From: Haliotis cracherodii | Lineage: Eukaryota | Assembly (NCBI RefSeq): GCF_022045235.1 | Contig: NW_027266272.1 | Span: 29,760,001 to 29,824,000 of the forward strand | Direction of reading: 5' to 3' | Length of the DNA stretch: 64,000 bases | Shown here: positions 1 through 64,000 of the stretch, in pieces | How positions within the stretch are numbered: the stretch's first letter is position 1 | Layout: every line of letters begins with the position of its first letter | The notes under the pieces: model-generated | Database searches by the model: none | What the model was told of the DNA's origin: nothing | The model's input: only the letters and a program-made list of their open reading frames with translations | Position numbers and translations under genes: made by a program

Positions 1-320
1 TCTCAAGAGTTGGGTATGAAATGTCCGGTTGGAAAAAGTTTTACCGTAGCCCTGGCAAAAGATTCAGATATTGATATCAAACGATCATATCATGCATACA
101 CTGAAGTTGACTGAAGCTGTATCTTTATTCAAACATATCTAAGTCAGAAGGAATGTATGCATAGTCAGAAAGAAATGCAGACATTAGAGTGTAACCATGG
201 AGTTTTTTGTTATTGTCATTTAATAATACATCAAGTGACAAACTATGGGTCTGGGTAGTCCTGTGGGTACCTGGGTCTTATTCAGGACATAGCTGACACA
301 AGTAACGTGTCCCAGCCCTA
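1..320. mobile_element. Right part of a hAT-like non-autonomous DNA transposon (MITE), truncated by the window start
   Basis: Aligns by eye with 57756-58492 (tctcaa.agttgggta..aaatgtccg; gtgtaacc.tggagtt; gggtagtcctg) and ends in ...cagcccta, the complement of a TAGGG terminus. Confidence 0.6.
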
Positions 321-549
321 GAACAGTAGCTCTCTGTACAAACATTGTATTGCCTCACTGAATCCAGCAAGAGTAGTAATAGAATGAGAGAGTCAGTTAT
401 AAATATATAAAAAAAAAATATTTGTAAATGCATTTTATGAAACTAAATACTATCATGTGTAATTTACTGTAAACAATACTGTCATTATTGCCTATTAACT
501 GATCAAATAATCAACTGATAATATGCATGTCGCTTTCTATAACAGGCAG

Positions 550-805
550 TAGGGCTGCGACGAGTCCAAATTTACGACCCGGTACCCTAAATTACCCTAT
601 CCGACCTGGGTAGGCCTGAAGTTGGGTAAAAACTGTCCGATTCAACGATTGGGCAACACTTCCCTTTAAAAAATATAGAATCAAATGAATTGAGCGTAAA
701 TGCATTGGACATGCTTTTTTTGGAGTTTTGTTGTTAATGGGCCCGTGTTATTCTGTGGACCAACCCGACCCGGGTAACCTTCGGCTTCTCGTCAGTTACC
801 CCTCG
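550..805. mobile_element. Short/deleted copy of the same hAT-like MITE family
   Basis: Starts tagggctgcgacgagtccaaatttac, matching 57691 taggcctggtacgagtccaaatttac. The right end is poorly defined. Confidence 0.5.
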
Positions 806-2349
806 AAGGCCTATATAATATATACCAGGCAGCCCAAGGACTATCAGAATTTGCATGTTTCGTGTTGCGTATGTATTTGTACGATATCGCCTTGCGGGAT
901 CGTGTTTGTTTTGTTTTGTTTTGCGGTTAGGCTACCATACTTACCCATATTTAATACGTCAACAAAGAGTCAATCGTCGAAGGTGCAAGTGCAACTGCAA
1001 GCGACCGTGCGAAGATGGCACGTGCAGGTCACGTGTCAAACAATAACACTATATGCCGTATTATCACCAAGGCAGGCCGCGAACTGTGTACCATTATATC
1101 TAGATCAATTGACAATAGATTAGGTGGGAACAACTTATGTTCCTTGTCGCCAACAGAGGGCGGTTGTTACCGAATCCAGCTGACCAGGTGAACAACTAGA
1201 TGTAAACATTAGAGTTATCTCCCTTCCTCTGACATCGCACGTTCTTCTCATGCCACATGCACATGTATACAGACAGTGCCAGTTAGCAGTTCCATTTTGG
1301 CAATATTTACTGCATTGTTTGCTTTTGGCATATTTTCTTGCTTCTCATAATTAAAGGTTCTTTCCATTTATGTAACTTGACGACGATAGGGATTATCTCA
1401 TTAAATAATGCTTGGGTGTGTGTATATAATTAATTAATGATCTTTTATAAAACAATTCCCTGGCCCAATGTGCTTCTATTTGTGAATTACTATATCAGAT
1501 AGTCTTAAAATAGACTTCGTGGTTTTTTTATAAATGCAAGTTAAAAATCCCAAACCATATCTTGCTAACAATAATCCAGGTAAACCTGTCTATAACCAGT
1601 TCTCACTTTACTTAGATACGAATATACACTCCTCTGTCAAAAGAAGCATATCGTGTCACATAGCAACCAAAACAATGTTTTTTCAACAAGTTTATTTGAA
1701 TTATAACCACTCAGGACCCTCTGGACTCGGGGCAAAACGAGAACGCGTCTCGTTCAGATTCAAACATGGACCTTCTTCACCCATACTGTATTGAGATTGA
1801 GATATCACGTTTTATCCACAACATGACAAGCGCAATTAGCAAAATAACAACTGGCACAAGTGTATTGCGGTATACGTGGTATATAAAATATTGAAAAAAA
1901 ATATTGCCGTTTTCGTTAACATGTGTTACCGTTTTTGACTCTTGCATCGGGCGTACTGTTTTATTGTAATGTGGTGCTAAAACTGTGTTTTCAGTTGGGG
2001 ATATATGGCTTAACTTGATCAGAGACTTGTAGGATTACTAGTCCGACGGACCTCGACAATCCCCGTTAATACAGATGTTACTGTTCAAATTGAAATGGCT
2101 CCTGACTGCGAACCATGTACTGCTAAGAGTTATGCCTATTGAAGAGCAGTTAACTCGAGCTATCGCTTCCGGTAAAAGGAATTCCATAGAATAACGGAAT
2201 TTAACAGAACTGCCCACGATCGATATGCCATGAATGAACAGGCAACGATATAGAAAACTATAGCGTCAAATCGGCCTCGGTGAAACGCACGTAACGATAA
2301 TAATCTCATTTATAATGCGTGTTAGACTTCATTATTACCCCGTTCAATG

Positions 2350-3185
2350 TTTGTTTGTTTATTTGTTGTTTAACGCCACACTCAGCAATATTCAAGCTTT
2401 ATGACGGCGGTCTGCTAATAATCGAGTCTGGACCAGACAATCCAGTGATTGACATCATAAGCATCAATCTACGCAATTGGGATGCGATGACATGCACCAA
2501 CAAAGTCAGCGAGTCAGACCACTCCATCCCGTTAGTCGCTTCTTACGAAAAGCATAGTCGCCTTTTACGGCAAGCATGGGTTGCTGAAGACCTATTCTAT
2601 CCCATCTTCCCGAGGCAAGGGAGTTTATTGACTATAAAAGTCCCGTTTTCACCCTTGCCGAACTAGGCTGCAATTATGGAGTTACATTTTTGCTGGACTA
2701 ACGAGTCTATGCATAGTCCTATCAAAATCGCGTAACGAACTAGACATCCGGTTCGTAAACAACATGGATTTCAACGTGCAGATTGCCGTCGAGTGCAGGA
2801 TTTGCACAGCATGTGTACCGCCAACTGGGCGTCGACATATATTTTGCGCATTCTTTCATGCTTTTAATCAAGATGCTCACTTGATTTGATGCACATCGCG
2901 GGGTAAGACCCGTTTCATTACAATATATACATCCTGATCATTGAGCAGATCGTCTTGATTGGGCACCGCCACTTTGTTTGAAGCAAATGCAAGTGATATG
3001 AGAGACGGAATCTAATTGGTCAATAGGGGGAACTTAAAAGGGACATAACTCGTAATAGCCACTGGTGGCGCTACGATCTAGTCCAGAAATTCCAGCCTAG
3101 TTCGACAAGGGTGGAAACTGGACTTTTGTGGTCAGTTAACTCCCTTGCCTCGGGAAGATGATTCTACCCCGGATCTTCACGGGAC
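2350..3185 (-). mobile_element. SINE family 1 (GACCCGTGAAG head, (AAAC)n tail), split by a MITE
   Basis: Homologous to the copies at 15.3, 16.3, 22.5, 38.6 and 58.6 kb. Flanked by a 13-bp TSD accccgttcaatg (2337-2349) / accccggtcaatg (3186-3198). Confidence 0.9.
2603..3160. mobile_element. MITE with ~67-bp TIRs and 9-bp TSD (Mutator-like by TSD length)
   Basis: Left end catcttcccgaggcaagggagtt..ttgac...aaaagtcc.gttt.cacccttg.cgaactaggctg is the reverse complement of the right end. TSD attctatcc (2594-2602) / attctaccc (3161-3169) is confirmed against uninterrupted SINE copies. Confidence 0.9.
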
Positions 3186-3599
3186 ACCCCGGTCAATGGA
3201 TCAGTGCACAACTTGCATTCTCATTTCTCTGGGGAGTAAGTGATGGAGGCTCTTGATGTGAACCGAACCTGGTGGGATGAGCCAACGCAGTAACCACTGG
3301 GCTACCTGTTTTCCGGTTAAATTTGACATTTTAAATTGTGTCAATACTTTGAATGAAACTTATCCTTTCTATCTTCCTTTATTAATGATATCCTTGATTA
3401 AAACTGGTGACTAATGTCCGCCCTGGTTGTTAGAAATGTAGTAACCTCGTTTGGCCAAAAGTTTACTTATCAATGGCACTTACCAACACGGATACAGATG
3501 CACAAAGACAGAGATAGAGATGCATACACAGATATACGTTCACAGACACAGATACATGCTCATATACTCATGGCACTACATCATTATTACACCGGTAAT

Positions 3600-3715
3600 T
3601 GTTTGTTTGTTTGTGTGTTGTTTAACGCCGCACTCAGCAATATGCCAGCTAAATGACGGCGGTCTGTAAATAATTGAGTTTGGACAAGCATGGGTTACTG
3701 AAGACCTATTCTACA
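3600..3715 (-). mobile_element. SINE family 1, internally deleted copy
   Basis: The (gttt)n tail and aacgccgcactcagcaatat are joined directly to gcatgggttactgaagacctattctac. Confidence 0.75.
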
Positions 3716-3719
3716 CATT

Positions 3720-3930
3720 TCCCTGGAGAGTATGCAACCCAAGTTGTTTTTTTGCGTTTGGTTTATGTTTCACAATACAATTCACCCTTCCAGGTACCCA
3801 TTCACTGCTGGGTGAGCAACTGCCGTTTTTAAACAAAGTGACATGTCTAAGGTGACCTTGTATGTAACCTGTGTTTCAGTGTGGGCAGGACCGAGGCCCT
3901 AGATACTCTCATGAGTTCAAACTGAGCTGA
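3720..3930. mobile_element. Degenerate SINE remnant with a Deu/Nin-like core
   Basis: ccaggtacccattcactgctgggt at ~3790 resembles the Deu/Nin conserved SINE domain as I recall it. Boundaries are uncertain. Confidence 0.3.
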
Positions 3931-4010
3931 TTACAAATACATGTACAGTGTTTTTTGTTTGTTTGTTAGAATTGTATTGTTCTCTCATTCATTAAAAAAT
4001 ACCAACATGT

Positions 4011-7000
4011 AAATGTTTGGGCTGGGTTAAACATTGGAGGTACCACATGAAATCAACATAAAATGAACTATTACACTCTAGTAAGTATAAAATACTCATT
4101 GCCAGACAAATCGTCTGCTGAATAAGGCCCGCCAGACACCCCCAAATGTTGACCCTTAATGCACTCAGTGGACACTCTGTTAAAATTTGACTAGAGTATA
4201 CATTCAAAGTACCAGATGAAAGTAAGTTTAGATGAACAGGTACATGTTACTGAGTACAAAACGGCCCATACCTGACAAAGTTTCCTCTGCATAAGGTCCG
4301 CCATACCCCTCAGAGAGGGTCCCAAAATTTGGGCTGGGTTAAACATTGGAGGTGCCACATAAAACCAACATAAAATGAACAATTGCACTCTGCTTATTGC
4401 ACAATACCCATTGCCAGACAAATCATCTTCTGCATAAGGCCCGCCAGACACCTACAAAAAGTTGACCCTTCAGGTATACACGGGTAAAATTGGGCTGGAA
4501 TATATATCGATTGTACCAAATTAATGTAAGTTTAAATGAACAGGTTCATATCACAGAGTACAGAATGGGCGACATCAGACAAATCTTCCTCTGTATAAAG
4601 CTTAAACATTGGAGGTATCACATGGAACCAACATAAAATGAACTATTACACTCTACTTATTACAAAATACCCATTGCCAGACAAATCATCTTCTGCCTAA
4701 GGCCCGCCAGACACACCCTCACCCCATCCCACCCCACACAGTTGACCCTCTGTAATCCCAGTGTGCATAATGAAACATAGGAGGAAGAAGAGCATTGGAC
4801 ATCAGCTCTGAGAGTCAACAGATGGCCAAATTTATGTTTTGTTCTTAAAGATGGAAGGATTTTATTGAGATTAAAATCACGTATTTATAAAATTAGGTCT
4901 CTGAATACTCGTATGGATATCATAGATTAGGCCTATCGTTGAGATGTAATGAAAATGGCATGAATCTGATTCTTGTGAATATATATCTGATCAGCTATGA
5001 AGTCCCAAAACCCTGCTATAGGCTGATAGCTTGGTTATCGATTCCTACAAGCCAGATTGGCATATGATGCTATATGCCATGATTTTATATACTGAACAAC
5101 AAAAGTTGCTGTTACATTGAATATGATTTAATGCAAAGTTATGTTTTTTACCAAATCTGAAACAATTTTGGTTTGCAACAGATAAAAGACTCCTGTAAGT
5201 TTTCAAATGGTTTAATTTGTCATACTGACTTCAGAAAATGCGTGGTTTCATAAAAAAAACCATGAACATGCCAAAATGTCAATTTAAAAATAAATAGTGT
5301 CCACCTCTGGTTGCGATGCAAGCAAGACATCTTCGTCTCATGGAATTGGCCAGGCGTCCTGTGGGATATCTGCTGGAGCATGTTTCGAAGTTCCTGGAGT
5401 GTCTGTGGAACACGTGGTTGACGTCGAAGGCGCCGATCCATCTCATCCCACATGTGCTCGATTGGTGATAGATCAGGGGAGCGAGCCGGCCAGGGGATGA
5501 CATTCACGTTGTTTTGTTGAAGAGTTCCTGAAAAAGTCGAGCAATATGAGGCCGGGCGTTGTCATGTTGAAAGGTAATGCCTGGGCCATGATGACGCAAA
5601 AACGGTAGAACAACAGGACCGATGATCTCGTCGCGGTAGCGCTGTCCATTGAGATTTACCTCTACCACTATCAAACGGGTCCTCTGTTTTGCTGTAATCC
5701 CACCCCAAACCATAACGCTGCAAGTTTATTAAGCAAGTTTTATCATCTAAAAAGCTGAATTCAGGCCAAATATATCTTCATATTTATCAATTTTACATAG
5801 ACGTCTTTTTCTTCGTTGACGAGATACTATTGCGTCTGGAAAATCAAGTCTAACCCAATGCAATGGTATCAATAGACTTATATCAAAGGCTAGGCCTATC
5901 GAGATATCGAGATTAGACTAGCTCACTGTATAAATGGATGCTGCATGGATAAAACCATGCTTGATGACACATAACCTGCAGGAATGTCAACAAAAAGGAG
6001 ATCTGGCTTGAATTTTTTTTAAAGAAACCTTCTCGCCACGATAAAAAACAACCTTTTTCTAAAACCCTTACCTTATTAATTTGCTTACTCGTACGAACGT
6101 ATTTGTAAACTTTCAAGCCATTTTTAAATTTGTGCGACAAGGTAGGCCAACGATCGAGCGAGAACTATGCAACCAATCATTTACATTGCATTAGTTAGAA
6201 TGATTTTCCTGACGCAGTAGTATCTCGTCAAAGAAGAGAGGACGTCTATGTAAAATTGATAAATGTGGACAGCTTTTTAGATGATAAAACTTGCTAAATA
6301 AACGGAGATCAGAGGTTTTTAAACACAATTATCACCAAGAGATTTACAAATGGCATTAGGGAGTAGGGACTATCATTAACGATTCTTATAGCAGGCTTTG
6401 AGGACTACCTAAGCATGTTTGTGTTTGTATGAATCCATAGCCAAGCTATCAGGCTATAGCAGGCTTTGAGGTCTTCATAGCTGATCAGATATATATTCAC
6501 AAGAATCAGATTCATGCCATTTTCATTACATCTCAACGATAGGCCTAATCTATGATATCCATACGAGTATTCAGAGACCTAATTTTATAAATACGTGATT
6601 TTAATCTCAATAAAATCCTTCCATCTTTAAGAACAAAACATAAATTTGGCCATCTGTTGACTCTCAGAGCTGATGTCCAATGCTCTTCTTCCTCCTATGT
6701 TTCATTATACACACTGGGATTACAGAGGGTCAACTGTGTGGGGTGGGATGGGGTGAGGGTGTGTCTGGCGGGCCTTAGGCAGAAGATGATTTGTCTGGCA
6801 ATGGGTATTTTGTAATAAGTAGAGTGTAATAGTTCATTTTATGTTGGTTCCATGTGATACCTCCAATGTTTAAGCCTTAAACAGAGGAAGATTTGTCTGA
6901 TGTCGCCCATTTTGTACTCTGTGATATGAGCCTGTTCATTTTAACTTACATTAATTTGGTACAATCGATATATATTCCAGCCCAATTTTACCCGTGTATA

Positions 7001-7640
7001 CCTGAAGGGTCAACTTTTTGTAGGTGTCTGGCGGGCCTTATGCAGAAGATGATTTGTCTGGCTATGGGTATTGTGCAATAAGCAGAGTGCAATTGTTCAT
7101 TTTATGATGGTTTTATGTGGCACCTCCAATGTTTAACCCAGCCCAAATTTTGGGACCCTCTCTGAGGGGTATGGCGGACCTTATGCAGAGGAAACTTTGT
7201 CAGGTATGGGCCGTTTTGTACTCAGTAACATGTACCTGTTCATCTAAACTTACTTTCATCTGGTACTTTGAATGTATACTCTAGTCAAATTTTAACAGAG
7301 TGTCCACTGAGTGCATTAAGGGTCAACATTTGGGGGTGTCTGGCGGGCCTTATTCAGCAGACGATTTGTCTGGCAATGAGTATTTTATACTTACTAGAGT
7401 GTAATAGTTCATTTTATGTTGATTTCATGTGGTACTGTCAATGTTTAAGGCAGCCCAAATTTTGGGAGCCTCTCTGGGGGTGTCTGGCAGGCCTTATGCA
7501 GAGGAAGATTTGTCTGGTGTGGCCCATTCTGTACTTTGTGAGATGAACCAGTTCGTTTACACTTACTTTCATGTGGTACCTCCAATGTTTGATCCAGCCC
7601 TTGAATGGTCCCTTCTTTTGGGGGGCCAGGGGCCACACGT
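4011..7640. mobile_element. Foldback-like element: ~1.04 kb inverted arms built of degenerate internal repeats, with a second inner inverted repeat
   Basis: 4011-5050 is the reverse complement of 6425-7463, near-identical over ~4040-5000 vs ~6475-7435 (the ORF track shows the same peptide at 3992-4207(-) and 7268(+)). Inner IR 5724-5865 / 6184-6303. An extra repeat module extends to ~7640 on the right only. Confidence 0.8.
5088..5722 (-). pseudogene. Tc1/mariner transposase 3' fragment with right TIR
   Basis: Motifs SVMVWGG, FQHDNARPH and WPARSPDLSPIEHMWD are spread over frameshifted ORFs 5504-5713, 5220-5507 and 5279-5503. Terminus tatactgaacaacaaaag at ~5088. Confidence 0.9.
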
Positions 7641-7693
7641 AGCAGGGGGTCCCCGGCAGACATCCATATATGAATATGTTTGGTTACACAGTA

Positions 7694-8710
7694 GCCTGCA
7701 ACCTCGGGGTATCGCGGTACTTGTCATGTACGCTAAACGGAACAAAATGCACTCACTAACCTTTATGTTTATTCGTGTTCTCTGTATCAGATATCACTCA
7801 TGTTATCAAACAATGCATATTTTACTGATAAAAGTTCATTATTTACATCAGTAGCTCCGAGTAAAAGCCGGGCCTCGCGCTCTGTTTGACAAGGGAGAAA
7901 ACTCCATCGTATCGCGGTACAGAGAAAAGTTGTGTATGGAGGTCCGAATTGGACAAAAAGAGGACATAATTCTACCAACCACTTGGTATGATCATGCCAG
8001 ACATCAGTGATTTGTCCAGACAAGTGCAAAGACAGCACAAGTAAAATTCTAAATGTGTTATCAGCAATAGGTATTCAATGCATATTTACCGAAAAGTAAG
8101 AGGAAAATATTTTTATAAGTCAACATCAAAATATCAGAAATGATATTTGAAGACTGTTTATAAAAAATTGGATGACAATAATTTGTCACAAAATGGAAAA
8201 ATGTTAAAAGTCAACAATAAATATATAAAAAGCACTCCTAGTATGCCCAAAGTATGTATTTATCTTTTGGTTAATAGTGAAGAACGTATTTCTAAGTTTG
8301 GCATTATGGCCCTTATGATCTCCCAATAGATTCTGGGCACAGAGCGGGAAAAAATGTGCGGACTACGTAACTTCCGTTACCTCATTAGTCGCCATGAATA
8401 TGCAGATGGTTTAGTTCAGGTCGATAGAGAAAGTTTACTTGGGGAACTGCAGGTTATATCGTTGGCCATTGATAGATGGGGGTAAGGCAATATTACAACA
8501 GATGCCAGAAATGTGTATCAACTGATTAATAACTCCTTACTTACAGCAGACGGAACATTCCGAGGAAATTGAAATTGTTTACGAAGTGAGCACTTCGTGG
8601 TTACTGATTTGCATTAATACACAGCCGCTAAGAGGCGTGTCCCGCGTGAACTATCGGAAATCACAAATGCCGCGATACGATGAATGCCGCGGTACCATGG
8701 GGTCCGAGTA
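7694..8710 (-). mobile_element. Non-autonomous, internally deleted relative of the pogo-type element at 31600-34666
   Basis: The left ~350 bp and right ~500 bp align to the ends of 31600-34666. TA on both sides (7692-7693, 8711-8712). The transposase core is missing. Confidence 0.9.
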
Positions 8711-8964
8711 TAAATGTTCCTGTGTTCGGATATTGGTACCTTGTTCGTTTGACCAAAGTGCTCTGGGCTGCTGCTCTAAGAAACAGCAGTAAAATTCCTA
8801 TTGATCAGGGGAGGTAACTCTCACTAGTTGTTGCGGGTGTGAGTAGAGGCCCCTTGAACTGACTTTCGCATTAATACTATGATCTGTAGTATGGCAACTC
8901 CCGAAAAACGTCAACACAAAACAACTCTCTCATAAGGTCTTTGACAGACGGAAGTCAAGAAATG

Positions 8965-9045
8965 TCCACACATGCGCAGTGTAATCGTTTCCTGAGGCGT
9001 CATGACAACGCTTGCCTCCTTCCTGTGTGTCAGCCATTTTGACAG
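8965..9045 (+). promoter_or_regulatory. Candidate TATA-less core promoter of orphan gene copy A
   Basis: cttcctgtgtgtcagccattttga (9019-9042) is identical at 23018-23041. It contains ETS (CTTCC) and YY1 (GCCATTTTG) motifs, with shared ggcgtcatgacaac and catgcg upstream. Confidence 0.6.
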
Positions 9046-9125
9046 ATTGCACTGGAGTATATTGCAAGTTTTGCGATCGTTTACGACTTTGAGAGTTTGT
9101 GAGAGCTGAGGAGGTGAAGAAAATC

Positions 9126-10765
9126 ATGAATCCAAGTACAGGAGGTATGTGATGAGTATGTTTTGATCTGTGATGGTGCTGTATATGATAAGGTATAGTG
9201 TTGCAAAACTGACTATGCCACTATCACATTTTGCCTGCCTGTAAATTCAGAGACAAAAGTGTTCTCGTTCATTGTTTTTACATACAGAAGTCATCATAGC
9301 ATATACTGCATATGCTTGATCTAGATCGGGATATTACTATCTAAATGCACGACCCTGTGTACTTGTAGCCTTCCCACATACTATAAAATTGCATTGTAAA
9401 TATGATACGACCATTCTACTACATTCTAGTCAGTTGTTCAGTTGTCAGAACATCAGTTTTCAAGCAGTACTAAAACAAAATGCATATGTATTTTATTATT
9501 GTTTCTTCATATGTTAATCATTACAGTAGCTGTTTCCCGCTTGCCCCCTGGGCTGCCTACAGTGGTGATGGGAGATGGGACCAGATGTCTGGTAGATCAC
9601 AACACTATCTGGATACCAGCTAGTAATCCTGTTAACCTCTCCCTGGGTCCTGGTAACCCACAGCCAAAACTCCTGCAGCCTCGAGTTCAGCCATCTGTGA
9701 CTGGTATCCCCCTGCCTCCTGCAGTCCAGCCACGACCTTGCAGTGGACGTAGGAAGATGATGCCAACCTGCAAGCTGCCTGTCAGCCTGCCCAGTTCAGA
9801 GCTAGACCTGCAGCTGATGAGACCAGAGGTATATTACGTTTTTGATCGTTTTTAAATGTAACTGGAAAAAGACATTATTCTCTTTCATATTGCAAAATGT
9901 GAAATGATACATTGACTGTATGACCCATCAGGCCTTCTCCTGTGCCCTGCCCCCACTTGACCTTCCCAGATCAGTACCCCAACTCCTGTCTGTAGCCCAT
10001 GTTGAAAGTCCAGCCATACCTTCAACAAGCAGCCCCAAACCCAATTCCAAGACCCCTATCCTCCCAAAGCAAAAACCTGAGCTCAAGCCCTGCAAACGCA
10101 AGCCCCACACTTTCAGACCAAAACCTCAGCCAAAGCCTCGCATTCCCAAGGAGAAAGTGAGCAAGCATCAGCCTGAGAGCAAGCCCTACTTTGTGCCTCA
10201 GCCTCTTGGAGCTCAGCACATCAAAACCCAGAACAAACCCCTTGGGAACCGTGTCACTAAGCCCTCTGGTAGTCATGGTATCGTTAAGACCTCATCTAAG
10301 CTTAGTTTTGGTAAACAGTTGTTGTCTGCTGAAAATGCTTACACAAAGCCAAAGTCTGTGTTGCCCAGTACAGGTTGCAAGACCTTGCCTGTCTCTATTA
10401 AGAATGTAAAGGATCAGGTTGTTTCAGCATCAGAGAGTGCTAAGTCAGGTGGTGTCACTGCTGTCACAGTAAGTGTAAATCCAGCCAAGACAATGGACAG
10501 AGCTGAGCCAAACTCTGATGAATATGATGTGGAATATCTGTATCTTACTAAACTCATTTTAAGGAAAAAGAGGAAACCCACTGCTGAGCCCAGCAAGGAG
10601 TCCCTGCCCTCACGCAAGAGGAAGTGCCCAGATGACAACAGCGAGGTGTCCCAAGCTGAGAAGCAGGCAAGACTGGAGGAGCCCCAGGACACTCTGGAGG
10701 ACCTGGAAGCTCTCCTGACTGAGTACAGCTCCAGTCTCTTATCTGGCACCAGGGACTTCTTCTAA
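9126..10765 (+). CDS. Orphan Pro/Lys-rich putative nuclear protein, copy A; exons 9126-9144, 9527-9828, 9932-10765 (384 aa)
   Basis: GT-AG introns with compatible phases (1, 0) and an uninterrupted spliced ORF. The same exon structure occurs in the paralog at 23131. Basic NLS-like clusters RKKRK and RKRK; acidic C-terminus. Confidence 0.8.
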
Positions 10766-11039
10766 ACACTGTAAGGGGCAGGGGACAGGTAGGTATAGAT
10801 AAGTGTATAGTGGTTAGGTTAATGTAAGTACATGGTGATCTTTCTCTAAGCTTTCCTTGTTCAAGGCTGTCAACCATCTGCTACCGGTTCTGTTTTATAT
10901 GATAAGAAACTTATAGGTCTACTGCCCAATGTCTACACTCTACTGAATATCGTGCTATATTCTGTGCCTTGACAATTTCTCTGTCTATGGTATTCTACCC
11001 AATTTATCTATATTCCTCTTATTCTTGTGAACCCCATAT

Positions 11040-14000
11040 TACTCTGTGCCATTTAGTACTACTCTACACTACTATGTACTGTCCTACTCTACCCTACTAT
11101 GTACTGTCCTACTCTACCTTACTCTGTGCTGTCCTACTCTACCCTACTCTGTACTGTCCTACTCTACCTTACTCTGTACTGTCCTACTCTACCCTACGTT
11201 TGTCTTAGTCTCCCCTACTCTGTACTGTCCTACTCTACCCTACTCTGTATTGTCCTACTGTACCCTACTCTGTACTGTCCTACTCTACCCGACTCTGTAC
11301 TGTCCTACTCTACCCTACGTTTGTCTTGGTCTCCCCTACTCTTATTCTTGCGAACCCCATCTTACTCTGTGCCATTTGGTACTACTCTACCGTGCTATAT
11401 ACTGTCCTACTCTACATCACTCTGTACTGTCCTACTCTACCCTACTCTGTACTGTCCTACTCTACCCTGGTCTGTACTGTCCTACTCTACCCTAGTCTGT
11501 ACTGTCCTACTCCCCCCTACTCTGTACTGCCCTACTCTACCAGCCCTGACTGACCTCCTCTACCCTCCTCTGTACTGTCCTACTCTACCCTATGTTTGTC
11601 GTAGTCTACCCTACTCCGTACTGACCTACTCTACCTTACTCTGTACTGTGCTACTCTACCCTACGTTCGTCTTAGTCTCCCCTACTCTGTACTGTCCTAC
11701 TCTACCCCCCTCTGTACTCTCCTACTCTACCCTCCTACTCCGTACTGTCCTACTCTGTACTGTCCTACTCTAACCTCCTACTCCGTAGTTCTACTCTACC
11801 CTACTCTGTACTGTCCTACTATACCCTCCTCTGTACTGTCCTACTCTACCTTACTCTGTACTGTCCTGCTCTACCCTCCTCTTCACTGCGCTACTCTACC
11901 CTCCTCTGTCCTTTCCTACTCAACCCTCCTCTCTATTGTCCTACTCTACCCTACTATGTACTGTCCTACTCTGACTTACTCTGTACTGTCCTACTTTACC
12001 CTACTCTGTACTGTCCTACTCAACCTTACTCTATACTGTCTTACTCTACCCTCCTCTGTACTGTCCTACTCAACACTCCTCTCTATTGTCCTACTCCGCC
12101 TTACTCTGTACTGTCCTACTCCGCCTTACTCTGTACTGTCCTACTTTACCCTACTCTGTACTGTCCTACTCCGTACTGTTCTACTCACTACTGTCCTACT
12201 CTATCCAACTCTGTACTGTTCTACTCAACCCTTCTCTGTACTGTCCTACTCTACCTTACTCTGTCCTTTCCTACTCTACCCTCCTCTGTACTGTCCTACT
12301 CAACCCTACTCTGTACTGTCCTACTCTACCTTACTCTGTCCTTTCCTACTCTACCCTCCTCTGTACTGTCCTACTCTACCCTAGTCTGTACTGTCCTACT
12401 CAACCCTACTCTGTACTGTCCTACTCAACCTTACTCTGTACTTTCCTACTCTACCCTCCTCTGTACTGTCCTACTCTGTCCTACTGTACCCTACTCTGTA
12501 CTGTCCTACTCTACCTTACTCTGTCCTTTCCTACTCTACCCTCCTCTGTACTGTCCTACTCTACCCTAGTTCGTACTGTCCTACTCTACCTTACTCTGTC
12601 CTTTCCTACTCTACCCTCCTCTGTACTGTCCTACTCAACCCTACTCTGTACTGTCCTACTCTACCTTACTCTGTCCTTTCCTACTCTACCCTCCTCTGTA
12701 CTGTCCTACTCTACCCTAGTCTGTACTGTCCTACTCAACCCTACTCTGTACTGTCCTACTCAACCTTACTCTGTACTTTCCTACTCTACACTCCTCTGTA
12801 CTGTCCTACTCTGTCCTACTGTACCCTACTCTGTACTGTCCTACTCTACCTTACTCTGTCCTTTCCTACTCTACCCTCCTCTGTACTGTCCTACTCTACC
12901 CTCCTCTGTACTGTCCTACTCTGTCCTACTGTACCCTACTCTGTACTGTCCTACTCTATCTTACTCTGTCCTTTCCTACTCTACCCTCCTCTGTAATAGT
13001 CTACTGTCCTACTCTACTCTACCCTACTCTGTACTGTCCTGCTCTACCCTTCTCAGTACTGTCCCACTTTACCCTACTCTGTACTGTCCCACTCTACCCT
13101 ACTCTGTACTGTCCTACTCTACCCTACTCTGTAGAAGTCTGTACTGTCCTAATATGCCCTACTCTGTACTGCCTTACTCTACCCTACTCTGTAGTAGTCT
13201 GTACTGTCCTAATATGCCCTACTCTGTACTGTCCTACTCTACCTTACTCTGTCCTTTCCTACTCTACCCTCCTCTGTAATAGTCTACTGTCCTACTCTAC
13301 TCTACCCTACACTGTACTGTCCTGCTCTACCCTTCTCAGTACTGTCCCACTTTACCCTACTCTGTACTGTCCTAATATGCCCTACTCTGTACTGCCTTAC
13401 TCTACCCTACTCTGTAGTAGTCTGTACTGTCCTAATATGCCCTACTCTGTACTGTCCTACTCTACCTTACTCTGTCCTTTCCTACTCTACCCTCCTCTGT
13501 AATAGTCTACTGTCCTACTCTACTCTACCCTACTCTGTACTGTCCTGCTCTACCCTTCTCAGTACTGTCCCACTTTACCCTACTCTGTACTGTCCTAATA
13601 TGCCCTACTCTGTACTGCCTTACTCTACCCTACTCTGTAGTAGTCTGTATTGTCCTTATATGCCCTACTCTGTACTGCCTTATTCTACCCTACTCTGTAG
13701 TACTCGGTACTGTCCTAATATGCCCTACTCTGTACTGCCTTACGCTACCCTACTCTGTAGTAGTCTGTACTGTCCTTATATGCCCTACTCTGTACTGCCT
13801 TACTTTATCCTACTCTGTAGTAGTCTGTATTGTCCTTATATGCCCTACTCTGTACTGCCTTATTCTACCCTACTCTGTAGTACTCGGTACTGTCCTAATA
13901 TGCCCTACTCTGTACTGCCTTACGCTACCCTACTCTGTAGTAGTCTGTACTGTCCTTATGTGCCCTACTCTGTACTGCCTTACTCTACCCTACTATGTAC

Positions 14001-14110
14001 TTATCTACTCTACCCTAATCGGTACTCTCCTTCTCTACCCTCTCTGTACTGTCCTACTCTAACCTACTCTGTACTGTCCTAATCTACTCTCTTTGTTATT
14101 GTCCTACTCT
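11040..14110. repeat. 25-bp pentamer-based satellite (TACTC TACCC TACTC TGTAC TGTCC), array 1
   Basis: Direct inspection. A higher-order 60/180-bp period is visible at ~13600-13980 (lines 13681 and 13861 are identical). Confidence 0.95.
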
Positions 14111-15080
14111 ACTCTTAATTGAATTTCCTTGAACTGAAACTTGTGATCATGTTTAATTATTCACACAGACATCTAGTAAAGAGAAATATATGCTAAGTCA
14201 CTGTACGCTTTTGTATTCACATCTGGAGTGGATAGGGACGGCTGTGAGGGGAGGTTGGAGGCCGTATATTTTGGATGTAACTGAAATACATGTTTAAGTA
14301 TTTTACAAGGATATATTTACGTTCTTTCCCAATAAAAATACCTCGGCGGTCTAAATAGCAGTTATGTTGTATTTTACTCAGAAAATGCCATGGAGTCAAT
14401 TAATGTACAGGGACAATTCTTTGCAAGATGTTGCAAAACATCTACACGCCTTATAAAGTCAGAGGGTGAGTGAGGTAACATTTTACATCGCATACGAAAT
14501 ATGTATTATTTTACCAGTATAATAAAAAGAGACTACATGTGGTGTGTCGGGACTGTGTCCATCGAGAGGAAACTGTACTCTTGTATTCGGGAATGTATGA
14601 TCAGAAATGTTTCAGCAAGTTCTTGTGTGGGTGTGTGAGGCAATGGACAATACAGCTGTACCATTCTTCAAAAGAGAAGACAAATGTCTACCATAATACA
14701 ACATTTGTATAAGGAAATTCAGGAGTGACTGACTGAGGAAATAGGCAACATTATTATAGATATCATTCTCCAAACAACCAAACATATATAGCGGTAAAGT
14801 ACCCGTATAACTTCACGTGAATCTCTTCGTGAAGCGACAGAAACGTAACACGTGTTCGTTAAGTACTCATGAATGAGTGATTGAGGTAATCAACATTATT
14901 GCAACTATATCATGGGGGTATGTAAGGTAATCCAGCCTGGACCAAACAAACTCATGGTTAGTGGAACGAGTAGATGATTCATAGTATACGAAGACACACA
15001 CTGATAAACACTGGCCATAAGCTGATACAATATGCATGTCACAGCTGGTCCTCCATCAATCGCTATTCTTACTCAGCACT
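14095..15080 (+). other. Conserved non-coding block downstream of gene copy A (candidate terminal 3'UTR exon / polyA region)
   Basis: Colinear with 36545-37615. AATAAA at 14331 corresponds to 36770. Confidence 0.6.
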
Positions 15081-15304
15081 CATGCTCGTCAACACATTCT
15101 AAAGAAGAACATGGGTAACTGGTGAACTATACATTGCCAGAGTCTACGAGTTAGTCTGTGGTCCGTCAGAATGTGCAACACAAAATGTCCATGACAGCTA
15201 TATGTTCGACTGATTATAATTTTCACAACGCCTCAAGGGCTATTACAGGGAATTACGAAGGCGCTACTCCATTATTACTTTGAGATTTTTGGTTTTTGGG
15301 GGGT

Positions 15305-15563
15305 TTGGTTTGTTGTTGAACACCACACTGAGCAATATTCCAGCTATATGACGGCGGTCTGTAAATACTTAAGTCTGGACCAGACAATCCAGTGATTTAC
15401 ATCATGAACATCGATCCACGCCATTGGGATCGATGACATGCATCAACCAAGTCAGCGAGCCTGACCACCCGATCCCGGTAGTCGCCTTTTACGACAAACA
15501 TCGTCGCTTTTTACGGCAAGCATGGGTTGCTGAAGACCTATTCTACCCCGGATCTTCACGGGT
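15305..15563 (-). mobile_element. SINE family 1, full length
   Basis: Complete head (..ggatcttcacggg) through to the tail. Confidence 0.9.
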
Positions 15564-15946
15564 ATATTGAGTAATGGTCAGCTGAATTTGGCACTTCAAT
15601 GTTATCTCTGTCCCCCAACTCACAGTTCCCTTTCCACCTCATAACCCCAAGTCCCCAATCTTCGCGGTACCCTTACCCCCGTGATCAGCTATAGTTCCTT
15701 TCCCCTCTCATACCCCGTCCCCACTGCCTTTACTTGTCCTCCAAATATCATCCCTTCCTCTCACATCCCCATTTTCCATCTTTCCCCCTACCGCTGCCTT
15801 CATCCTACTCCCATAGTTACTTCCTATTCTCATACCCCCATGTCCCCATGATTCTACCACAGTCGTAAATTACGTACGGTATGCCACACTGTCTCATGCC
15901 CACATATTGCCCTTGTTACACTACTGCCTAGAAGTTCATTCCCCTA

Positions 15947-16122
15947 ACACGCGTTGAGAACGCGTGTAATACGCATGTGACACGGGTGCTCAACGGGTTG
16001 CACACGGGTTGAGCACCAGTTGGACACGTGTGTGCAACGGGTGTGCAGCGCGTGTGCAACCCGTTGCACACGCGTGGGTCACTCGTTGCACACGCGTGTG
16101 CCACGCGTGTAACACGGGATCG
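15947..16122. repeat. 11-bp-periodic array of ACGCGT/ACGGGT-like cores (16 units)
   Basis: acacgcgttga gaacgcgtgta atacgcatgtg acacgggtgct caacgggttgc ... acacgggatcg. Confidence 0.8.
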
Positions 16123-16278
16123 AGTTCCAGTTGAAGTTGACAAATTTATCAAATGAATAGTGAGATAAAACAAAACAGCGAGATGTGAAATTTGAGTTAA
16201 TGAGCGGCCATTGAGCTGTATTGCCATTGCCATGTATATGGCAGCGTATTTTATTGTTTGGCAGTAATTGTAACGTCG

Positions 16279-16547
16279 TTTGTTTGTTTGTTTGTTGTTT
16301 AACGCCGAATTCAGCAATATTCCAGCTATATGACGGCGATCTGTAACATAATCGAGTCTGGACCAGACAATCCAGTGATTGACATCATGAGCATCGATCC
16401 ACGCAATTGGGATCGATGGCATGTATTAACCAAGTCACCGAGCCTGACCACCCGATCCCGTTAGTCGCCTTTTACGACAAGCATAGTCGTCTTTTACGGC
16501 AATTATGGGTTGCTGAAGACCTATTCTACCCCGGAATCTTCACGGGT
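16279..16547 (-). mobile_element. SINE family 1, full length
   Basis: (gttt)n tail through to the tcttcacggg head. Confidence 0.9.
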
Positions 16548-17928
16548 TTACGGTACACGCTCATTGCGTTATGTTTGGACAGTGATCAGTCGTCAGGAAG
16601 TTATTATATTTAGATGCTTTTGTGGTGGGTAATCTTCCAGTCCGGTACGGACGGTGATAGTATGTAATAGAGAATTCTCTAATGTTCTAGTGCTGCTAGA
16701 CTGGTGAGGGCACTGTGTAGGACTTTCCAGTAGCTAGGTTGGTAGTAAATAAAGAGACAAGAGCGTGTTTACGCATCTCTCACACAGTTCATCACATTAA
16801 GACCAGTTTTCTTGTGAGGATCGCTCATGATCCCTAATTCCCTGACTAGCACACCACAGAAGTTTGACCACTGTTGCCGCTTGGTGAATATATGTTATTA
16901 TCACTGACTTTTGCTATCACCACTGTATTTTTGTATTTGATACTGGCCACTGCCATCATATCATACTTTGCCATTGAATATTGTATTACATGTGTATACC
17001 TTCGCCCTGCCACTACAGTTCTCTTCCCCTATCATAGCCCCATGTCCCCCCAATTCCCTTTGCCCCTACCTTCGTCCTGCGACTGTAGCTAACTTCCCCT
17101 CTCATCGCCCCATGTTTCCAATTCTCCTTGCACCTACCTTTGTCCTACCAAAACAGTTCTCTTCCCCTCTCATAGCCCCATGTCCCCCAATTCCCACTGT
17201 CCCTACCTTTGTCCTACCAATGAAGTTAACTTCCCCTCTCATCGCCCCATGGTTCCCAATTCCCCTTCCCTACCTTCGTCCTACCATTACAGTTCTCTTC
17301 CCCTCTCATAGCCCCATGTCCCCCAATTCCCATTGCCCCTACCTTCGCTCTACCATTACAGTTCTCTTCCCCTCTCATAGCCCCATGTCCCCCAATTCTC
17401 CTTGCCCCTACCTTCGCTCTACCATTACAGTTCTCTTCCCCTCTCATAGCCCCATGTCCCCCAATTCCCATTGCACCTACCTTCGCTCTACCATTACAGT
17501 TCTCTTCCCCTCTCATAGACCCATGTCCCCCAATTCTCCTTGCCCCTACCTTCATCCTACCTCTGTATTTAACTTCCCTTCTCATAGCCCTATGTCCCCC
17601 AATTCTCCTTGCCCCTACCTTCGCTCTACCATTACAGTTCTCTTCCCCTCTCATAGACCCATGTCCCCCAATTCTCCTTGCCCCTACCTTCATCCTACCT
17701 CTGTATTTAACTTCCCTTCTCATAGCCCTATGTCCCCCAATTCCCATTGCCCCTACCTTCGCTCTACCATTACAGTTCTCTTCCCCTCGCATAGCCCCAT
17801 GTCCCCCAATTCTCATTGCCCCTACCTTCGCTCTACCATTACAGTTCTCTTCCCCTCGCATAGCCCCATGTCCCCCAATTCCCATTGCCCCTACCTTCGC
17901 TCTACCATTACAGTTCTCTTCCCCTCTC

Positions 17929-20728
17929 AATGTTTTCAAATTCATATAATTTAATCTGTGGAGATATGAACGCGAGAACAGGTGAGAGAAATAACCCTGA
18001 TATTAGCAATAATGATGATAGCTTCAATCATACCTCCCCTTTCCCTGAGGAGGAGGCTGACGACCCTGTTGAGGATCGTACTTCACAGGATACAGTTGTA
18101 AATAGATTTAGTCAAATGTTGTTGGATTCATGCCATGTTTTTAAACTTTACATCGTAAATGGACGTGTATATGGTGATACTAATGGGGATTTACTTATAG
18201 TAGCCAACATGGATCTAGTGTGAACGATTATTTTATAAGTTCACCAGATTTTTTTCAGTTTATCAATATGTTCACCGTCGGTGTTCGATCTGATTCTGAT
18301 CACTTTCCATTAGAATTGATGTGTAAATTTCCAAATATGGGTAAGAGGTGCAACAATGATTCGTGTATGGATCCACAAGCATCAGAGAAAATTGTATGGA
18401 ATGATCATTACTCCAGTTTGTTTCTTGATAACCTCAGATATAATATTACTGAAAACAAAGAAATGGTCCTTAAAGAAATTGATAATGCTATTGAAAACGC
18501 AACTAGCCACTTTGTCGACATTGTATTAGACTTTTAGCTGCATGAAAAAGACAATAGGACATAATTCACAATTTGCCAATCAAAAACCACTAAGTCTAGA
18601 ATGTAGACAAGCGAAACGAGAAACACGTAGGGCACTTAGGAGATTTAGAACACAAAGAACAGTCGCTAACATAATTGTGTATTGTAGACAAAGAAATCAT
18701 TATAAAATTTGTTGCAGAAAATTAAAATCCATTTCACGTAAGAAATCAGTTGAAAGATTGCACAGAAGCATAAATAGTCAATCTAGCTTTTGGAAACAGA
18801 TAAGATCATTACAAAACAAACCCAGACAAAAGAATCATATAACGAAAGCAGAATGGCTTTGCCATTTTAGAGAGGTTTTTGCAAATGACAATGTTTTTTC
18901 TCCTCACTTAGATGATGAAAATGAACGCAGTTCTAATCAGTTTACAGATATTGATGCATTCATACTAAATTCTACGATAACTGAACGTGAAATTACATCA
19001 TCAATAAATAAGTTTAAAAAAGGAAAATCTGCCGGGCCCGATCAAGTGCTGATAGAAATGCTTAAATGTTCCCAATTGGATATAATGCCATTTCTTCATA
19101 AATGTTTCAACAAACTCTTTGATAATCAAATATTTCCAAGCAGTTGGTCTTGTTCAGAAATAGTCCCTCTACATAAAAAAGGCGATCCGAGAAACCCTGA
19201 CAACTACAGGGGGATCTCATTGATGAGTGTTCTGGGGAATTTTTTTACCTCTGTTTTGAATAACTGGCTTACTAACTGGGCGAATATGAGAGATAAGATA
19301 CCGGAAGTTCAAGCTGGTTTTAGAAAAAATTATTCAACCATAGATCATATTTTTACAGTATATGCTGCAATTCAAAAATGTCTAACACGTCGTAAACACA
19401 AGGTTTACGTTGCTTTTTTTTATTTTAAAAAGGCATTTGATACAGTTGATCGTTATAAATTATGGTGTTGTTTAAGAACAGCTGGACTACAAGGGAAGAT
19501 GTTTAATATACTACAATCAATGTATTCAAATATAAGGGCATGTGTACGTAGTGATTATGGTGTTACTGATTGTATCGATTGTCCATCTGGTTTACGTCAG
19601 GGATGTATATTGAGTCCTCTGTTATTTTTGTTTTTCATTAGCGAATTATATTATGAAATCTCAAGTAACGGTAAGCATGGTATACAGATGTATCCTGACA
19701 TCCTTGAACTTCTTATGCTCCTTTTTGGCCGATGATGTTATTTTACTATCTGACACTGTTATTGGTCTACAGGATCAGTTGAATGTATTAGATAAATATA
19801 CTAAGGAATGGAATTTTTCTGTAAATTTAGATAAGACAGAAATTATAGTATTCAGAAAAGGGGGTCCTTTAAATTTTAGGGAAAGATGGTACTTAAATCG
19901 ACAACAAATTAATGTAGTTAATGCTTATAAGTATCTCGGCATAATGTTTAATTCAACACTAAATAAGAACAAATGTGTATCTGACTTATCACTGCGAGGG
20001 AAACGAGCTTTACTTAATATAATGTCTGTTTCACATAAACTTGGAGTTATTACACCGAAAGTATTTTCCAAATTATTTGATACTCAAATACAGCCAATGT
20101 TATTGTATTGATCTGAAGTGTGGGGTTACCGAAGATATGAATGTTTAGAAAGAATTCACCTACTGGCATGTAAAAAAATTCTTCGCGTTGGAATAGCAAC
20201 ACCAAATAATATGATATATGGAGAATGTGGAAGATACCCACTTTACATTAATTCGCAAATAAAGTGTTTAAAATATTGGTTTAATATCATTCGTATGCCA
20301 GAACATCGGCTTCCGAAAAAAGCTTATAACATGCTCTTTCATTTAGTTAGTATCGGTAAGGTTACATGGCTATCGCATATTAGGACAATATTATTCTCAC
20401 ATGGGTATGGGTATATATGGCTTAACCAATCTGTTGGTGATCAACATTTATTTCTAAATGATTTTCGTAAAATAGCAATAAATATGTTCTATCAAGGGTG
20501 GCAATGCAACTTGGAAACAGTTCACGTTATGATTTGTACAGAACATTTAAGACTTTACTAGAGCCAGAAAAGTCCTCATGATTATCACCGATTGTTAAAT
20601 GAATGTCATATTTTTATAATTTTTGTTGTATCTCCCAATCTGTAAATTCTCACCCACTGTATTTATTTGAACTTGTATATGGGCCGATGGCCTTTGTTAC
20701 AATAAACGTCTTTGACTTTGACTTTGAC
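17929..20728 (+). mobile_element. 5'-truncated, inactivated non-LTR retrotransposon (APE endonuclease + reverse transcriptase; RTE-X-like or CR1/L2 group)
   Basis: EN motifs ICGDMNARTG and SDHFPL; RT motifs NYRGISL, QAGFR, FKKAFD, GLRQGCILSPLLF, ADD and YKYLG across ORFs 17885-20561 with frameshifts and a stop. AATAAA at 20701 and (TTTGAC)3 tail. Inserted inside the 69-bp minisatellite. Confidence 0.92.
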
Positions 20729-21575
20729 ATAGCCCTATGTCCCCCAATTCTCCTTGCCCCTACCTTCATCCTACCTCTGTATTTAACTTCCCTTCTCATA
20801 GCCCTATGTCCTCCAATTCTCCTTGCCCCTACCTTCGCTCTACCATTATAGTTCCCTTCCCCTCTCATAGCCTCATATGCCCCAATTCCCGTTGCACCTA
20901 CCTTCAACCCCACCCCAACCACCCCTAAAATGTACTTGTCTCTCACACCACCTTGCATTTATCTCCGTCCTCAAGCATTACTACTTCCTCCCTCATCTAG
21001 TTCCCCTCCCCACACAACCCGTCATACCCCTACCACTACCTCAGTCTTCCTGCTATAGTCGTTCCCGTGGCCTCTTAAACTAAATGAAAATGTGTCGAAC
21101 CATAATATTCTTTGATTTGTTCATTGCAGTAATCTAAACAATTTAGGTCACCTTGAAATTGACAAAAAAAGCGTATTCTTCGATTGTGGTAATATTTTAA
21201 AAAACCAAAACGCCCAGAGAGCGTATGTTTTGGTATAGATACGATATGTTGCATTACAATGGCGTTACAAATTCAGATGTTGGCAATGAGATTAAGAATG
21301 GAGTTATTTTCTTCTTGAGACTATTAACATATCACAGTGAAACTTTGTGTTGACGATACTGACAGATTATTTGTATGATTTAGGCACCACCATCTGCACT
21401 CAACGATGTGTCCAAACTGTATGATTATTTGTCAAATAATGGATAAATATGCAAATGTGGTTACTCGGCAGAAACTACTTCTTTGCAACGCTCCGCACAT
21501 CGCTGTGGTGTTTACTTGCTTACAAACTATTGTATAACTTTCCCTGCATCATTAGAGAGCGATTTCCCGATGTGT

Positions 21576-21816
21576 GAGTGAGTGAGTTGGGTTTAACTCC
21601 GTATAACAGTATTCCTGTTATATCACGGCGTGTCAGCTTAATGAGGGAGGAAAAGTCTCAGACGTTTACCACTTTGGTGAAACCAACTTGCACAGGTATG
21701 GTGTTGACCAGCCTGGAAACATAATCGGTGCGATCGTAGCTTTCAAACGTGCATAAGGGACGCAACTCTGCAGAGCGAATTGTGGCGCCTTAGATGACGG
21801 GGCCACCCGCGCTTCC
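21576..21816 (-). mobile_element. SINE family 2 (tRNA-like head, (ACTC)n tail)
   Basis: 11-bp TSD tcccgatgtgt (21565-21575 / 21817-21827). Homologous to the copies at 49.2, 60.6 and 62.5 kb. Confidence 0.85.
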
Positions 21817-22494
21817 TCCCGATGTGTAAGTGCTTATGTAAACAGACATGGCTGTACGTCATTTGTTACTGTATCATACACAGGGCGGTTCCCTGAGGCT
21901 TTATATGTCTACATGGTTCTAAAGTAACACTATGGTAAAGCTTTATATGTATTAATCTTTATTATTCTTCAACAAATGCAGTGATATTTGACAGCAATGT
22001 GTTTTACCAAAATGATTTAACTTTAAGATTTTCAAGTTTCAAGAGTATCATGCTGTTCTTTTATCATAAAACAAGCCACATTACAATACAACTAGATTCC
22101 AAAAACACTTTCAATAATTTTAAATGAGTTAATATATCATACATAATGACTTCATTAGATCAACCTCTTATTAATTTATTTCATAACATAAGGATATATT
22201 TAATTATTCATATTGTCATGCACGAATACATCATCCTTTTACATAACCATTTTTTTAAGCCTGATGGATGATTAGCGGTGATATTTAGATGACTCCTGGT
22301 TGTTGTGGCGGCTATTGTGAACACACTTGACCTGAGAAAGAAAAATACATTGACATCAATAACTATAAATTAATATATACATTGAGAAGGAACAATCTAA
22401 AATAAATCTTAACATATTTAGTGGCAGTGTAATTTATGTTACACCGAATGCCACATGAACCGGATCATTGCAAGCATGACATTTTTGAATTTTT

Positions 22495-22733
22495 AGTTTG
22501 TTTTGTTGGTTGGTTGTTATCAGCAATATTCCAGCTATATGACGGCGGTCTGTAAATAATCGAGTCTGGACCAGACAATCCAGTGATTGACATCATGAGC
22601 ATCGATCCACGCAATTGGGACCGATGACATGCATCAACCAAGTCAGCGAGCCTGACCACCCGATCCCGTTAGTCGCCTTTTACGGCAAGAATGGGTTGCT
22701 GAAGACCTATTCTACCCCGGATCTTCACGGGTC
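22495..22733 (-). mobile_element. SINE family 1, full length (single-module head)
   Basis: Ends ...ggatcttcacgggtc; carries only one GYCGTAAAAGGCGACTA module. Confidence 0.9.
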
Positions 22734-22974
22734 CCTTGAAACTTTAGTAGTTTTATGATTCATTCAAACGCTAATAAAATCCTCATTCAAGACGGGTAAC
22801 TCTATTTACATAGCAAACTTTCAAACTAAAGTAGCTTCCCTTGAAATGACCTTCACTTCTCATAACGCATTTCTTCTCCTTATTAAATCTGAACAGGTGC
22901 CGTGTAATGGAGTGTTGATGCATATATTTCACAATGTGTAAGGCAAACGGAAGAGCAAGTTTTTCATAACGTCG

Positions 22975-23045
22975 ACGCATGCGTGGTTTCGCCTGAAGTG
23001 GCGTCATGACAACACCCCTTCCTGTGTGTCAGCCATTTTGAGAGA
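22975..23045 (+). promoter_or_regulatory. Candidate core promoter of orphan gene copy B
   Basis: Same 24-bp ETS/YY1 block as at 9019-9042; acgcatgcgt NRF1-like palindrome. Confidence 0.6.
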
Positions 23046-23130
23046 TATCACTGGAAGTGTTCTCAGTTTTATCGTGCAATTTTTTATGCAACTCGAAAAG
23101 TGTGTACGACTTGAAGAGGTGGAGAAAACT

Positions 23131-24794
23131 ATGAATGCTACTACGACAGGTAGGCCTATATGACATTTGCATTTTTACCAGCAATAAAGCATCATGTAAT
23201 AACTTTTAATGTGTTCACAATGCGCACCACAAAATTGGTAAAACGCTGGTGTTTCCATACACTAATTTCAATTTTCATATTCTGTACAGACCTTATATTG
23301 AAAAATACAACTTTAATATGTAATTTGTAACCTGAACGTTTTAGTAACGCAAGGTATAGAAACTAAACATGATACAGGACACGTTCCACTTAGTGAAAAT
23401 GAAAGTGTAGAATCCCCGAAGACACGCCTGATTTTCTTTTCAAAAGACTGAGTTTTAATGAATTGTTTATTATTAAAACGACAAGTCTCAATGAAAATCT
23501 TAATACTTATTTAAGCACTTCTAGTGTCTTCATTTAGTTAAAATAATGAATTCTCTATTATAGTGCCTGTTCCCCGCTTGCCCACCGGGCTGCCAACAGT
23601 GGTGATGGGAGATGGAACAAGATGTCTGGTAGATCACAACACTATCTGGTTACCAGCTGGTAATCCTGTGAACCTCTCCTTGGGTCCTGGTTACCCACAG
23701 CCAAGACTCCTGCAGCCTGGAGTTCAGCCATCTGTGACTGGTATCCCCCTGCCTCCTGCATTCCAGCAACCACCTTGCAGTAGACGTAGGGAGACGATGC
23801 CTGTCAGCCTGCCCAGTTCAGCGCTAGATCTTCAGCTGATGAGACCAGAGGTATAGTACGGTTTTGATCATTAAATAATGGAACTGAAAAAGCCTGCATG
23901 ATTATATTTGTTTATTGCAAAATATGAAAATGATACATTGACTGTATCACCCATCAGGCCTTCTCCTGTGCCCTGTCCCCACTTGACCTTCCCAGATCAG
24001 TACCACAACTCATGCCCACAGCCCATGTGAAAACTCCAGGCGTATCTACAGCAAGCAACTCCAAACCCAATTCCAAGACCCCTCTCCTACCAAAGCAAAA
24101 ACCTGAGCTCAAACCCTGCAAACGCAGGCCCCGCACTTTCAGACCAAAACCTCAGCCAAAGCATCGCATTCCCAAGGAGAAAGTGGGCAAGCATCAGCCT
24201 GAGAGCAAGCCCTACTTTGTGCCTCAGCCTCTTGGAGCTCGGAAAATGAAAGAACAGAGCAGAACCCGGGGGAATCGTATCACTAAGCCTTCGGGTGATA
24301 ATGGTATCATTAAGTCCTCATCTAAGCTTAGTTTTGCCGAACAGTTGTTGTCTGCTGATCGTGCTTACTTAAAGCCAAAGTCTGTCTTGCCCAGTAAAGG
24401 TTGCAAGACCTTGCCTGTCCCTGTTGATAATGTAAAGGATAAGGTTGTTTCAGCATCAGAGAGTGCTAAGTCAGGTGGTGTCACTGCTGTAACAGTAAGT
24501 GTAAATTCTGACAATGCAGTGGACAGAGCTGAGCCAAACTCTGATGATGAATATGATGTGGAATATCTGTATCTTACTAAACTCATTTTAAGGAAAAAGA
24601 GGAAACCCACTGCTGAGCCCAGCAAGGAGTCCCTGCCCTCACGCAAGAGGAAGTGCCCAGATGACAACAGCGAGGTGCCCCAAGCTGTGAAGCTGGCAAG
24701 ACTGGAGGAGCCCCAGGACACTCTGGAGGACCTGGAAGCTCTCCTGGCTGAGTACAGCTCCAGTCTCTCATGTGGCACCAGGGACTTCTTCTAA
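23131..24794 (+). CDS. Orphan Pro/Lys-rich putative nuclear protein, copy B; exons 23131-23149, 23564-23850, 23958-24794 (380 aa)
   Basis: Same 19-nt first coding exon and intron phases as copy A. Indels between copies are multiples of 3 and the ORF is intact. Confidence 0.8.
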
Positions 24795-27700
24795 ACACTG
24801 TAAGGTGCAGGGGACAGGTAGGTATAGATTAGTGTATCATGGTTAGGTTTATGTAAGTACATGGTGATCCTTCTCTTACCCTCATTCCTTCTTTGTTATT
24901 TTGACCATCTGCTACTGATTCTGTTTTATAAACTCTTCATTTTTGTTCTACTCTTCCCTACCCTGTACTGTCCTACTCTACCCTCTCTTGTACTCTTATA
25001 CTCCACTCTCCTCATTATTGCACTGCTCTTCCCTTCTCCGTACTGTTCTGCTCTACCCTCTTTATTATTCTACTCAATCCTCCTCTACTCTGTCCTACTC
25101 TATCCCACACTGTACTGTCCTACTTTACCCTACTTTGAACTGCCCTACTCTACTCTGTAATGTTCTACTGTACCCTCATCTTTGTTGTGCTCTATCCCAC
25201 TCTGTACTATCCAACTATACCGTTCTCTGTACTGTCCTACTCTACACTACTCTGCACTGTGCTAATCTGAACTATCCTACTCTACCCTCCTCTGTACTGT
25301 CCTACTCTACCCTACTCTGTACTTTCATACTCTAACCTATTCTGTACTGTACTGTCCTACTCTACCCTACTTTGTACTGTTCTACTCTACCCTACTCTGT
25401 ACTGTCCTACTCTATTCTACTCTGTACTGTCCTACTTTACCCTACTTTGAACTGTCCTACTCTACTCTATAATGTTCTATTCTACCCTCATTATTGTTGT
25501 TGTTCTCTATCCCCCTCTGTACTATCCAACTATACCATTCTCTCTACTGTCCTACTGTACCCTACTCTGTACTGTCCTACTCTACACTACTCTGCACTGT
25601 CCTACTCTCTACTGTTCTACTCTACCCTACTCTATACTGTCCTACTCTAGCCTACTCTGCACTGTCCTACTCTGTACTGTCCTACTCTACCCTATCCTGT
25701 ACTGTCTTACTCTACCGTACTCTGAACTGTCCTACTCTACGCTACTCTATACTGTCCTACTCTACCCTACTCTATACTGTCCTAATATACCCTACTCTGT
25801 ACTGCCCTTCTCTGTCCTACTCTGTACAGTCCTACTCTACCCTACCCTGTACAGTCCTACTCTACACTACTCTGCACTGTGCTAATCTGAACTGTCCTAC
25901 TCTGCCCTTCTCTGTACTGTCCTACTCTACCCTACTCTGTACTGCCCTACTCTACCCTACTCTGTAAAGTCCTACTCTACCCTACCCTGTACTGTCCTAC
26001 TCTGCACAGTGCTAATCTGTACTGTCCTACTCTAATCCCTACTCTGTACTACCCTACTCTGTACTGTCCTACTCTATCCTGCTTTACTCTACCCTACTCT
26101 GTACTGTCCTACTCTATCCTTCTCTGTACTGTCCTACTTTACCCTACTTTAAACTGTCCTACTCTACTCTGTAATGTTCTATTCTACCCTCATGTTTGTT
26201 GTTGTGCTCTATCCCCCTCTGTACTATCCAACTATACCATTCTCTGTACTGTCCTACAGTACCCTACTCTGTACCGGCCTACTCTACACTACTCTGCACT
26301 GTCCTACTCTGTACTGTCCTACCCTACCCTACTCTGTAACTGTCCTACTCTACCCTACTCTATACTGTCCTACTCTACCCTACTCTATACTGTCCTAATA
26401 TAACCTACTCTGTACAGTCCTACTCTACCCTATCCTGTACTGTCATACTCTACACTACTCTGCACTGTGCTAATCTTAGCTGTGCTACTCTACCCTCCTC
26501 TGTACTGCCCTACTCTACCCCACTATCTACTGGCCTACTCTACCCTACTCAGTACTGTCCTAACTTACCCAACTCTCAACTGTCCTACCTTACACTACTT
26601 TGCACTGTCCTACTCTGTACTGTCCTACTCTATCGTACTCTGTCCTCCTTTACTCTACCCAACTCTGTACTGTCCTACTCTACACTACTTTCCACTGTCC
26701 TACTCTGTACTGTCCTACTCTATTGTACTCTGTCCTACTTTACTCTACCCAACTCTGTACTGACCTACTCTACACTACTTTGCACTGTCCTACTCTACCC
26801 CACTTTCTACTGCCTACTCTACCCTACTCTGTACTGTCCTACTCTACCCTACTCTGTACTGCCATACTCTACCCCACTTTCTACTGGCCTACTCTACCCT
26901 ACTCTGTACTGGCCTACTCTACCCTACTCTGTACTGCCCTACTCTACTCAGCTCTACTCTCTACTGTTCTACTCTACTCTGTACCGTCCTAATCTACCCA
27001 ACTCTGTACTGTCCTACTCTACTCTACTCTTTACTGTTCTACTCTACTCTGTACTATCCTACCTTACACTACTTTGCACTGTCCTGCTCTGTACTGTCCT
27101 ACTCTATCATGCTCTGTCCTACTTTACTCTACCCAACTCTGTACTGTCCTACTCTACACTACTTTGCACTGTCCTACTCTGTACTGTCCTACTCTATTGT
27201 ACTCTGTCCTACTTTACTCTACCCATTCTGTACTGTCCTACTCTACCCTACTTTGTACTGTCCTACCCTACCCTACTCTGTACTGTCCTACTCTACCCTA
27301 TTCTGTACAGTCCTACTCTACACTAATCTGCACTGTCCCACTCTGTACTGTCTTACTCTACCCACCTCTGTCCTGCTTTACTCTACCCTACTCTGTACTG
27401 TCCTACTCTACCCTACTCTTTACTGTCCTACTCTACCCTACTCTTTACAGTCCTACTCTACCTTACTCTCTACTTTCCTGCTCTACACTACTTTCCACTG
27501 TCCTACACTCTACTGTCCTCCTCTGTACTGTCCTGCTCTATCCTACTATGTCCTGCTTTACTCTACCCTACTCTGCACTGTCCTACTCTACTCTACTCTG
27601 TACTGTCCTACTCTGTACTGTCCTAATCTACCTTACTCTGTACTGTCTTACTCTACCCTACTCCGTACTGCCCTACTCTACTCTACTCCGTACTGTCCTA

Positions 27701-30700
27701 CTCTGTACTGTCTTACGCTATCAACCTCTGTCCTGCTTTACTCTACCCTACTCTGTACTGTCCTACTCTACCCTACTCTGTACTGTCCTGCTCTTCACTA
27801 CTTTGCACTGTCCAACCTCTACTGTCCTACTCTGTACTGTCCTATTCTACCCATTCTGTCCTGCTTTACTCTACCCCACACTGTACTGTCCTACTGTATA
27901 CTGTCTTTCTCTACACTTCTCTGCACTGTCCTACTCCGTACTGTCCTACTCTACACTTCTCTGCACTGTCCTACTCTGTTCTGTCTTACTCTATCCACCT
28001 CTGTCCTGCTTTACTCTACCCTAATGTGTACTGTCCTACTCTACCCTACTCAGTACTGTCCTACTCTACCCTACTCTTTACTATCCTAATCTACCCTACT
28101 CTCTACTGTTCTGCTCTACACTACTTTGCACTGTCCTACTCTCTACTGTCCTCCTCTGTACTGTCCTACTCTATCCACCTCTGCCCTGCTTTACTTTATC
28201 TTACTCTGTACTGTCCTACTCTACCCAACTCTGTACTGTCCTACTCTACTCTACTCTTTTCTGTTCTACTCTACTCTGTACTATCCTACCTTACACTACT
28301 TTGCACTGTCCTACTCTGTACTGTCCTACTCTACCATACTCTGTCCTACTTTACTCTACCCAACTCTGTACTGTCCTACTCTATTGTACTCTGTCCTACT
28401 TTACTCTACCCATTCTGTACTGTACTACTCTACCCTACTCTGTACTGTCCTACTCTACCCTACTCTGTACTGTCCTACTCTACACTAATCTGCACTGTCC
28501 TACTCTGTACTGTCCTACTTTGTACTGTCCTGCTCTATCCAACTCTGTCCTGCTTTACTCTACCCTACTGTGTACCATCCTACTCTACCCTACTCTGTAC
28601 TGTCCTACTCTACCCTGCTCTTTACTGTCCTACTCTACCGTACTCTCTACTGTCCTGCTCTACACTACTTTGCACTGTCCTACACTCTACTGTACTTCTC
28701 TGTACTCTCCTACTCTATCCAACTCTGTCCTGCTTTACTCTACCCTACTCGGTACTGTCCTAATCTTTCCCACTTTCTACTGTCCTACTCTACCCTCCTC
28801 TATACTGCCCTACTCTACTCCACTTTCTACTGGCCTACTCTACCCTACGCTTTACTGTCCTAATCTACCCAACTCTGTACTACCCTACTCTACTCTACTG
28901 CTCTACTCTACTCTACTGTCCTACTCTCTACTGTTCTACTCTACTCTGTACTGTCCTACCTTACACTACTTTGCACTGGCCTACTCTGTACTGTCCTACT
29001 CTATCGTACTCTGATCTACTTAACTCTACCCAACTCTGTACTATCCTACTCTACACTACTTTACACTGTCCTACTCTGTACTGTCCTACTCTATTGTACT
29101 CTGTCTTACTTTACTCTACCCATTCTGTACTGTCCTATTCTACCCTTCTCTGTACTGTCTTACTCTACCCTACTCTATACTGTCCTAATCTACCCTACTC
29201 TGTACTGCCCCACTCAACCCTACATGTACTTTGCACAGTCCTTCTATGTACTGTCCTACTCTGTGCTGTCCCACTCAACCCTAATCTGTACTGCCCTGCT
29301 CTTCACTACTTTGCACTGTCCAACCTCTACTGTCCTACTCTGTACTGTCCTATTCTAATCCAATATGTCCTGCTTTACTCTACTCTAATCTGTACTGCCC
29401 TACTCTACTCTACTCTGTACTGTTCAACTCTATCGTACTTTGTCCTGCTTTACTCTACCCTATTCTGTACTGTCCTATTCTACCCTACTCTGTACTGTCC
29501 TTCTCTACACTACTCTGCACTGTCCTACTCTGTACTGGCCTACTCTACACTACTCTGCACTGTCCTACTCCACTCTACTCTGTACTGTCCTAATCTACCC
29601 TACTCTGTACTGTCTTACTCTACCTTACTCTGTACTGTAGTACTCTACCCTACTCTATACTGTCCTTCTCTACACTACTCTGCACTGTCCTACTCTGTAC
29701 TGGCCTACTCTACACTACTCTGCACTGTCCTACTCCACTCTACTCTGTACTGTCCTAATCTACCCTACTCTGTACTGTCTTACTCTACCTTACTCTGTAC
29801 TGTAGTACTCTACCCTACTCTGTACTGTCCTACTCCACCCTGCTCTGTACTGTCCTACTCTACCCTACTCTGCACTGTCCTACTCTACCCTACTGTGTAC
29901 TGTCCTACTCTACCCTACTCTGCACTGTCCTACTCTACCCTACTCTGTACTGTCCTACTCCACTCTACTTTGTACTGTCCTACTCTACCCTAGTCTGTAC
30001 TGTCCTACTCCACTCTACTCTGCACTGTCCTACTCCACTCTACTCTGTACTGTCCTACTCTACCCTACTCTGTACTGTCCTACTCCACTCTACTCTGTAC
30101 TGTCCTACTCTACCCTACTCTGTACTGTCCTACTCCACTCTACTCTGTACTGCCCTACTCTACCCTACTCTGTACTGTCCTACTCTACCCTACTCTGCAC
30201 TGTCCTACTCTAACCTACTCTGTACTGTCTTACTCTACCCTTCTCTGTACTGTCCTACTCTACCCTACTCTGTACTGTCCTGCTCTACCCTACTCTGTAC
30301 TGCCCTACTCTACCCTACCCTGTACAGTCCTACTCTACACTATTCTGCACTGTGCTAATCTGAACTGTCTTACTCTACCCTTCTCTGTAATGTCCTACTC
30401 TACCCTACTCTGTACTGTCCTGCTCTACCCTACTCTGTACTGCCCTACTCTACCCTACTCTGTAAAGTCCTACTCTACCCTACCCTGTACTGTCCTACTC
30501 TGCACATTGCTAATCTGAACTGTCCTATTCTACCCTCCTCTGTACTGTCCTACTCTACACTACTCTGTACTTTCCTACTCTACCCTACTCTGTACTGCCC
30601 TAGTCTACCATCCTCTGTACTTTCCTTCTCTAACCTATTCTGTACTGTCCTACTCTACCCTACTCTGTACTACCCTGCTCTACCCTCCTCTGTACTTACC

Positions 30701-31599
30701 TTCTCTAACCTATTCTGTACTGTCCTACTCTACCCTACTCTGTACTACCCTACTCTACTTTACTCTACCCTACTCTGTACTGTCCTACTCTATCCTTCTC
30801 TCTACTGTCCTACTTTACCCTATTTTAAACTGTCCTACTCTACTCTGTAATGTTCTATTATACCCTCATGTTTGTTGTTGTGCTCTATCCCCCTCTGTAC
30901 TATCCAACTATACCATTCTCTGTACTGTCCTACAGTACCCTACTCTTTACTGGCCTACTCTGTACTGTCCTACTCTATCGTACTCTGATCTACTTTACTC
31001 TACCCAACTCTTTACTATCCTACTCTACACTACTTTACACTGTCCTACTCTGTACTGTCCTACTCTATTGTACTCTGTCCTACTTTACTCTACCCATTCT
31101 GTACTGTCCTAATCTACCCTTCTCTGTACTGTCTTACTCTACCCTACTCTATACTGTCCTAATCTACCCTACTCTGTACTGCCCCACTCAACCCTACTTT
31201 GCACAGTCCTTCTATGTACTGTCCTACTCTGTACTGTCTTACTCTATCCTACTTTACTCTACCCTACTCTGTACTGTCCCACTCAACCCTAATCTGTACT
31301 GCCCTGCTCTTCACTACTTTGCACTGTCCAACCTCTACTGTCCTACTCTGTACTGTCCTATTCTAATCTAATCTGTCCTGCTTTACTCTACTCTAATCTG
31401 TACTGCCCTACTCTACTCTACTCTGTACTGTCCTACTCTACTCTAATCTGTACTGCCGTACTCTACTCTACTCTGTACTGCCGTACTCTACCATACTCTG
31501 TACTGTCCTACTCTACCCTTCCCTGTATTGCCCTACTCTACCCCACTTTCTACTGGCCTACTCTACCGTACTCTGTAATGTCCTAATCTACCCTACCCT

Positions 31600-34500
31600 G
31601 CCTGCAACCTCCGTGTATCGCGGTACTTGTCATGTACGCTGAACGGAACAAAATGCACTCACTAACCTTTATGATTATTTGTGTTCTCTGTATCATACGC
31701 CATTTATTTTATCTAAATATGCACATTTTACTGATAAAAGTTCATTATTTCCATTCGTAGCGCCGAGTAAAAGCCAGGCCTCGCGCTCGGTTTGACAAGG
31801 GAGAGAACTCCATCGTATCGCGGTAAAGGGAAAAGTTGTGTATGGAGGCCCAAGTCAGACAAAAATGTTTACCTGCCACAAAGTATGATGATGCCAGACT
31901 TCGTGATTCATCCAGACAAGTGCAAAGACAGCACACAGGAAGAAAATGCATAAATAGTTCATTAGTCCCGAAATTTTTCAAAATCTAGAACAATGGAGTA
32001 ATAGGTTAACAGTTAAATAGTCACCAAGGAGACAGTTTAAACACAGTGGGGGCACTGGAATTCACCATGACGCCTTACAAATGTGGTATTTGTACAAAAT
32101 GACAGATGTGTCCAGTGTTGACATTTGTCACACTGAGCCCACTTGACAATCACCAGATAAGGGCATGACCTTAGTCCTGGTGGGGTGTGCTTGCCACAAA
32201 CACAGCAGTTCTCTGAATCATCCTCAGACACATCAGGAGATGAACCTTGTTCTGAGTCGGAACTGTTAACCCAAAATGAAGATGGACCTGGCTGAGGACT
32301 TGTAGGTTTGGAATGCTTGACACAGGCAGCACGTTTTGTCGAAGTAGTAGCAGATCTCTTCAAATGTGTACTCTTTGCTGGAATGTTGGTTTGATTCTGT
32401 AGCTTTTTTGTGCTTTTTGAGGACTGCATAATTTCAACATTTTTTTGCTTCAGAAGATTTCCAGTCAGAAACGGTGGCACAAATTTTTTCTTAGGTTTAC
32501 AGAAGACTTTTGTGATCCTCCGCTCTTGAAGAAACTGGCTTGTACTGGAAGCTGAAGGAACCTGAACTGGTGGTGTAACATCTGAACGGCTACCTGGGGT
32601 TTCATGCGTGGATTCTAAAGGTGGAGCATCCAGGGGTGCTTCATTTTCCTGATTTCCTTTGTCTGAGTGAGGATATATAGTTGCAGGTGCTACGGACAGA
32701 TCCTCAATAGTCTTGTTGGAAAAAGGATAAATCCCAGATTTCCAGAAAGCTGACGCCAAATTATCTGGAGACATTGCCCTCAAATATGGTTTGGCAGTGA
32801 GCTTGGCAATCTCGTATTAGGTGATTTTCACACCTGGATTCCGTTGAAGATACAACTGACATTCCCTGCTGTACATAGATTTAAAGGGCCCAAACACTGC
32901 AACATCCAGAGGCTGGGTGATATGACTGGTATGTGGTGGCAGGACAAACAAAATCACGTTGTGCTTCTTGGCCCAGTCAACTAGAGTTAAAGACACATGT
33001 GATCTATGGCCATCAAAGAGAACTAATGTTTTCGGTGACATCGGATCTGTGCTTATCCCTGCATGCTTCACAAAGTGTTTTGTGAGATAATTCTGAAATA
33101 TCTTTGCATTAGACCATCCACTGTCTGACATTTCTCCAGAAGATCCAGGTGGCGCTCCATCCAGGAACTGGTCATTCCACCTCTTGCCAGGGAAAACAAA
33201 GTATGGAGGAATGTGGTTACCAATGGCATTACCACCACCGATAATTGTAACTGTGGAAGATCTTGGTGATGTTACTGCTTGTGGTTGGGAAGTGGAGTCA
33301 CAGACGATCTTAGGAGGGGCATGCTCAGTACTGATCCCAGTCTCATCCATGTTGTAGATCCTTTCTGGATTATCTCGCAATTCATTAAAAGTCAAAATGG
33401 TGGCAAGCTCCTTAAAGTAGGAACGCAGTGCTTCGCGGGAGGCATATTGTGCTCTCAGCATGGATAGTTTCTGGGGTTTGGCAAGTTTAACTTCGGGCCA
33501 TCGCCTTAGAAACCCATAAAACTAGTTGTCACTAAGAGGTCTATCACTCTTAGTTTTTCTGCCACATGTCACTGCAAAATCGGCTGCCAGGTATTGCACA
33601 TTGAGCTTTGTGTAGCCATATCCTATGCTGGACATGTACTTTATGTGAGTGACTAACTGTTGCTCCTCTTTGTCAGACAAAAGCGTCTCTCCACCGGGCT
33701 TGGCATGGACAGGAACATTACCCCTTGTTCTGTCTCGAAGAGTTGACTCTGGAATTGTATACAAACGAGATGCACCATATACTGACATACCATCGCGAGT
33801 GGCATCATGGTCAAGTGCACGCTGCAAATTGGCAGCATCATATTGGCATCTAATTTTAACTGTCTTAGGCTGCTGAAAAGTTAGCTGCCTCCTTACTTTA
33901 ACAGTCTTGCTATCCTGAAAAGAGAAAAGGTAAGTAGAATTTAGTCTGTGCAATAAATAATAGGTATTACATGCATTCTTACCATTTTACCCCCCCAAAA
34001 TTAATTTAAAAAAAACACAAACAACAAGTATGAGTAAAATATTGTAAGATTTTTATGAAAAAAGGATCAACAGTATTTGTCAAAAAAATTGAAAAAATGT
34101 GTAAAAATATTGTTTTAAAAAACTTTTAAATATATACATAAAAGGCACTACAGAAAACTATAAATACACATTTTTTCGAATTTACCACTCCTTTTATGAC
34201 ACCATTATGTATTCAACATATTTGGCTCGAAGTCAGGAACGTACTGGTAAATATGGCATTATGGCCCTTATTATGTACCATACATTTCTGACAACTTAGC
34301 GGAAACAAATGTGTGGACTACGTCACTTCTGCTACCTTATTTGTCAACATGAATATGCAGACGACCTTGTTCAGGTCGACCGAGAAAGTTTACTTGAGAA
34401 AAAGCGGGTTATATCGAAGTCAATTGATAGATAGGGGTAAGGCACTATTTCAAAACATGCCAGAACTAAGTATCAATCTGTCTTTAAATGATTACTTACC

Positions 34501-34666
34501 AGTAGACGGAACATTCTGCAGAAATTGCATTTGTTTACGAAGCGAAGACTTTCTGGTTGCTGATTTGCATATGTAAACAGCCGCTAGGAGGCGTGTCCCG
34601 CGTGAACTACCGGAAATCACAAATGCCGCGATACGATGAATGCCGCGGTACCATGGGGTCCGAGTA
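31600..34666 (-). mobile_element. Full-length pogo-superfamily DNA transposon
   Basis: Both ends are defined by comparison with 7694-8710 and by the interrupted satellite; TA follows the right end. Confidence 0.92.
32037..34259 (-). pseudogene. pogo-type transposase (HTH_psq/CENP-B-like HTH, DD35D, C-terminal PHD finger); predicted exons 34259-34245 and 33914-32037 (~630 aa) with two in-frame stops
   Basis: ORFs 33522-33953, 32817-33461 and 32037-32783 share one frame, broken only by TAG (33522) and TAA (32817). Catalytic motifs NMDETG, FDGHRSH, QPLD with 35 aa between D2 and D3; CCVC...CDKCQHWTH...C...CPHC. Phase-0 intron gtacgt..ttttcag. Confidence 0.9.
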
Positions 34667-36544
34667 TACTGCCCTTATCTACCAACTCTGTATTGTCCTA
34701 CTCTACTCTCTACTGTCCTATTCTACTCTGTACTGTCCTACTCTATCGTACTCTGTCCTGCTTTACTCTACCCTTCTCTGTACTGCCCTACTCTACTCTA
34801 CTCTGTACTGTCCTACTCTACTCTGTACTGTCCTACTCTATCGTACTATGTCCTAGTTTACTCTACCCAACTCTGTACTGTCCTACTCTATCCACCTCTG
34901 TCCTGCTTTACTCTACCCTACTCTGTACTGTCCTACTCTACCCTACTCTGTACTGTCATACTCTACCCTACTCTGTACTGTCCTACTCTACCCTACTCTG
35001 TACTGTCCTACTCTACCCTACTCTTTACTGCCCTACTCTACCCTTTTCTGTACTGTCCTACTCTACACTACTCTGCACTCTCCTACTCTGTACTATCCTA
35101 CTCTACACTACTCTGTACTGTCCTACTCTGTACTGTCTTACCCTATCAACCTCTGTCCTGCTTTACTCTACCCTACTCTGTACCGTCCCACTCAACCCTA
35201 CTCTGTACTGTCCTGCTCTACACTACTTTGCACTGTCCTACTCTCTACTGTCCTACTCTGTCCTGCTTTACTCTACTCTACTCTGTACTGTCCTTCTGTA
35301 CCCTACTCTGTACTGTCCCATTGCACACTACTCTGCACTGTCCTACTCTACTCTACTCTGTACTGTCCTAATCTACCCTACTCTGTACTGCCCTACTCTA
35401 CTCTACACTATCCTACTCTATTGTACTCTCTCCTGCTTTCCTCTACCCTTCTCTGTGCTGTCCTAATCTACCTTACTCTGTACTGTCTTACTCTACCCTA
35501 CTCTATACTGTCCTAATCTACCCTACTCTGTACTGCCCTACTCTACTCTAATCTGTACTGCCCATCTCTACTCTACTCTGTACTGTCCTAATCTCTACTG
35601 TCCTACACTGTACTGTCTGACTCTATGCACCTCTGTCCTGCTTTACTCTACCTTACTCTCTACTGTCCTACTCTACCCTACTCTGTACTGTCCTACTCTA
35701 CCCTACTCTTTACTGTCCTACTCTACCCTACTCTGTACTGTCCTACTCTCTACTGTCCTACACTGTACTGTCTTACTCTATCCACCTGTCCTGCTTTACT
35801 CTAACTTACTCTGTACTGTCCTACTCTACCCTACTCTTTACTGTCCATGTCTACCCTACTCTGTACTGTCCTACTCTTCACTACTCTGCACTGTCCTACT
35901 CTGTACTGTCTTACTCTATCAACCTGTCCTGCTTTACTCTACCCTAATCTGTACTGTCCCACTCAACCCTACTCTGTACTGTCCTACTCTGTACTGTCCT
36001 ACCCTTCAAATCTATCCTTTGTACTGCCCTACTTTACCGTATGCACTTTCCTTATCTGCACTGTCCACTACTCTATATATTTTCCAAGACTATCAAGCTC
36101 TTTAATGTCCACATTAAATACTTTACTGTAACACATCATGTCCTGTCATGATCTACACTTCTCAGTAATGCCCTTTTCTACTATGTACTGTCCTGCTGTA
36201 CCCTACTATGTATCGTCCAACTCTTCCCTCTATTATTCTACTCTATCCTCCTTCATACTGTTGTACTGTTCCCTCTACTCTATCCTCCGCTGTGCTGTCC
36301 GAATTTGCGCCCCTATTTATTGCTGTATCTGCACTGTCCACTACACTCTTTATTTTCCTAGACTAGCGCCCCCTACATTACATACTTTACCTTCCCATCA
36401 TATCCCATTCTAATCTATATTTCTCTATAATGCCCTCCACTACTATGCTACTATGTAGTATTGTACTATTCTACTGTCCGAGTCCGTCCTACTCTGTATT
36501 AATCTACTCTCTTTTATATTGTGCTACGCTTTCCTCCACTGTAC

Positions 36545-37615
36545 TGTCCTACTCGACTTGTATTTGAATTTTCCTTGAAATAAATTTAGTGAGAATGTTA
36601 AATTGAATAAAGAAAAATATATGTTGAGGAAATATGTCACTGTGCGCTTTTGTAATCAAACCTGGGGTGGATAGGAACGGCTGTGAGGGGAGGTTGGAGG
36701 CCGTACATTTTGGATGTAACAGAAGTACATGTATTTGTACATATTTTTAATTTGTTTAAGTTCTTTCTTAATAAAATATCTCTTGGCAGTCTAAAAGTTA
36801 CTGTTGTATTTTAACGAATAAAGTCAACCGCGGAGCTGGTTAATGTGGAGGAACAATTGAGTGCAAAAATGTTGCAAAACATCTACACACTACTTGATGC
36901 CTATGGCAGTACTGTCAAATCATTATCTGAGGGTGAATGAGTAAACATTTTACATCACATTGGCACTATATATTATTGCAACAAATGTAGTAATGAGAGA
37001 CCACATATGGGTTGTCCATCGGGAGGAAACTATGTTATATGAGTGAGGCTGTACCATTTTCTATTCTCCAAGATAAATGTGAAACATAATGCAACACACT
37101 GGTTAGGAAATGCATGAGTAAGTGACAGAAGAAGTTGACAACGTATATCTAGGTATAGTACCTGTGTAGCTTCACATGCATCTCCAGGGTATACTAAAGG
37201 AATGTTCTGACCTGGGCCCTTTATGTGAAAATTTCAAATATACCAGAGGGAGGCCCATACAAGCACAATGTTAAAATGGCCCATTGTAATAAAATGTGGG
37301 CCTTTTTTCATATTTAGGGGCTAAATGAACAAGGCACCACCCCAGAATTATGCCTGTATCTCTGAGTGAAGCAGTGGAAACGTGTAACACATGTTTGTTA
37401 ACACACTCATGAGTGAGTGATTGAGGTAATCGGCATTGTTGCAACTTTACCATGGCGGCGTGTCAGGTAATCCAGCCTATACAAGGCAAACCAGTGGTTA
37501 GTGGGACAAGATGATTCATAGTAAACCATTTTACGGTTAGTCAATGATGAACACTGGCAATAAGCTGATACAACACGTCACAGCTGGTCCTCCATTTAGA
37601 GCTATTCATACGCAG
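36545..37615 (+). other. Conserved non-coding block downstream of gene copy B
   Basis: Colinear with 14095-15080. Confidence 0.6.
37185..37356. mobile_element. 172-bp MITE
   Basis: Absent from the paralogous site at ~14820. Termini caggg.ata / tatgcctg; 6-bp TSD catctc/tatctc. Confidence 0.7.
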
Positions 37616-38632
37616 TAGCAGCGTTAGTGTTAGCCAACTAGTCATCATAATGATACCTTTAAAAGGACAAATTTATCCTAAAATTCCTTATGGAACCTTA
37701 ACTATTAGGCAGTTTGGCACTATAAGACCAGTGCAAAATTCTAACACCGAGTAGCCATTGTCACCAATATGTTCTTAATACAAACATGTGTGACTGGTAA
37801 ATTATTCCGACTGACTCAAAAGCTGGGTCACTCAGAGGAACACTGATCATAAATGAACATATATTGAAGCATATAATACAACTTCATCAGCAGTATACGG
37901 ATGGGAAACGTCTTTCCTTGGTGTTGCTGTAACTACAGCATTTTCAAAGTTATTTTCAGTTTCTGTCGGATGTCAAGGGATCGTGTAGTGTCGTGTCGTG
38001 TCGTGTCCATCTTCCCTCTCTCGACACTACTTCCTCTCCATCCTCTCTCCCTCGTGTCTACTTCCCCTTCATCCTCCCTCCCATGTCTCTACATCCCTTC
38101 CACCCAAACTCCCTACTTCCCTTCAACCCTCCGCCACCCCAACCTCACTAATCCCCACTCACTTACAATCCATTGTCTATGTCCCCTTCACCATTCCTAC
38201 TTTCCCTTCATTCTCCCTACCTCGGCTCTACTTCCCCTCCATCCTCCCTCCCATATCTCTACTTACCCTCCATCTTCCCTCCTTCATGTCTAGTTCCCCT
38301 CCATCCTCCCTCCGACATCTCTACTTACACTCCATCTTCCCTCTCACGTCTCTACTTCTCCTTCATCCTCCCTCCCGCTCAATCACTGGTCTATACTTGC
38401 CCTCCATCCCCCTTCCCATGTCTCCTTCCCTACCATCCTACCGTCTCATCTCTACTTCCCCTAAATCCTTCCTCCCTAGTCTCTACTCCCCTTCCACCCC
38501 CCCTCCCACGTCTCTACTTAACCTCCTTCCTCCCTCCCATGTCTCTAGTTCCCCTCCATCCCCCTCCCGTGTCTCTTCTCACCCTTCATCTTCCATCCCT
38601 CATTTCTACTTCTCCCTCCATCTCCCCTCCCC

Positions 38633-38882
38633 GACCAGTGAAGACCTGGGGTAGAATAGGTATTCAGCAACCCATACTTGCCATAAAAGAGGCAACTAAC
38701 GGGATGGGGTGGTCAGACTCGCTGACTTGGTTGATGCATGCAATCGATCCCATTTGCATGGATTGATGCTCATGATATCAATCACTGGATTGTCTGGTCC
38801 AGACTTAATTATTTACAGACCGCCGTCAAATACCTGGAATATTGCATTGTGCGGCATAACAAGAAACAAACCAAACCAACCA
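38633..38882 (+). mobile_element. SINE family 1
   Basis: gaccagtgaagacctggggtagaatagg head through to the (aacc/aaac)n tail. Confidence 0.85.
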
Positions 38883-40986
38883 ACACCCTCCATCCCTCTA
38901 CCACGTCTCTACTTCCCTACCATCCTACCGTCTCTTCTCTACTTCCTCTCTCCCTCAATTCTAATTCCCCTCAATCGTCAACCATCTTCCCTAACTCGTC
39001 TCCACTTCCACTCCATCATCCCTCCCACGCCTCTACTTCCCATCTATCATCCTTCCCACGTCTCTACTTACCCGCCATCCCCCTTCCTACGTCTCTATTT
39101 ATCCTCCATTCCCTACTCCTACGTCTCACTTCCCTACCATCCTGCCGTCTCTGCTCTACTTCCTCTCCATCCTCGCTCCCTAGTTTCTACTTTCCATTCT
39201 CACGTGTCTATTTCCAATCCATCATCCGTCCCACGTCTCTACTTACCCTCCATCCCCTATCCTCCCTTCCCTGTCACCTTACCCTCCATCCCCCTCCCAC
39301 GTCTCTACTTCCCCTCCATCCTCTCACTCTCTCTTGTCTACTTCCCTTCCATCATCCGTCCCACGTCTCTACTGCCCCTCCATCATCCCTCCCAAGTCCC
39401 TATTTCACGTCTATCTTCTCTCCCTCGTCTCTACTTCATCTTCATCCCCCTCCTACGTCATCTCCATTCCCCTCATAAGTCCCTACTTCCCTTCCATCCC
39501 CTCTCTCTCCAGTCTACTTCCAATCCATCATCCGTCCCACCTCTCTACTTCCCCTCCATCTTCCCTCCCACGTCTCTACTTCCCCTCCCTCCTCCCTCCC
39601 ATGTCTTTAGTTCACCTCCATCTTCTTCCTCTTGTCTCTACTTCCTCTCTCTTCTCTCTCCCTCTCATCTACTTCCTCTCCATCCTCTCTCCCTCTCGTC
39701 TACTTCCCCTCCATCTTCCCTTCCTCGTATCTACTTCCTCCATCCCCCATCCCACGTCTCTACTTCCCCTCCATCACCCGTTCTACGTCTCTACGTCATC
39801 TCTTCCCCTCCCTACGTCCCTACTTCCCCTCCATCCTCTCTCTTGTCTACTTCCAATCCATCATCCGTCACACCTCTCGACTTCACCTCCATCTTCCCTC
39901 GCACGTCTCTACTTCCTCTCCCTCCTCCTTCCCATGTCCTTAGTTCACTTCCATCTTCCCTCCCTCGTCCCTACTTCATCTCTACTTCATCTCTATTCTC
40001 TCTCCCTCTCATCTACTTCCTCTTCATCCTCTCTCCCTCTCGTCTACTTCCCCTCCATCATCCCTCACACGCCTCTACTTCCCCTCCATCTTCCCCTCCA
40101 GCATCCCTCCCTCGTCTCTACTTACCCTTTATCCCCATGCCTCTTCTTTACTTCCCCTCCATCCCCGCTCCCACGTCTCTACTTCCCCTCCATCATCTCT
40201 CCCGCGTCTTTACTTCCCTATATCATCTTTCCCACGTCTCTACTTCCCCTCCTTCCTAGCTCCCACGTCTCTGCTTCCCCTACATCTTCCCTCCCACGTA
40301 TCTACTTCCACTCCATCCCCCATCTCTACTTCCCCTCCATCCCCCTCCTACGTCTCTACGTCATCTCTTCCCCTCCCTACGTCCCTACTTCCCCTCCTTC
40401 CTCTCTCTCTCTCTTGTCTATTTCCAATCCATCATCCGTCCCACCTCTCGACTTCCCCTCCCTCCTCCCTCCCATGTCTTTAGTTCACCTCCATCTTTCC
40501 CCCTCCCCCCCCCCCCCCCCCCCCCCCCCCTACTTCATCTCTATTCTCTCTCCCTCTCATCTACTTCCCCTCCATCCTGGCGTCCACTTACCCTCCATCT
40601 TCCCTCCCTCTCCTCTACTTCACCTCCATCCCCCTCCTACGTCCCTACTTACCCTCCATCTTCCCTCCCTAGTCTCTACGTCCTTCCCCATCCGACGTCT
40701 CTGCTTTCCCTCCATCATCCGTTCCACGTCTCTACTTCACCTCCATCCCCCCTCCTACGTCTCTACTTCCCTCCATCCTCCCTTCTTTGTCACCTTCCCC
40801 TCCACCATCCGTCCCACGTCTCTACTTCCCCTCCATCCTCCCTCTCAGGCCACTACTTACCCTCCATCCCCCTTCCCACGTCTCTGCTGGTAATACTGGG
40901 CATTCCGCTGGCAAGATCTGGCTTCAGATGCGCAAAGCGATTTTAGTGCTAATGTTTGAGTTTCCCAAGTTAAGTAGTTTAAAATA

Positions 40987-41594
40987 TACTCTTCAAAAAA
41001 AGAAACTTTACGCTGACTTTTAAAATGTAATAGAATGCGATTGTTTCAAAATAGGACACAGAAACCATAATTGAAACATTGTTTGAAGATCAATGTACAC
41101 AATGTTCAAAACATTAATCGTGTCACCTAAACAGACACACGTACACGATACAGTTAATGTCACAGGGGTACAGAAAATGTCAGTACCAATTGTGCCCACC
41201 ACGTGCATCAATCACCGCTTGACGCCGACGACCCATAGATGCAATCAAGTTGTCAATAACACGCTGTTGGCTGGCTGCCATTCATGCTGAAGTGCATCAA
41301 GAAGAGCCGGAAGTGTTTGGGGCGGTGGATTCCTTCTGAGAACTCGTCGGTCCAACTCGTCCTAAATCTGGTGACCGGGCTGGCCAAGGTAATGTCTGGA
41401 TGTTGTTGTGCTCTAAGAAGTCCGGACAAACACGTGCAATATCCTGCAGGAACTGTCCGCCATGAACGTTGACGTGAGGAAGAACGTAAGGCTGTAGGAT
41501 CAAGTCTCTGCAACGCACACCTGTAAATGCACCTGCCACATGCACGAGAGGCGTCCTACCACCGTGATGAATTCCGGCCCATACTATGACACTC
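40987..41594 (-). pseudogene. Tc1/mariner transposase 3' fragment with right TIR
   Basis: SVIVWAGI, FLQDIAR and LPWPARSPDL in ORF 41297-41659; terminus tatactcttcaaaaaaagaaac. Confidence 0.85.
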
Positions 41595-42230
41595 TCTCTC
41601 TTGTCTACTTCTCCATTCTCTCTCCCTCTTGTCCACTTCCCCTCCATCATCCCTCCCACGTCTCTACTTCCCCTATACCATCCTTCCCACGTCTCTACTT
41701 CCCCTCCATCATTGCTCCCACGTCTCTACTTCCCTCCACCCTCGCTCCCACGTCTGTACTTCCCTCCGTCCTCTCTCTCTCATCTACTTCCTCTCGATCC
41801 TCTCTCTCGTCTACTTCCCCTCCATCTTCCCTCCTCGTCTTTACTTCACCTCCATCCCCCCCTCCTACGTCCCTACTTAACCTCCATCTTCTCTCCCTCG
41901 TATCTACTTCCACTCCATCCCCCATCCCACGTCTCTACTTCCCCTCCATCACCCGTTCCACTTCTCTACTTCCCCTCCATCCCCCTCCTACGTCTCTACG
42001 TCATCTCTTCCCCTCCCTACGTCCCTACTTCCCCTCCATCCTCTCTCTCTCTCTCTCTCTTGTCTACTTCCAATCCATCATCCGTCCCACCTCTCGACTT
42101 CCCCTCCATCTTCCCTCCCACGTCTCTACTCCCACTACATCCCTCATGCCTCCCTCCAACATCCCTCCTACTCCTCCATCATCCCTACTCCTCCATCATC
42201 CCTACTTACCCTCCATCCTTCATACCTTAC

Positions 42231-42392
42231 CGGCTCGCTGACTTGGTTGATGCATGTCGTATCCCAATTGCGTGGATCGATGCTCATGATATTAATCACT
42301 GAATTGTCTGGTCCAGACTCGATTATTTACAGACCGCCGTCATATAGCTGGAATATTGCTGAGTACGGCGTTAAACAACAAACCAACCAAAC
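42231..42392 (+). mobile_element. SINE family 1, 5'-truncated
   Basis: ggctcgctgacttggttga...ggcgttaaacaacaaaccaacc. Confidence 0.85.
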
Positions 42393-42689
42393 AATCATAC
42401 CTTACCGCCAACATCCCTACTTCTCCTCCATCATACATACTTCAATTCCTAATGACTTCGAGTTACCTCCATTATCCCTACTTCACCTTCATCTTTCCTA
42501 CTTACCCTCCACCCCCTGTGCCTTCCCTCCATCATCCCTACTTCCCCTCCATCCCACATGAATTCCCTCCATCCCACATGAATTCCCTCCATCCCACATG
42601 ACTTCCCTCCATCATCCCTACTTCCCCTCCATCCTTCATACCTTACCGCCAACATCCTAAATTCTCCTCCATCACACCTACTTCAACTC

Positions 42690-44450
42690 AATCCCCCATG
42701 CCTTCCCTCCATCATACCTACTTCCACTCTATCCATCATCCCTACTTCCACTCCATCTATCATGCCTTCCCTCCATCATACCTACTTCCACTCCATCTAT
42801 CATGCCTTCCCTCCATCATGCCTACTTCCACTCCATCCATCATGCCTACACTCCATCATACCTACTTCCACTCCATCCATCATGTCTTCCCTCCATCATA
42901 CCTACCTCCACTCCATCCATCATGTCTTCCCTCCATCATACCTACTTCCACTCCATCCAGCATGCCTTCCCTCCATCATACCTCATTCCACTCAATCCAT
43001 CCCCCATCCCTCATACCTCACCTCCAACATCCCTACTTCCACTCCATCCATCATGCCTTCCCTCCATCATACCTCATTCCACTCAATCCACCCCCAATCC
43101 TTCATACCTTACATCCAACATCCCTACTTCAATTCTATCAATCATCCCTACTTCCACTCCATCCATCATGCCTTCCCTCCATCATGCCTACTTCCACTCA
43201 ATCCATCATCCCTACTTCCACTCCATCCAGCATGTCTTCCCTCCATCATACCTACTTCCGCTCCATCCAGCATGCCTTCCCTCGATCATGCCTACTTCCA
43301 CCCCATCCAGCATGCCTTCCCTCCATCATACCTCATTTCACTCAATCCACCCCCTATCCCTCATACCTCACCTCCAACATCCCTACTTCCACTCTATCCA
43401 TCATCCCTACTTCCACTCCATCCATCATGCCTTACCTCCATCATACCTACTTCCACTCCATCCATCATACCTCCATCCATCATGCCTACTTCCTCTCCAT
43501 CCAGCATGCCTTCCCTCCATCATGCCTACTTCCACTTCATCCATCATGCCTTCCCTCCATCATACCTCATTCCACTCAATCCACCCCCCATTCCTCATAC
43601 CTTACATCCAACATGGCTACTTCCATTCTATCAATCATCCCTACTTCCACTTCATCCATCATGCCTTCCCTCCATCATGCCTACTTCCACTCCATCCATC
43701 ATGCCTTTCCTCCATCATGCCTACTTCCACTCCATCCATCATGCCTACTTCCACTCCATCCAGCATGCCTTCCCTCCATCATGCCTACTTCCTCTCCATC
43801 CAGAATTCCTTCCCTCCATCATGCCTACTTCCACTCTATCCATCATGCCCTCCCTCCATCATACCTACTTCCACTTCATCGAGCATGCCTTCCCTCCATC
43901 ATACCTCATTCCACTCTATCCATCATGCCCTCCCTCCATCATACCTACTTCCACTTCATCGAGCATGCCTTCCCTCCATCGTACCTACTGCCATGCCACT
44001 CCATCCAGCATGCCTTCCCTCCATCATGCCTACTTCCACTTCATCCAGCATGCCTTCCGTCCATTATGCCTACTTCCACTTCATCCAGCATGCCTTCCCT
44101 CCATCATACCTACTTCCACTTCATCCAGCATGCCTTCCGTCCATTATGCCTACTTCCACTTCATCCAACATGCCTTCCCTCCATCATGCCTACTTCCACT
44201 CAATCCATCATGCCTTCCCTCCATCATGCCTACTTCCATTCCATCCAGCATGCCTTGCCTCCATCATACCTACTTCCACTCCATCCATCATGCCTTCCCT
44301 CCATCATGCCTACTTACACTCCATGCAGCATGCCTTCCCTCCATCATACCTGCTTCCACTCCATCCATCATGCCTTCCCTCCATCATGCCTACTTCCACT
44401 CCATCATGCCTTTCCTCCATCATGCCTACTTCCCCTCCATCTCACTCTTA
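42690..44450. repeat. 40-bp minisatellite (catgccttccctccatcatacctacttccactccatccat)
   Basis: Direct inspection; made of two related ~20-bp halves. Confidence 0.92.
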
Positions 44451-45164
44451 GTTTGAAGCGCAACAAATGAAAATGTTAAATTCCTTAACAGAAAAGGCAC
44501 CAGTTCAGCAGCTGCAGGTGAAAATATACAGCTCATTCGATTAGTGACCACAGCATGCACGGGACCACGTGCCACCGCATATCGTTGGTTGTTTCATATG
44601 TGAGAATACAGGACTCACATGTTTCCGTCCCTAATTTCATCTGCTTAGAGTGAAATCAGTCGGAAATATGCCATGCCTCGCTACTCCACGCCTCGCCACG
44701 CCACGCCAAGCAATGTCCCATTGACTATACAGGAAGCTAAATGCCTTGTCACACATTGTGGCAAATCCACAACCAAAGTACATGAATCACATGTGATGAT
44801 GGAGATTTCTATAGGAAATGACGTGTTGTGCTCGCTGTCATCAGTGAAGGAACAACATTTCAAACTTGTTTTTCAGGAATGTTTGCTTTTCCTCGAGAAT
44901 CACGCCTGATGTTTACTGGGAAATAATTGACAACAACGTTGCTAGCAACATACCCAAGCTTGTGGCCTAATTACTGTTTTATGTTTAACATAGCTGTATG
45001 TCTATTAAAAAGTGCCATCTGCCATGACGACGACAGCTTGTTGAGATTGCTGCATGGTCATGTAATAATCTTAGCCAGTCATCGTGAACTGCTCGCTGTG
45101 ATGGGTCGACAGACTACTCATCGCTCGCTAGTGCTAATGACAGGATGTGCTTGTACGCGCAAGT

Positions 45165-45285
45165 GTGTTTTTGTTTAACGCCTCACTCAGCAATAATCGA
45201 CGCCTTACAATGCCACGTGCAATGAACCAAGTGTCCGAGCCTGACCACCGATCCAGTTCGATGTAGTGGCTTCTAAGGGACCGAC
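45165..45285 (-). mobile_element. Degenerate SINE family 1 remnant
   Basis: gtttaacgcctcactcagcaata ... gagcctgaccaccgatcc. Confidence 0.55.
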
Positions 45286-45356
45286 CGGTGAGGGAAGCTG
45301 GTATTTTGCATTGAGACTAGATATATTTAAGCTACAGCTGCGCCAATATAGTGTTA

Positions 45357-46671
45357 TAGTCCAGTAGAAATTGACGTCATAATTAATTAACCCGAACATT
45401 TGTGATAACAACCCAATTATTGCACAAAGTCAATCTTCAGTGTGTCCTGGTTGTCTATACCAAACCCAAGAAAAATCAAGCTTGGGGAAATCAGTTTTTG
45501 AGGGTCTCCAAAAAAGGGCCCTAGGCTTTCATTGCAAGTGCAAGGGTTACTGCTTAAACCCAACACCTGTGTTTTGTGACGAGGTTATTGATGAAGATTA
45601 ATGTGGACTAAGGAACGCTTTGCCTCTTCCTAAATTTAACATTGCAATATATTTCTTCGTCTCTGATTGTCTTCAATTGTTGGTGACTTATAGCAATATG
45701 TGTGTATTGATGGCTGAAGAAGTACTGGGTGCTATGAAAAAGTGGTTAGTTTTGTATGTGGAATGATTTGGGGACATTGACAGGATATGCAGTGGGCATA
45801 TTATGAATTAGATCCCCAAGAGTTGTACTTTGAACTGTACTAATGTAAGGCCAGGCGTTTTATATTTTTCTGATTACAGACCCGCCGACTCTATTTTTAT
45901 TTGGAAATGTAAAAAGAAATAGCCACATTGTCAGTTATTTTATTTGTTATCATCACCTTTTAACATAAAACATATGTGGTGTTATAACAATCTATATTTG
46001 TGGTTAAATGAGCAATGCCTTTTGCGGTTATTTTCAACTCATGCAAGTCCAAAAATTATTTTTGAGTTACATGAGACTGCCAGTAGCATAATTCAGGCAA
46101 ATGAATCTAAATAAAGCATAAAACAAAAACTCTCTCAAAGATTACAAGAAACTGATGATAATGTTAAGTATTAAGAACTATTATTTATTGAACTTGTGCA
46201 ATGTTACGCGTAAGTTAATGAAATGCTTAAGATAATAACTGCAATCATAAACTTTTGAGTTTCATAACAGCATTATATGTAGTAGAGTCAATTGAAGGCG
46301 ACCATCTTGAATTCAAGATGGCGGCCATCTTGAATTCAAGATGGCCGACATTGACTATGCGATAAATAAATACAAATATTTTGTATCCGATCCAAGTAGG
46401 ATTCCTAAGAAATGACAATACAGACTAGAATGAAGACCACAAACAATATTTTTACATGGTCCATGTAACCATGACAAATGCATTCCTGCTGATATTTGTG
46501 TGAAAAAACAACAGACCCCATCCCCAGAACCATCCAAATAAAACATATTTCCCCAACCTTGATTTTCTTTGGGTTTTTTATGGTGACATATAACACCCTG
46601 CTGGTGAGTTTATACACAGATTTGGCCTGTTATCAGAAATGTCCGGGTCCAATGCAATTTCTACTGGACTA
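45357..46671. mobile_element. Academ-like non-autonomous DNA transposon
   Basis: TIR TAGTCCAGTAGAAATTG at both ends; 3-bp TSD tta/tta. Subterminal IR aaacccaagaaaaatcaag.ttggggaaat (~45462 / ~46547). Internal palindromes ccatcttgaattcaagatgg x2 (~46300-46345). Confidence 0.8.
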
Positions 46672-47616
46672 TTAATGTATTTCTAAAAATAACACCTTGC
46701 AACAGGGACATTTTTGTGGCCGAAGTCTGAACCACAAAAAATGTACATATAGCCTTATCCGGACTCCTGTCGGAGACAAAACATCTTGTTTTAAAGAGGT
46801 TGTAATATAAATTCGCTATCGTTTATCTTCAAAGTTGTGTGCCCAAAGTGTGTGATGCAATGCAAGATATCACAAGAAATCCTGATCATATTACAAAGAA
46901 ACAAAGGTTCAAACAGGATATTTTCAAAGTCCTATGTTTGTTTCTTTGGTGTGAGTTTCAAGGATGGCAGTTATATCTAACTCTCGGACGTTCTTCAAGA
47001 TTCGCCATTTTTATTTTCAGATGCTCAGAAGACATGCGCAAATAACATTATTTAATGTTCAATAGAATCAATATCACTACGAATATATATGTATTTATTT
47101 GGCATAGTGTCCTTCTGACTCTTCTCTTGCCTCGGGATAGCTTAGTTCAACATCACAGACTGCAGTCGGAATTAATAGTGCAAACAATATCAGTTGAATG
47201 ATCTCACTGTGCAACATTTAGACAAGTTATTGTTTGACTTGACCATTATTCTTTCTAAAGTTAAAAAGGTCATTCAAGCCCTCAAAACTTTGTTTACAAA
47301 TTATTTTGGACATATTAAAAAAAATAGGTGTGTTTTTGAACCGAATGAAGAGAACGTCCCAAAATGTGCGACCCCGTCTCGCGGTGCTGAACTGACGAAA
47401 ACGCAGCCTTCGCTAGCGTAACGCATCGACCACAGAGGAGCCGACTCGCAATAGTCGAAATAGTTTTTTTAACGTATAGACGTTAATAAACACACGTGAT
47501 TCCGAAACTAAATAAATGGACAGAATAATTGCATTACGGCGCATCGACAAAGAAAAAACAACTGATGATTTGAGGATTTATTAACACTAGACCATAACCA
47601 CCAAGCTAAAGGATTA

Positions 47617-47619
<3 letters not shown>

Positions 47620-47674
<55 letters not shown>

Positions 47675-47681
47675 TGTGTGT
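47620..47681. repeat. Compound microsatellite (CT)n(GT)n
   Basis: Direct inspection. Confidence 0.95.
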
Positions 47682-48814
47682 GGAGGGGGCGAGGGTTATC
47701 TTGTTCCAGCTAAACAGTGGAAACACATAAACTGTGCATACGCTGGACATGTTGGACGTGCTGGAAAATGTGTTGTCAAGAAATAAGTTGTTCAGCTCCT
47801 TTCACAGAAAATAAAAGTAGTGCCGCAACAAACATCACCTCCCCGCCAGAGAAAATTAAATGGTTGTTCCTTAGGGCGTCTGTCGTTGAAGACATCCACT
47901 GTATCTAGAAATGTAGGAATGGGTGTCCACATTGTCTACGGACGCCATAGATAAGGGACAAACTCTATCATCCGGGGCTTTTACCGAGACCCTAGTTTGT
48001 GGGAACGTCCTGTTTCCGCATCTGTTGTACGAGACGGGACATTCCTGTGTCGGATCATTGAAGCGCACACACACTGAGACAGTGGTTTCAAGACAGCATT
48101 AACAGTCAGGCAAGGGCTCGTAAGGTAATCATAGTTAAACTTGTATATATGTTTTACTTCTAACTTTCTGATATTATTAAGTACATGTATATAAGGTATC
48201 ATGAATACAGCAGTCCTTCGGCTTCAAGAAGAACAGTTACCATTGTAACGTGTTTTACACTTAAAGGCAAAAGTATTGTGATTATGTTGGTTTTAAGATT
48301 AAATTGCTCTGGCGTATAATTGTCTTTCTAATGGCGTATGTCTTAAAGTTATGATAAAAATTGTTATTTTCATCTACGTTAGACAAATATACCAAGTTTG
48401 AAAGGAAAGGAATATTTGAATATCCCCAATAGGCATTAAAACAGCAAACTACTCTTGTTCGTCTTATCAGGTACTTTTTGTGTACACAACAGATCCAAAA
48501 CAAGATAGTCCCTGTCAACATAAGTGTTATTTTCAGTTCTTTAGTATTAATATGATCACAGTTAGTTTTAACTTTGAGAAATGTATGAACTATGACTGAA
48601 ACCTTGTGATATTGAACACCCCATAATCGTTTATCCAGTGCATTTTGTACGTCCATTTCATTAAAAAAAATATTCCTTTGACCGATTCGCTACCAAAGTT
48701 TCTTTTTTAATCCGATTCAAATACACGACGCTACAACGAGAAAACTTCTGTGCCGAGTTGGGGTAACGTCACTTCGTCACTATAAAGGAAACACGAACTT
48801 ATAGCAACCTGTAT

Positions 48815-49000
48815 TTCCATGCTTGTTGTAAGAGACGACTAAATGGATTTGGTTGCCAGCTCAGTGACATGTTAATTGTGTGTCATCGTACCCTGACTAC
48901 GCGGCACATTGCTCATAATACCAATCACTGGTGTGCCTGGTCCAGACCCAATTATTTACAGGTCGCCCTGATGTAGCTGGAATATTGCTGACTGGGGCAT
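48815..49000 (+). mobile_element. Degenerate SINE family 1 copy
   Basis: ccatgcttgttgtaagagacgactaa ... tagctggaatattgctga. Confidence 0.65.
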
Positions 49001-49232
49001 TTTAAGCTTTCCTCATCAACATGTCAAACCATATCGGTTAGTGTGTGAACTCTTTCATTTTTGAAATATGATGCTACTAACTGATCTTGAAACAAATTAT
49101 AATCTTTAAGAATAATACACTTCAAAATAGTTTTACAGACACATAAAAGAGGTTCACATATTGAAGTTACCTAAGTTACTCCGCCCGTGTTTGGTTCAGT
49201 AATAAGCGTACGAAGTTTCATTTAACCTTTTG

Positions 49233-49473
49233 GTGGGCAGGGGCTGGCCCAGTCGTCTATGGCGCCACAATTTGCTGTGCAGAGTTGCGTCCCTTGAGCA
49301 CACCAGACGCCTATGATTGTGGTTTCGAATCCCGGTACCCATGTTCGTGGGTTTCACGAAAGTTGTAAACCTCTGAGACCTGCATCACTTCAGGCTTTCC
49401 TCCAGCATTACGCTGACACACCGTGACATAATGGGAATACTGTTAAATGCAGCGTGATACCAAAATCACTCAC
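49233..49473 (+). mobile_element. SINE family 2
   Basis: A-box-like tggcccagtcgtctatgg and B-box-like gtttcgaatcc; (cact)n tail; TSD tcatttaac.ttttg (49218-49232 / 49474-49488). Confidence 0.85.
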
Positions 49474-50029
49474 TCATTTAACGTTTTGATTCGGTTTGTT
49501 TTCGTGCTTTTCTTGGAACTTTTCAAGAACTGCATTTCATGATGACCAACTTCTTACCACGAGACGGCTTGGAGCATTAGAAACCGTTACGTTCAGTTGA
49601 ATGATCTATGATATGAACTGAGCTATGATGTTAACAAAGTTTAGTATTAAGCTATAAATAACTCCTTATTTAACACAGGTGCCGTATACTGGGTCGTACA
49701 AAGGACAACTTGGATTTTCTTACTAAATCCATTCTCCTTTCAATTCAAGAAAATTAATGTCAGAAATCGAGTTGTTGTATGAAACAGCGACTATTGAATG
49801 ATCGGTTCCTCGGGGTTACACTACATGTCGCAAACAGTCATGTTTTTTTGTGGTAACGGTTAAAACGTCAGACATTTCGTGGTAAATAACACATATTGTT
49901 ATGGACAGACTGGGGTTTAACCAGCGAGCTATTTTTGGGGCACCCGATCGGCTACATGTGATAATTCCCACTTGAAGTTTAAGCATCGTCACTTACTTCA
50001 CAATGGCTATTTCCTGATAAATAGTCATG

Positions 50030-50330
50030 CCACTTCCTATGCATGAGCAAGACGTTTCGGTTTCAGTGTTATTAATATCACAGGCCATATATGGGAATTC
50101 CCATGTCTGGTCATATCCTAACTATGCTTGTAAGAATATATAAACATGCTTGCTAGGTTCAGGTCTCAGTTGAGTTCAAAAGGCGCGTGTAACAGGAAGA
50201 CGTCTTACGGACAGGAGTGGACCCGGAGTTATACCAGGTACCAGTTAAGACACTGCTCTCCACTTCCGGTCAGTGCCAGTTCGCACATTCCTCCCCACTT
50301 CCGGTCAATACTGTCTCCCATTTCCGGTCA
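50030..50330 (+). promoter_or_regulatory. Candidate immune-inducible promoter of the LRR gene: ISRE, kappaB, TATA, Inr and ETS cluster
   Basis: GTTTCGGTTTC 50054-50064; GGGAATTCCC 50093-50102; TATAAA 50139-50144; Inr TCAGTT 50166-50171 (A+1 is 29 nt after the TATA start); cca(c/t)ttccggtca x3 at 50260, 50295 and 50318. Confidence 0.6.
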
Positions 50331-51157
50331 GTGCGAGGTGTAATATGTCTTTGGCGTCTATTGGGTCCGGCATTTAGCATTGAAAATACATGCTCCAAGT
50401 GTCTATTCCCTCGATTGGGTCTCATTGAATGTGTCTGTTCAGTCAATAGCCCTGAAGGCGTCCTTTTTGACGTGTTTGTATGGCAGACTATTGAAGTCGT
50501 CTGTATGAAGTGGCAATATTGTAGACCTATAGGGATCCATATGTTTTAGCCATTGATTATTTATTCATCAGTAATCATTCACATTGAGTATTCACCAATG
50601 AGTAGAACTTGGTTTAAATAACTCTTCTCACAATGCTGTTTCTGGTGACTTTTCATTTTCTTCTGTCAGTGTGCTGCCCCAAGTGCGTCATGTCGCATGT
50701 GCTTACAATAGCGATAGCCACATCTAAATTACACTAAACGAGACGCACCACTTCTGTACGTTAGTCACTGCAGTGCAGTCCATGTATACGTGATGCCTGC
50801 ATTCGATCAGTAATTAAAGACCTGAAAAGACATGGGGCAAGCTGAAAAGACTACGTTGGGTATTTATGCACAAATTTGGTATCATCCCTGTTCCATAGTG
50901 ATTAATAAACGCATGCTTATAATATAGTCGAAATCGTACAATGGACTCTGATTTTAGTAGAGACTTCTTATGATTATGGAAAATATTTTTGTCGCTTTTA
51001 TTTATATTGCGTTGAAATATGTCGTGGCATTCCTATGCAAGCAAATCAAAAATTAATTGGGTCATGGTGATTTATATTGCGCTTTTATAAATATTTGTCA
51101 GGTGTTTTGTAATTTGATCAATAAACCTGCTGATTACCTGTTTCAGACACAACAAGG

Positions 51158-52402
51158 ATGGGAGGGAACCACAGCTGGCTCACAACACTGGTCGTCCTCA
51201 GTCAACTCGTGATGACAACGACAGCCTGCGCAGGATGCGTGTGCTTCGCTACTTTCGCTACGTGTTCTGACATTAAACACGTGACAACTCTCCCGTCCAA
51301 TATCGAGACACTAGTTGTCAGGGACATCACAGTGGAATCACTGCCGAGCTTTGCGTTCAGTCATCTGAAACAGCTGACCGAACTTGATATTCAGTCTTCA
51401 TACATTGGCGTTGTTCGTAAGAATGCATTTAGTGACATTGACAAACTAGACGTGCTGTCGATATCGTTCAGTGACATATCAGTTGTTGAGAATGGAGCCT
51501 TTTACGGCCTTAGAGGCATGTCGTCTCTGGAAATAAGTGATACCAGACTCGATAAAATCGAAATGGATTCGTTCTCGGATATCACTGATATCAGCGATAT
51601 TACCGTGAAATCATGCAACATCTCGGTTATTGGGAAAATGGCGTTTCATAATGTATCCACTGTTGACGTTTTTCAGTTTTACGAGAACAGGGTTGACGTT
51701 ATTGAAGCTGATGCGTTTTCAAACTGGAGAAACATCAGAACTGCCAACGTCAACTCAAATAGATTCGAAAGATTCGAATGTATTTCTGACAAATCGTTCG
51801 CAGTTGCCTTTTCATTCAATTTCTACAAGAATTATCTGACATGCGAATGCCATACAGCTTGGATTCTTACATCGCCGTATCTAAAAGGACATTTATTGTC
51901 GAACATGTGTTTTGCCCCGAAGAGTCAAGTAGACTTGAGCATGTCTTCTGTAACAAGGGCCGATCTCAGTTGCCCTTTCAACCCATCGCCATTACAGATG
52001 GGGTGCCCTTCTGACGCAGCAGTGACGTCACCTCCCGTCGTTAATGATACAACTACGTCACGTCACTCACGAATGACGTCGTCAACCATGTCTACAACGC
52101 CTTCTACATCTACAACCAACTCTCAAACTGAGACTTCTACAGAATATGAGTCAACGTCAACATCAAAGACTCCAACTATTGAGACAGAAACGCCAACGGT
52201 GGCCGACTTCTCGCATTCATCATTCATTGCTACAACCACTTCTGGTGAGAACTCCGGAAGTGACGCGCCTTCATCAACTGACCAGTCAGCAACCAGTGTG
52301 TCTCCCAGTACTTCCGGGCAATCCTCGAGAGGGACCAACCCACAAGTTCACGTCCCAACACTGCTGGCTATTGTCATGTTACTTTGTACTATCATAGTAT
52401 AG
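51158..52402 (+). CDS. Cell-surface leucine-rich repeat protein (signal peptide, LRRNT, ~7 24-aa LRRs, LRRCT, Ser/Thr-rich stalk, hydrophobic C-terminus/probable GPI signal), 414 aa
   Basis: Non-repetitive ORF with CAGCVC...C cap, LxxLxIxxxxIxxVxxxAF repeats, NYLTCEC..W..C..C, and a TLLAIVMLLCTIIV end with no cytoplasmic tail. Splice acceptor tttcag at 51141-51146 just before the ATG; AATAAA at ~52884. Confidence 0.92.
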   Translation: MGGNHSWLTTLVVLSQLVMTTTACAGCVCFATFATCSDIKHVTTLPSNIETLVVRDITVESLPSFAFSHLKQLTELDIQSSYIGVVRKNAFSDIDKLDVLSISFSDISVVENGAFYGLRGMSSLEISDTRLDKIEMDSFSDITDISDITVKSCNISVIGKMAFHNVSTVDVFQFYENRVDVIEADAFSNWRNIRTANVNSNRFERFECISDKSFAVAFSFNFYKNYLTCECHTAWILTSPYLKGHLLSNMCFAPKSQVDLSMSSVTRADLSCPFNPSPLQMGCPSDAAVTSPPVVNDTTTSRHSRMTSSTMSTTPSTSTTNSQTETSTEYESTSTSKTPTIETETPTVADFSHSSFIATTTSGENSGSDAPSSTDQSATSVSPSTSGQSSRGTNPQVHVPTLLAIVMLLCTIIV

Positions 52403-53104
52403 ACACATCCTGCATGGGATAGACCGACAACGTCAGAGACATTTGCATGGAGAACATTGTATATTTTGGATAGTACATATAGTGATCAGCCCAATATATA
52501 CACAGAACAAGGACCACGCCATACCACATTTAATATACAGATGTGAATGGACTCATATGTCATACGTTTCGATCAGTTACCACGCTTTAGCGTGTTCCTC
52601 GTCAGAATTGTTTTGTTTTTATTTTTGTTTTGCTCTATTGTCACATTTCATCCACGTGTTTGAAATGACCTTGTGGTGATGAGAAACACCTAGAAGGATC
52701 ATGCTCTTACATGGAAACACTATCGCTAGTTTGTGATGGTGATATATGTGACAGGAGTGTGTTGTATATACTGAATATGTCGGTGTGATGTCATGTGAAC
52801 CAACAAATTAAACTTGACTCATGTAATTTTTTATGTAAATAGTTAGCTCCTTATTTATCAGGTTTTGTCAAATGTTTTTTAGAAATAAACATATCATTTT
52901 TATACTACAATGTAAAATGCATTCCTCTCCAAAAATATAATAGCAAATACACATTTCAATGAATATAAATAGGAATCTCCTTTTGGCTATTTCGAGATAG
53001 ATAAATGTTGCTACATGTAGGTGTGAGAGGACACGGATTTCCGATTTTCGGGACTTGAGGCATGATGAAGTGCCGGATGCGACACCATAGTATTTACATA
53101 AAGT

Positions 53105-53480
53105 AGGGAATACTCAGTATTTCGTCCAAGAAAACTGGAAATGAGACAGTTGTTGCTTGCTGGTACTCTGTTAAATGTAGAGACACCGATTTACTCTTTC
53201 CCTAGGAAGCTATGTGGCCACTGGTGGCCCAGCAATCTAAGGCGAATCGATTCACATTGCAGAGATGCGTCCCTTACGAGTCTGGATCCTCAGATCGTAG
53301 TTTACCATACCAGTTTCGGTTGATATGATTTGAAAGCATCACATTGGTCCTCGTGGGGTTTTAACAAATCGGTGAACATATACAACATGCGACACGTCGG
53401 GCTTTCCTCCCACATCAAGCTGACGCATCGTGATATAACTAAAATACTGTTCAAAGCGGTCCAACTTACTAACTGTATGG
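53105..53480 (+). mobile_element. Degenerate SINE family 2 copy (recognisable from ~53220)
   Basis: ggtggcccagcaatctaaggcg ... gatataactaaaatactgttcaaagcgg. Confidence 0.5.
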
Positions 53481-53524
53481 ATAAATGAATCAACGGAATT
53501 TATTCCGAGTTAGAATTGGTTTTC

Positions 53525-53722
53525 AGCAAGCAATGTTTGTCTTAAAAGGTGACAAAGGGGATCGGGTGGTCAAGCCTCGCTGACGCAGTTGATGCGTGTC
53601 ATCATATCCCAATTGTGTAGATCGATGCACATGATGCCAGTCGCTGGATTCTCTGGTCCGATTATTTACAGACCGCTGTCATTTTGCTGAGTGCGGCTTC
53701 AAATAACAAACACACAAACAAA
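53525..53722 (+). mobile_element. Degenerate SINE family 1 copy
   Basis: gggatcgggtggtcaag ... ttatttacagaccgctgtcat ... aacaaac. Confidence 0.7.
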
Positions 53723-53759
53723 CGGAGTGTATACGGATGAGTCAATGTAACGCGCGCGT

Positions 53760-56230
53760 TTGTCAGATACGTAAAGAGATTCATACCAGAAGGCGTCACA
53801 TATGTAAGGTAATTTACATCAGCAGTTGTCTGATACGTATATTGATTTACACCAGCAGTTGTCAGACACGTAAAGTGATTTACACCAGCAGTTGTCAGAT
53901 ACGTAAAGTGATTTACACCAGAAGTTGTCAGACATGTAAAGTGATACACACCAGCAGTTGACAGATACGTAAAGTGATTTACACCAGAAGTTGTCAGATA
54001 CGTAAAGTGATTTACACCAGAAGTTGTCAGACACGTAAAGTGATTTACACCAGCAGTTTTCAGATACGTAAACTGATTTACACCAGTAGGTGTCACATAT
54101 GTTAAGTGTTTTACACCAGCAGTTGTCCGATACGTATATTGATTTACACCAGAAGTTGACAGATATGTAAAGTGATTTACACCAGAAGTTGTCACGTATG
54201 TAAAGTGTTTTACACCAACAGTTGTCAGATACGTAAAGTGATTTATGCCAGCAGTTGTCAGATACGTATATTGATTTACACCAGCAGTTGTCAGACACGT
54301 ATATTGTTTTACACCAGCAGTTGTCAGACACTTATATTGCTTTACACCAGCAGTTGTCAGATACGTATATTGATTTACATCAGCAGTTGTCAGATACGTA
54401 TATTGATTTACACCAGCAGTTGTCAGATACTTAAAGTGATTTACACCAGCAGTTGTCAGATACTTAAAATGATTTACACCAGAAGTTGTCAGATACGTAA
54501 AGTGATTTACACCAGAAGTTGACAGAAATGTAAAGTGATTTACTCCAGAAGTTGACAGATACATAAAGTGATTTACACCAGAAGTTGTCAGATACGTAAA
54601 ATAAATTAACTCCAGAAGTTGACAGATACGTAAAGTGATTTACACCAGAAGTTGTCAGATACGTAAAGTGATTTACACCGGAAGTTGACAGATATGTAAA
54701 GTGATTTACACCAGAAGTTGTCAGATACGTAAAGTGATTTACACCAGAAGTTGTCAGATACGTAAAGTGTTTTACACCAGCAGTTGTCCGATACGTATAT
54801 TGATTTACACCAGCAGTTGTCAGACACGTATATTAATTGTTTTACACTAGCAGTTGTCAGATACTTAAAGTGATTTACACCAGAAGTTGTCACGTATGTA
54901 AAGTGTTTTACACCAGCAGTTGTCAGATACGTAAAGTGATTTACACCAGCAGTTTTCAGATACGTAAACTGATTTACACCAGAAGGTGTCACATATGTTA
55001 AGTGTTTTACACCAGCAGTTGTCCGATATGTATATTGATTTACACCAGCAGTTGTCAGATACTTAAAGTGATTTACACCAGCAGTTGTCAGATACATAAA
55101 GTGATTTACACCAGAAGTTGACAGATATGTAAAGTGATTTACTCCAGAAGATGACAGATACGTAAAGGGATTTACACCAGAAGTTGTCAGATACGTAAAG
55201 TGATTTACACCAGAAGTTGACAGATATGTAAAGTGATTTACACCAGAAGTTGTCAGATACGTAAAGTGATTTACACCAGAAGTTGTCAGACACGTAAAGT
55301 GATTTACACCAGCAGTTTTCAGATACGTAAACTGATTTACACCAGTAGGTGTCACATATGTTAAGTGTTTTACACCAGCAGTTGTCCGATACGTATATTG
55401 ATTTACACCAGCAGTTGTCAGACACGTATATTGTTTTACACCAGCAGTTGTCAGATACTTAAAGTGATTTACACCAGAAGTTGTCAGATACGTAAAGTGA
55501 TTTACTCCAGAAGTTGACAGATACGTAAAGGGATTTACACCAGAAGTTGTCAGATACGTAAAGTGATTTACACCAGAAGTTGTCAGATACGTAAAGGGAT
55601 TTACACCAGAAGTTGTCACGTATGTAAAGTGTTTTACACCAGCAGTTGTCAGATACGTAAAGTGATTTACACCAGAAGTTGACAGATATGTAAAGTGATT
55701 TACACCAGAAGTTGGCAGATACGTGAAGTGATTTACACCAGAAGTTGTCACGTATGTAAAGTGTTTTACACCAACAGTTGTCAGATACGTAAAGTGATTT
55801 ATGCCAGCAGTTGTCAGATACGTATATTGATTTACACCAGCAGTTGTCAGACACGTATATTGTTTTACACCAGCAGTTGTCAGACACTTATATTGCTTTA
55901 CACCAGCAGTTGTCCGATATGTATATTGATTTACATCAGCAGTTGTCAGATACGTATATTGATTTACACCAGCAGTTGTCACATATGTCAAGTGTTTTAC
56001 ACCAGCAGTTTTCAGATACGTAAAGTGATTTACACCAGAAGTTGTCAGACATGTAAAGTGATACACACCAGCAGTTAACAGATACGTAAAGTGATTTACA
56101 CCAGCAGTTTTCAGATACGTAAAGTGATTTACACCAGAAGTTGTCAGATATGTAAAGTCATTTACCGTGGCAGTTATTTATACTGCCAGTTTTCAGATGA
56201 TATGTAAAGTGGTTTATTCTGGCAGTTGAC
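53760..56230. repeat. 33-bp minisatellite (gtcagatacgtaaagtgatttacaccagaagtt), ~70-75 units with higher-order blocks
   Basis: Direct inspection; 11-aa period in the minus-strand ORFs. Confidence 0.95.
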
Positions 56231-57690
56231 AGGTGATTGTGGGAGACGCTCCATCTATATTACCAGTGTTTTCAAATGTATTTCGTGCTGGTGTAAAATC
56301 CTTAAAATGAATACTACTAGATTACAAAAGCAAACCTATCTTATGTTGTATAGCCTGGACAGTTTAAACCGCTGTTTAAATACGGATATACATACATTTC
56401 GATTGTTCAGGATGTTAGAGATACTGGTATTTTCTTATCTGAATTTTAACAACGATTAGCAGAAATACGTGTATAACACGAGTATCATGTGACGTCGTGG
56501 GTAACAATAATTTAAGTAGAAATACATTTAAATAGTAACTTGGAAACATCAAATATAGCACTAAATACCTAAAAATCACCAACACATCATGATCATTTCC
56601 TTTTTTATATCGAAATTAAATCGCTTCCATCTTTATTTTCGCACAGAATTTATATCACTCGCGAGAATAATTTGATTGGACAGCTACTTTAAGCGTCTTA
56701 TTTTTTTCGAATCGGGTCTAAACGAATCTAAGGTAGTGAATTAGTGCGGGAGATAAACATATGACGTTTTGACAATGACGTATCCAGTTCATGCCTCGTA
56801 CAAACTTATCCGATTCCCGTTTTGAATAGAAAATTAAAGCGCACGTAATATATTATATGTTCCACCTATTAGTGGTATTCCGGCAACGGAAAATTGATAT
56901 TACTTCCCTTTGAAAACATGTTAAAATCCGGGAAATGGTGTGGACGTAAATAACGTTTTTTGTTGGACTTTGTTTTTCGGATGTCGTCATATCTTTGTTA
57001 TTTTCACACATGATAGTATTTAAGTCCTTAGTTAAAGCATGAAAGTTAATGAAAAATAATGTTGTGTGCGAAAATGCCGAATGAAAATGATATATTTTCA
57101 GTAATTATTCCGGTATCATAATCCGAATCACAGGATTTCTCTTCTGTCTTTTCACAAACGTGTTGTAACATTACGAGCTAAGTAAGGCGATTATCAGTAA
57201 TGTAAGTACAACTAGAAACAACCTAAATATTTCACAAGATGGCAGAAAGATCAATAATCTGGTTTGTAACTGAAATTCAATTTCCTTTTCAGGCAACGCC
57301 ATTCAGTTCCAACAGTAAAATGGCATCCGTAAGGGATTATGGCGACTGAATCCGTCATCTTCAAGTTCACACCGTCGGTAGAAATAAGTCATTAGCTATA
57401 GTTGTCTACTATTCTGCTTGTGTCTCTGGAATGGAAGAGGAAACTGAACCAACACTTGCACCGTGAGTTTCATGTTCTACGATGCTATTTCACGCTGACA
57501 GGGTCAAGCGGTCGGTTCTCAAAAGTTTATTCTGTGACAAATATGAGTAAATGTTTCTGCATTGTGTTAATCACTAGCTGTAGTAATTTATGTGTAACAG
57601 AATCGACTAAATCAATGAATGTTGAAACTAGTCATTGTGGAGAAACACTGACAAAATCACACAAATGTTCGAAATTCATTGGGTAACTCT

Positions 57691-58492
57691 TAGGCCTGGT
57701 ACGAGTCCAAATTTACTAGCCGGGTACCCGACCCTACCCGGGTACCTGCTGTAGCTCTCAAAAGTTGGGTACAAAATGTCCGATTGAGAATTGTTTTACT
57801 GGAGCCTGGCCAAAACTATTTTGATAGTAATGCATATCGTCGGATCATCATGATAATAGGTGTTCGGACGGCAATGTTAATCGCGATTTGGGCCTATTCG
57901 ATGTAACATCAACAGACATTGTAAATAGCCAGATGATGGCTTATTTTTAACAGAAAGTTGTCTTTTATAAGTGAATGGGATGTTTTACAGTTGTTCATGT
58001 GATTTGGGAGAAAACTACGAATGTTTCTAAGCGTCCGAATACCCATAACAAGGGGATACAAAGAAATAGCATCTGGTTATGCATACACTGTATAGTTGAC
58101 TGAAGCTTTATCTTTACTCAAAACATATGAAAGTCACAAGAAGTGCGTGCATAGAGAGAAGGAAATGCGAACATTAGCGACTTGTAGTGTAACCATGGGT
58201 GGATACAGCTTTTTCGAAAAGGGGGGGTGCACAATTAAGATCTATTTATTGTCTTTGGTGGTAATTTTTACAGAAATAAAGATTTTTTTCGAAATAAAAA
58301 TGGGGGTTGCGCACCCCCGCACCCCTCTCTGTATCCGCCCATGGTAACCTTGGAGTTACAGTGAATTTTTGTCCTTAAACTTTATCAGGTTACTAACCAT
58401 TGGTCCGGGTAGTCCTGAGCAATGCTGAGGGTACCCGGGTCCGACTCAGTACCCACCAGAACCCGGGTACCCGAGTTAGCCATCCAAGCCCT
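57691..58492. mobile_element. hAT-like MITE, full length
   Basis: Termini taggcctgg / ccaagcccta; imperfect 8-bp TSD gtaactct / gtgacact; subterminal cgggtacccg palindromes. Confidence 0.75.
58194..58343. mobile_element. 150-bp MITE nested in the hAT-like element
   Basis: TIR catggg(t/c)ggatacag; 5-bp TSD gtaac; the empty site is seen in the copy at ~190. Confidence 0.75.
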
Positions 58493-58636
58493 AGTGACAC
58501 TCAACAAAATGTTACAAGTTGAAGATTTAGGCTAGTCTGGAGGCTACTATTAATAATAGTAACTGTATTGCACCTGCAATCTCAAGGACCAACACTGGCT
58601 ACACATGCCAAATAACCCATTATTATTGTTCTAATG

Positions 58637-58880
58637 GACCCGTGAAGATCCAGGGTAGAATAGGTCTTCAGCAACCCATGCTTGTTGTAAAAAGTGACTA
58701 TGCTTGTCGTAAGAGGCGACTAACGGGATCGGGTGGTCAGGCTGACTTGGTTAATGCATGTCATTGTATCCCAATTGCGTGGATCGATGCTCATGATGTC
58801 AATTACTGGATTGTCTGGTTCAGACTCAATGATTTACAGACCGCTGTCATATGGCGTTAAACAACAAACAAACAAACAAA
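58637..58880 (+). mobile_element. SINE family 1, full length
   Basis: Perfect 13-bp TSD tattgttctaatg (58624-58636 / 58881-58893). Confidence 0.93.
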
Positions 58881-59316
58881 TATTGTTCTAATGATGTCAC
58901 TAAGAATATGCAGGATGTCATCAAAAACGACTTAAGACAATGATTAAAAAATATATGACCATACCAGTTGAAGAAAAAAATGGAGCAGCTTTAGAATACA
59001 GTACCACTAGTTTTCTCTCAAAGACAATTTAAGCAACCAGCATTTGTGAGAATCCTCGGATGCAACCGTCAGATTGTAGGCCCGACAGCTAACCGACTGA
59101 GCTACGGCCACACGGTGAAACTGAGTGCAAATTTACCTAGTCATGCCATTACTGAAGAAATGTAGCGGTTGAAATTGGCTTTTGTGACTGTTCCAGGACA
59201 GTTTCCAGTCGCCAAAATATTTGACACTAAACCATTTCATCCTGCTTTCTCCATGTTTTTGTGTGAAGAATATTAGGAGCCATTATTGAATCTAAAATAA
59301 CCACCAAACAGGTACT

Positions 59317-59853
59317 GTACCTAACCCCAATGATCATAAAGCTAGGATTGATTGATCGTAAAGGGGATCCAAGGGCTGAGGATAGAGTTCGGGTAAACTT
59401 ATAGCCACTAAATGGGTACCTAACCCCAATGATCATAAAGCTAGGATTGATTGATCGTAAAGGGGATCCAAGGGCTGAGGATAGAGTTCAGGTAATCTTA
59501 TAGCCACTAAATGGGTACCTAACCCCAATGATCATAAAGCTAGGATTGATTGATCGTAAAGGGGATCCAAGGGCTGAGGATAGAGTTCGGGTAATCTTAT
59601 ATGGGTACCTAACCCCAATGATCATAAAGCTAGGATTGATTAATCGTAAAGGGGATCCAAGGGCTGAGGATAGAGTTCGGGTAATCTAATATGGGTACCT
59701 AACCCCAATGATCATAAAGCTAGGATTGATTGATCATAAAGGGGATCCAAGGGCTGAGAATAGAGTTCGGGTAATCTTATAGCCACTAAATGGGTACCTA
59801 ACCCTAATGATCGTAAAGGGGATCCAAGGGCTAAGGATATAGTTCGGGGTATC
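59317..59853. repeat. 99/90-bp tandem repeat, ~5.5 copies
   Basis: Unit starts (gtacctaacccc) at 59317, 59416, 59515, 59605, 59695 and 59794. Confidence 0.93.
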
Positions 59854-60302
59854 TAATCGGAACTTTGGTGACGTTTGGATGTGTTCAGCGCAAATATAAT
59901 ATACCTAACTGCGTTCCTGTGCATGCATGTCGAAATGATCGATCACTGAGAGGAGCTTATGCACATTCAATGACTAGACGTCACAGGACATGGTTTTGCC
60001 GGTGTGACTGACAAAAAGTACAACAAATTACGTCATTGGGTATTGTGATGTGTTTGAAAAGTTTGTGGTACTGTATTCTTAAGGTAGGGCGAAAAAACAA
60101 TATTAGCAAACAGGACTTTTTAGAGAAAGTTCACACATATTAATTGATCTAACCAGGCCAAAACATGATTATGCATGAATTTTGCTAAAAAGTCCAGTGA
60201 CACAGATTTTGAAAGAGCAGCAATAACCAAGGGGTCAAAGACACATATGATTTATTTGCTTCCAAGTTTTGTTAAGAAAGTTTGTCAGCATGAACCAAGT
60301 GC

Positions 60303-61107
60303 CATCTTCCCGAGGCCAATCTAGGCTGGAATTATGGTCTTATGGAATTATACTTTAGCTAGACAAACAAGTCTATGTATAGTTCGATCAAAATTGCGTA
60401 GCAAAATCAACATCCGGTTTGTAAATTGCTGTGCAGATTTCTGTCAATTGCAGGATTTGCAAAGCATGTGTACCAACAATTCAGCAACAACATGTTTTTA
60501 CTCACGGTGCTCATGTGATTTGATGCACTTCACAAAGTAAGAACCATTTTATTACAATATAGATCTTGATTATTGATCAGATCGTCTTCACTTGGCGACG
60601 CCATTTTGTTTGAGTGAGTGAGTGAGTTGGGTTTAACGCCGCTTTTAACATTATTCCAGTTATATCACGGCGCGTCAGCTTAATGTGGGAGGAAAGCCCC
60701 AAGTGATGCAGGTCTCAGACTTTTTCCACTTCGGTGAAACCCACGAGCACGGGTATGGTGCTGACAAACCTAGAAACATAATTGGGGCGAACCGGCATTC
60801 GAACCCACAATCATAGGTTTCTGGCGTGTCCAGGGACGCAACTCTGCACAGCGAATCGCAGCGCCTTAGACGACTGGGCCACCCGTGACCACCCCCCCCC
60901 CCCCCCCCCCCCCCCATTTTGTTTGAAGCAAATCCAAGTGATATGAGAGGTGGAGTCTGATTGGTCAATAGGAGGGACTAGAAGGGACATACGGTAACTT
61001 GAATAGCCTCTGGTGGCGCTTCTATCGAACCCAGAAATACAAGCCTAGTTCGGCGAGGGTTGAAACTGGACTTTTACAGTCAGTTAGCTCCCTGCCTTGG
61101 GAATATG
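60303..61107. mobile_element. Second copy of the 9-bp-TSD MITE, with a partly deleted left TIR and a nested SINE
   Basis: Colinear with 2603-3160; degenerate TSD accaagtgc / gccaggcgc. Confidence 0.85.
60614..60913 (-). mobile_element. SINE family 2 nested in the MITE
   Basis: (gtga)n tail, tRNA-like head, and TSD ccattttgtttga on both sides. Confidence 0.88.
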
Positions 61108-61193
61108 GCCAGGCGCAAGCTATATCTAGTTCCTTAAATTGAGCCCTTTCAGCTGTGACTCTAGATATTGTTTGACTGTCATCTGTTCTCCAG

Positions 61194-63467
61194 ACAAAGT
61201 GAAGAGAATGTTGGTGTTGGTGATCCGGATGCTGTGTCTGTGGCGACATCTATTGGTGGGGACTTCAACTCCTCTCAGTCTCAGTGGGCGCTGGTGCCAC
61301 AGAACACTCTCATCACCTTCCACACCCTGCCCTTCAACTTGGAACAGATTGATGGAGCCGCTGACATCGAGTCCATTGAACAAGGTAGCCACATCACAGC
61401 CATTGAGGATGTTGCTCCAAAGCTGGAAGAATCTCTTGTTGCCCAGAACGTAATCGATGCTCAGATTGATGGCCAAGGTCATTTCCCGGGCAACACTGTT
61501 GTGGATGATGTTGTTGGAGTGCCTACAGCGACCTTCTCAGCAGTGGTGGAGGAGGCATTGGTCAAGGGGTCAGTAGAGACATCGGTTCAGGTGCAGCTTC
61601 AAGCAGGGGCTTCGGACACTCGGACTGAACCAGCAAATCTGAACAGAGAAGAGTTTACTGTAAGTTCAAAGTAGGAATGTTAACCTGAGATTAGCAAAAT
61701 AATGCTGCTGTCAAATATTTGTAGGTATCTAGCATGTCTATTGGATTATCTCATTTGTGGCAGGTATTAACAATCCCGTTACTCATCCTCTTACATTATT
61801 TTTGTACGTATATTGTCGATGGTTCTATGAAAAGGTTCAATGAAATGTTGCCTCGTTGAACTCCACTTTAACATGTTAAAGAACCTTTAACTTTTGATAC
61901 ATTAATTTACTTTTGACAGTGAAAAAGGGGGTAATATTTGTTAATTATTTATTTCAAATTATAGCAAAATTGATATGAAAATACGATCATTTTACAAACT
62001 ACCCATAATTTAGGTATGCCTTTGCCTTGATTGCCTTTATTTCCTAGGTATCACGGATATTGTTTTGATTACTTGTTTAACAGCTCAACAGCCCCCAAAG
62101 TTCACACATTGTATAACTGTATAGTATTTAAAACATTTTACTTTATTCATGTCAAGTCTGTGACTTAAATCAGCAACAACTTGACCAACAGGCATATGGG
62201 GGAAGGGAAGTAACTCAGTGACTTGTCATTCCAGAAAACCTCTTTTGTTCTATCTCTTTCCTCATCCCCGAATGCTAATACTTAAAAGACATGCTTTGAA
62301 AAAAAATATTTCTACATGTATTTCATCCACCATGACCTCAGGCTGTATCATCCAAATGGTTTTGAAAAAGAATCTGTGAACCAAATAATTTATAATGAGG
62401 CCTTGTGTAAATGATAAGCATAAAAGAAGACATGATGAAGATTATAATGTGTAACTGAGGTAACTGATGGGGGGGGGGGGGGTTGTAGCGGGGGGAGTTG
62501 CCCAATTGTTAAAGGTGTCTTATAATTCACTGTGCAGAGTTTTGAGAGTTTTGGCCCTTGGGCACACCAGAAGCCTATAATCGTAGGTTCTAACCCCTGT
62601 TAGCCTGGCCCTGATTATGTTCCTAGGTTTGTCAGCACCATACTTGTGCTTGTGGGTTTCACCAAAGTTGTAAACATCTGAAACCTGCATTACTTTGGGC
62701 CTTCCTCCCACCTTCCTTCCATGCTGTGATATAACTGGAATACTGTACAAAGCGGCTTAAAACACATCTCACTCAATGAGAGCCTTGACCGTTCCAGCCA
62801 GAGATCTTCTGTCAAGTGTCAGCTACCCTGTCCGCTGCACTGCTGCACGCTATACCAGGCAGTCACTCGGTGCTGCTAGACGAGGTGCAGGCCGATGTCC
62901 GCACTCACCTCAACATCGACAGGGAGAAGGACTACACCATCATCGGCAACGTCAGCATGTTGGTCCGTGTCTACAACAAACTGCAGGCCATGATGCCCTT
63001 CTGTACAAAAACGAGGTAAGTCTCTACAGTGATTATGAGAACCACGGGAATGGATCCAGGGGTTAGTGGAGGTTGACTGAAATGCGAGCCCTGGAGATAT
63101 AGAAGATGCATTTATGGTATCGTTACCTTAGTATTGTATCTAGCTATGAAATGCATCACAAACAAACTTACGAGTGGATTTATGGTTACAATAATCATTG
63201 TATTAGTAAGGCAAATTCATGGGATCCCAAAAGAGCTCACATTACTCTCGCTGTTTTCTGCTAAAGGATGTAATAGTAATGAATAAGATTGGCTACATAT
63301 GTATTTTGGACATGTTGTTGTCAAAGTCAATGCCAGGGTAAAAATGACTCATGATTTTTGGATCCCTTGTATGCTGTTCTGACAGCTCCTTCCCAGCTTG
63401 TGACACCTTCATTACACTCTCGGCAACATCGCTGCCGTCAGCGTGGAAGCGGCCATTACAAGAATGA
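61194..63467 (+). CDS. Exons of an unidentified protein-coding gene: 61194-61659, 62798-63015 and possibly terminal 63386-63467; start codon not located
   Basis: Acceptors ctccag, ttccag and tgacag; donors gtaagt x2. Phases chain correctly (0, then 2) to give an open frame. Composition is GC-richer and codon-like. The third exon is weaker. Confidence 0.65.
62469..62775 (+). mobile_element. SINE family 2, degenerate, intronic
   Basis: ttgcccaattgttaaagg ... ctgtgcagagtt ... gatataactggaatactg ... ctcactca. Confidence 0.75.
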
Positions 63468-64000
63468 ACTAACCCCAAATGTTGTCACGTTTATATTTTT
63501 GTGTATGTCTTTGGGAATGCCATCATTGTGCATTTTGAAAAGGTTTATGTCTGTCCAGTTTACCCAAATGAAGTTACCTTTATGTTTGTTTAATCAGGTT
63601 TGTTCGAGATTGCATAGAAATGGAAAATCTCCCAAATTTCCCCGTACATTCTTATTATTCCTATTTCATGCTAGTTGAAATGAAATAGAAATTCAAAGTT
63701 ACAAAGAAAATAATTTAGCTGGGGTTAGAGTATTCGGCGTCATGACTGTCATCACTGGCTTGTAAACATAAAGGTAATTTATTATGGAGGTCGGGATGGT
63801 CAGTGGATCAGGGGATTAGAAAATATGACAGTCTCTGGGAAGGGTCATATAAACTAATACACATTTTTGGGGAGGGTCATTTAAAACATGTACAAGGACA
63901 TGTAAAGGGACGTCCATTCCTCTACTCAACACCCCACCCTCAGACAAGTGGGGAGCATGGTTGACAGCATGAGCAAAGATCCATGCCTTGGGTCACGCAT

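What the first reader, a model, noticed from the sequence alone, without database searches (positions are those of the whole stretch)
8965..37615. Tandemly duplicated cassette: promoter + orphan nuclear protein gene + its own satellite + conserved tail
Two units (~8965-15080 and ~22975-37615) share the same order: ETS/YY1 promoter block, 3-exon CDS, 25-bp satellite (3 kb vs ~8.5 kb), ~1 kb conserved tail. Intron 1 could not be aligned by eye, yet exon phases, the 19-nt first coding exon and the ORFs are preserved, so both genes look selected. I recognise no domain. The protein has a compact conserved N-terminal segment (RLPxGLPTVVMGDGTRCLVDHNTIW), a basic disordered middle, NLS-like clusters and an acidic LxxLL-containing tail. 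A lineage-specific chromatin/germline gene family physically tied to a satellite is a candidate undescribed system; the function is pure inference.
Basis: partly seen in the sequence, partly recalled or inferred. Interest (0 to 1): 0.7.

Follow-up and report, generated by a model that had tools for sequence, protein, structure and literature searches.

The report
Abalone gene arrays with private satellites
This abalone genome carries 29 copies of a spliced gene with no relative outside abalones in the databases searched, nearly all with a repeat tract behind the stop codon; its long protein likely acts as a disordered nuclear adaptor, a splice switch gives a short form lacking the predicted nuclear signal, and the repeats likely travel with the gene rather than being its target.

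Summary
Both units are intact three-exon genes (384 and 380 aa); gene A equals a RefSeq Haliotis cracherodii protein misnamed 'titin-like'. The genome holds 29 copies in five clusters on three contigs; 23 keep the long frame. Relatives occur only in Haliotis. RNA contigs show exon 1-2 splicing and a second acceptor giving a 114-aa form without the C-terminal motifs. Selection keeps the long frame (1 nonsense change against about 15 expected) and the last 82 residues (omega 0.31); the middle drifts. Exons are homogenised while intron 1 is near random, so A and B are old lineages, not a fresh duplicate. The 25-bp satellite lies between stop codon and poly(A) signal and occurs only at these loci; a second, CT-rich satellite closes every cluster on the sense strand. 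One contig splices across 46 kb of it into a chondroitin-synthase gene. No evidence ties the protein to chromatin or to the satellite. Verdict: a real, undescribed ampliconic orphan family, like gene-bearing macrosatellites, with an unusual two-satellite layout and splice switch; function inferred. The scan had not noted this family on other DNA.

The parts
7694..8712 (.). Internally deleted copy (MITE-like) of the pogo-like transposon, just upstream of unit A; passenger
   Evidence: Matches both ends of 31601-34666 at 80-85%
8948..9040 (+). Promoter motif block A (ETS-, NRF1-, RFX-, YY1-like words; factor names recalled)
   Evidence: Block found in 30 of 30 unit starts; CpG o/e 0.95 against 0.21 in the CDS
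9126..9144 (+). Gene A coding exon 1 (19 nt)
   Evidence: exon 1-2 joints in RNA contigs of runs X3 and X6
9527..9828 (+). Gene A exon 2: predicted three-strand beta-meander of WW size, then Pro-rich linker; shared by both isoforms
   Evidence: pLDDT 76-82 over the first 30 residues
9932..10788 (+). Gene A exon 3, long form (stop 10763-10765; donor after 10788): basic disordered middle, invariant helix, two basic clusters, acidic LxxLL helix
   Evidence: protein identical to P0001 / XP_071102220.1
10564..10587 (+). Alternative acceptor inside exon 3; seven codons in another frame then stop, giving the 114-aa short form
   Evidence: GT..AG joint skipping 735-750 nt in runs X1, X2, X6; AG kept in 29 of 29 copies; RefSeq P0019, P0020 end the same way
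11059..14112 (+). 25-bp minisatellite A, in the 3' UTR or last intron
14235..14336 (+). G-rich 27-nt block (99% conserved core) and AATAAA at 14331: likely 3'-end element of gene A
14118..15080 (+). Conserved tail A
   Evidence: 70-76% to tail B
22945..23040 (+). Promoter motif block B (second, commoner promoter lineage)
23131..24817 (+). Gene B: exons 23131-23149, 23564-23850, 23958-24794 (stop), alternative acceptor 24593, donor after 24817
24944..36555 (+). 25-bp minisatellite B (6.7 + 1.9 kb), interrupted by the transposon
31601..34668 (-). Pogo/Tigger-like DNA transposon (HTH_psq + DDE_1), frame broken by two stops; passenger
36560..37615 (+). Conserved tail B with G-rich block (36674) and AATAAA (36770)
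38006..44441 (+).
   Evidence: Related arrays follow every cluster on the sense strand

Best explanation
The two units are members of a 29-copy, abalone-restricted, spliced gene family whose long product likely works as a disordered nuclear adaptor through short motifs, and whose satellites likely ride inside and behind the transcription unit instead of being bound by the protein. Shown: copy number, exon layout, the second acceptor, selection on the long frame and on the last 82 residues, and the position of the repeats between stop codon and poly(A) signal. Inferred: the N-terminal beta-meander, the invariant helix DEYDVEYLYLTKLIL and the acidic LxxLL helix are partner-binding sites joined by a length-kept, freely drifting linker; the two basic clusters import it into the nucleus; the second acceptor lowers output or makes a cytoplasmic N-module-only form; arrays grow by unequal exchange helped by the repeats, and gene conversion keeps the exons alike while introns diverge.
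For: 29 of 29 candidates carry promoter, exon 2 and exon 3; 23 of 29 keep the long frame, 25 of 29 the short. Long-only segment: 1 nonsense change against about 15 expected, p 5e-6; 9 of 11 indels in frame, p 0.0014, against 25 of 85 in intron 1. Omega 0.31 for aa 303-384 (p 1e-5), about 0 for aa 303-320 (p 6e-5), 0.94 for aa 108-303. The helix core, a basic cluster and LxxLL are in 39 of 39 long proteins from four species (set includes redundant paralogues). Whole model pLDDT 43 with only short helices and strands. G-block after the repeat in 27 of 29 copies, AATAAA 70-96 nt behind it in 26 of 27. Repeat period is 25 on C9 but 50-55 on C21 and C56 while the proteins stay 88-90% alike in DNA. 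Fourfold sites 0.84-0.92 identical between lineages while intron 1 is 0.61-0.85, shuffles 0.59-0.68.
Against: No partner, location or tissue is shown; NLS and LxxLL labels are recalled short motifs and LxxLL appears in 31% of shuffles. The long-form joint (9828 to 9932) is not among the listed RNA joints; both lists were partly cut and several contigs keep intron 2; it rests on RefSeq models and conservation. Exon 2 as a whole shows omega 1.13 and the N-module 0.67 (p 0.08), so constraint there is weak within this species. Both satellites are private to the family and the cluster-end satellite is always on the sense strand, which a pure passenger model does not explain.
Confidence: 0.55

Rival explanations
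1. The long form is a lineage-specific eIF4E-binding translation regulator: the invariant helix reads YDVEYLYLTK, an eIF4E-binding-like word, and the splice switch removes it.
For: YxxxxL-hydrophobic-xx-K/R pattern in 39 of 39 long proteins, in the most constrained block, predicted helical; the extended pattern occurs in 2.4% of shuffles. The canonical motif is YxxxxL-phi and helical (PMC7139794, passages).
Against: The strict core (phi = L, M, F) is not met, phi is Tyr; the pattern was chosen after seeing the sequence; the same paper says about 15% of yeast proteins carry the motif; the motif is flanked by basic clusters that look nuclear.
Confidence: 0.12
2. One reading: a chromatin protein that binds or organises its own satellite.
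For: Both satellites occur only at family loci (100 of 104 listed 25-mer hits, all at clusters or the CDS-less unit; 84 of 84 CT-rich 28-mer hits); basic middle (24 K+R against 4 D+E in aa 151-260).
Against: No DNA-binding fold; the basic middle drifts at omega about 1; repeat unit differs between clusters; no large target arrays elsewhere; the G-rich tail pairs with the satellites no better than shuffles.
Confidence: 0.08
3. A selfish two-product family (wtf- or Dox-like) in which long and short forms act as a pair and the satellites spread the unit.
For: Many copies in dispersed clusters, repeat-flanked, two isoforms kept in most copies, two copies keeping only the short frame (L020, L026), a CDS-less derivative, one 30-codon window at omega 2.2 (p 0.017 uncorrected, 1 of 12 windows). 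Dox and wtf spread through repeats (PMC12941216, passages).
Against: No germline or transmission data; family present in four species with invariant motifs; housekeeping-type promoter and CpG-depleted gene body (reading recalled); tandem arrays are common in abalone genomes (PMC12627906, abstract).
Confidence: 0.06
4. An ordinary single-function gene swept up by segmental duplication; copy number, satellites and the short isoform carry no function.
For: Abalone chromosomes with extensive segmental duplication are described (PMC12627906, abstract); 6 of 29 copies are broken; transposon and SINE insertions lie in the repeats.
Against: Second acceptor kept in 29 of 29 copies and used in three studies; G-block core 99% conserved; frame kept across most copies.
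Confidence: 0.19

Closest known systems
RefSeq Haliotis proteins XP_071102220.1 ('titin-like'), XP_048243711.1, XP_048257501.1, XP_046367833.2 (114 aa), XP_046568270.1, XP_067650534.1, XP_067663615.1
   Same: Same family; gene A equals XP_071102220.1; long and short forms are both annotated, on different loci.
   Different: Names come from low-complexity likeness and differ copy to copy; the records do not describe one family, the splice switch or the satellites.
Gene-bearing macrosatellites (CT47, TAF11-like, D4Z4/DUX4, RS447/USP17; PMC5687341, passages)
   Same: Head-to-tail multi-kb units each with a promoter and a lineage-restricted ORF, internal repeats and transposon pieces.
   Different: Units here vary in length (7-14 kb), are 88-98% alike, sit in five clusters, have two isoforms and end in a private satellite; testis expression and heterochromatin untested.
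Drosophila Dox-like family with 359-bp satellite and fission yeast wtf (PMC12941216, passages)
   Same: Lineage-restricted multicopy genes next to repeats; wtf also makes two products.
   Different: Dox copies inserted into pre-existing dispersed satellite islands; here the repeats exist only with the genes. No drive, protamine domain or suppressor hairpin shown.
WW domain (PF00397), NEDD4/ITCH type
   Same: Three-strand meander of like size; gene A shares LPxG and GxGxRxxVDHNT with an abalone WW (L094); WW entries recur among the Foldseek rows.
   Different: First Trp and the aromatic pair are missing, last strand is three residues short; E >= 1.2, HMM p about 0.05, hhalign probability 1.6%.
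eIF4E-binding proteins (4E-BP, Eap1, p20; PMC7139794, passages)
   Same: Disordered, lineage-restricted, one invariant helical Tyr-x4-Leu word.
   Different: Hydrophobic position is Tyr; acidic lead-in; no binding data.

Membership tests
Gene-bearing macrosatellite / ampliconic array | Head-to-tail multi-kb units each with a complete gene | tested here: met
Gene-bearing macrosatellite / ampliconic array | Concerted evolution within arrays | tested here: met
   CDS identity 0.93-0.98 within four of the five clusters (0.91 for the window pair) against 0.88-0.92 between
Gene-bearing macrosatellite / ampliconic array | Germline-restricted expression and copy-number polymorphism | not testable with these tools
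   Run tissues are coded; one assembly only
WW domain | Three-stranded antiparallel sheet of about 30 residues | tested here: inconclusive
   Three strands predicted at pLDDT about 80; Foldseek WW rows E >= 1.2
WW domain | Two signature Trp and central aromatic pair | tested here: not met
   Only one Trp; Cys-Leu in place of the aromatic pair; no Pfam match at E 10
eIF4E-binding protein | YxxxxL-phi motif, helical | tested here: inconclusive
   Met with phi = Tyr in 39 of 39; strict L/M/F not met
eIF4E-binding protein | Direct binding to eIF4E | not testable with these tools
   Needs a pull-down
Meiotic driver (Dox, wtf) | Biased transmission | not testable with these tools
   No cross or gamete data
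Meiotic driver (Dox, wtf) | Insertion into pre-existing dispersed repeat islands | tested here: not met
   Exact repeat words occur only at family loci; diverged islands elsewhere would be missed
CtBP-binding repressor | Conserved PxDLS-type motif | tested here: inconclusive
   27 of 39 proteins; absent in the H. asinina proteins; 21% of shuffles match (pattern recalled)
Transposon-borne cassette | Terminal repeats or target duplications at unit ends | tested here: inconclusive
   Upstream likeness fades near 260 nt before the YY1-like box with no shared end seen; no dedicated end search
Titin | Ig / FN3 domain arrays | tested here: not met
   No Pfam family for P0001 at E 10

The most novel reading that the evidence does not exclude
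A selfish or dosage-conflict gene family in a mollusc: one promoter makes a long nuclear product and a short N-module product by a splice switch written into the protein's own invariant helix, and the family builds and spreads with two private, sense-strand satellites that close every cluster - an animal counterpart of wtf/Dox that brings its own satellites.
Probability: 0.07. Interest if true: 0.9.

Novelty: new variant of a known kind. Interest (0 to 1): 0.5.

Why it matters
It turns a set of misnamed RefSeq entries into one genus-wide family with defined motifs, a conserved splice switch and testable predictions. It is a clear natural case of satellites arising inside a gene's 3' end and spreading only with that gene, and of exon-limited homogenisation that makes pairwise dN/dS misleading. 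If the family proves gonad-biased or distorts transmission it would give molluscs a drive-like system; if the invariant helix binds eIF4E it would be a lineage-specific translation regulator.

Tried and rejected
Complex prediction of abalone eIF4E (P0027, 36-222) with residues 296-384 gave 'no answer', score 0.00, alignments unused: no evidence either way. Pfam, PDB sequence, Foldseek, VIA-align and ESM Atlas searches found no family (Atlas best 0.79, VIA best Z 2.3; WW not listed by VIA, which excludes nothing). Profile search of 1.84 billion representatives gave 5 of 5 hits in the family (4 named Haliotis, 1 unnamed). Rfam on 7000-40000: 2 sub-threshold matches, ignored. No RNA holder was listed as RNA; the same-label run X11 gave no cover of the coding exons, which is not evidence; contig depth was not used to rank parts. 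G-rich tail pairing with either satellite: within shuffle range. Upstream ATG in the promoter block as a longer start: out of frame in 29 of 29. Idea that the array sits in intron 1 of the chondroitin-synthase gene, protocadherin-style: weakened because a CpG-rich promoter-like stretch with a donor lies at C9:29224400-29224733, after the satellite, and no common downstream gene follows the other clusters (output partly cut). Positive selection: 1 of 12 windows at p 0.017, not significant after correction. Print: searches (listings only) showed no paper on this family; six LOC ids had 0 hits; supplements of abalone expression papers were not seen and may list these genes.
Full report
Observation. 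Self-comparison with repeats masked shows A and B alike over promoter (70%), 9520-10899 (88%) and two tail blocks (70%, 76%). Spliced models give 384 and 380 aa with one terminal stop each. The 25-bp arrays are at 11059-14112 and 24944-36555, the second split by a pogo-like transposon with HTH_psq and DDE_1 pieces. The description is correct.

What it is. Exon 3 of A matches P0001 at 100%, a 384-aa RefSeq protein of Haliotis cracherodii on a contig of the same length as the window's. All 10 hits of that search and all 4 of the exon-2 search are Haliotis (cracherodii, rufescens, rubra, asinina); a profile over 1.84 billion representatives gave 5 hits, all family members. The genome holds 29 copies: 7 + 2 on C9, 8 + 6 on C21, 6 on C56, found alike with exon 2 and with the exon-3 end. 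A 30th unit on C21 joins promoter straight to satellite and tail, without CDS.

Transcription. Contigs of runs X3 and X6 join exon 1 to exon 2. Runs X1, X2 and X6, three studies, join the exon-2 donor to an acceptor inside exon 3 with GT..AG ends. That gives 114 aa ending EEKEETHC, as in RefSeq P0019 and P0020. The acceptor is kept in 29 of 29 copies, the short frame in 25, the long in 23. These runs are not of the window's own label and are only guessed to be RNA; the spliced joints argue for RNA. The long-form joint was not listed.

Selection. A versus B gives dN/dS 1.03. On the 23 intact copies omega is 1.13 for exon 2, 0.94 for aa 108-303, 0.31 for aa 303-384 and near 0 for aa 303-320. Over all 29 copies the long-only segment has 1 nonsense change against about 15 expected, and 9 of 11 indels keep the frame. 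So the long form is made, its linker is kept in length and frame, and its end in sequence. Silent sites are 0.84-0.92 identical between lineages while intron 1 is often no better than shuffled; A shares promoter type with the first C9 copy and the CDS-less unit, B with the rest. Gene conversion confined to exons is the likely cause (inference), so A and B are old lineages.

Protein. The full model is low-confidence with strands at 18-35 and helices at 307-320 and 362-377. The N-module alone folds as three strands at pLDDT about 80. It resembles WW domains only weakly and lacks their signature residues. The invariant helix reads like an eIF4E-binding word with Tyr at the hydrophobic place; such words are common (PMC7139794, passages). 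NLS, LxxLL, CtBP and promoter factor names are recalled, not from a call.

Satellites. An exact 25-mer has 104 hits in 1.18 Gb; the 100 listed are all behind C9 copies or in the CDS-less unit. Behind C21 and C56 copies the repeat is a related 50-55-mer. In 27 of 29 copies it is followed by a G-rich block found only in the family, and in 26 of those 27 by AATAAA, so it lies inside the gene's 3' end; a donor 23 nt behind the stop is kept in all copies. A second CT-rich satellite follows every cluster on the sense strand, 46 kb long behind the seven-copy array and at both ends of an inverted C21 cluster; an exact 28-mer of it has 84 of 84 hits at three of these places. The last copy of the seven lacks its own repeat and tail. 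One contig of run X7 leaves the post-stop donor and continues with a sequence that matches once in the genome, behind an AG at C9:29231652, in a gene whose later exon is a chondroitin synthase (CHGN, E 4e-100). This is read-through across the satellite; it rests on one contig, and that gene seems to have its own promoter.

Comparison. The closest kind is the gene-bearing macrosatellite (PMC5687341, passages). Dox and wtf share the repeat link (PMC12941216, passages), but here the repeats exist only with the genes. Abalones are rich in segmental duplications (PMC12627906, abstract and outline), and earlier scan notes list other tandem arrays in this genome; none matched this protein.

Verdict. 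A real, undescribed abalone gene family with a conserved splice switch and two private satellites. Structure is well supported; function is inferred. Interest 0.5.

Noticed in passing
window 31601-34668; 7694-8712; G000:C21:4328215-4329231: Pogo-like transposon broken only by two in-frame stops, and a 1-kb deleted form of it upstream of A and inside the repeat of a C21 copy: three insertions at family loci.
   Followed up: partly
G000:C21:3652059-3658859 (L072): Promoter joined directly to a 6.5-kb 25-bp array and tail with the whole CDS deleted; a possible satellite lncRNA.
   Followed up: partly
G000:C21:4636670-4715988: Two copies on minus and four on plus face away from each other 1.5 kb apart, with CT-rich satellite at both outer ends, up to the contig end.
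   Followed up: partly
G000:C9:29231652-29241250 (L116, L117): Chondroitin synthase (CHPF-like) gene that receives a read-through splice from the family.
   Followed up: partly
window 16997-17929, 20728-20914: 69-bp CT-rich repeat between units, also in spacers of the seven-copy C9 array.
   Followed up: partly
window 18530-20561: Fragmented LINE reverse transcriptase (RVT_1) between A and B.
   Followed up: no
window 51134-52402: Single-exon LRR_8 protein with a likely signal peptide downstream of the cluster.
   Followed up: no
window 4016-5050 and 6425-7459: 1-kb inverted repeat at 98% identity with 312-bp internal repeats; likely a young foldback element.
   Followed up: no
window 53760-56165; 59317-59857: 33-bp tandem array (73 copies, 86%) and a 90/99-bp array.
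   Followed up: no
window 14997-15078: Tail segment with GATA- and E-box-like words (recalled) that recurs, sometimes in several copies, behind most units.
   Followed up: no
G000:C9:29079078-29081267 (L066/L030): 729-codon open frame 7 kb upstream of the seven-copy array, basic acidic low-complexity; no Pfam match for its first 307 codons.
   Followed up: partly

What the first reader, a model, noticed from the sequence alone, without database searches (positions are those of the whole stretch)
50030..50340. Compact IRF + NF-kB + ETS promoter resembling a vertebrate interferon-pathway gene in an invertebrate
Within ~120 bp upstream of a TATA/Inr pair at canonical spacing lie a consensus ISRE (GAAACCGAAAC on -), a palindromic kappaB site (GGGAATTCCC) and an ETS core (cacttcct at 50031). 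Three more CCGGAA ETS sites follow the Inr, just after a possible donor cag|gtacca at 50238. The next acceptor I noticed directly precedes the LRR ATG (51146). The motifs are seen directly; their function and link to the LRR gene are inferred. Molluscs have IRF and Rel factors, but their direct targets are poorly mapped.
Basis: partly seen in the sequence, partly recalled or inferred. Interest (0 to 1): 0.75.

Follow-up and report, generated by a model that had tools for sequence, protein, structure and literature searches.

The report
Candidate immune-type promoter, abalone LRR gene
A short stretch about 1 kb upstream of an expressed abalone cell-surface LRR gene carries textbook IRF, NF-kB, TATA and initiator motifs in promoter-like order, but whether transcription starts there or responds to infection is still unproven.

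Summary
Singly they are chance-level. Together they are rare: an ISRE-like and a kB-like site within 100 nt occurred in 2% of simulated 64-kb sequences. This is the only locus common to two genome-wide lists, ISRE..kB (97 rows) and kB..TATA..Inr (45 rows). The stretch is single-copy, and the genome encodes IRF and Rel factors.

The LRR gene is expressed. In 3 of 3 RNA-like runs its contig starts at 51141-51146, at the proposed acceptor. The highest-expressing run rises from depth 3.5 upstream to 264.5 over 49727-50268 and 39.8 in the proposed intron. The other two runs show no exon-1 signal, and no 50237/50268-to-51147 joint is among the 15 of 85 joints shown.

My reading at 0.42: a real, perhaps conditional, distal promoter of the LRR gene. 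A proximal start near 51140, a longer upstream transcription unit and chance remain open. Inducibility, factor binding and motif conservation could not be tested.

The scan noted similar ISRE or NF-kB promoter motifs on other DNA of this genome, not at this locus. Interest is modest.

The parts
50031..50038 (-). ETS-like core (AGGAAGTG on the minus strand)
   Evidence: Read directly. MGGAAGTG has 7 hits in the window.
50054..50064 (-). ISRE / IRF-E-like site GAAACCGAAAC, at -114 to -104 relative to A50168
   Evidence: It is the only GAAANNGAAAC in the 64-kb window.
50093..50102 (.). Palindromic kB site GGGAATTCCC, at -75 to -66
50137..50144 (+). TATA box TATATAAA, at -31 to -24
   Evidence: It forms the only TATA-Inr pair at canonical spacing in the window.
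50166..50171 (+). Initiator-like TCAGTT, with the proposed +1 at A50168
   Evidence: The start site itself is not shown by any read data.
50168..50268 (+). Putative non-coding exon 1. Candidate donors are CAG|GTACCA at 50237|50238 and CCG|GTCAGT at 50268|50269.
   Evidence: ATG-free plus-strand stretch 50149-50344. X6 contig 49727-50268 ends exactly at 50268 with mean depth 264.5. Inferred only: no junction was seen.
50238..50337 (-). 35-nt tandem duplication carrying three ETS-type sites: CCGGAAGTGG twice and CCGGAAATGG once on the minus strand. Each copy also reads CCG|GTCA on the plus strand (GTCAGT in copies 1 and 3, GTCAAT in copy 2).
   Evidence: (families D1, D2).
50269..51146 (+). Putative 5'-UTR intron (starts at 50238 if the first donor is used). 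It holds a high-copy repeat at about 50810-50983. The acceptor is CCTGTTTCAG|A.
   Evidence: X6 contig 50317-50982 at depth 39.8 against 2539.9 for the CDS; X19 depth of about 20,600 over 50810-50983. Sequence.
51147..52786 (+). Coding exon of the LRR gene. The CDS is 51158-52402 (414 aa): signal peptide, LRRs, Ser/Thr-rich stalk and hydrophobic C-terminal tail. The 3' end is near 52779-52873.
   Evidence: ORF. LRR_8 at 1.4e-20. Closest solved chains are LRIG1 and TLR13/TLR3 ectodomains. Contigs of X1, X2 and X6 cover 51141/51144/51146 to 52779/52786.

Best explanation
The stretch 50031-50171 is a real Pol II core promoter (TATA at -31, initiator at 50168) with an IRF site at -114/-104 and a Rel/NF-kB site at -75/-66. 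It drives a short ATG-free non-coding exon. That exon ends at 50237 or 50268 and is spliced to the acceptor at 51146|51147, 12 nt before the start codon of a single-coding-exon, probably GPI-anchored, LRR surface protein. I propose it is a distal, conditional promoter used when the gene is highly expressed, with IRF and Rel proteins of the abalone supplying inducibility. The ETS sites would supply basal or cell-type activity.

Shown: the motifs, their order and spacing, single-copy status, expression of the LRR gene, and the presence of IRF and Rel genes.

Inferred: the start site, the splice, factor binding and inducibility.
For: - Motifs and spacing were read directly.
- The combination is rare: ISRE and kB within 100 nt in 2% of simulated windows, and 0 four-part clusters in 20 Mb simulated.
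- Genome-wide, only this locus is in both the ISRE..kB list (97 rows against 48 control) and the kB..TATA..Inr list (45 against 20 control).
- The 356-nt stretch matches only itself in the genome. The DNA-like run X19 covers 49592-50635 at an even depth of 32-39.
- The LRR coding-exon contigs start at 51146 (X1), 51144 (X2) and 51141 (X6). In X2 this contig overlaps the low-depth intron contig by exactly 30 letters (51144-51173), as expected at a branch of a 31-word assembly graph.
- X6, the run with the deepest CDS (2539.9), has depth 3.5 over 49533-49744, 264.5 over 49727-50268 and 39.8 over 50317-50982. A rise therefore lies inside the candidate promoter and exon 1, and one contig ends exactly at the donor-like CCG|GT at 50268.
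- The plus strand is ATG-free over 50149-50344.
- IRF and RHD domains are encoded in the genome.
- Mollusc and shrimp IRFs act on ISRE elements (passages read in PMC5557890 and PMC4602278).
Against: - No joint from 50237 or 50268 to 51147 is among the 15 of 85 joints listed.
- X1 (CDS depth 13.5) has zero depth over 49592-50635.
- X2 contig 50047-50533 crosses both donors unbroken at depth 6.08, against 129.5 for the CDS. At most about a tenth of its transcripts could carry exon 1.
- X6's elevated contig starts at 49727, not near 50168. Its CDS contig runs 6-9 letters into the proposed intron.
- Contig depth is a mean per contig, and the tool warns that contigs cannot show starts, ends or strand.
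- Genome-wide, neither pattern is clearly enriched once repeat families are removed. By my count by eye, about 30 of 97 and about 20 of 45 rows are repeats or duplicates.
- Promoter divergence in X6 (17 substitutions in 529 letters) lies between the CDS (34 in 1447) and the intron (28 in 655), so there is no conservation signal.
- The ATG-free gap is not rare: 6 of 202 local gaps are as long.
Confidence: 0.42

Rival explanations
1. The LRR gene is intronless and starts at a proximal, TATA-less initiator inside what the reader called the acceptor (TTTCAGAC, start about 51138-51146, leader 12-20 nt). The upstream cluster then drives a separate short or non-coding transcript, acts as an enhancer, or does nothing for this gene.
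For: - CDS contigs of 3 of 3 RNA-like runs begin at 51141-51146 with no upstream exon attached.
- X1 has no contig over 49592-50635.
- X2 contig 50047-50533 is unbroken at both donors.
- X6's CDS contig includes TTTCAG plus 3 more letters (all).
- A distant paralog (L009) has TATAAAAA about 35 nt upstream of a similar CCCAGAC, 29 nt before its ATG.
Against: - In X2 the CDS contig and the intron contig overlap by exactly 30 letters. This implies a second predecessor at 51144 and so a junction, not just a start.
- No well-placed TATA exists: AATAAA is only about 23-25 nt upstream and TATAAATA about 58 nt upstream.
- X6 shows 39.8 depth in the 'intron' against 3.5 further upstream, which a start near 51140 does not explain.
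- The sequence is a good acceptor with a pyrimidine-rich tract.
Confidence: 0.25
2. The stretch lies inside a longer transcription unit that starts upstream of 49727, or of 48200, possibly in a repeat-derived first exon or on the minus strand. The 'promoter' would then be exon or intron sequence, and the motifs would be incidental.
For: - X6's elevated contig spans 49727-50268, covering the ISRE, kB and TATA themselves.
- X2 has depth 0.5-6.4 in the single-copy bins from 48200 to 50809 but 0 in the three bins after the gene (52898-53400). That fits low-level transcription entering from upstream.
- On the minus strand, GGATTTA|GTAAGA at about 49724 reads as a donor, and the three CCGGAAGTGG-type sites are oriented for a minus-strand promoter.
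Against: - A plus-strand leader from 49727 would carry many upstream ATGs; 8 lie between 50003 and 50146 alone.
- At a uniform 264.5 this exon would account for only about a tenth of X6's CDS depth.
- No ORF or Rfam family lies in the stretch.
- Strand cannot be read from contigs.
Confidence: 0.15
3. This is a chance co-occurrence of short motifs in AT-rich intergenic DNA with no regulatory role. It was picked out because the reader looks for ISRE and kB motifs.
For: - Each motif alone is at chance level.
- Genome-wide counts of the two composite patterns are close to their reversed-pattern controls once repeats are removed.
- The same scan flagged ISRE or NF-kB motifs at several other loci of this genome, so many places were inspected.
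- There is no conservation signal.
Against: - By my arithmetic, the full ordered cluster is expected about 0.1-0.2 times per genome. That takes about 25 non-repeat kB-TATA-Inr loci and an ISRE density of 1.5-3 per 64 kb.
- It sits at a plausible distance from an expressed gene that needs an upstream exon or start.
- In X6 contig depth rises within the stretch.
Confidence: 0.18

Closest known systems
Shrimp Vago4 regulatory region with an IRF-bound ISRE (PMC4602278; passages read)
   Same: An invertebrate gene with a predicted ISRE close to its start. In that case an invertebrate IRF was shown by reporter assay and EMSA to bind and activate through the ISRE.
   Different: There the ISRE lies in the 5' UTR, and binding and induction were shown experimentally. 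Here nothing is shown beyond sequence, the target is an LRR surface protein rather than a cytokine-like peptide, and a kB site lies beside the ISRE.
Oyster IRF2/IRF8 and TRAF6 acting on mammalian ISRE, IFN-beta and NF-kB reporters (PMC5557890; passages read)
   Same: It shows that mollusc IRFs recognise vertebrate-type ISRE sequences and that the NF-kB arm exists. This makes binding at the two sites here plausible.
   Different: Those assays used human reporter elements in human cells, and no natural mollusc target promoter was mapped in the passages read. The present locus would be a natural target, but it is untested.
Vertebrate virus-inducible promoters that combine IRF and kB sites, such as the IFN-beta enhancer and many interferon-stimulated genes (recalled knowledge, no call)
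   Same: IRF and kB sites lie within about 50 nt of each other and within about 120 nt of a TATA box.
   Different: No ATF/Jun site is evident, and no interferon gene is involved. The spacing between the IRF and kB sites (28 nt) is looser than in the IFN-beta enhancer. Orthology is out of the question, so the resemblance is one of logic only.
Other ISRE or NF-kB promoter modules noted in this genome by this scan (s1-844298, s1-832050, s1-831994, s1-845453; AI notes)
   Same: Same genome, same motif types and a promoter-proximal position.
   Different: Those modules are reported as conserved among tandem paralogs. This locus is unique in the genome and has no close paralog (best 27% identity), so no paralog footprinting is possible.

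Membership tests
IRF/NF-kB co-regulated immune promoter (vertebrate ISG / IFN-beta type logic) | ISRE / IRF-E consensus (GAAANNGAAAS) | tested here: met
   GAAACCGAAAC at 50054-50064 on the minus strand. The consensus itself is recalled.
IRF/NF-kB co-regulated immune promoter (vertebrate ISG / IFN-beta type logic) | kB consensus (GGGRNWYYCC) close to the IRF site | tested here: met
   GGGAATTCCC at 50093-50102, 28 nt from the ISRE.
IRF/NF-kB co-regulated immune promoter (vertebrate ISG / IFN-beta type logic) | Sites lie within about 200 nt upstream of a mapped transcription start | tested here: inconclusive
   Only contigs were available. X6 depth rises within 49727-50317, X1 and X2 show no exon-1 signal, and no junction is among the 15 of 85 joints shown.
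IRF/NF-kB co-regulated immune promoter (vertebrate ISG / IFN-beta type logic) | Trans-acting IRF and Rel factors are encoded by the organism | tested here: met
   PF00605 matches at two loci and PF00554 matches at two loci, all over the curated cut-off.
IRF/NF-kB co-regulated immune promoter (vertebrate ISG / IFN-beta type logic) | Induction of the gene by viral or bacterial challenge, and factor binding | not testable with these tools
   Run descriptions are coded and only contigs were served. There are no binding data.
IRF/NF-kB co-regulated immune promoter (vertebrate ISG / IFN-beta type logic) | Motifs conserved in orthologous promoters above background | tested here: inconclusive
   None of the differences listed for X2, X6 and X19 falls in the ISRE, kB or TATA, but 176 further differences were not shown. 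Overall promoter divergence is no lower than neutral.
Focused TATA + initiator core promoter | TATA box and initiator with the A about 28-34 nt after the first T of the TATA box | tested here: met
   TATATAAA at 50137 and TCAGTT with the A at 50168, a spacing of 31. It is the only such pair in the window, against 0.34 expected.
Gene with a 5'-UTR intron | GT donor, pyrimidine tract plus AG acceptor, and a junction seen in RNA | tested here: inconclusive
   Donors at 50238 and 50269 and an acceptor at 51146 are present. CDS contigs start at the acceptor in 3 of 3 runs, and X2 shows a 30-letter overlap there. No junction row was shown.
Repeat- or LTR-derived promoter | The stretch recurs elsewhere in the genome | tested here: not met
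   Window 49990-50345 matches only itself. X19 depth of 32-39 over 49592-50635 matches the single-copy level.
Known structured RNA gene | Match to an Rfam family | tested here: not met
   0 matches at E <= 1 over 48500-53500.

The most novel reading that the evidence does not exclude
This would be a natural, compact IRF plus Rel/NF-kB co-regulated TATA promoter in a gastropod. It would work as a distal, infection-inducible alternative promoter that switches a GPI-anchored LRR surface receptor to high expression. That would make it one of the first direct IRF/NF-kB target promoters mapped in a mollusc. It would also be evidence that the paired IRF-kB promoter logic is older than vertebrate interferons.
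Probability: 0.2. Interest if true: 0.6.

Novelty: new member of a known kind. Interest (0 to 1): 0.3.

Why it matters
Molluscs have IRF, Rel, STING and RLR signalling. In the open papers I could search, their IRFs were mostly tested on human reporter elements, so natural target promoters are scarce. A validated abalone promoter with one ISRE and one kB site next to a TATA box would give a simple native reporter for antiviral and antibacterial signalling in a farmed and endangered group. It would also tie a lineage-specific LRR surface protein to that response. As it stands, this is a well-formed candidate, not a demonstrated element.

Tried and rejected
Orthologous promoters
- The protein search found only 2 distant hits at 26-31% identity and no ortholog.
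- G000 has no relatives in the genome search.
- No cross-species footprinting was therefore possible beyond the partial variant tables.

Paralog footprinting
- The nearest paralog is 27% identical.
- The 1.5 kb upstream of 11 paralog ORFs shows no ISRE+kB cluster. One lone ISRE-like site lies 63 nt before the L005 ATG.
- Those ORF starts are only the first Met of the longest open frame.

Genome-wide recurrence of the module
- The counts were 97 rows against 48 control and 45 against 20 control. Much of the excess comes from repeat families.
- I then looked for genes downstream of 15 compact hits.
- One gene was identified, PBZ+HPF1 downstream of C6:17454262. One hit sits before a rhodopsin-type GPCR exon. 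Two of the ORFs tested are transposase remnants.
- No enrichment for immune genes could be claimed.

Other checks
- TE or LTR origin is rejected.
- A structured-RNA gene is rejected.
- The ORF at 50217-50549 (110 aa, GTG start) was set aside as non-coding without a test.
- Contig depths cannot be pushed further: the tool itself warns that depth is one figure per contig.
- Supplementary files of papers were not asked for. None seemed to bear on this locus.

Full report
OBSERVATION

- CACTTCCT at 50031-50038.
- GTTTCGGTTTC at 50054-50064, which is GAAACCGAAAC on the minus strand.
- GGGAATTCCC at 50093-50102.
- TATATAAA at 50137-50144.
- TCAGTT at 50166-50171. Its A at 50168 lies 31 nt after the first T of the TATA box.
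- CAG|GTACCA at 50237|50238.
- Three TTCCGG cores at 50264, 50299 and 50322.
- TTTCAG|ACAC at 51146|51147, 12 nt before the ATG of a 414-aa ORF at 51158-52402.

The three downstream ETS-type sites are products of a local 35-nt tandem duplication (families D1 and D2). They count as one event, not three. Each copy also reads CCG|GTCA on the plus strand (GTCAGT in copies 1 and 3, GTCAAT in copy 2). It can therefore be taken as a 5' splice site as well as an ETS site.

CHANCE

Singly the motifs are unremarkable.
- The ISRE 11-mer with up to 1 mismatch gives 1 hit against 0.54 expected.
- The degenerate kB pattern gives 6 hits against 4.46 expected.

The combination is not ordinary.
- An ISRE-like and a kB-like site within 100 nt occurred in a fraction 0.02 of 300 first-order Markov simulations of 64 kb.
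- The TATA-Inr pair is the only one in the window, against 0.34 expected per 64 kb.
- No ordered four-part cluster arose in 20 Mb of simulated sequence.

In the real 1.18-Gb genome:
- GTTTCNNTTTC-N5-80-GGGRNNYYCC has 97 rows against 48 for the reversed-pattern control.
- GGGRNNYYCC-N10-80-TATAWAWR-N18-24-TCAKTY has 45 rows against 20.
- By my count by eye, about 30 and about 20 of those rows are repeat-family members, overlapping duplicates or (TA)n. Neither pattern is clearly enriched.
- Only this locus appears in both lists.

My arithmetic takes about 25 non-repeat kB-TATA-Inr loci and an ISRE density of 1.5-3 per 64 kb. It gives roughly 0.1-0.2 such clusters per genome by chance. The definitions were chosen after the fact. 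The scan has also flagged ISRE or NF-kB motifs at several other loci of this genome. The real significance is therefore weaker than that figure.

WHAT THE STRETCH IS NOT

- It is not a repeat or an LTR. Window 49990-50345 matches only itself in the genome. The DNA-like run X19 covers 49592-50635 at an even 32-39.
- By contrast, the flanking stretches 48896-49069, 49244-49591 and 50810-50983 reach about 22,000, about 2,000,000 and about 20,600.
- No Rfam family matches 48500-53500 at E <= 1.

THE GENE

- The ORF has LRR_8 repeats at 1.4e-20.
- Its best solved relatives are generic extracellular LRR ectodomains: LRIG1, TLR13, TLR3, LGR4 and Slit.
- By eye it has a signal peptide, a Ser/Thr-rich stalk and a hydrophobic C-terminal tail.
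- It is single-copy, with the nearest paralog at 27% identity.
- It has no close relative in the protein collection (2 hits at 26-31% identity).

RNA EVIDENCE (contigs only, so no true starts, ends or strand)

Three runs behave as RNA, with very uneven depth: X1, X2 and X6. X19 behaves as DNA.

The LRR exon is expressed in all three RNA-like runs.
- X1: a contig of 1641 letters at depth 13.5 lies on 51146-52786.
- X2: a contig of 1658 letters at depth 129.5 lies on 51144-52589 and 52638-52779.
- X6: a contig of 1666 letters at depth 2539.9 lies on 51141-52588 and 52638-52779.
- In addition, 18 RNA-like runs from 8 studies hold 35-56% of the sampled words of 50100-52800.

- The three CDS contigs begin within 6 nt of the proposed acceptor.
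- In X2 the CDS contig and the low-depth contig 50505-51173 (depth 5.1) overlap by exactly 30 letters. That is what a branch in a 31-word graph gives, so some second sequence precedes 51144.
- The shared letters CAG are what the donor ...CCAG| at 50237 would leave. X1's start at 51146 (a shared G) is what ...TCCG| at 50268 would leave.
- In X6, depth is 3.4-3.5 over 48393-48787 and 49533-49744. It is 264.5 over 49727-50268 and 39.8 over 50317-50982.
- The 'intron' is thus about ten times deeper than the far upstream sequence, and 1.6% of the CDS depth. Transcription appears to begin somewhere in 49727-50317. One contig also ends exactly at 50268.
- Suppose the 264.5 is a mean of a 101-nt exon and background at 3.5. 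The implied exon depth is then about 1800, close to the CDS depth. This is my arithmetic, and it is a weak inference.

- None of the 15 joints shown (of 85) links 50237 or 50268 to 51147. All those shown lie in the repeats at 48991-49380.
- X1 has zero depth over 49592-50635.
- X2 contig 50047-50533 crosses both donors unbroken at depth 6.08.
- X6's elevated contig begins at 49727, 440 nt upstream of the proposed start. Its CDS contig includes TTTCAG plus three more letters.
- X2 has depth 0.5-6.4 in the single-copy bins from 48200 to 50809, yet 0 after the gene. This hints at transcription entering from further upstream.

A model that reconciles the three runs has a proximal start, or another exon, used at low expression. 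The distal TATA promoter would be used in the high-expression state seen in X6. This is a hypothesis, not a result.

CONSERVATION

- X2/X19 and X6 differ from the window by about 1.5-2.3% in the CDS.
- In X6 the promoter contig has 17 substitutions and 13 gap letters in 529. The intron contig has 28 substitutions and 11 gap letters over its 655 aligned letters. The CDS contig has 34 in 1447.
- None of the listed differences hits the ISRE, kB, TATA or Inr. A 4-nt deletion at 50156 in X6 shortens the TATA-Inr spacing to 27.
- However, 176 differences were not shown. With about 35 motif positions out of about 540, no hit among about a dozen listed changes is what chance gives.

PLAUSIBILITY OF THE MECHANISM

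- The genome encodes at least two IRF-domain loci and two Rel-homology loci.
- Oyster IRF2 and IRF8 activate human ISRE and IFN-beta reporters (PMC5557890, passages read).
- A shrimp IRF binds an ISRE in the Vago4 5' UTR (PMC4602278, passages read).
- For PMC8218723 I read two passages only. It reports human ISRE reporters again.
- My four searches turned up no natural mollusc promoter with mapped ISRE and kB sites. Subscription journals are not covered. I recall, without a call, work on the oyster IFN-like protein promoter.

SIDE RESULTS

- One genome-wide ISRE..kB hit (C45:38809579-38809629, plus strand) lies 9.6 kb upstream of a Rel-homology exon on the same strand.
- Another hit (C6:17454262) carries an ISRE, GGGAATTCCC, a second GGGATTCCC and a TATA-like box. 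It lies 3.8 kb upstream of PBZ and HPF1 exons. A look-alike promoter is at C25:717592.
- These suggest that such modules are in use in this genome, but they say nothing direct about this locus.

LIMITS

- Read laying served contigs only and truncated its joints and loose-ends tables.
- Earlier AI notes name the organism as black abalone. I did not check that.

VERDICT

- The promoter reading is plausible and partly supported, at about 0.4.
- The immune-inducible reading is an untested inference.
- If real, this is a new member of a known kind of element.

Noticed in passing
window 48896-49069, 49244-49591, 50810-50983: Three interspersed high-copy repeats bracket the candidate promoter and sit in the putative intron. 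In the DNA-like run X19 their summed contig depth is about 22,000, about 2,000,000 and about 20,600, against about 32 for single-copy sequence. Most joints and loose ends reported by read laying come from them.
   Followed up: no
G000:C45:38809579-38809629 (+), not fetched: An ISRE (GAAACTGAAAC on the minus strand) and a kB-like GGGGTTTTCC lie 9.6 kb upstream, on the same strand, of a Rel-homology-domain exon at C45:38819271. This may be the promoter or an enhancer of a Rel/NF-kB gene.
   Followed up: no
L044 1263-1400 (G000:C6:17454262...), and G000:C25:717592-717709: A compact module of ISRE, GGGAATTCCC, GGGATTCCC and a TATA-like box lies 3.8 kb upstream of exons encoding a PBZ zinc finger (3.9e-12) and HPF1 (5.3e-21). 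A very similar promoter sequence occurs on another contig.
   Followed up: partly
window 11059-14112, 24944-31600, 34698-36002, 38197-44441, 53760-56165, 59317-59818: Much of the window is minisatellite arrays with units of 25, 31, 40, 33 and 99 nt and strong strand asymmetry. The LRR gene sits in a repeat-rich, gene-poor neighbourhood.
   Followed up: no
window 41297-41659 (-): An ORF embedded in the 31-nt satellite looks, by eye, like a Tc1/mariner-type transposase remnant. It was not tested against Pfam.
   Followed up: no
window 52590-52637: The contigs of X2, X6 and X19 laid on the 3' UTR break across a T-rich low-complexity tract. The tool says reads seem cut there, and X1's contig runs across it. 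X2, X6 and X19 also carry an extra A behind 52693.
   Followed up: no
L008 and L009 (G000:C5:10.37-10.46 Mb): Distant LRR paralogs carry a similar CCCAGAC element 24-29 nt before their ATG. In L009 it lies about 35 nt downstream of TATAAAAA. This element may be an initiator rather than an acceptor in this gene family.
   Followed up: partly
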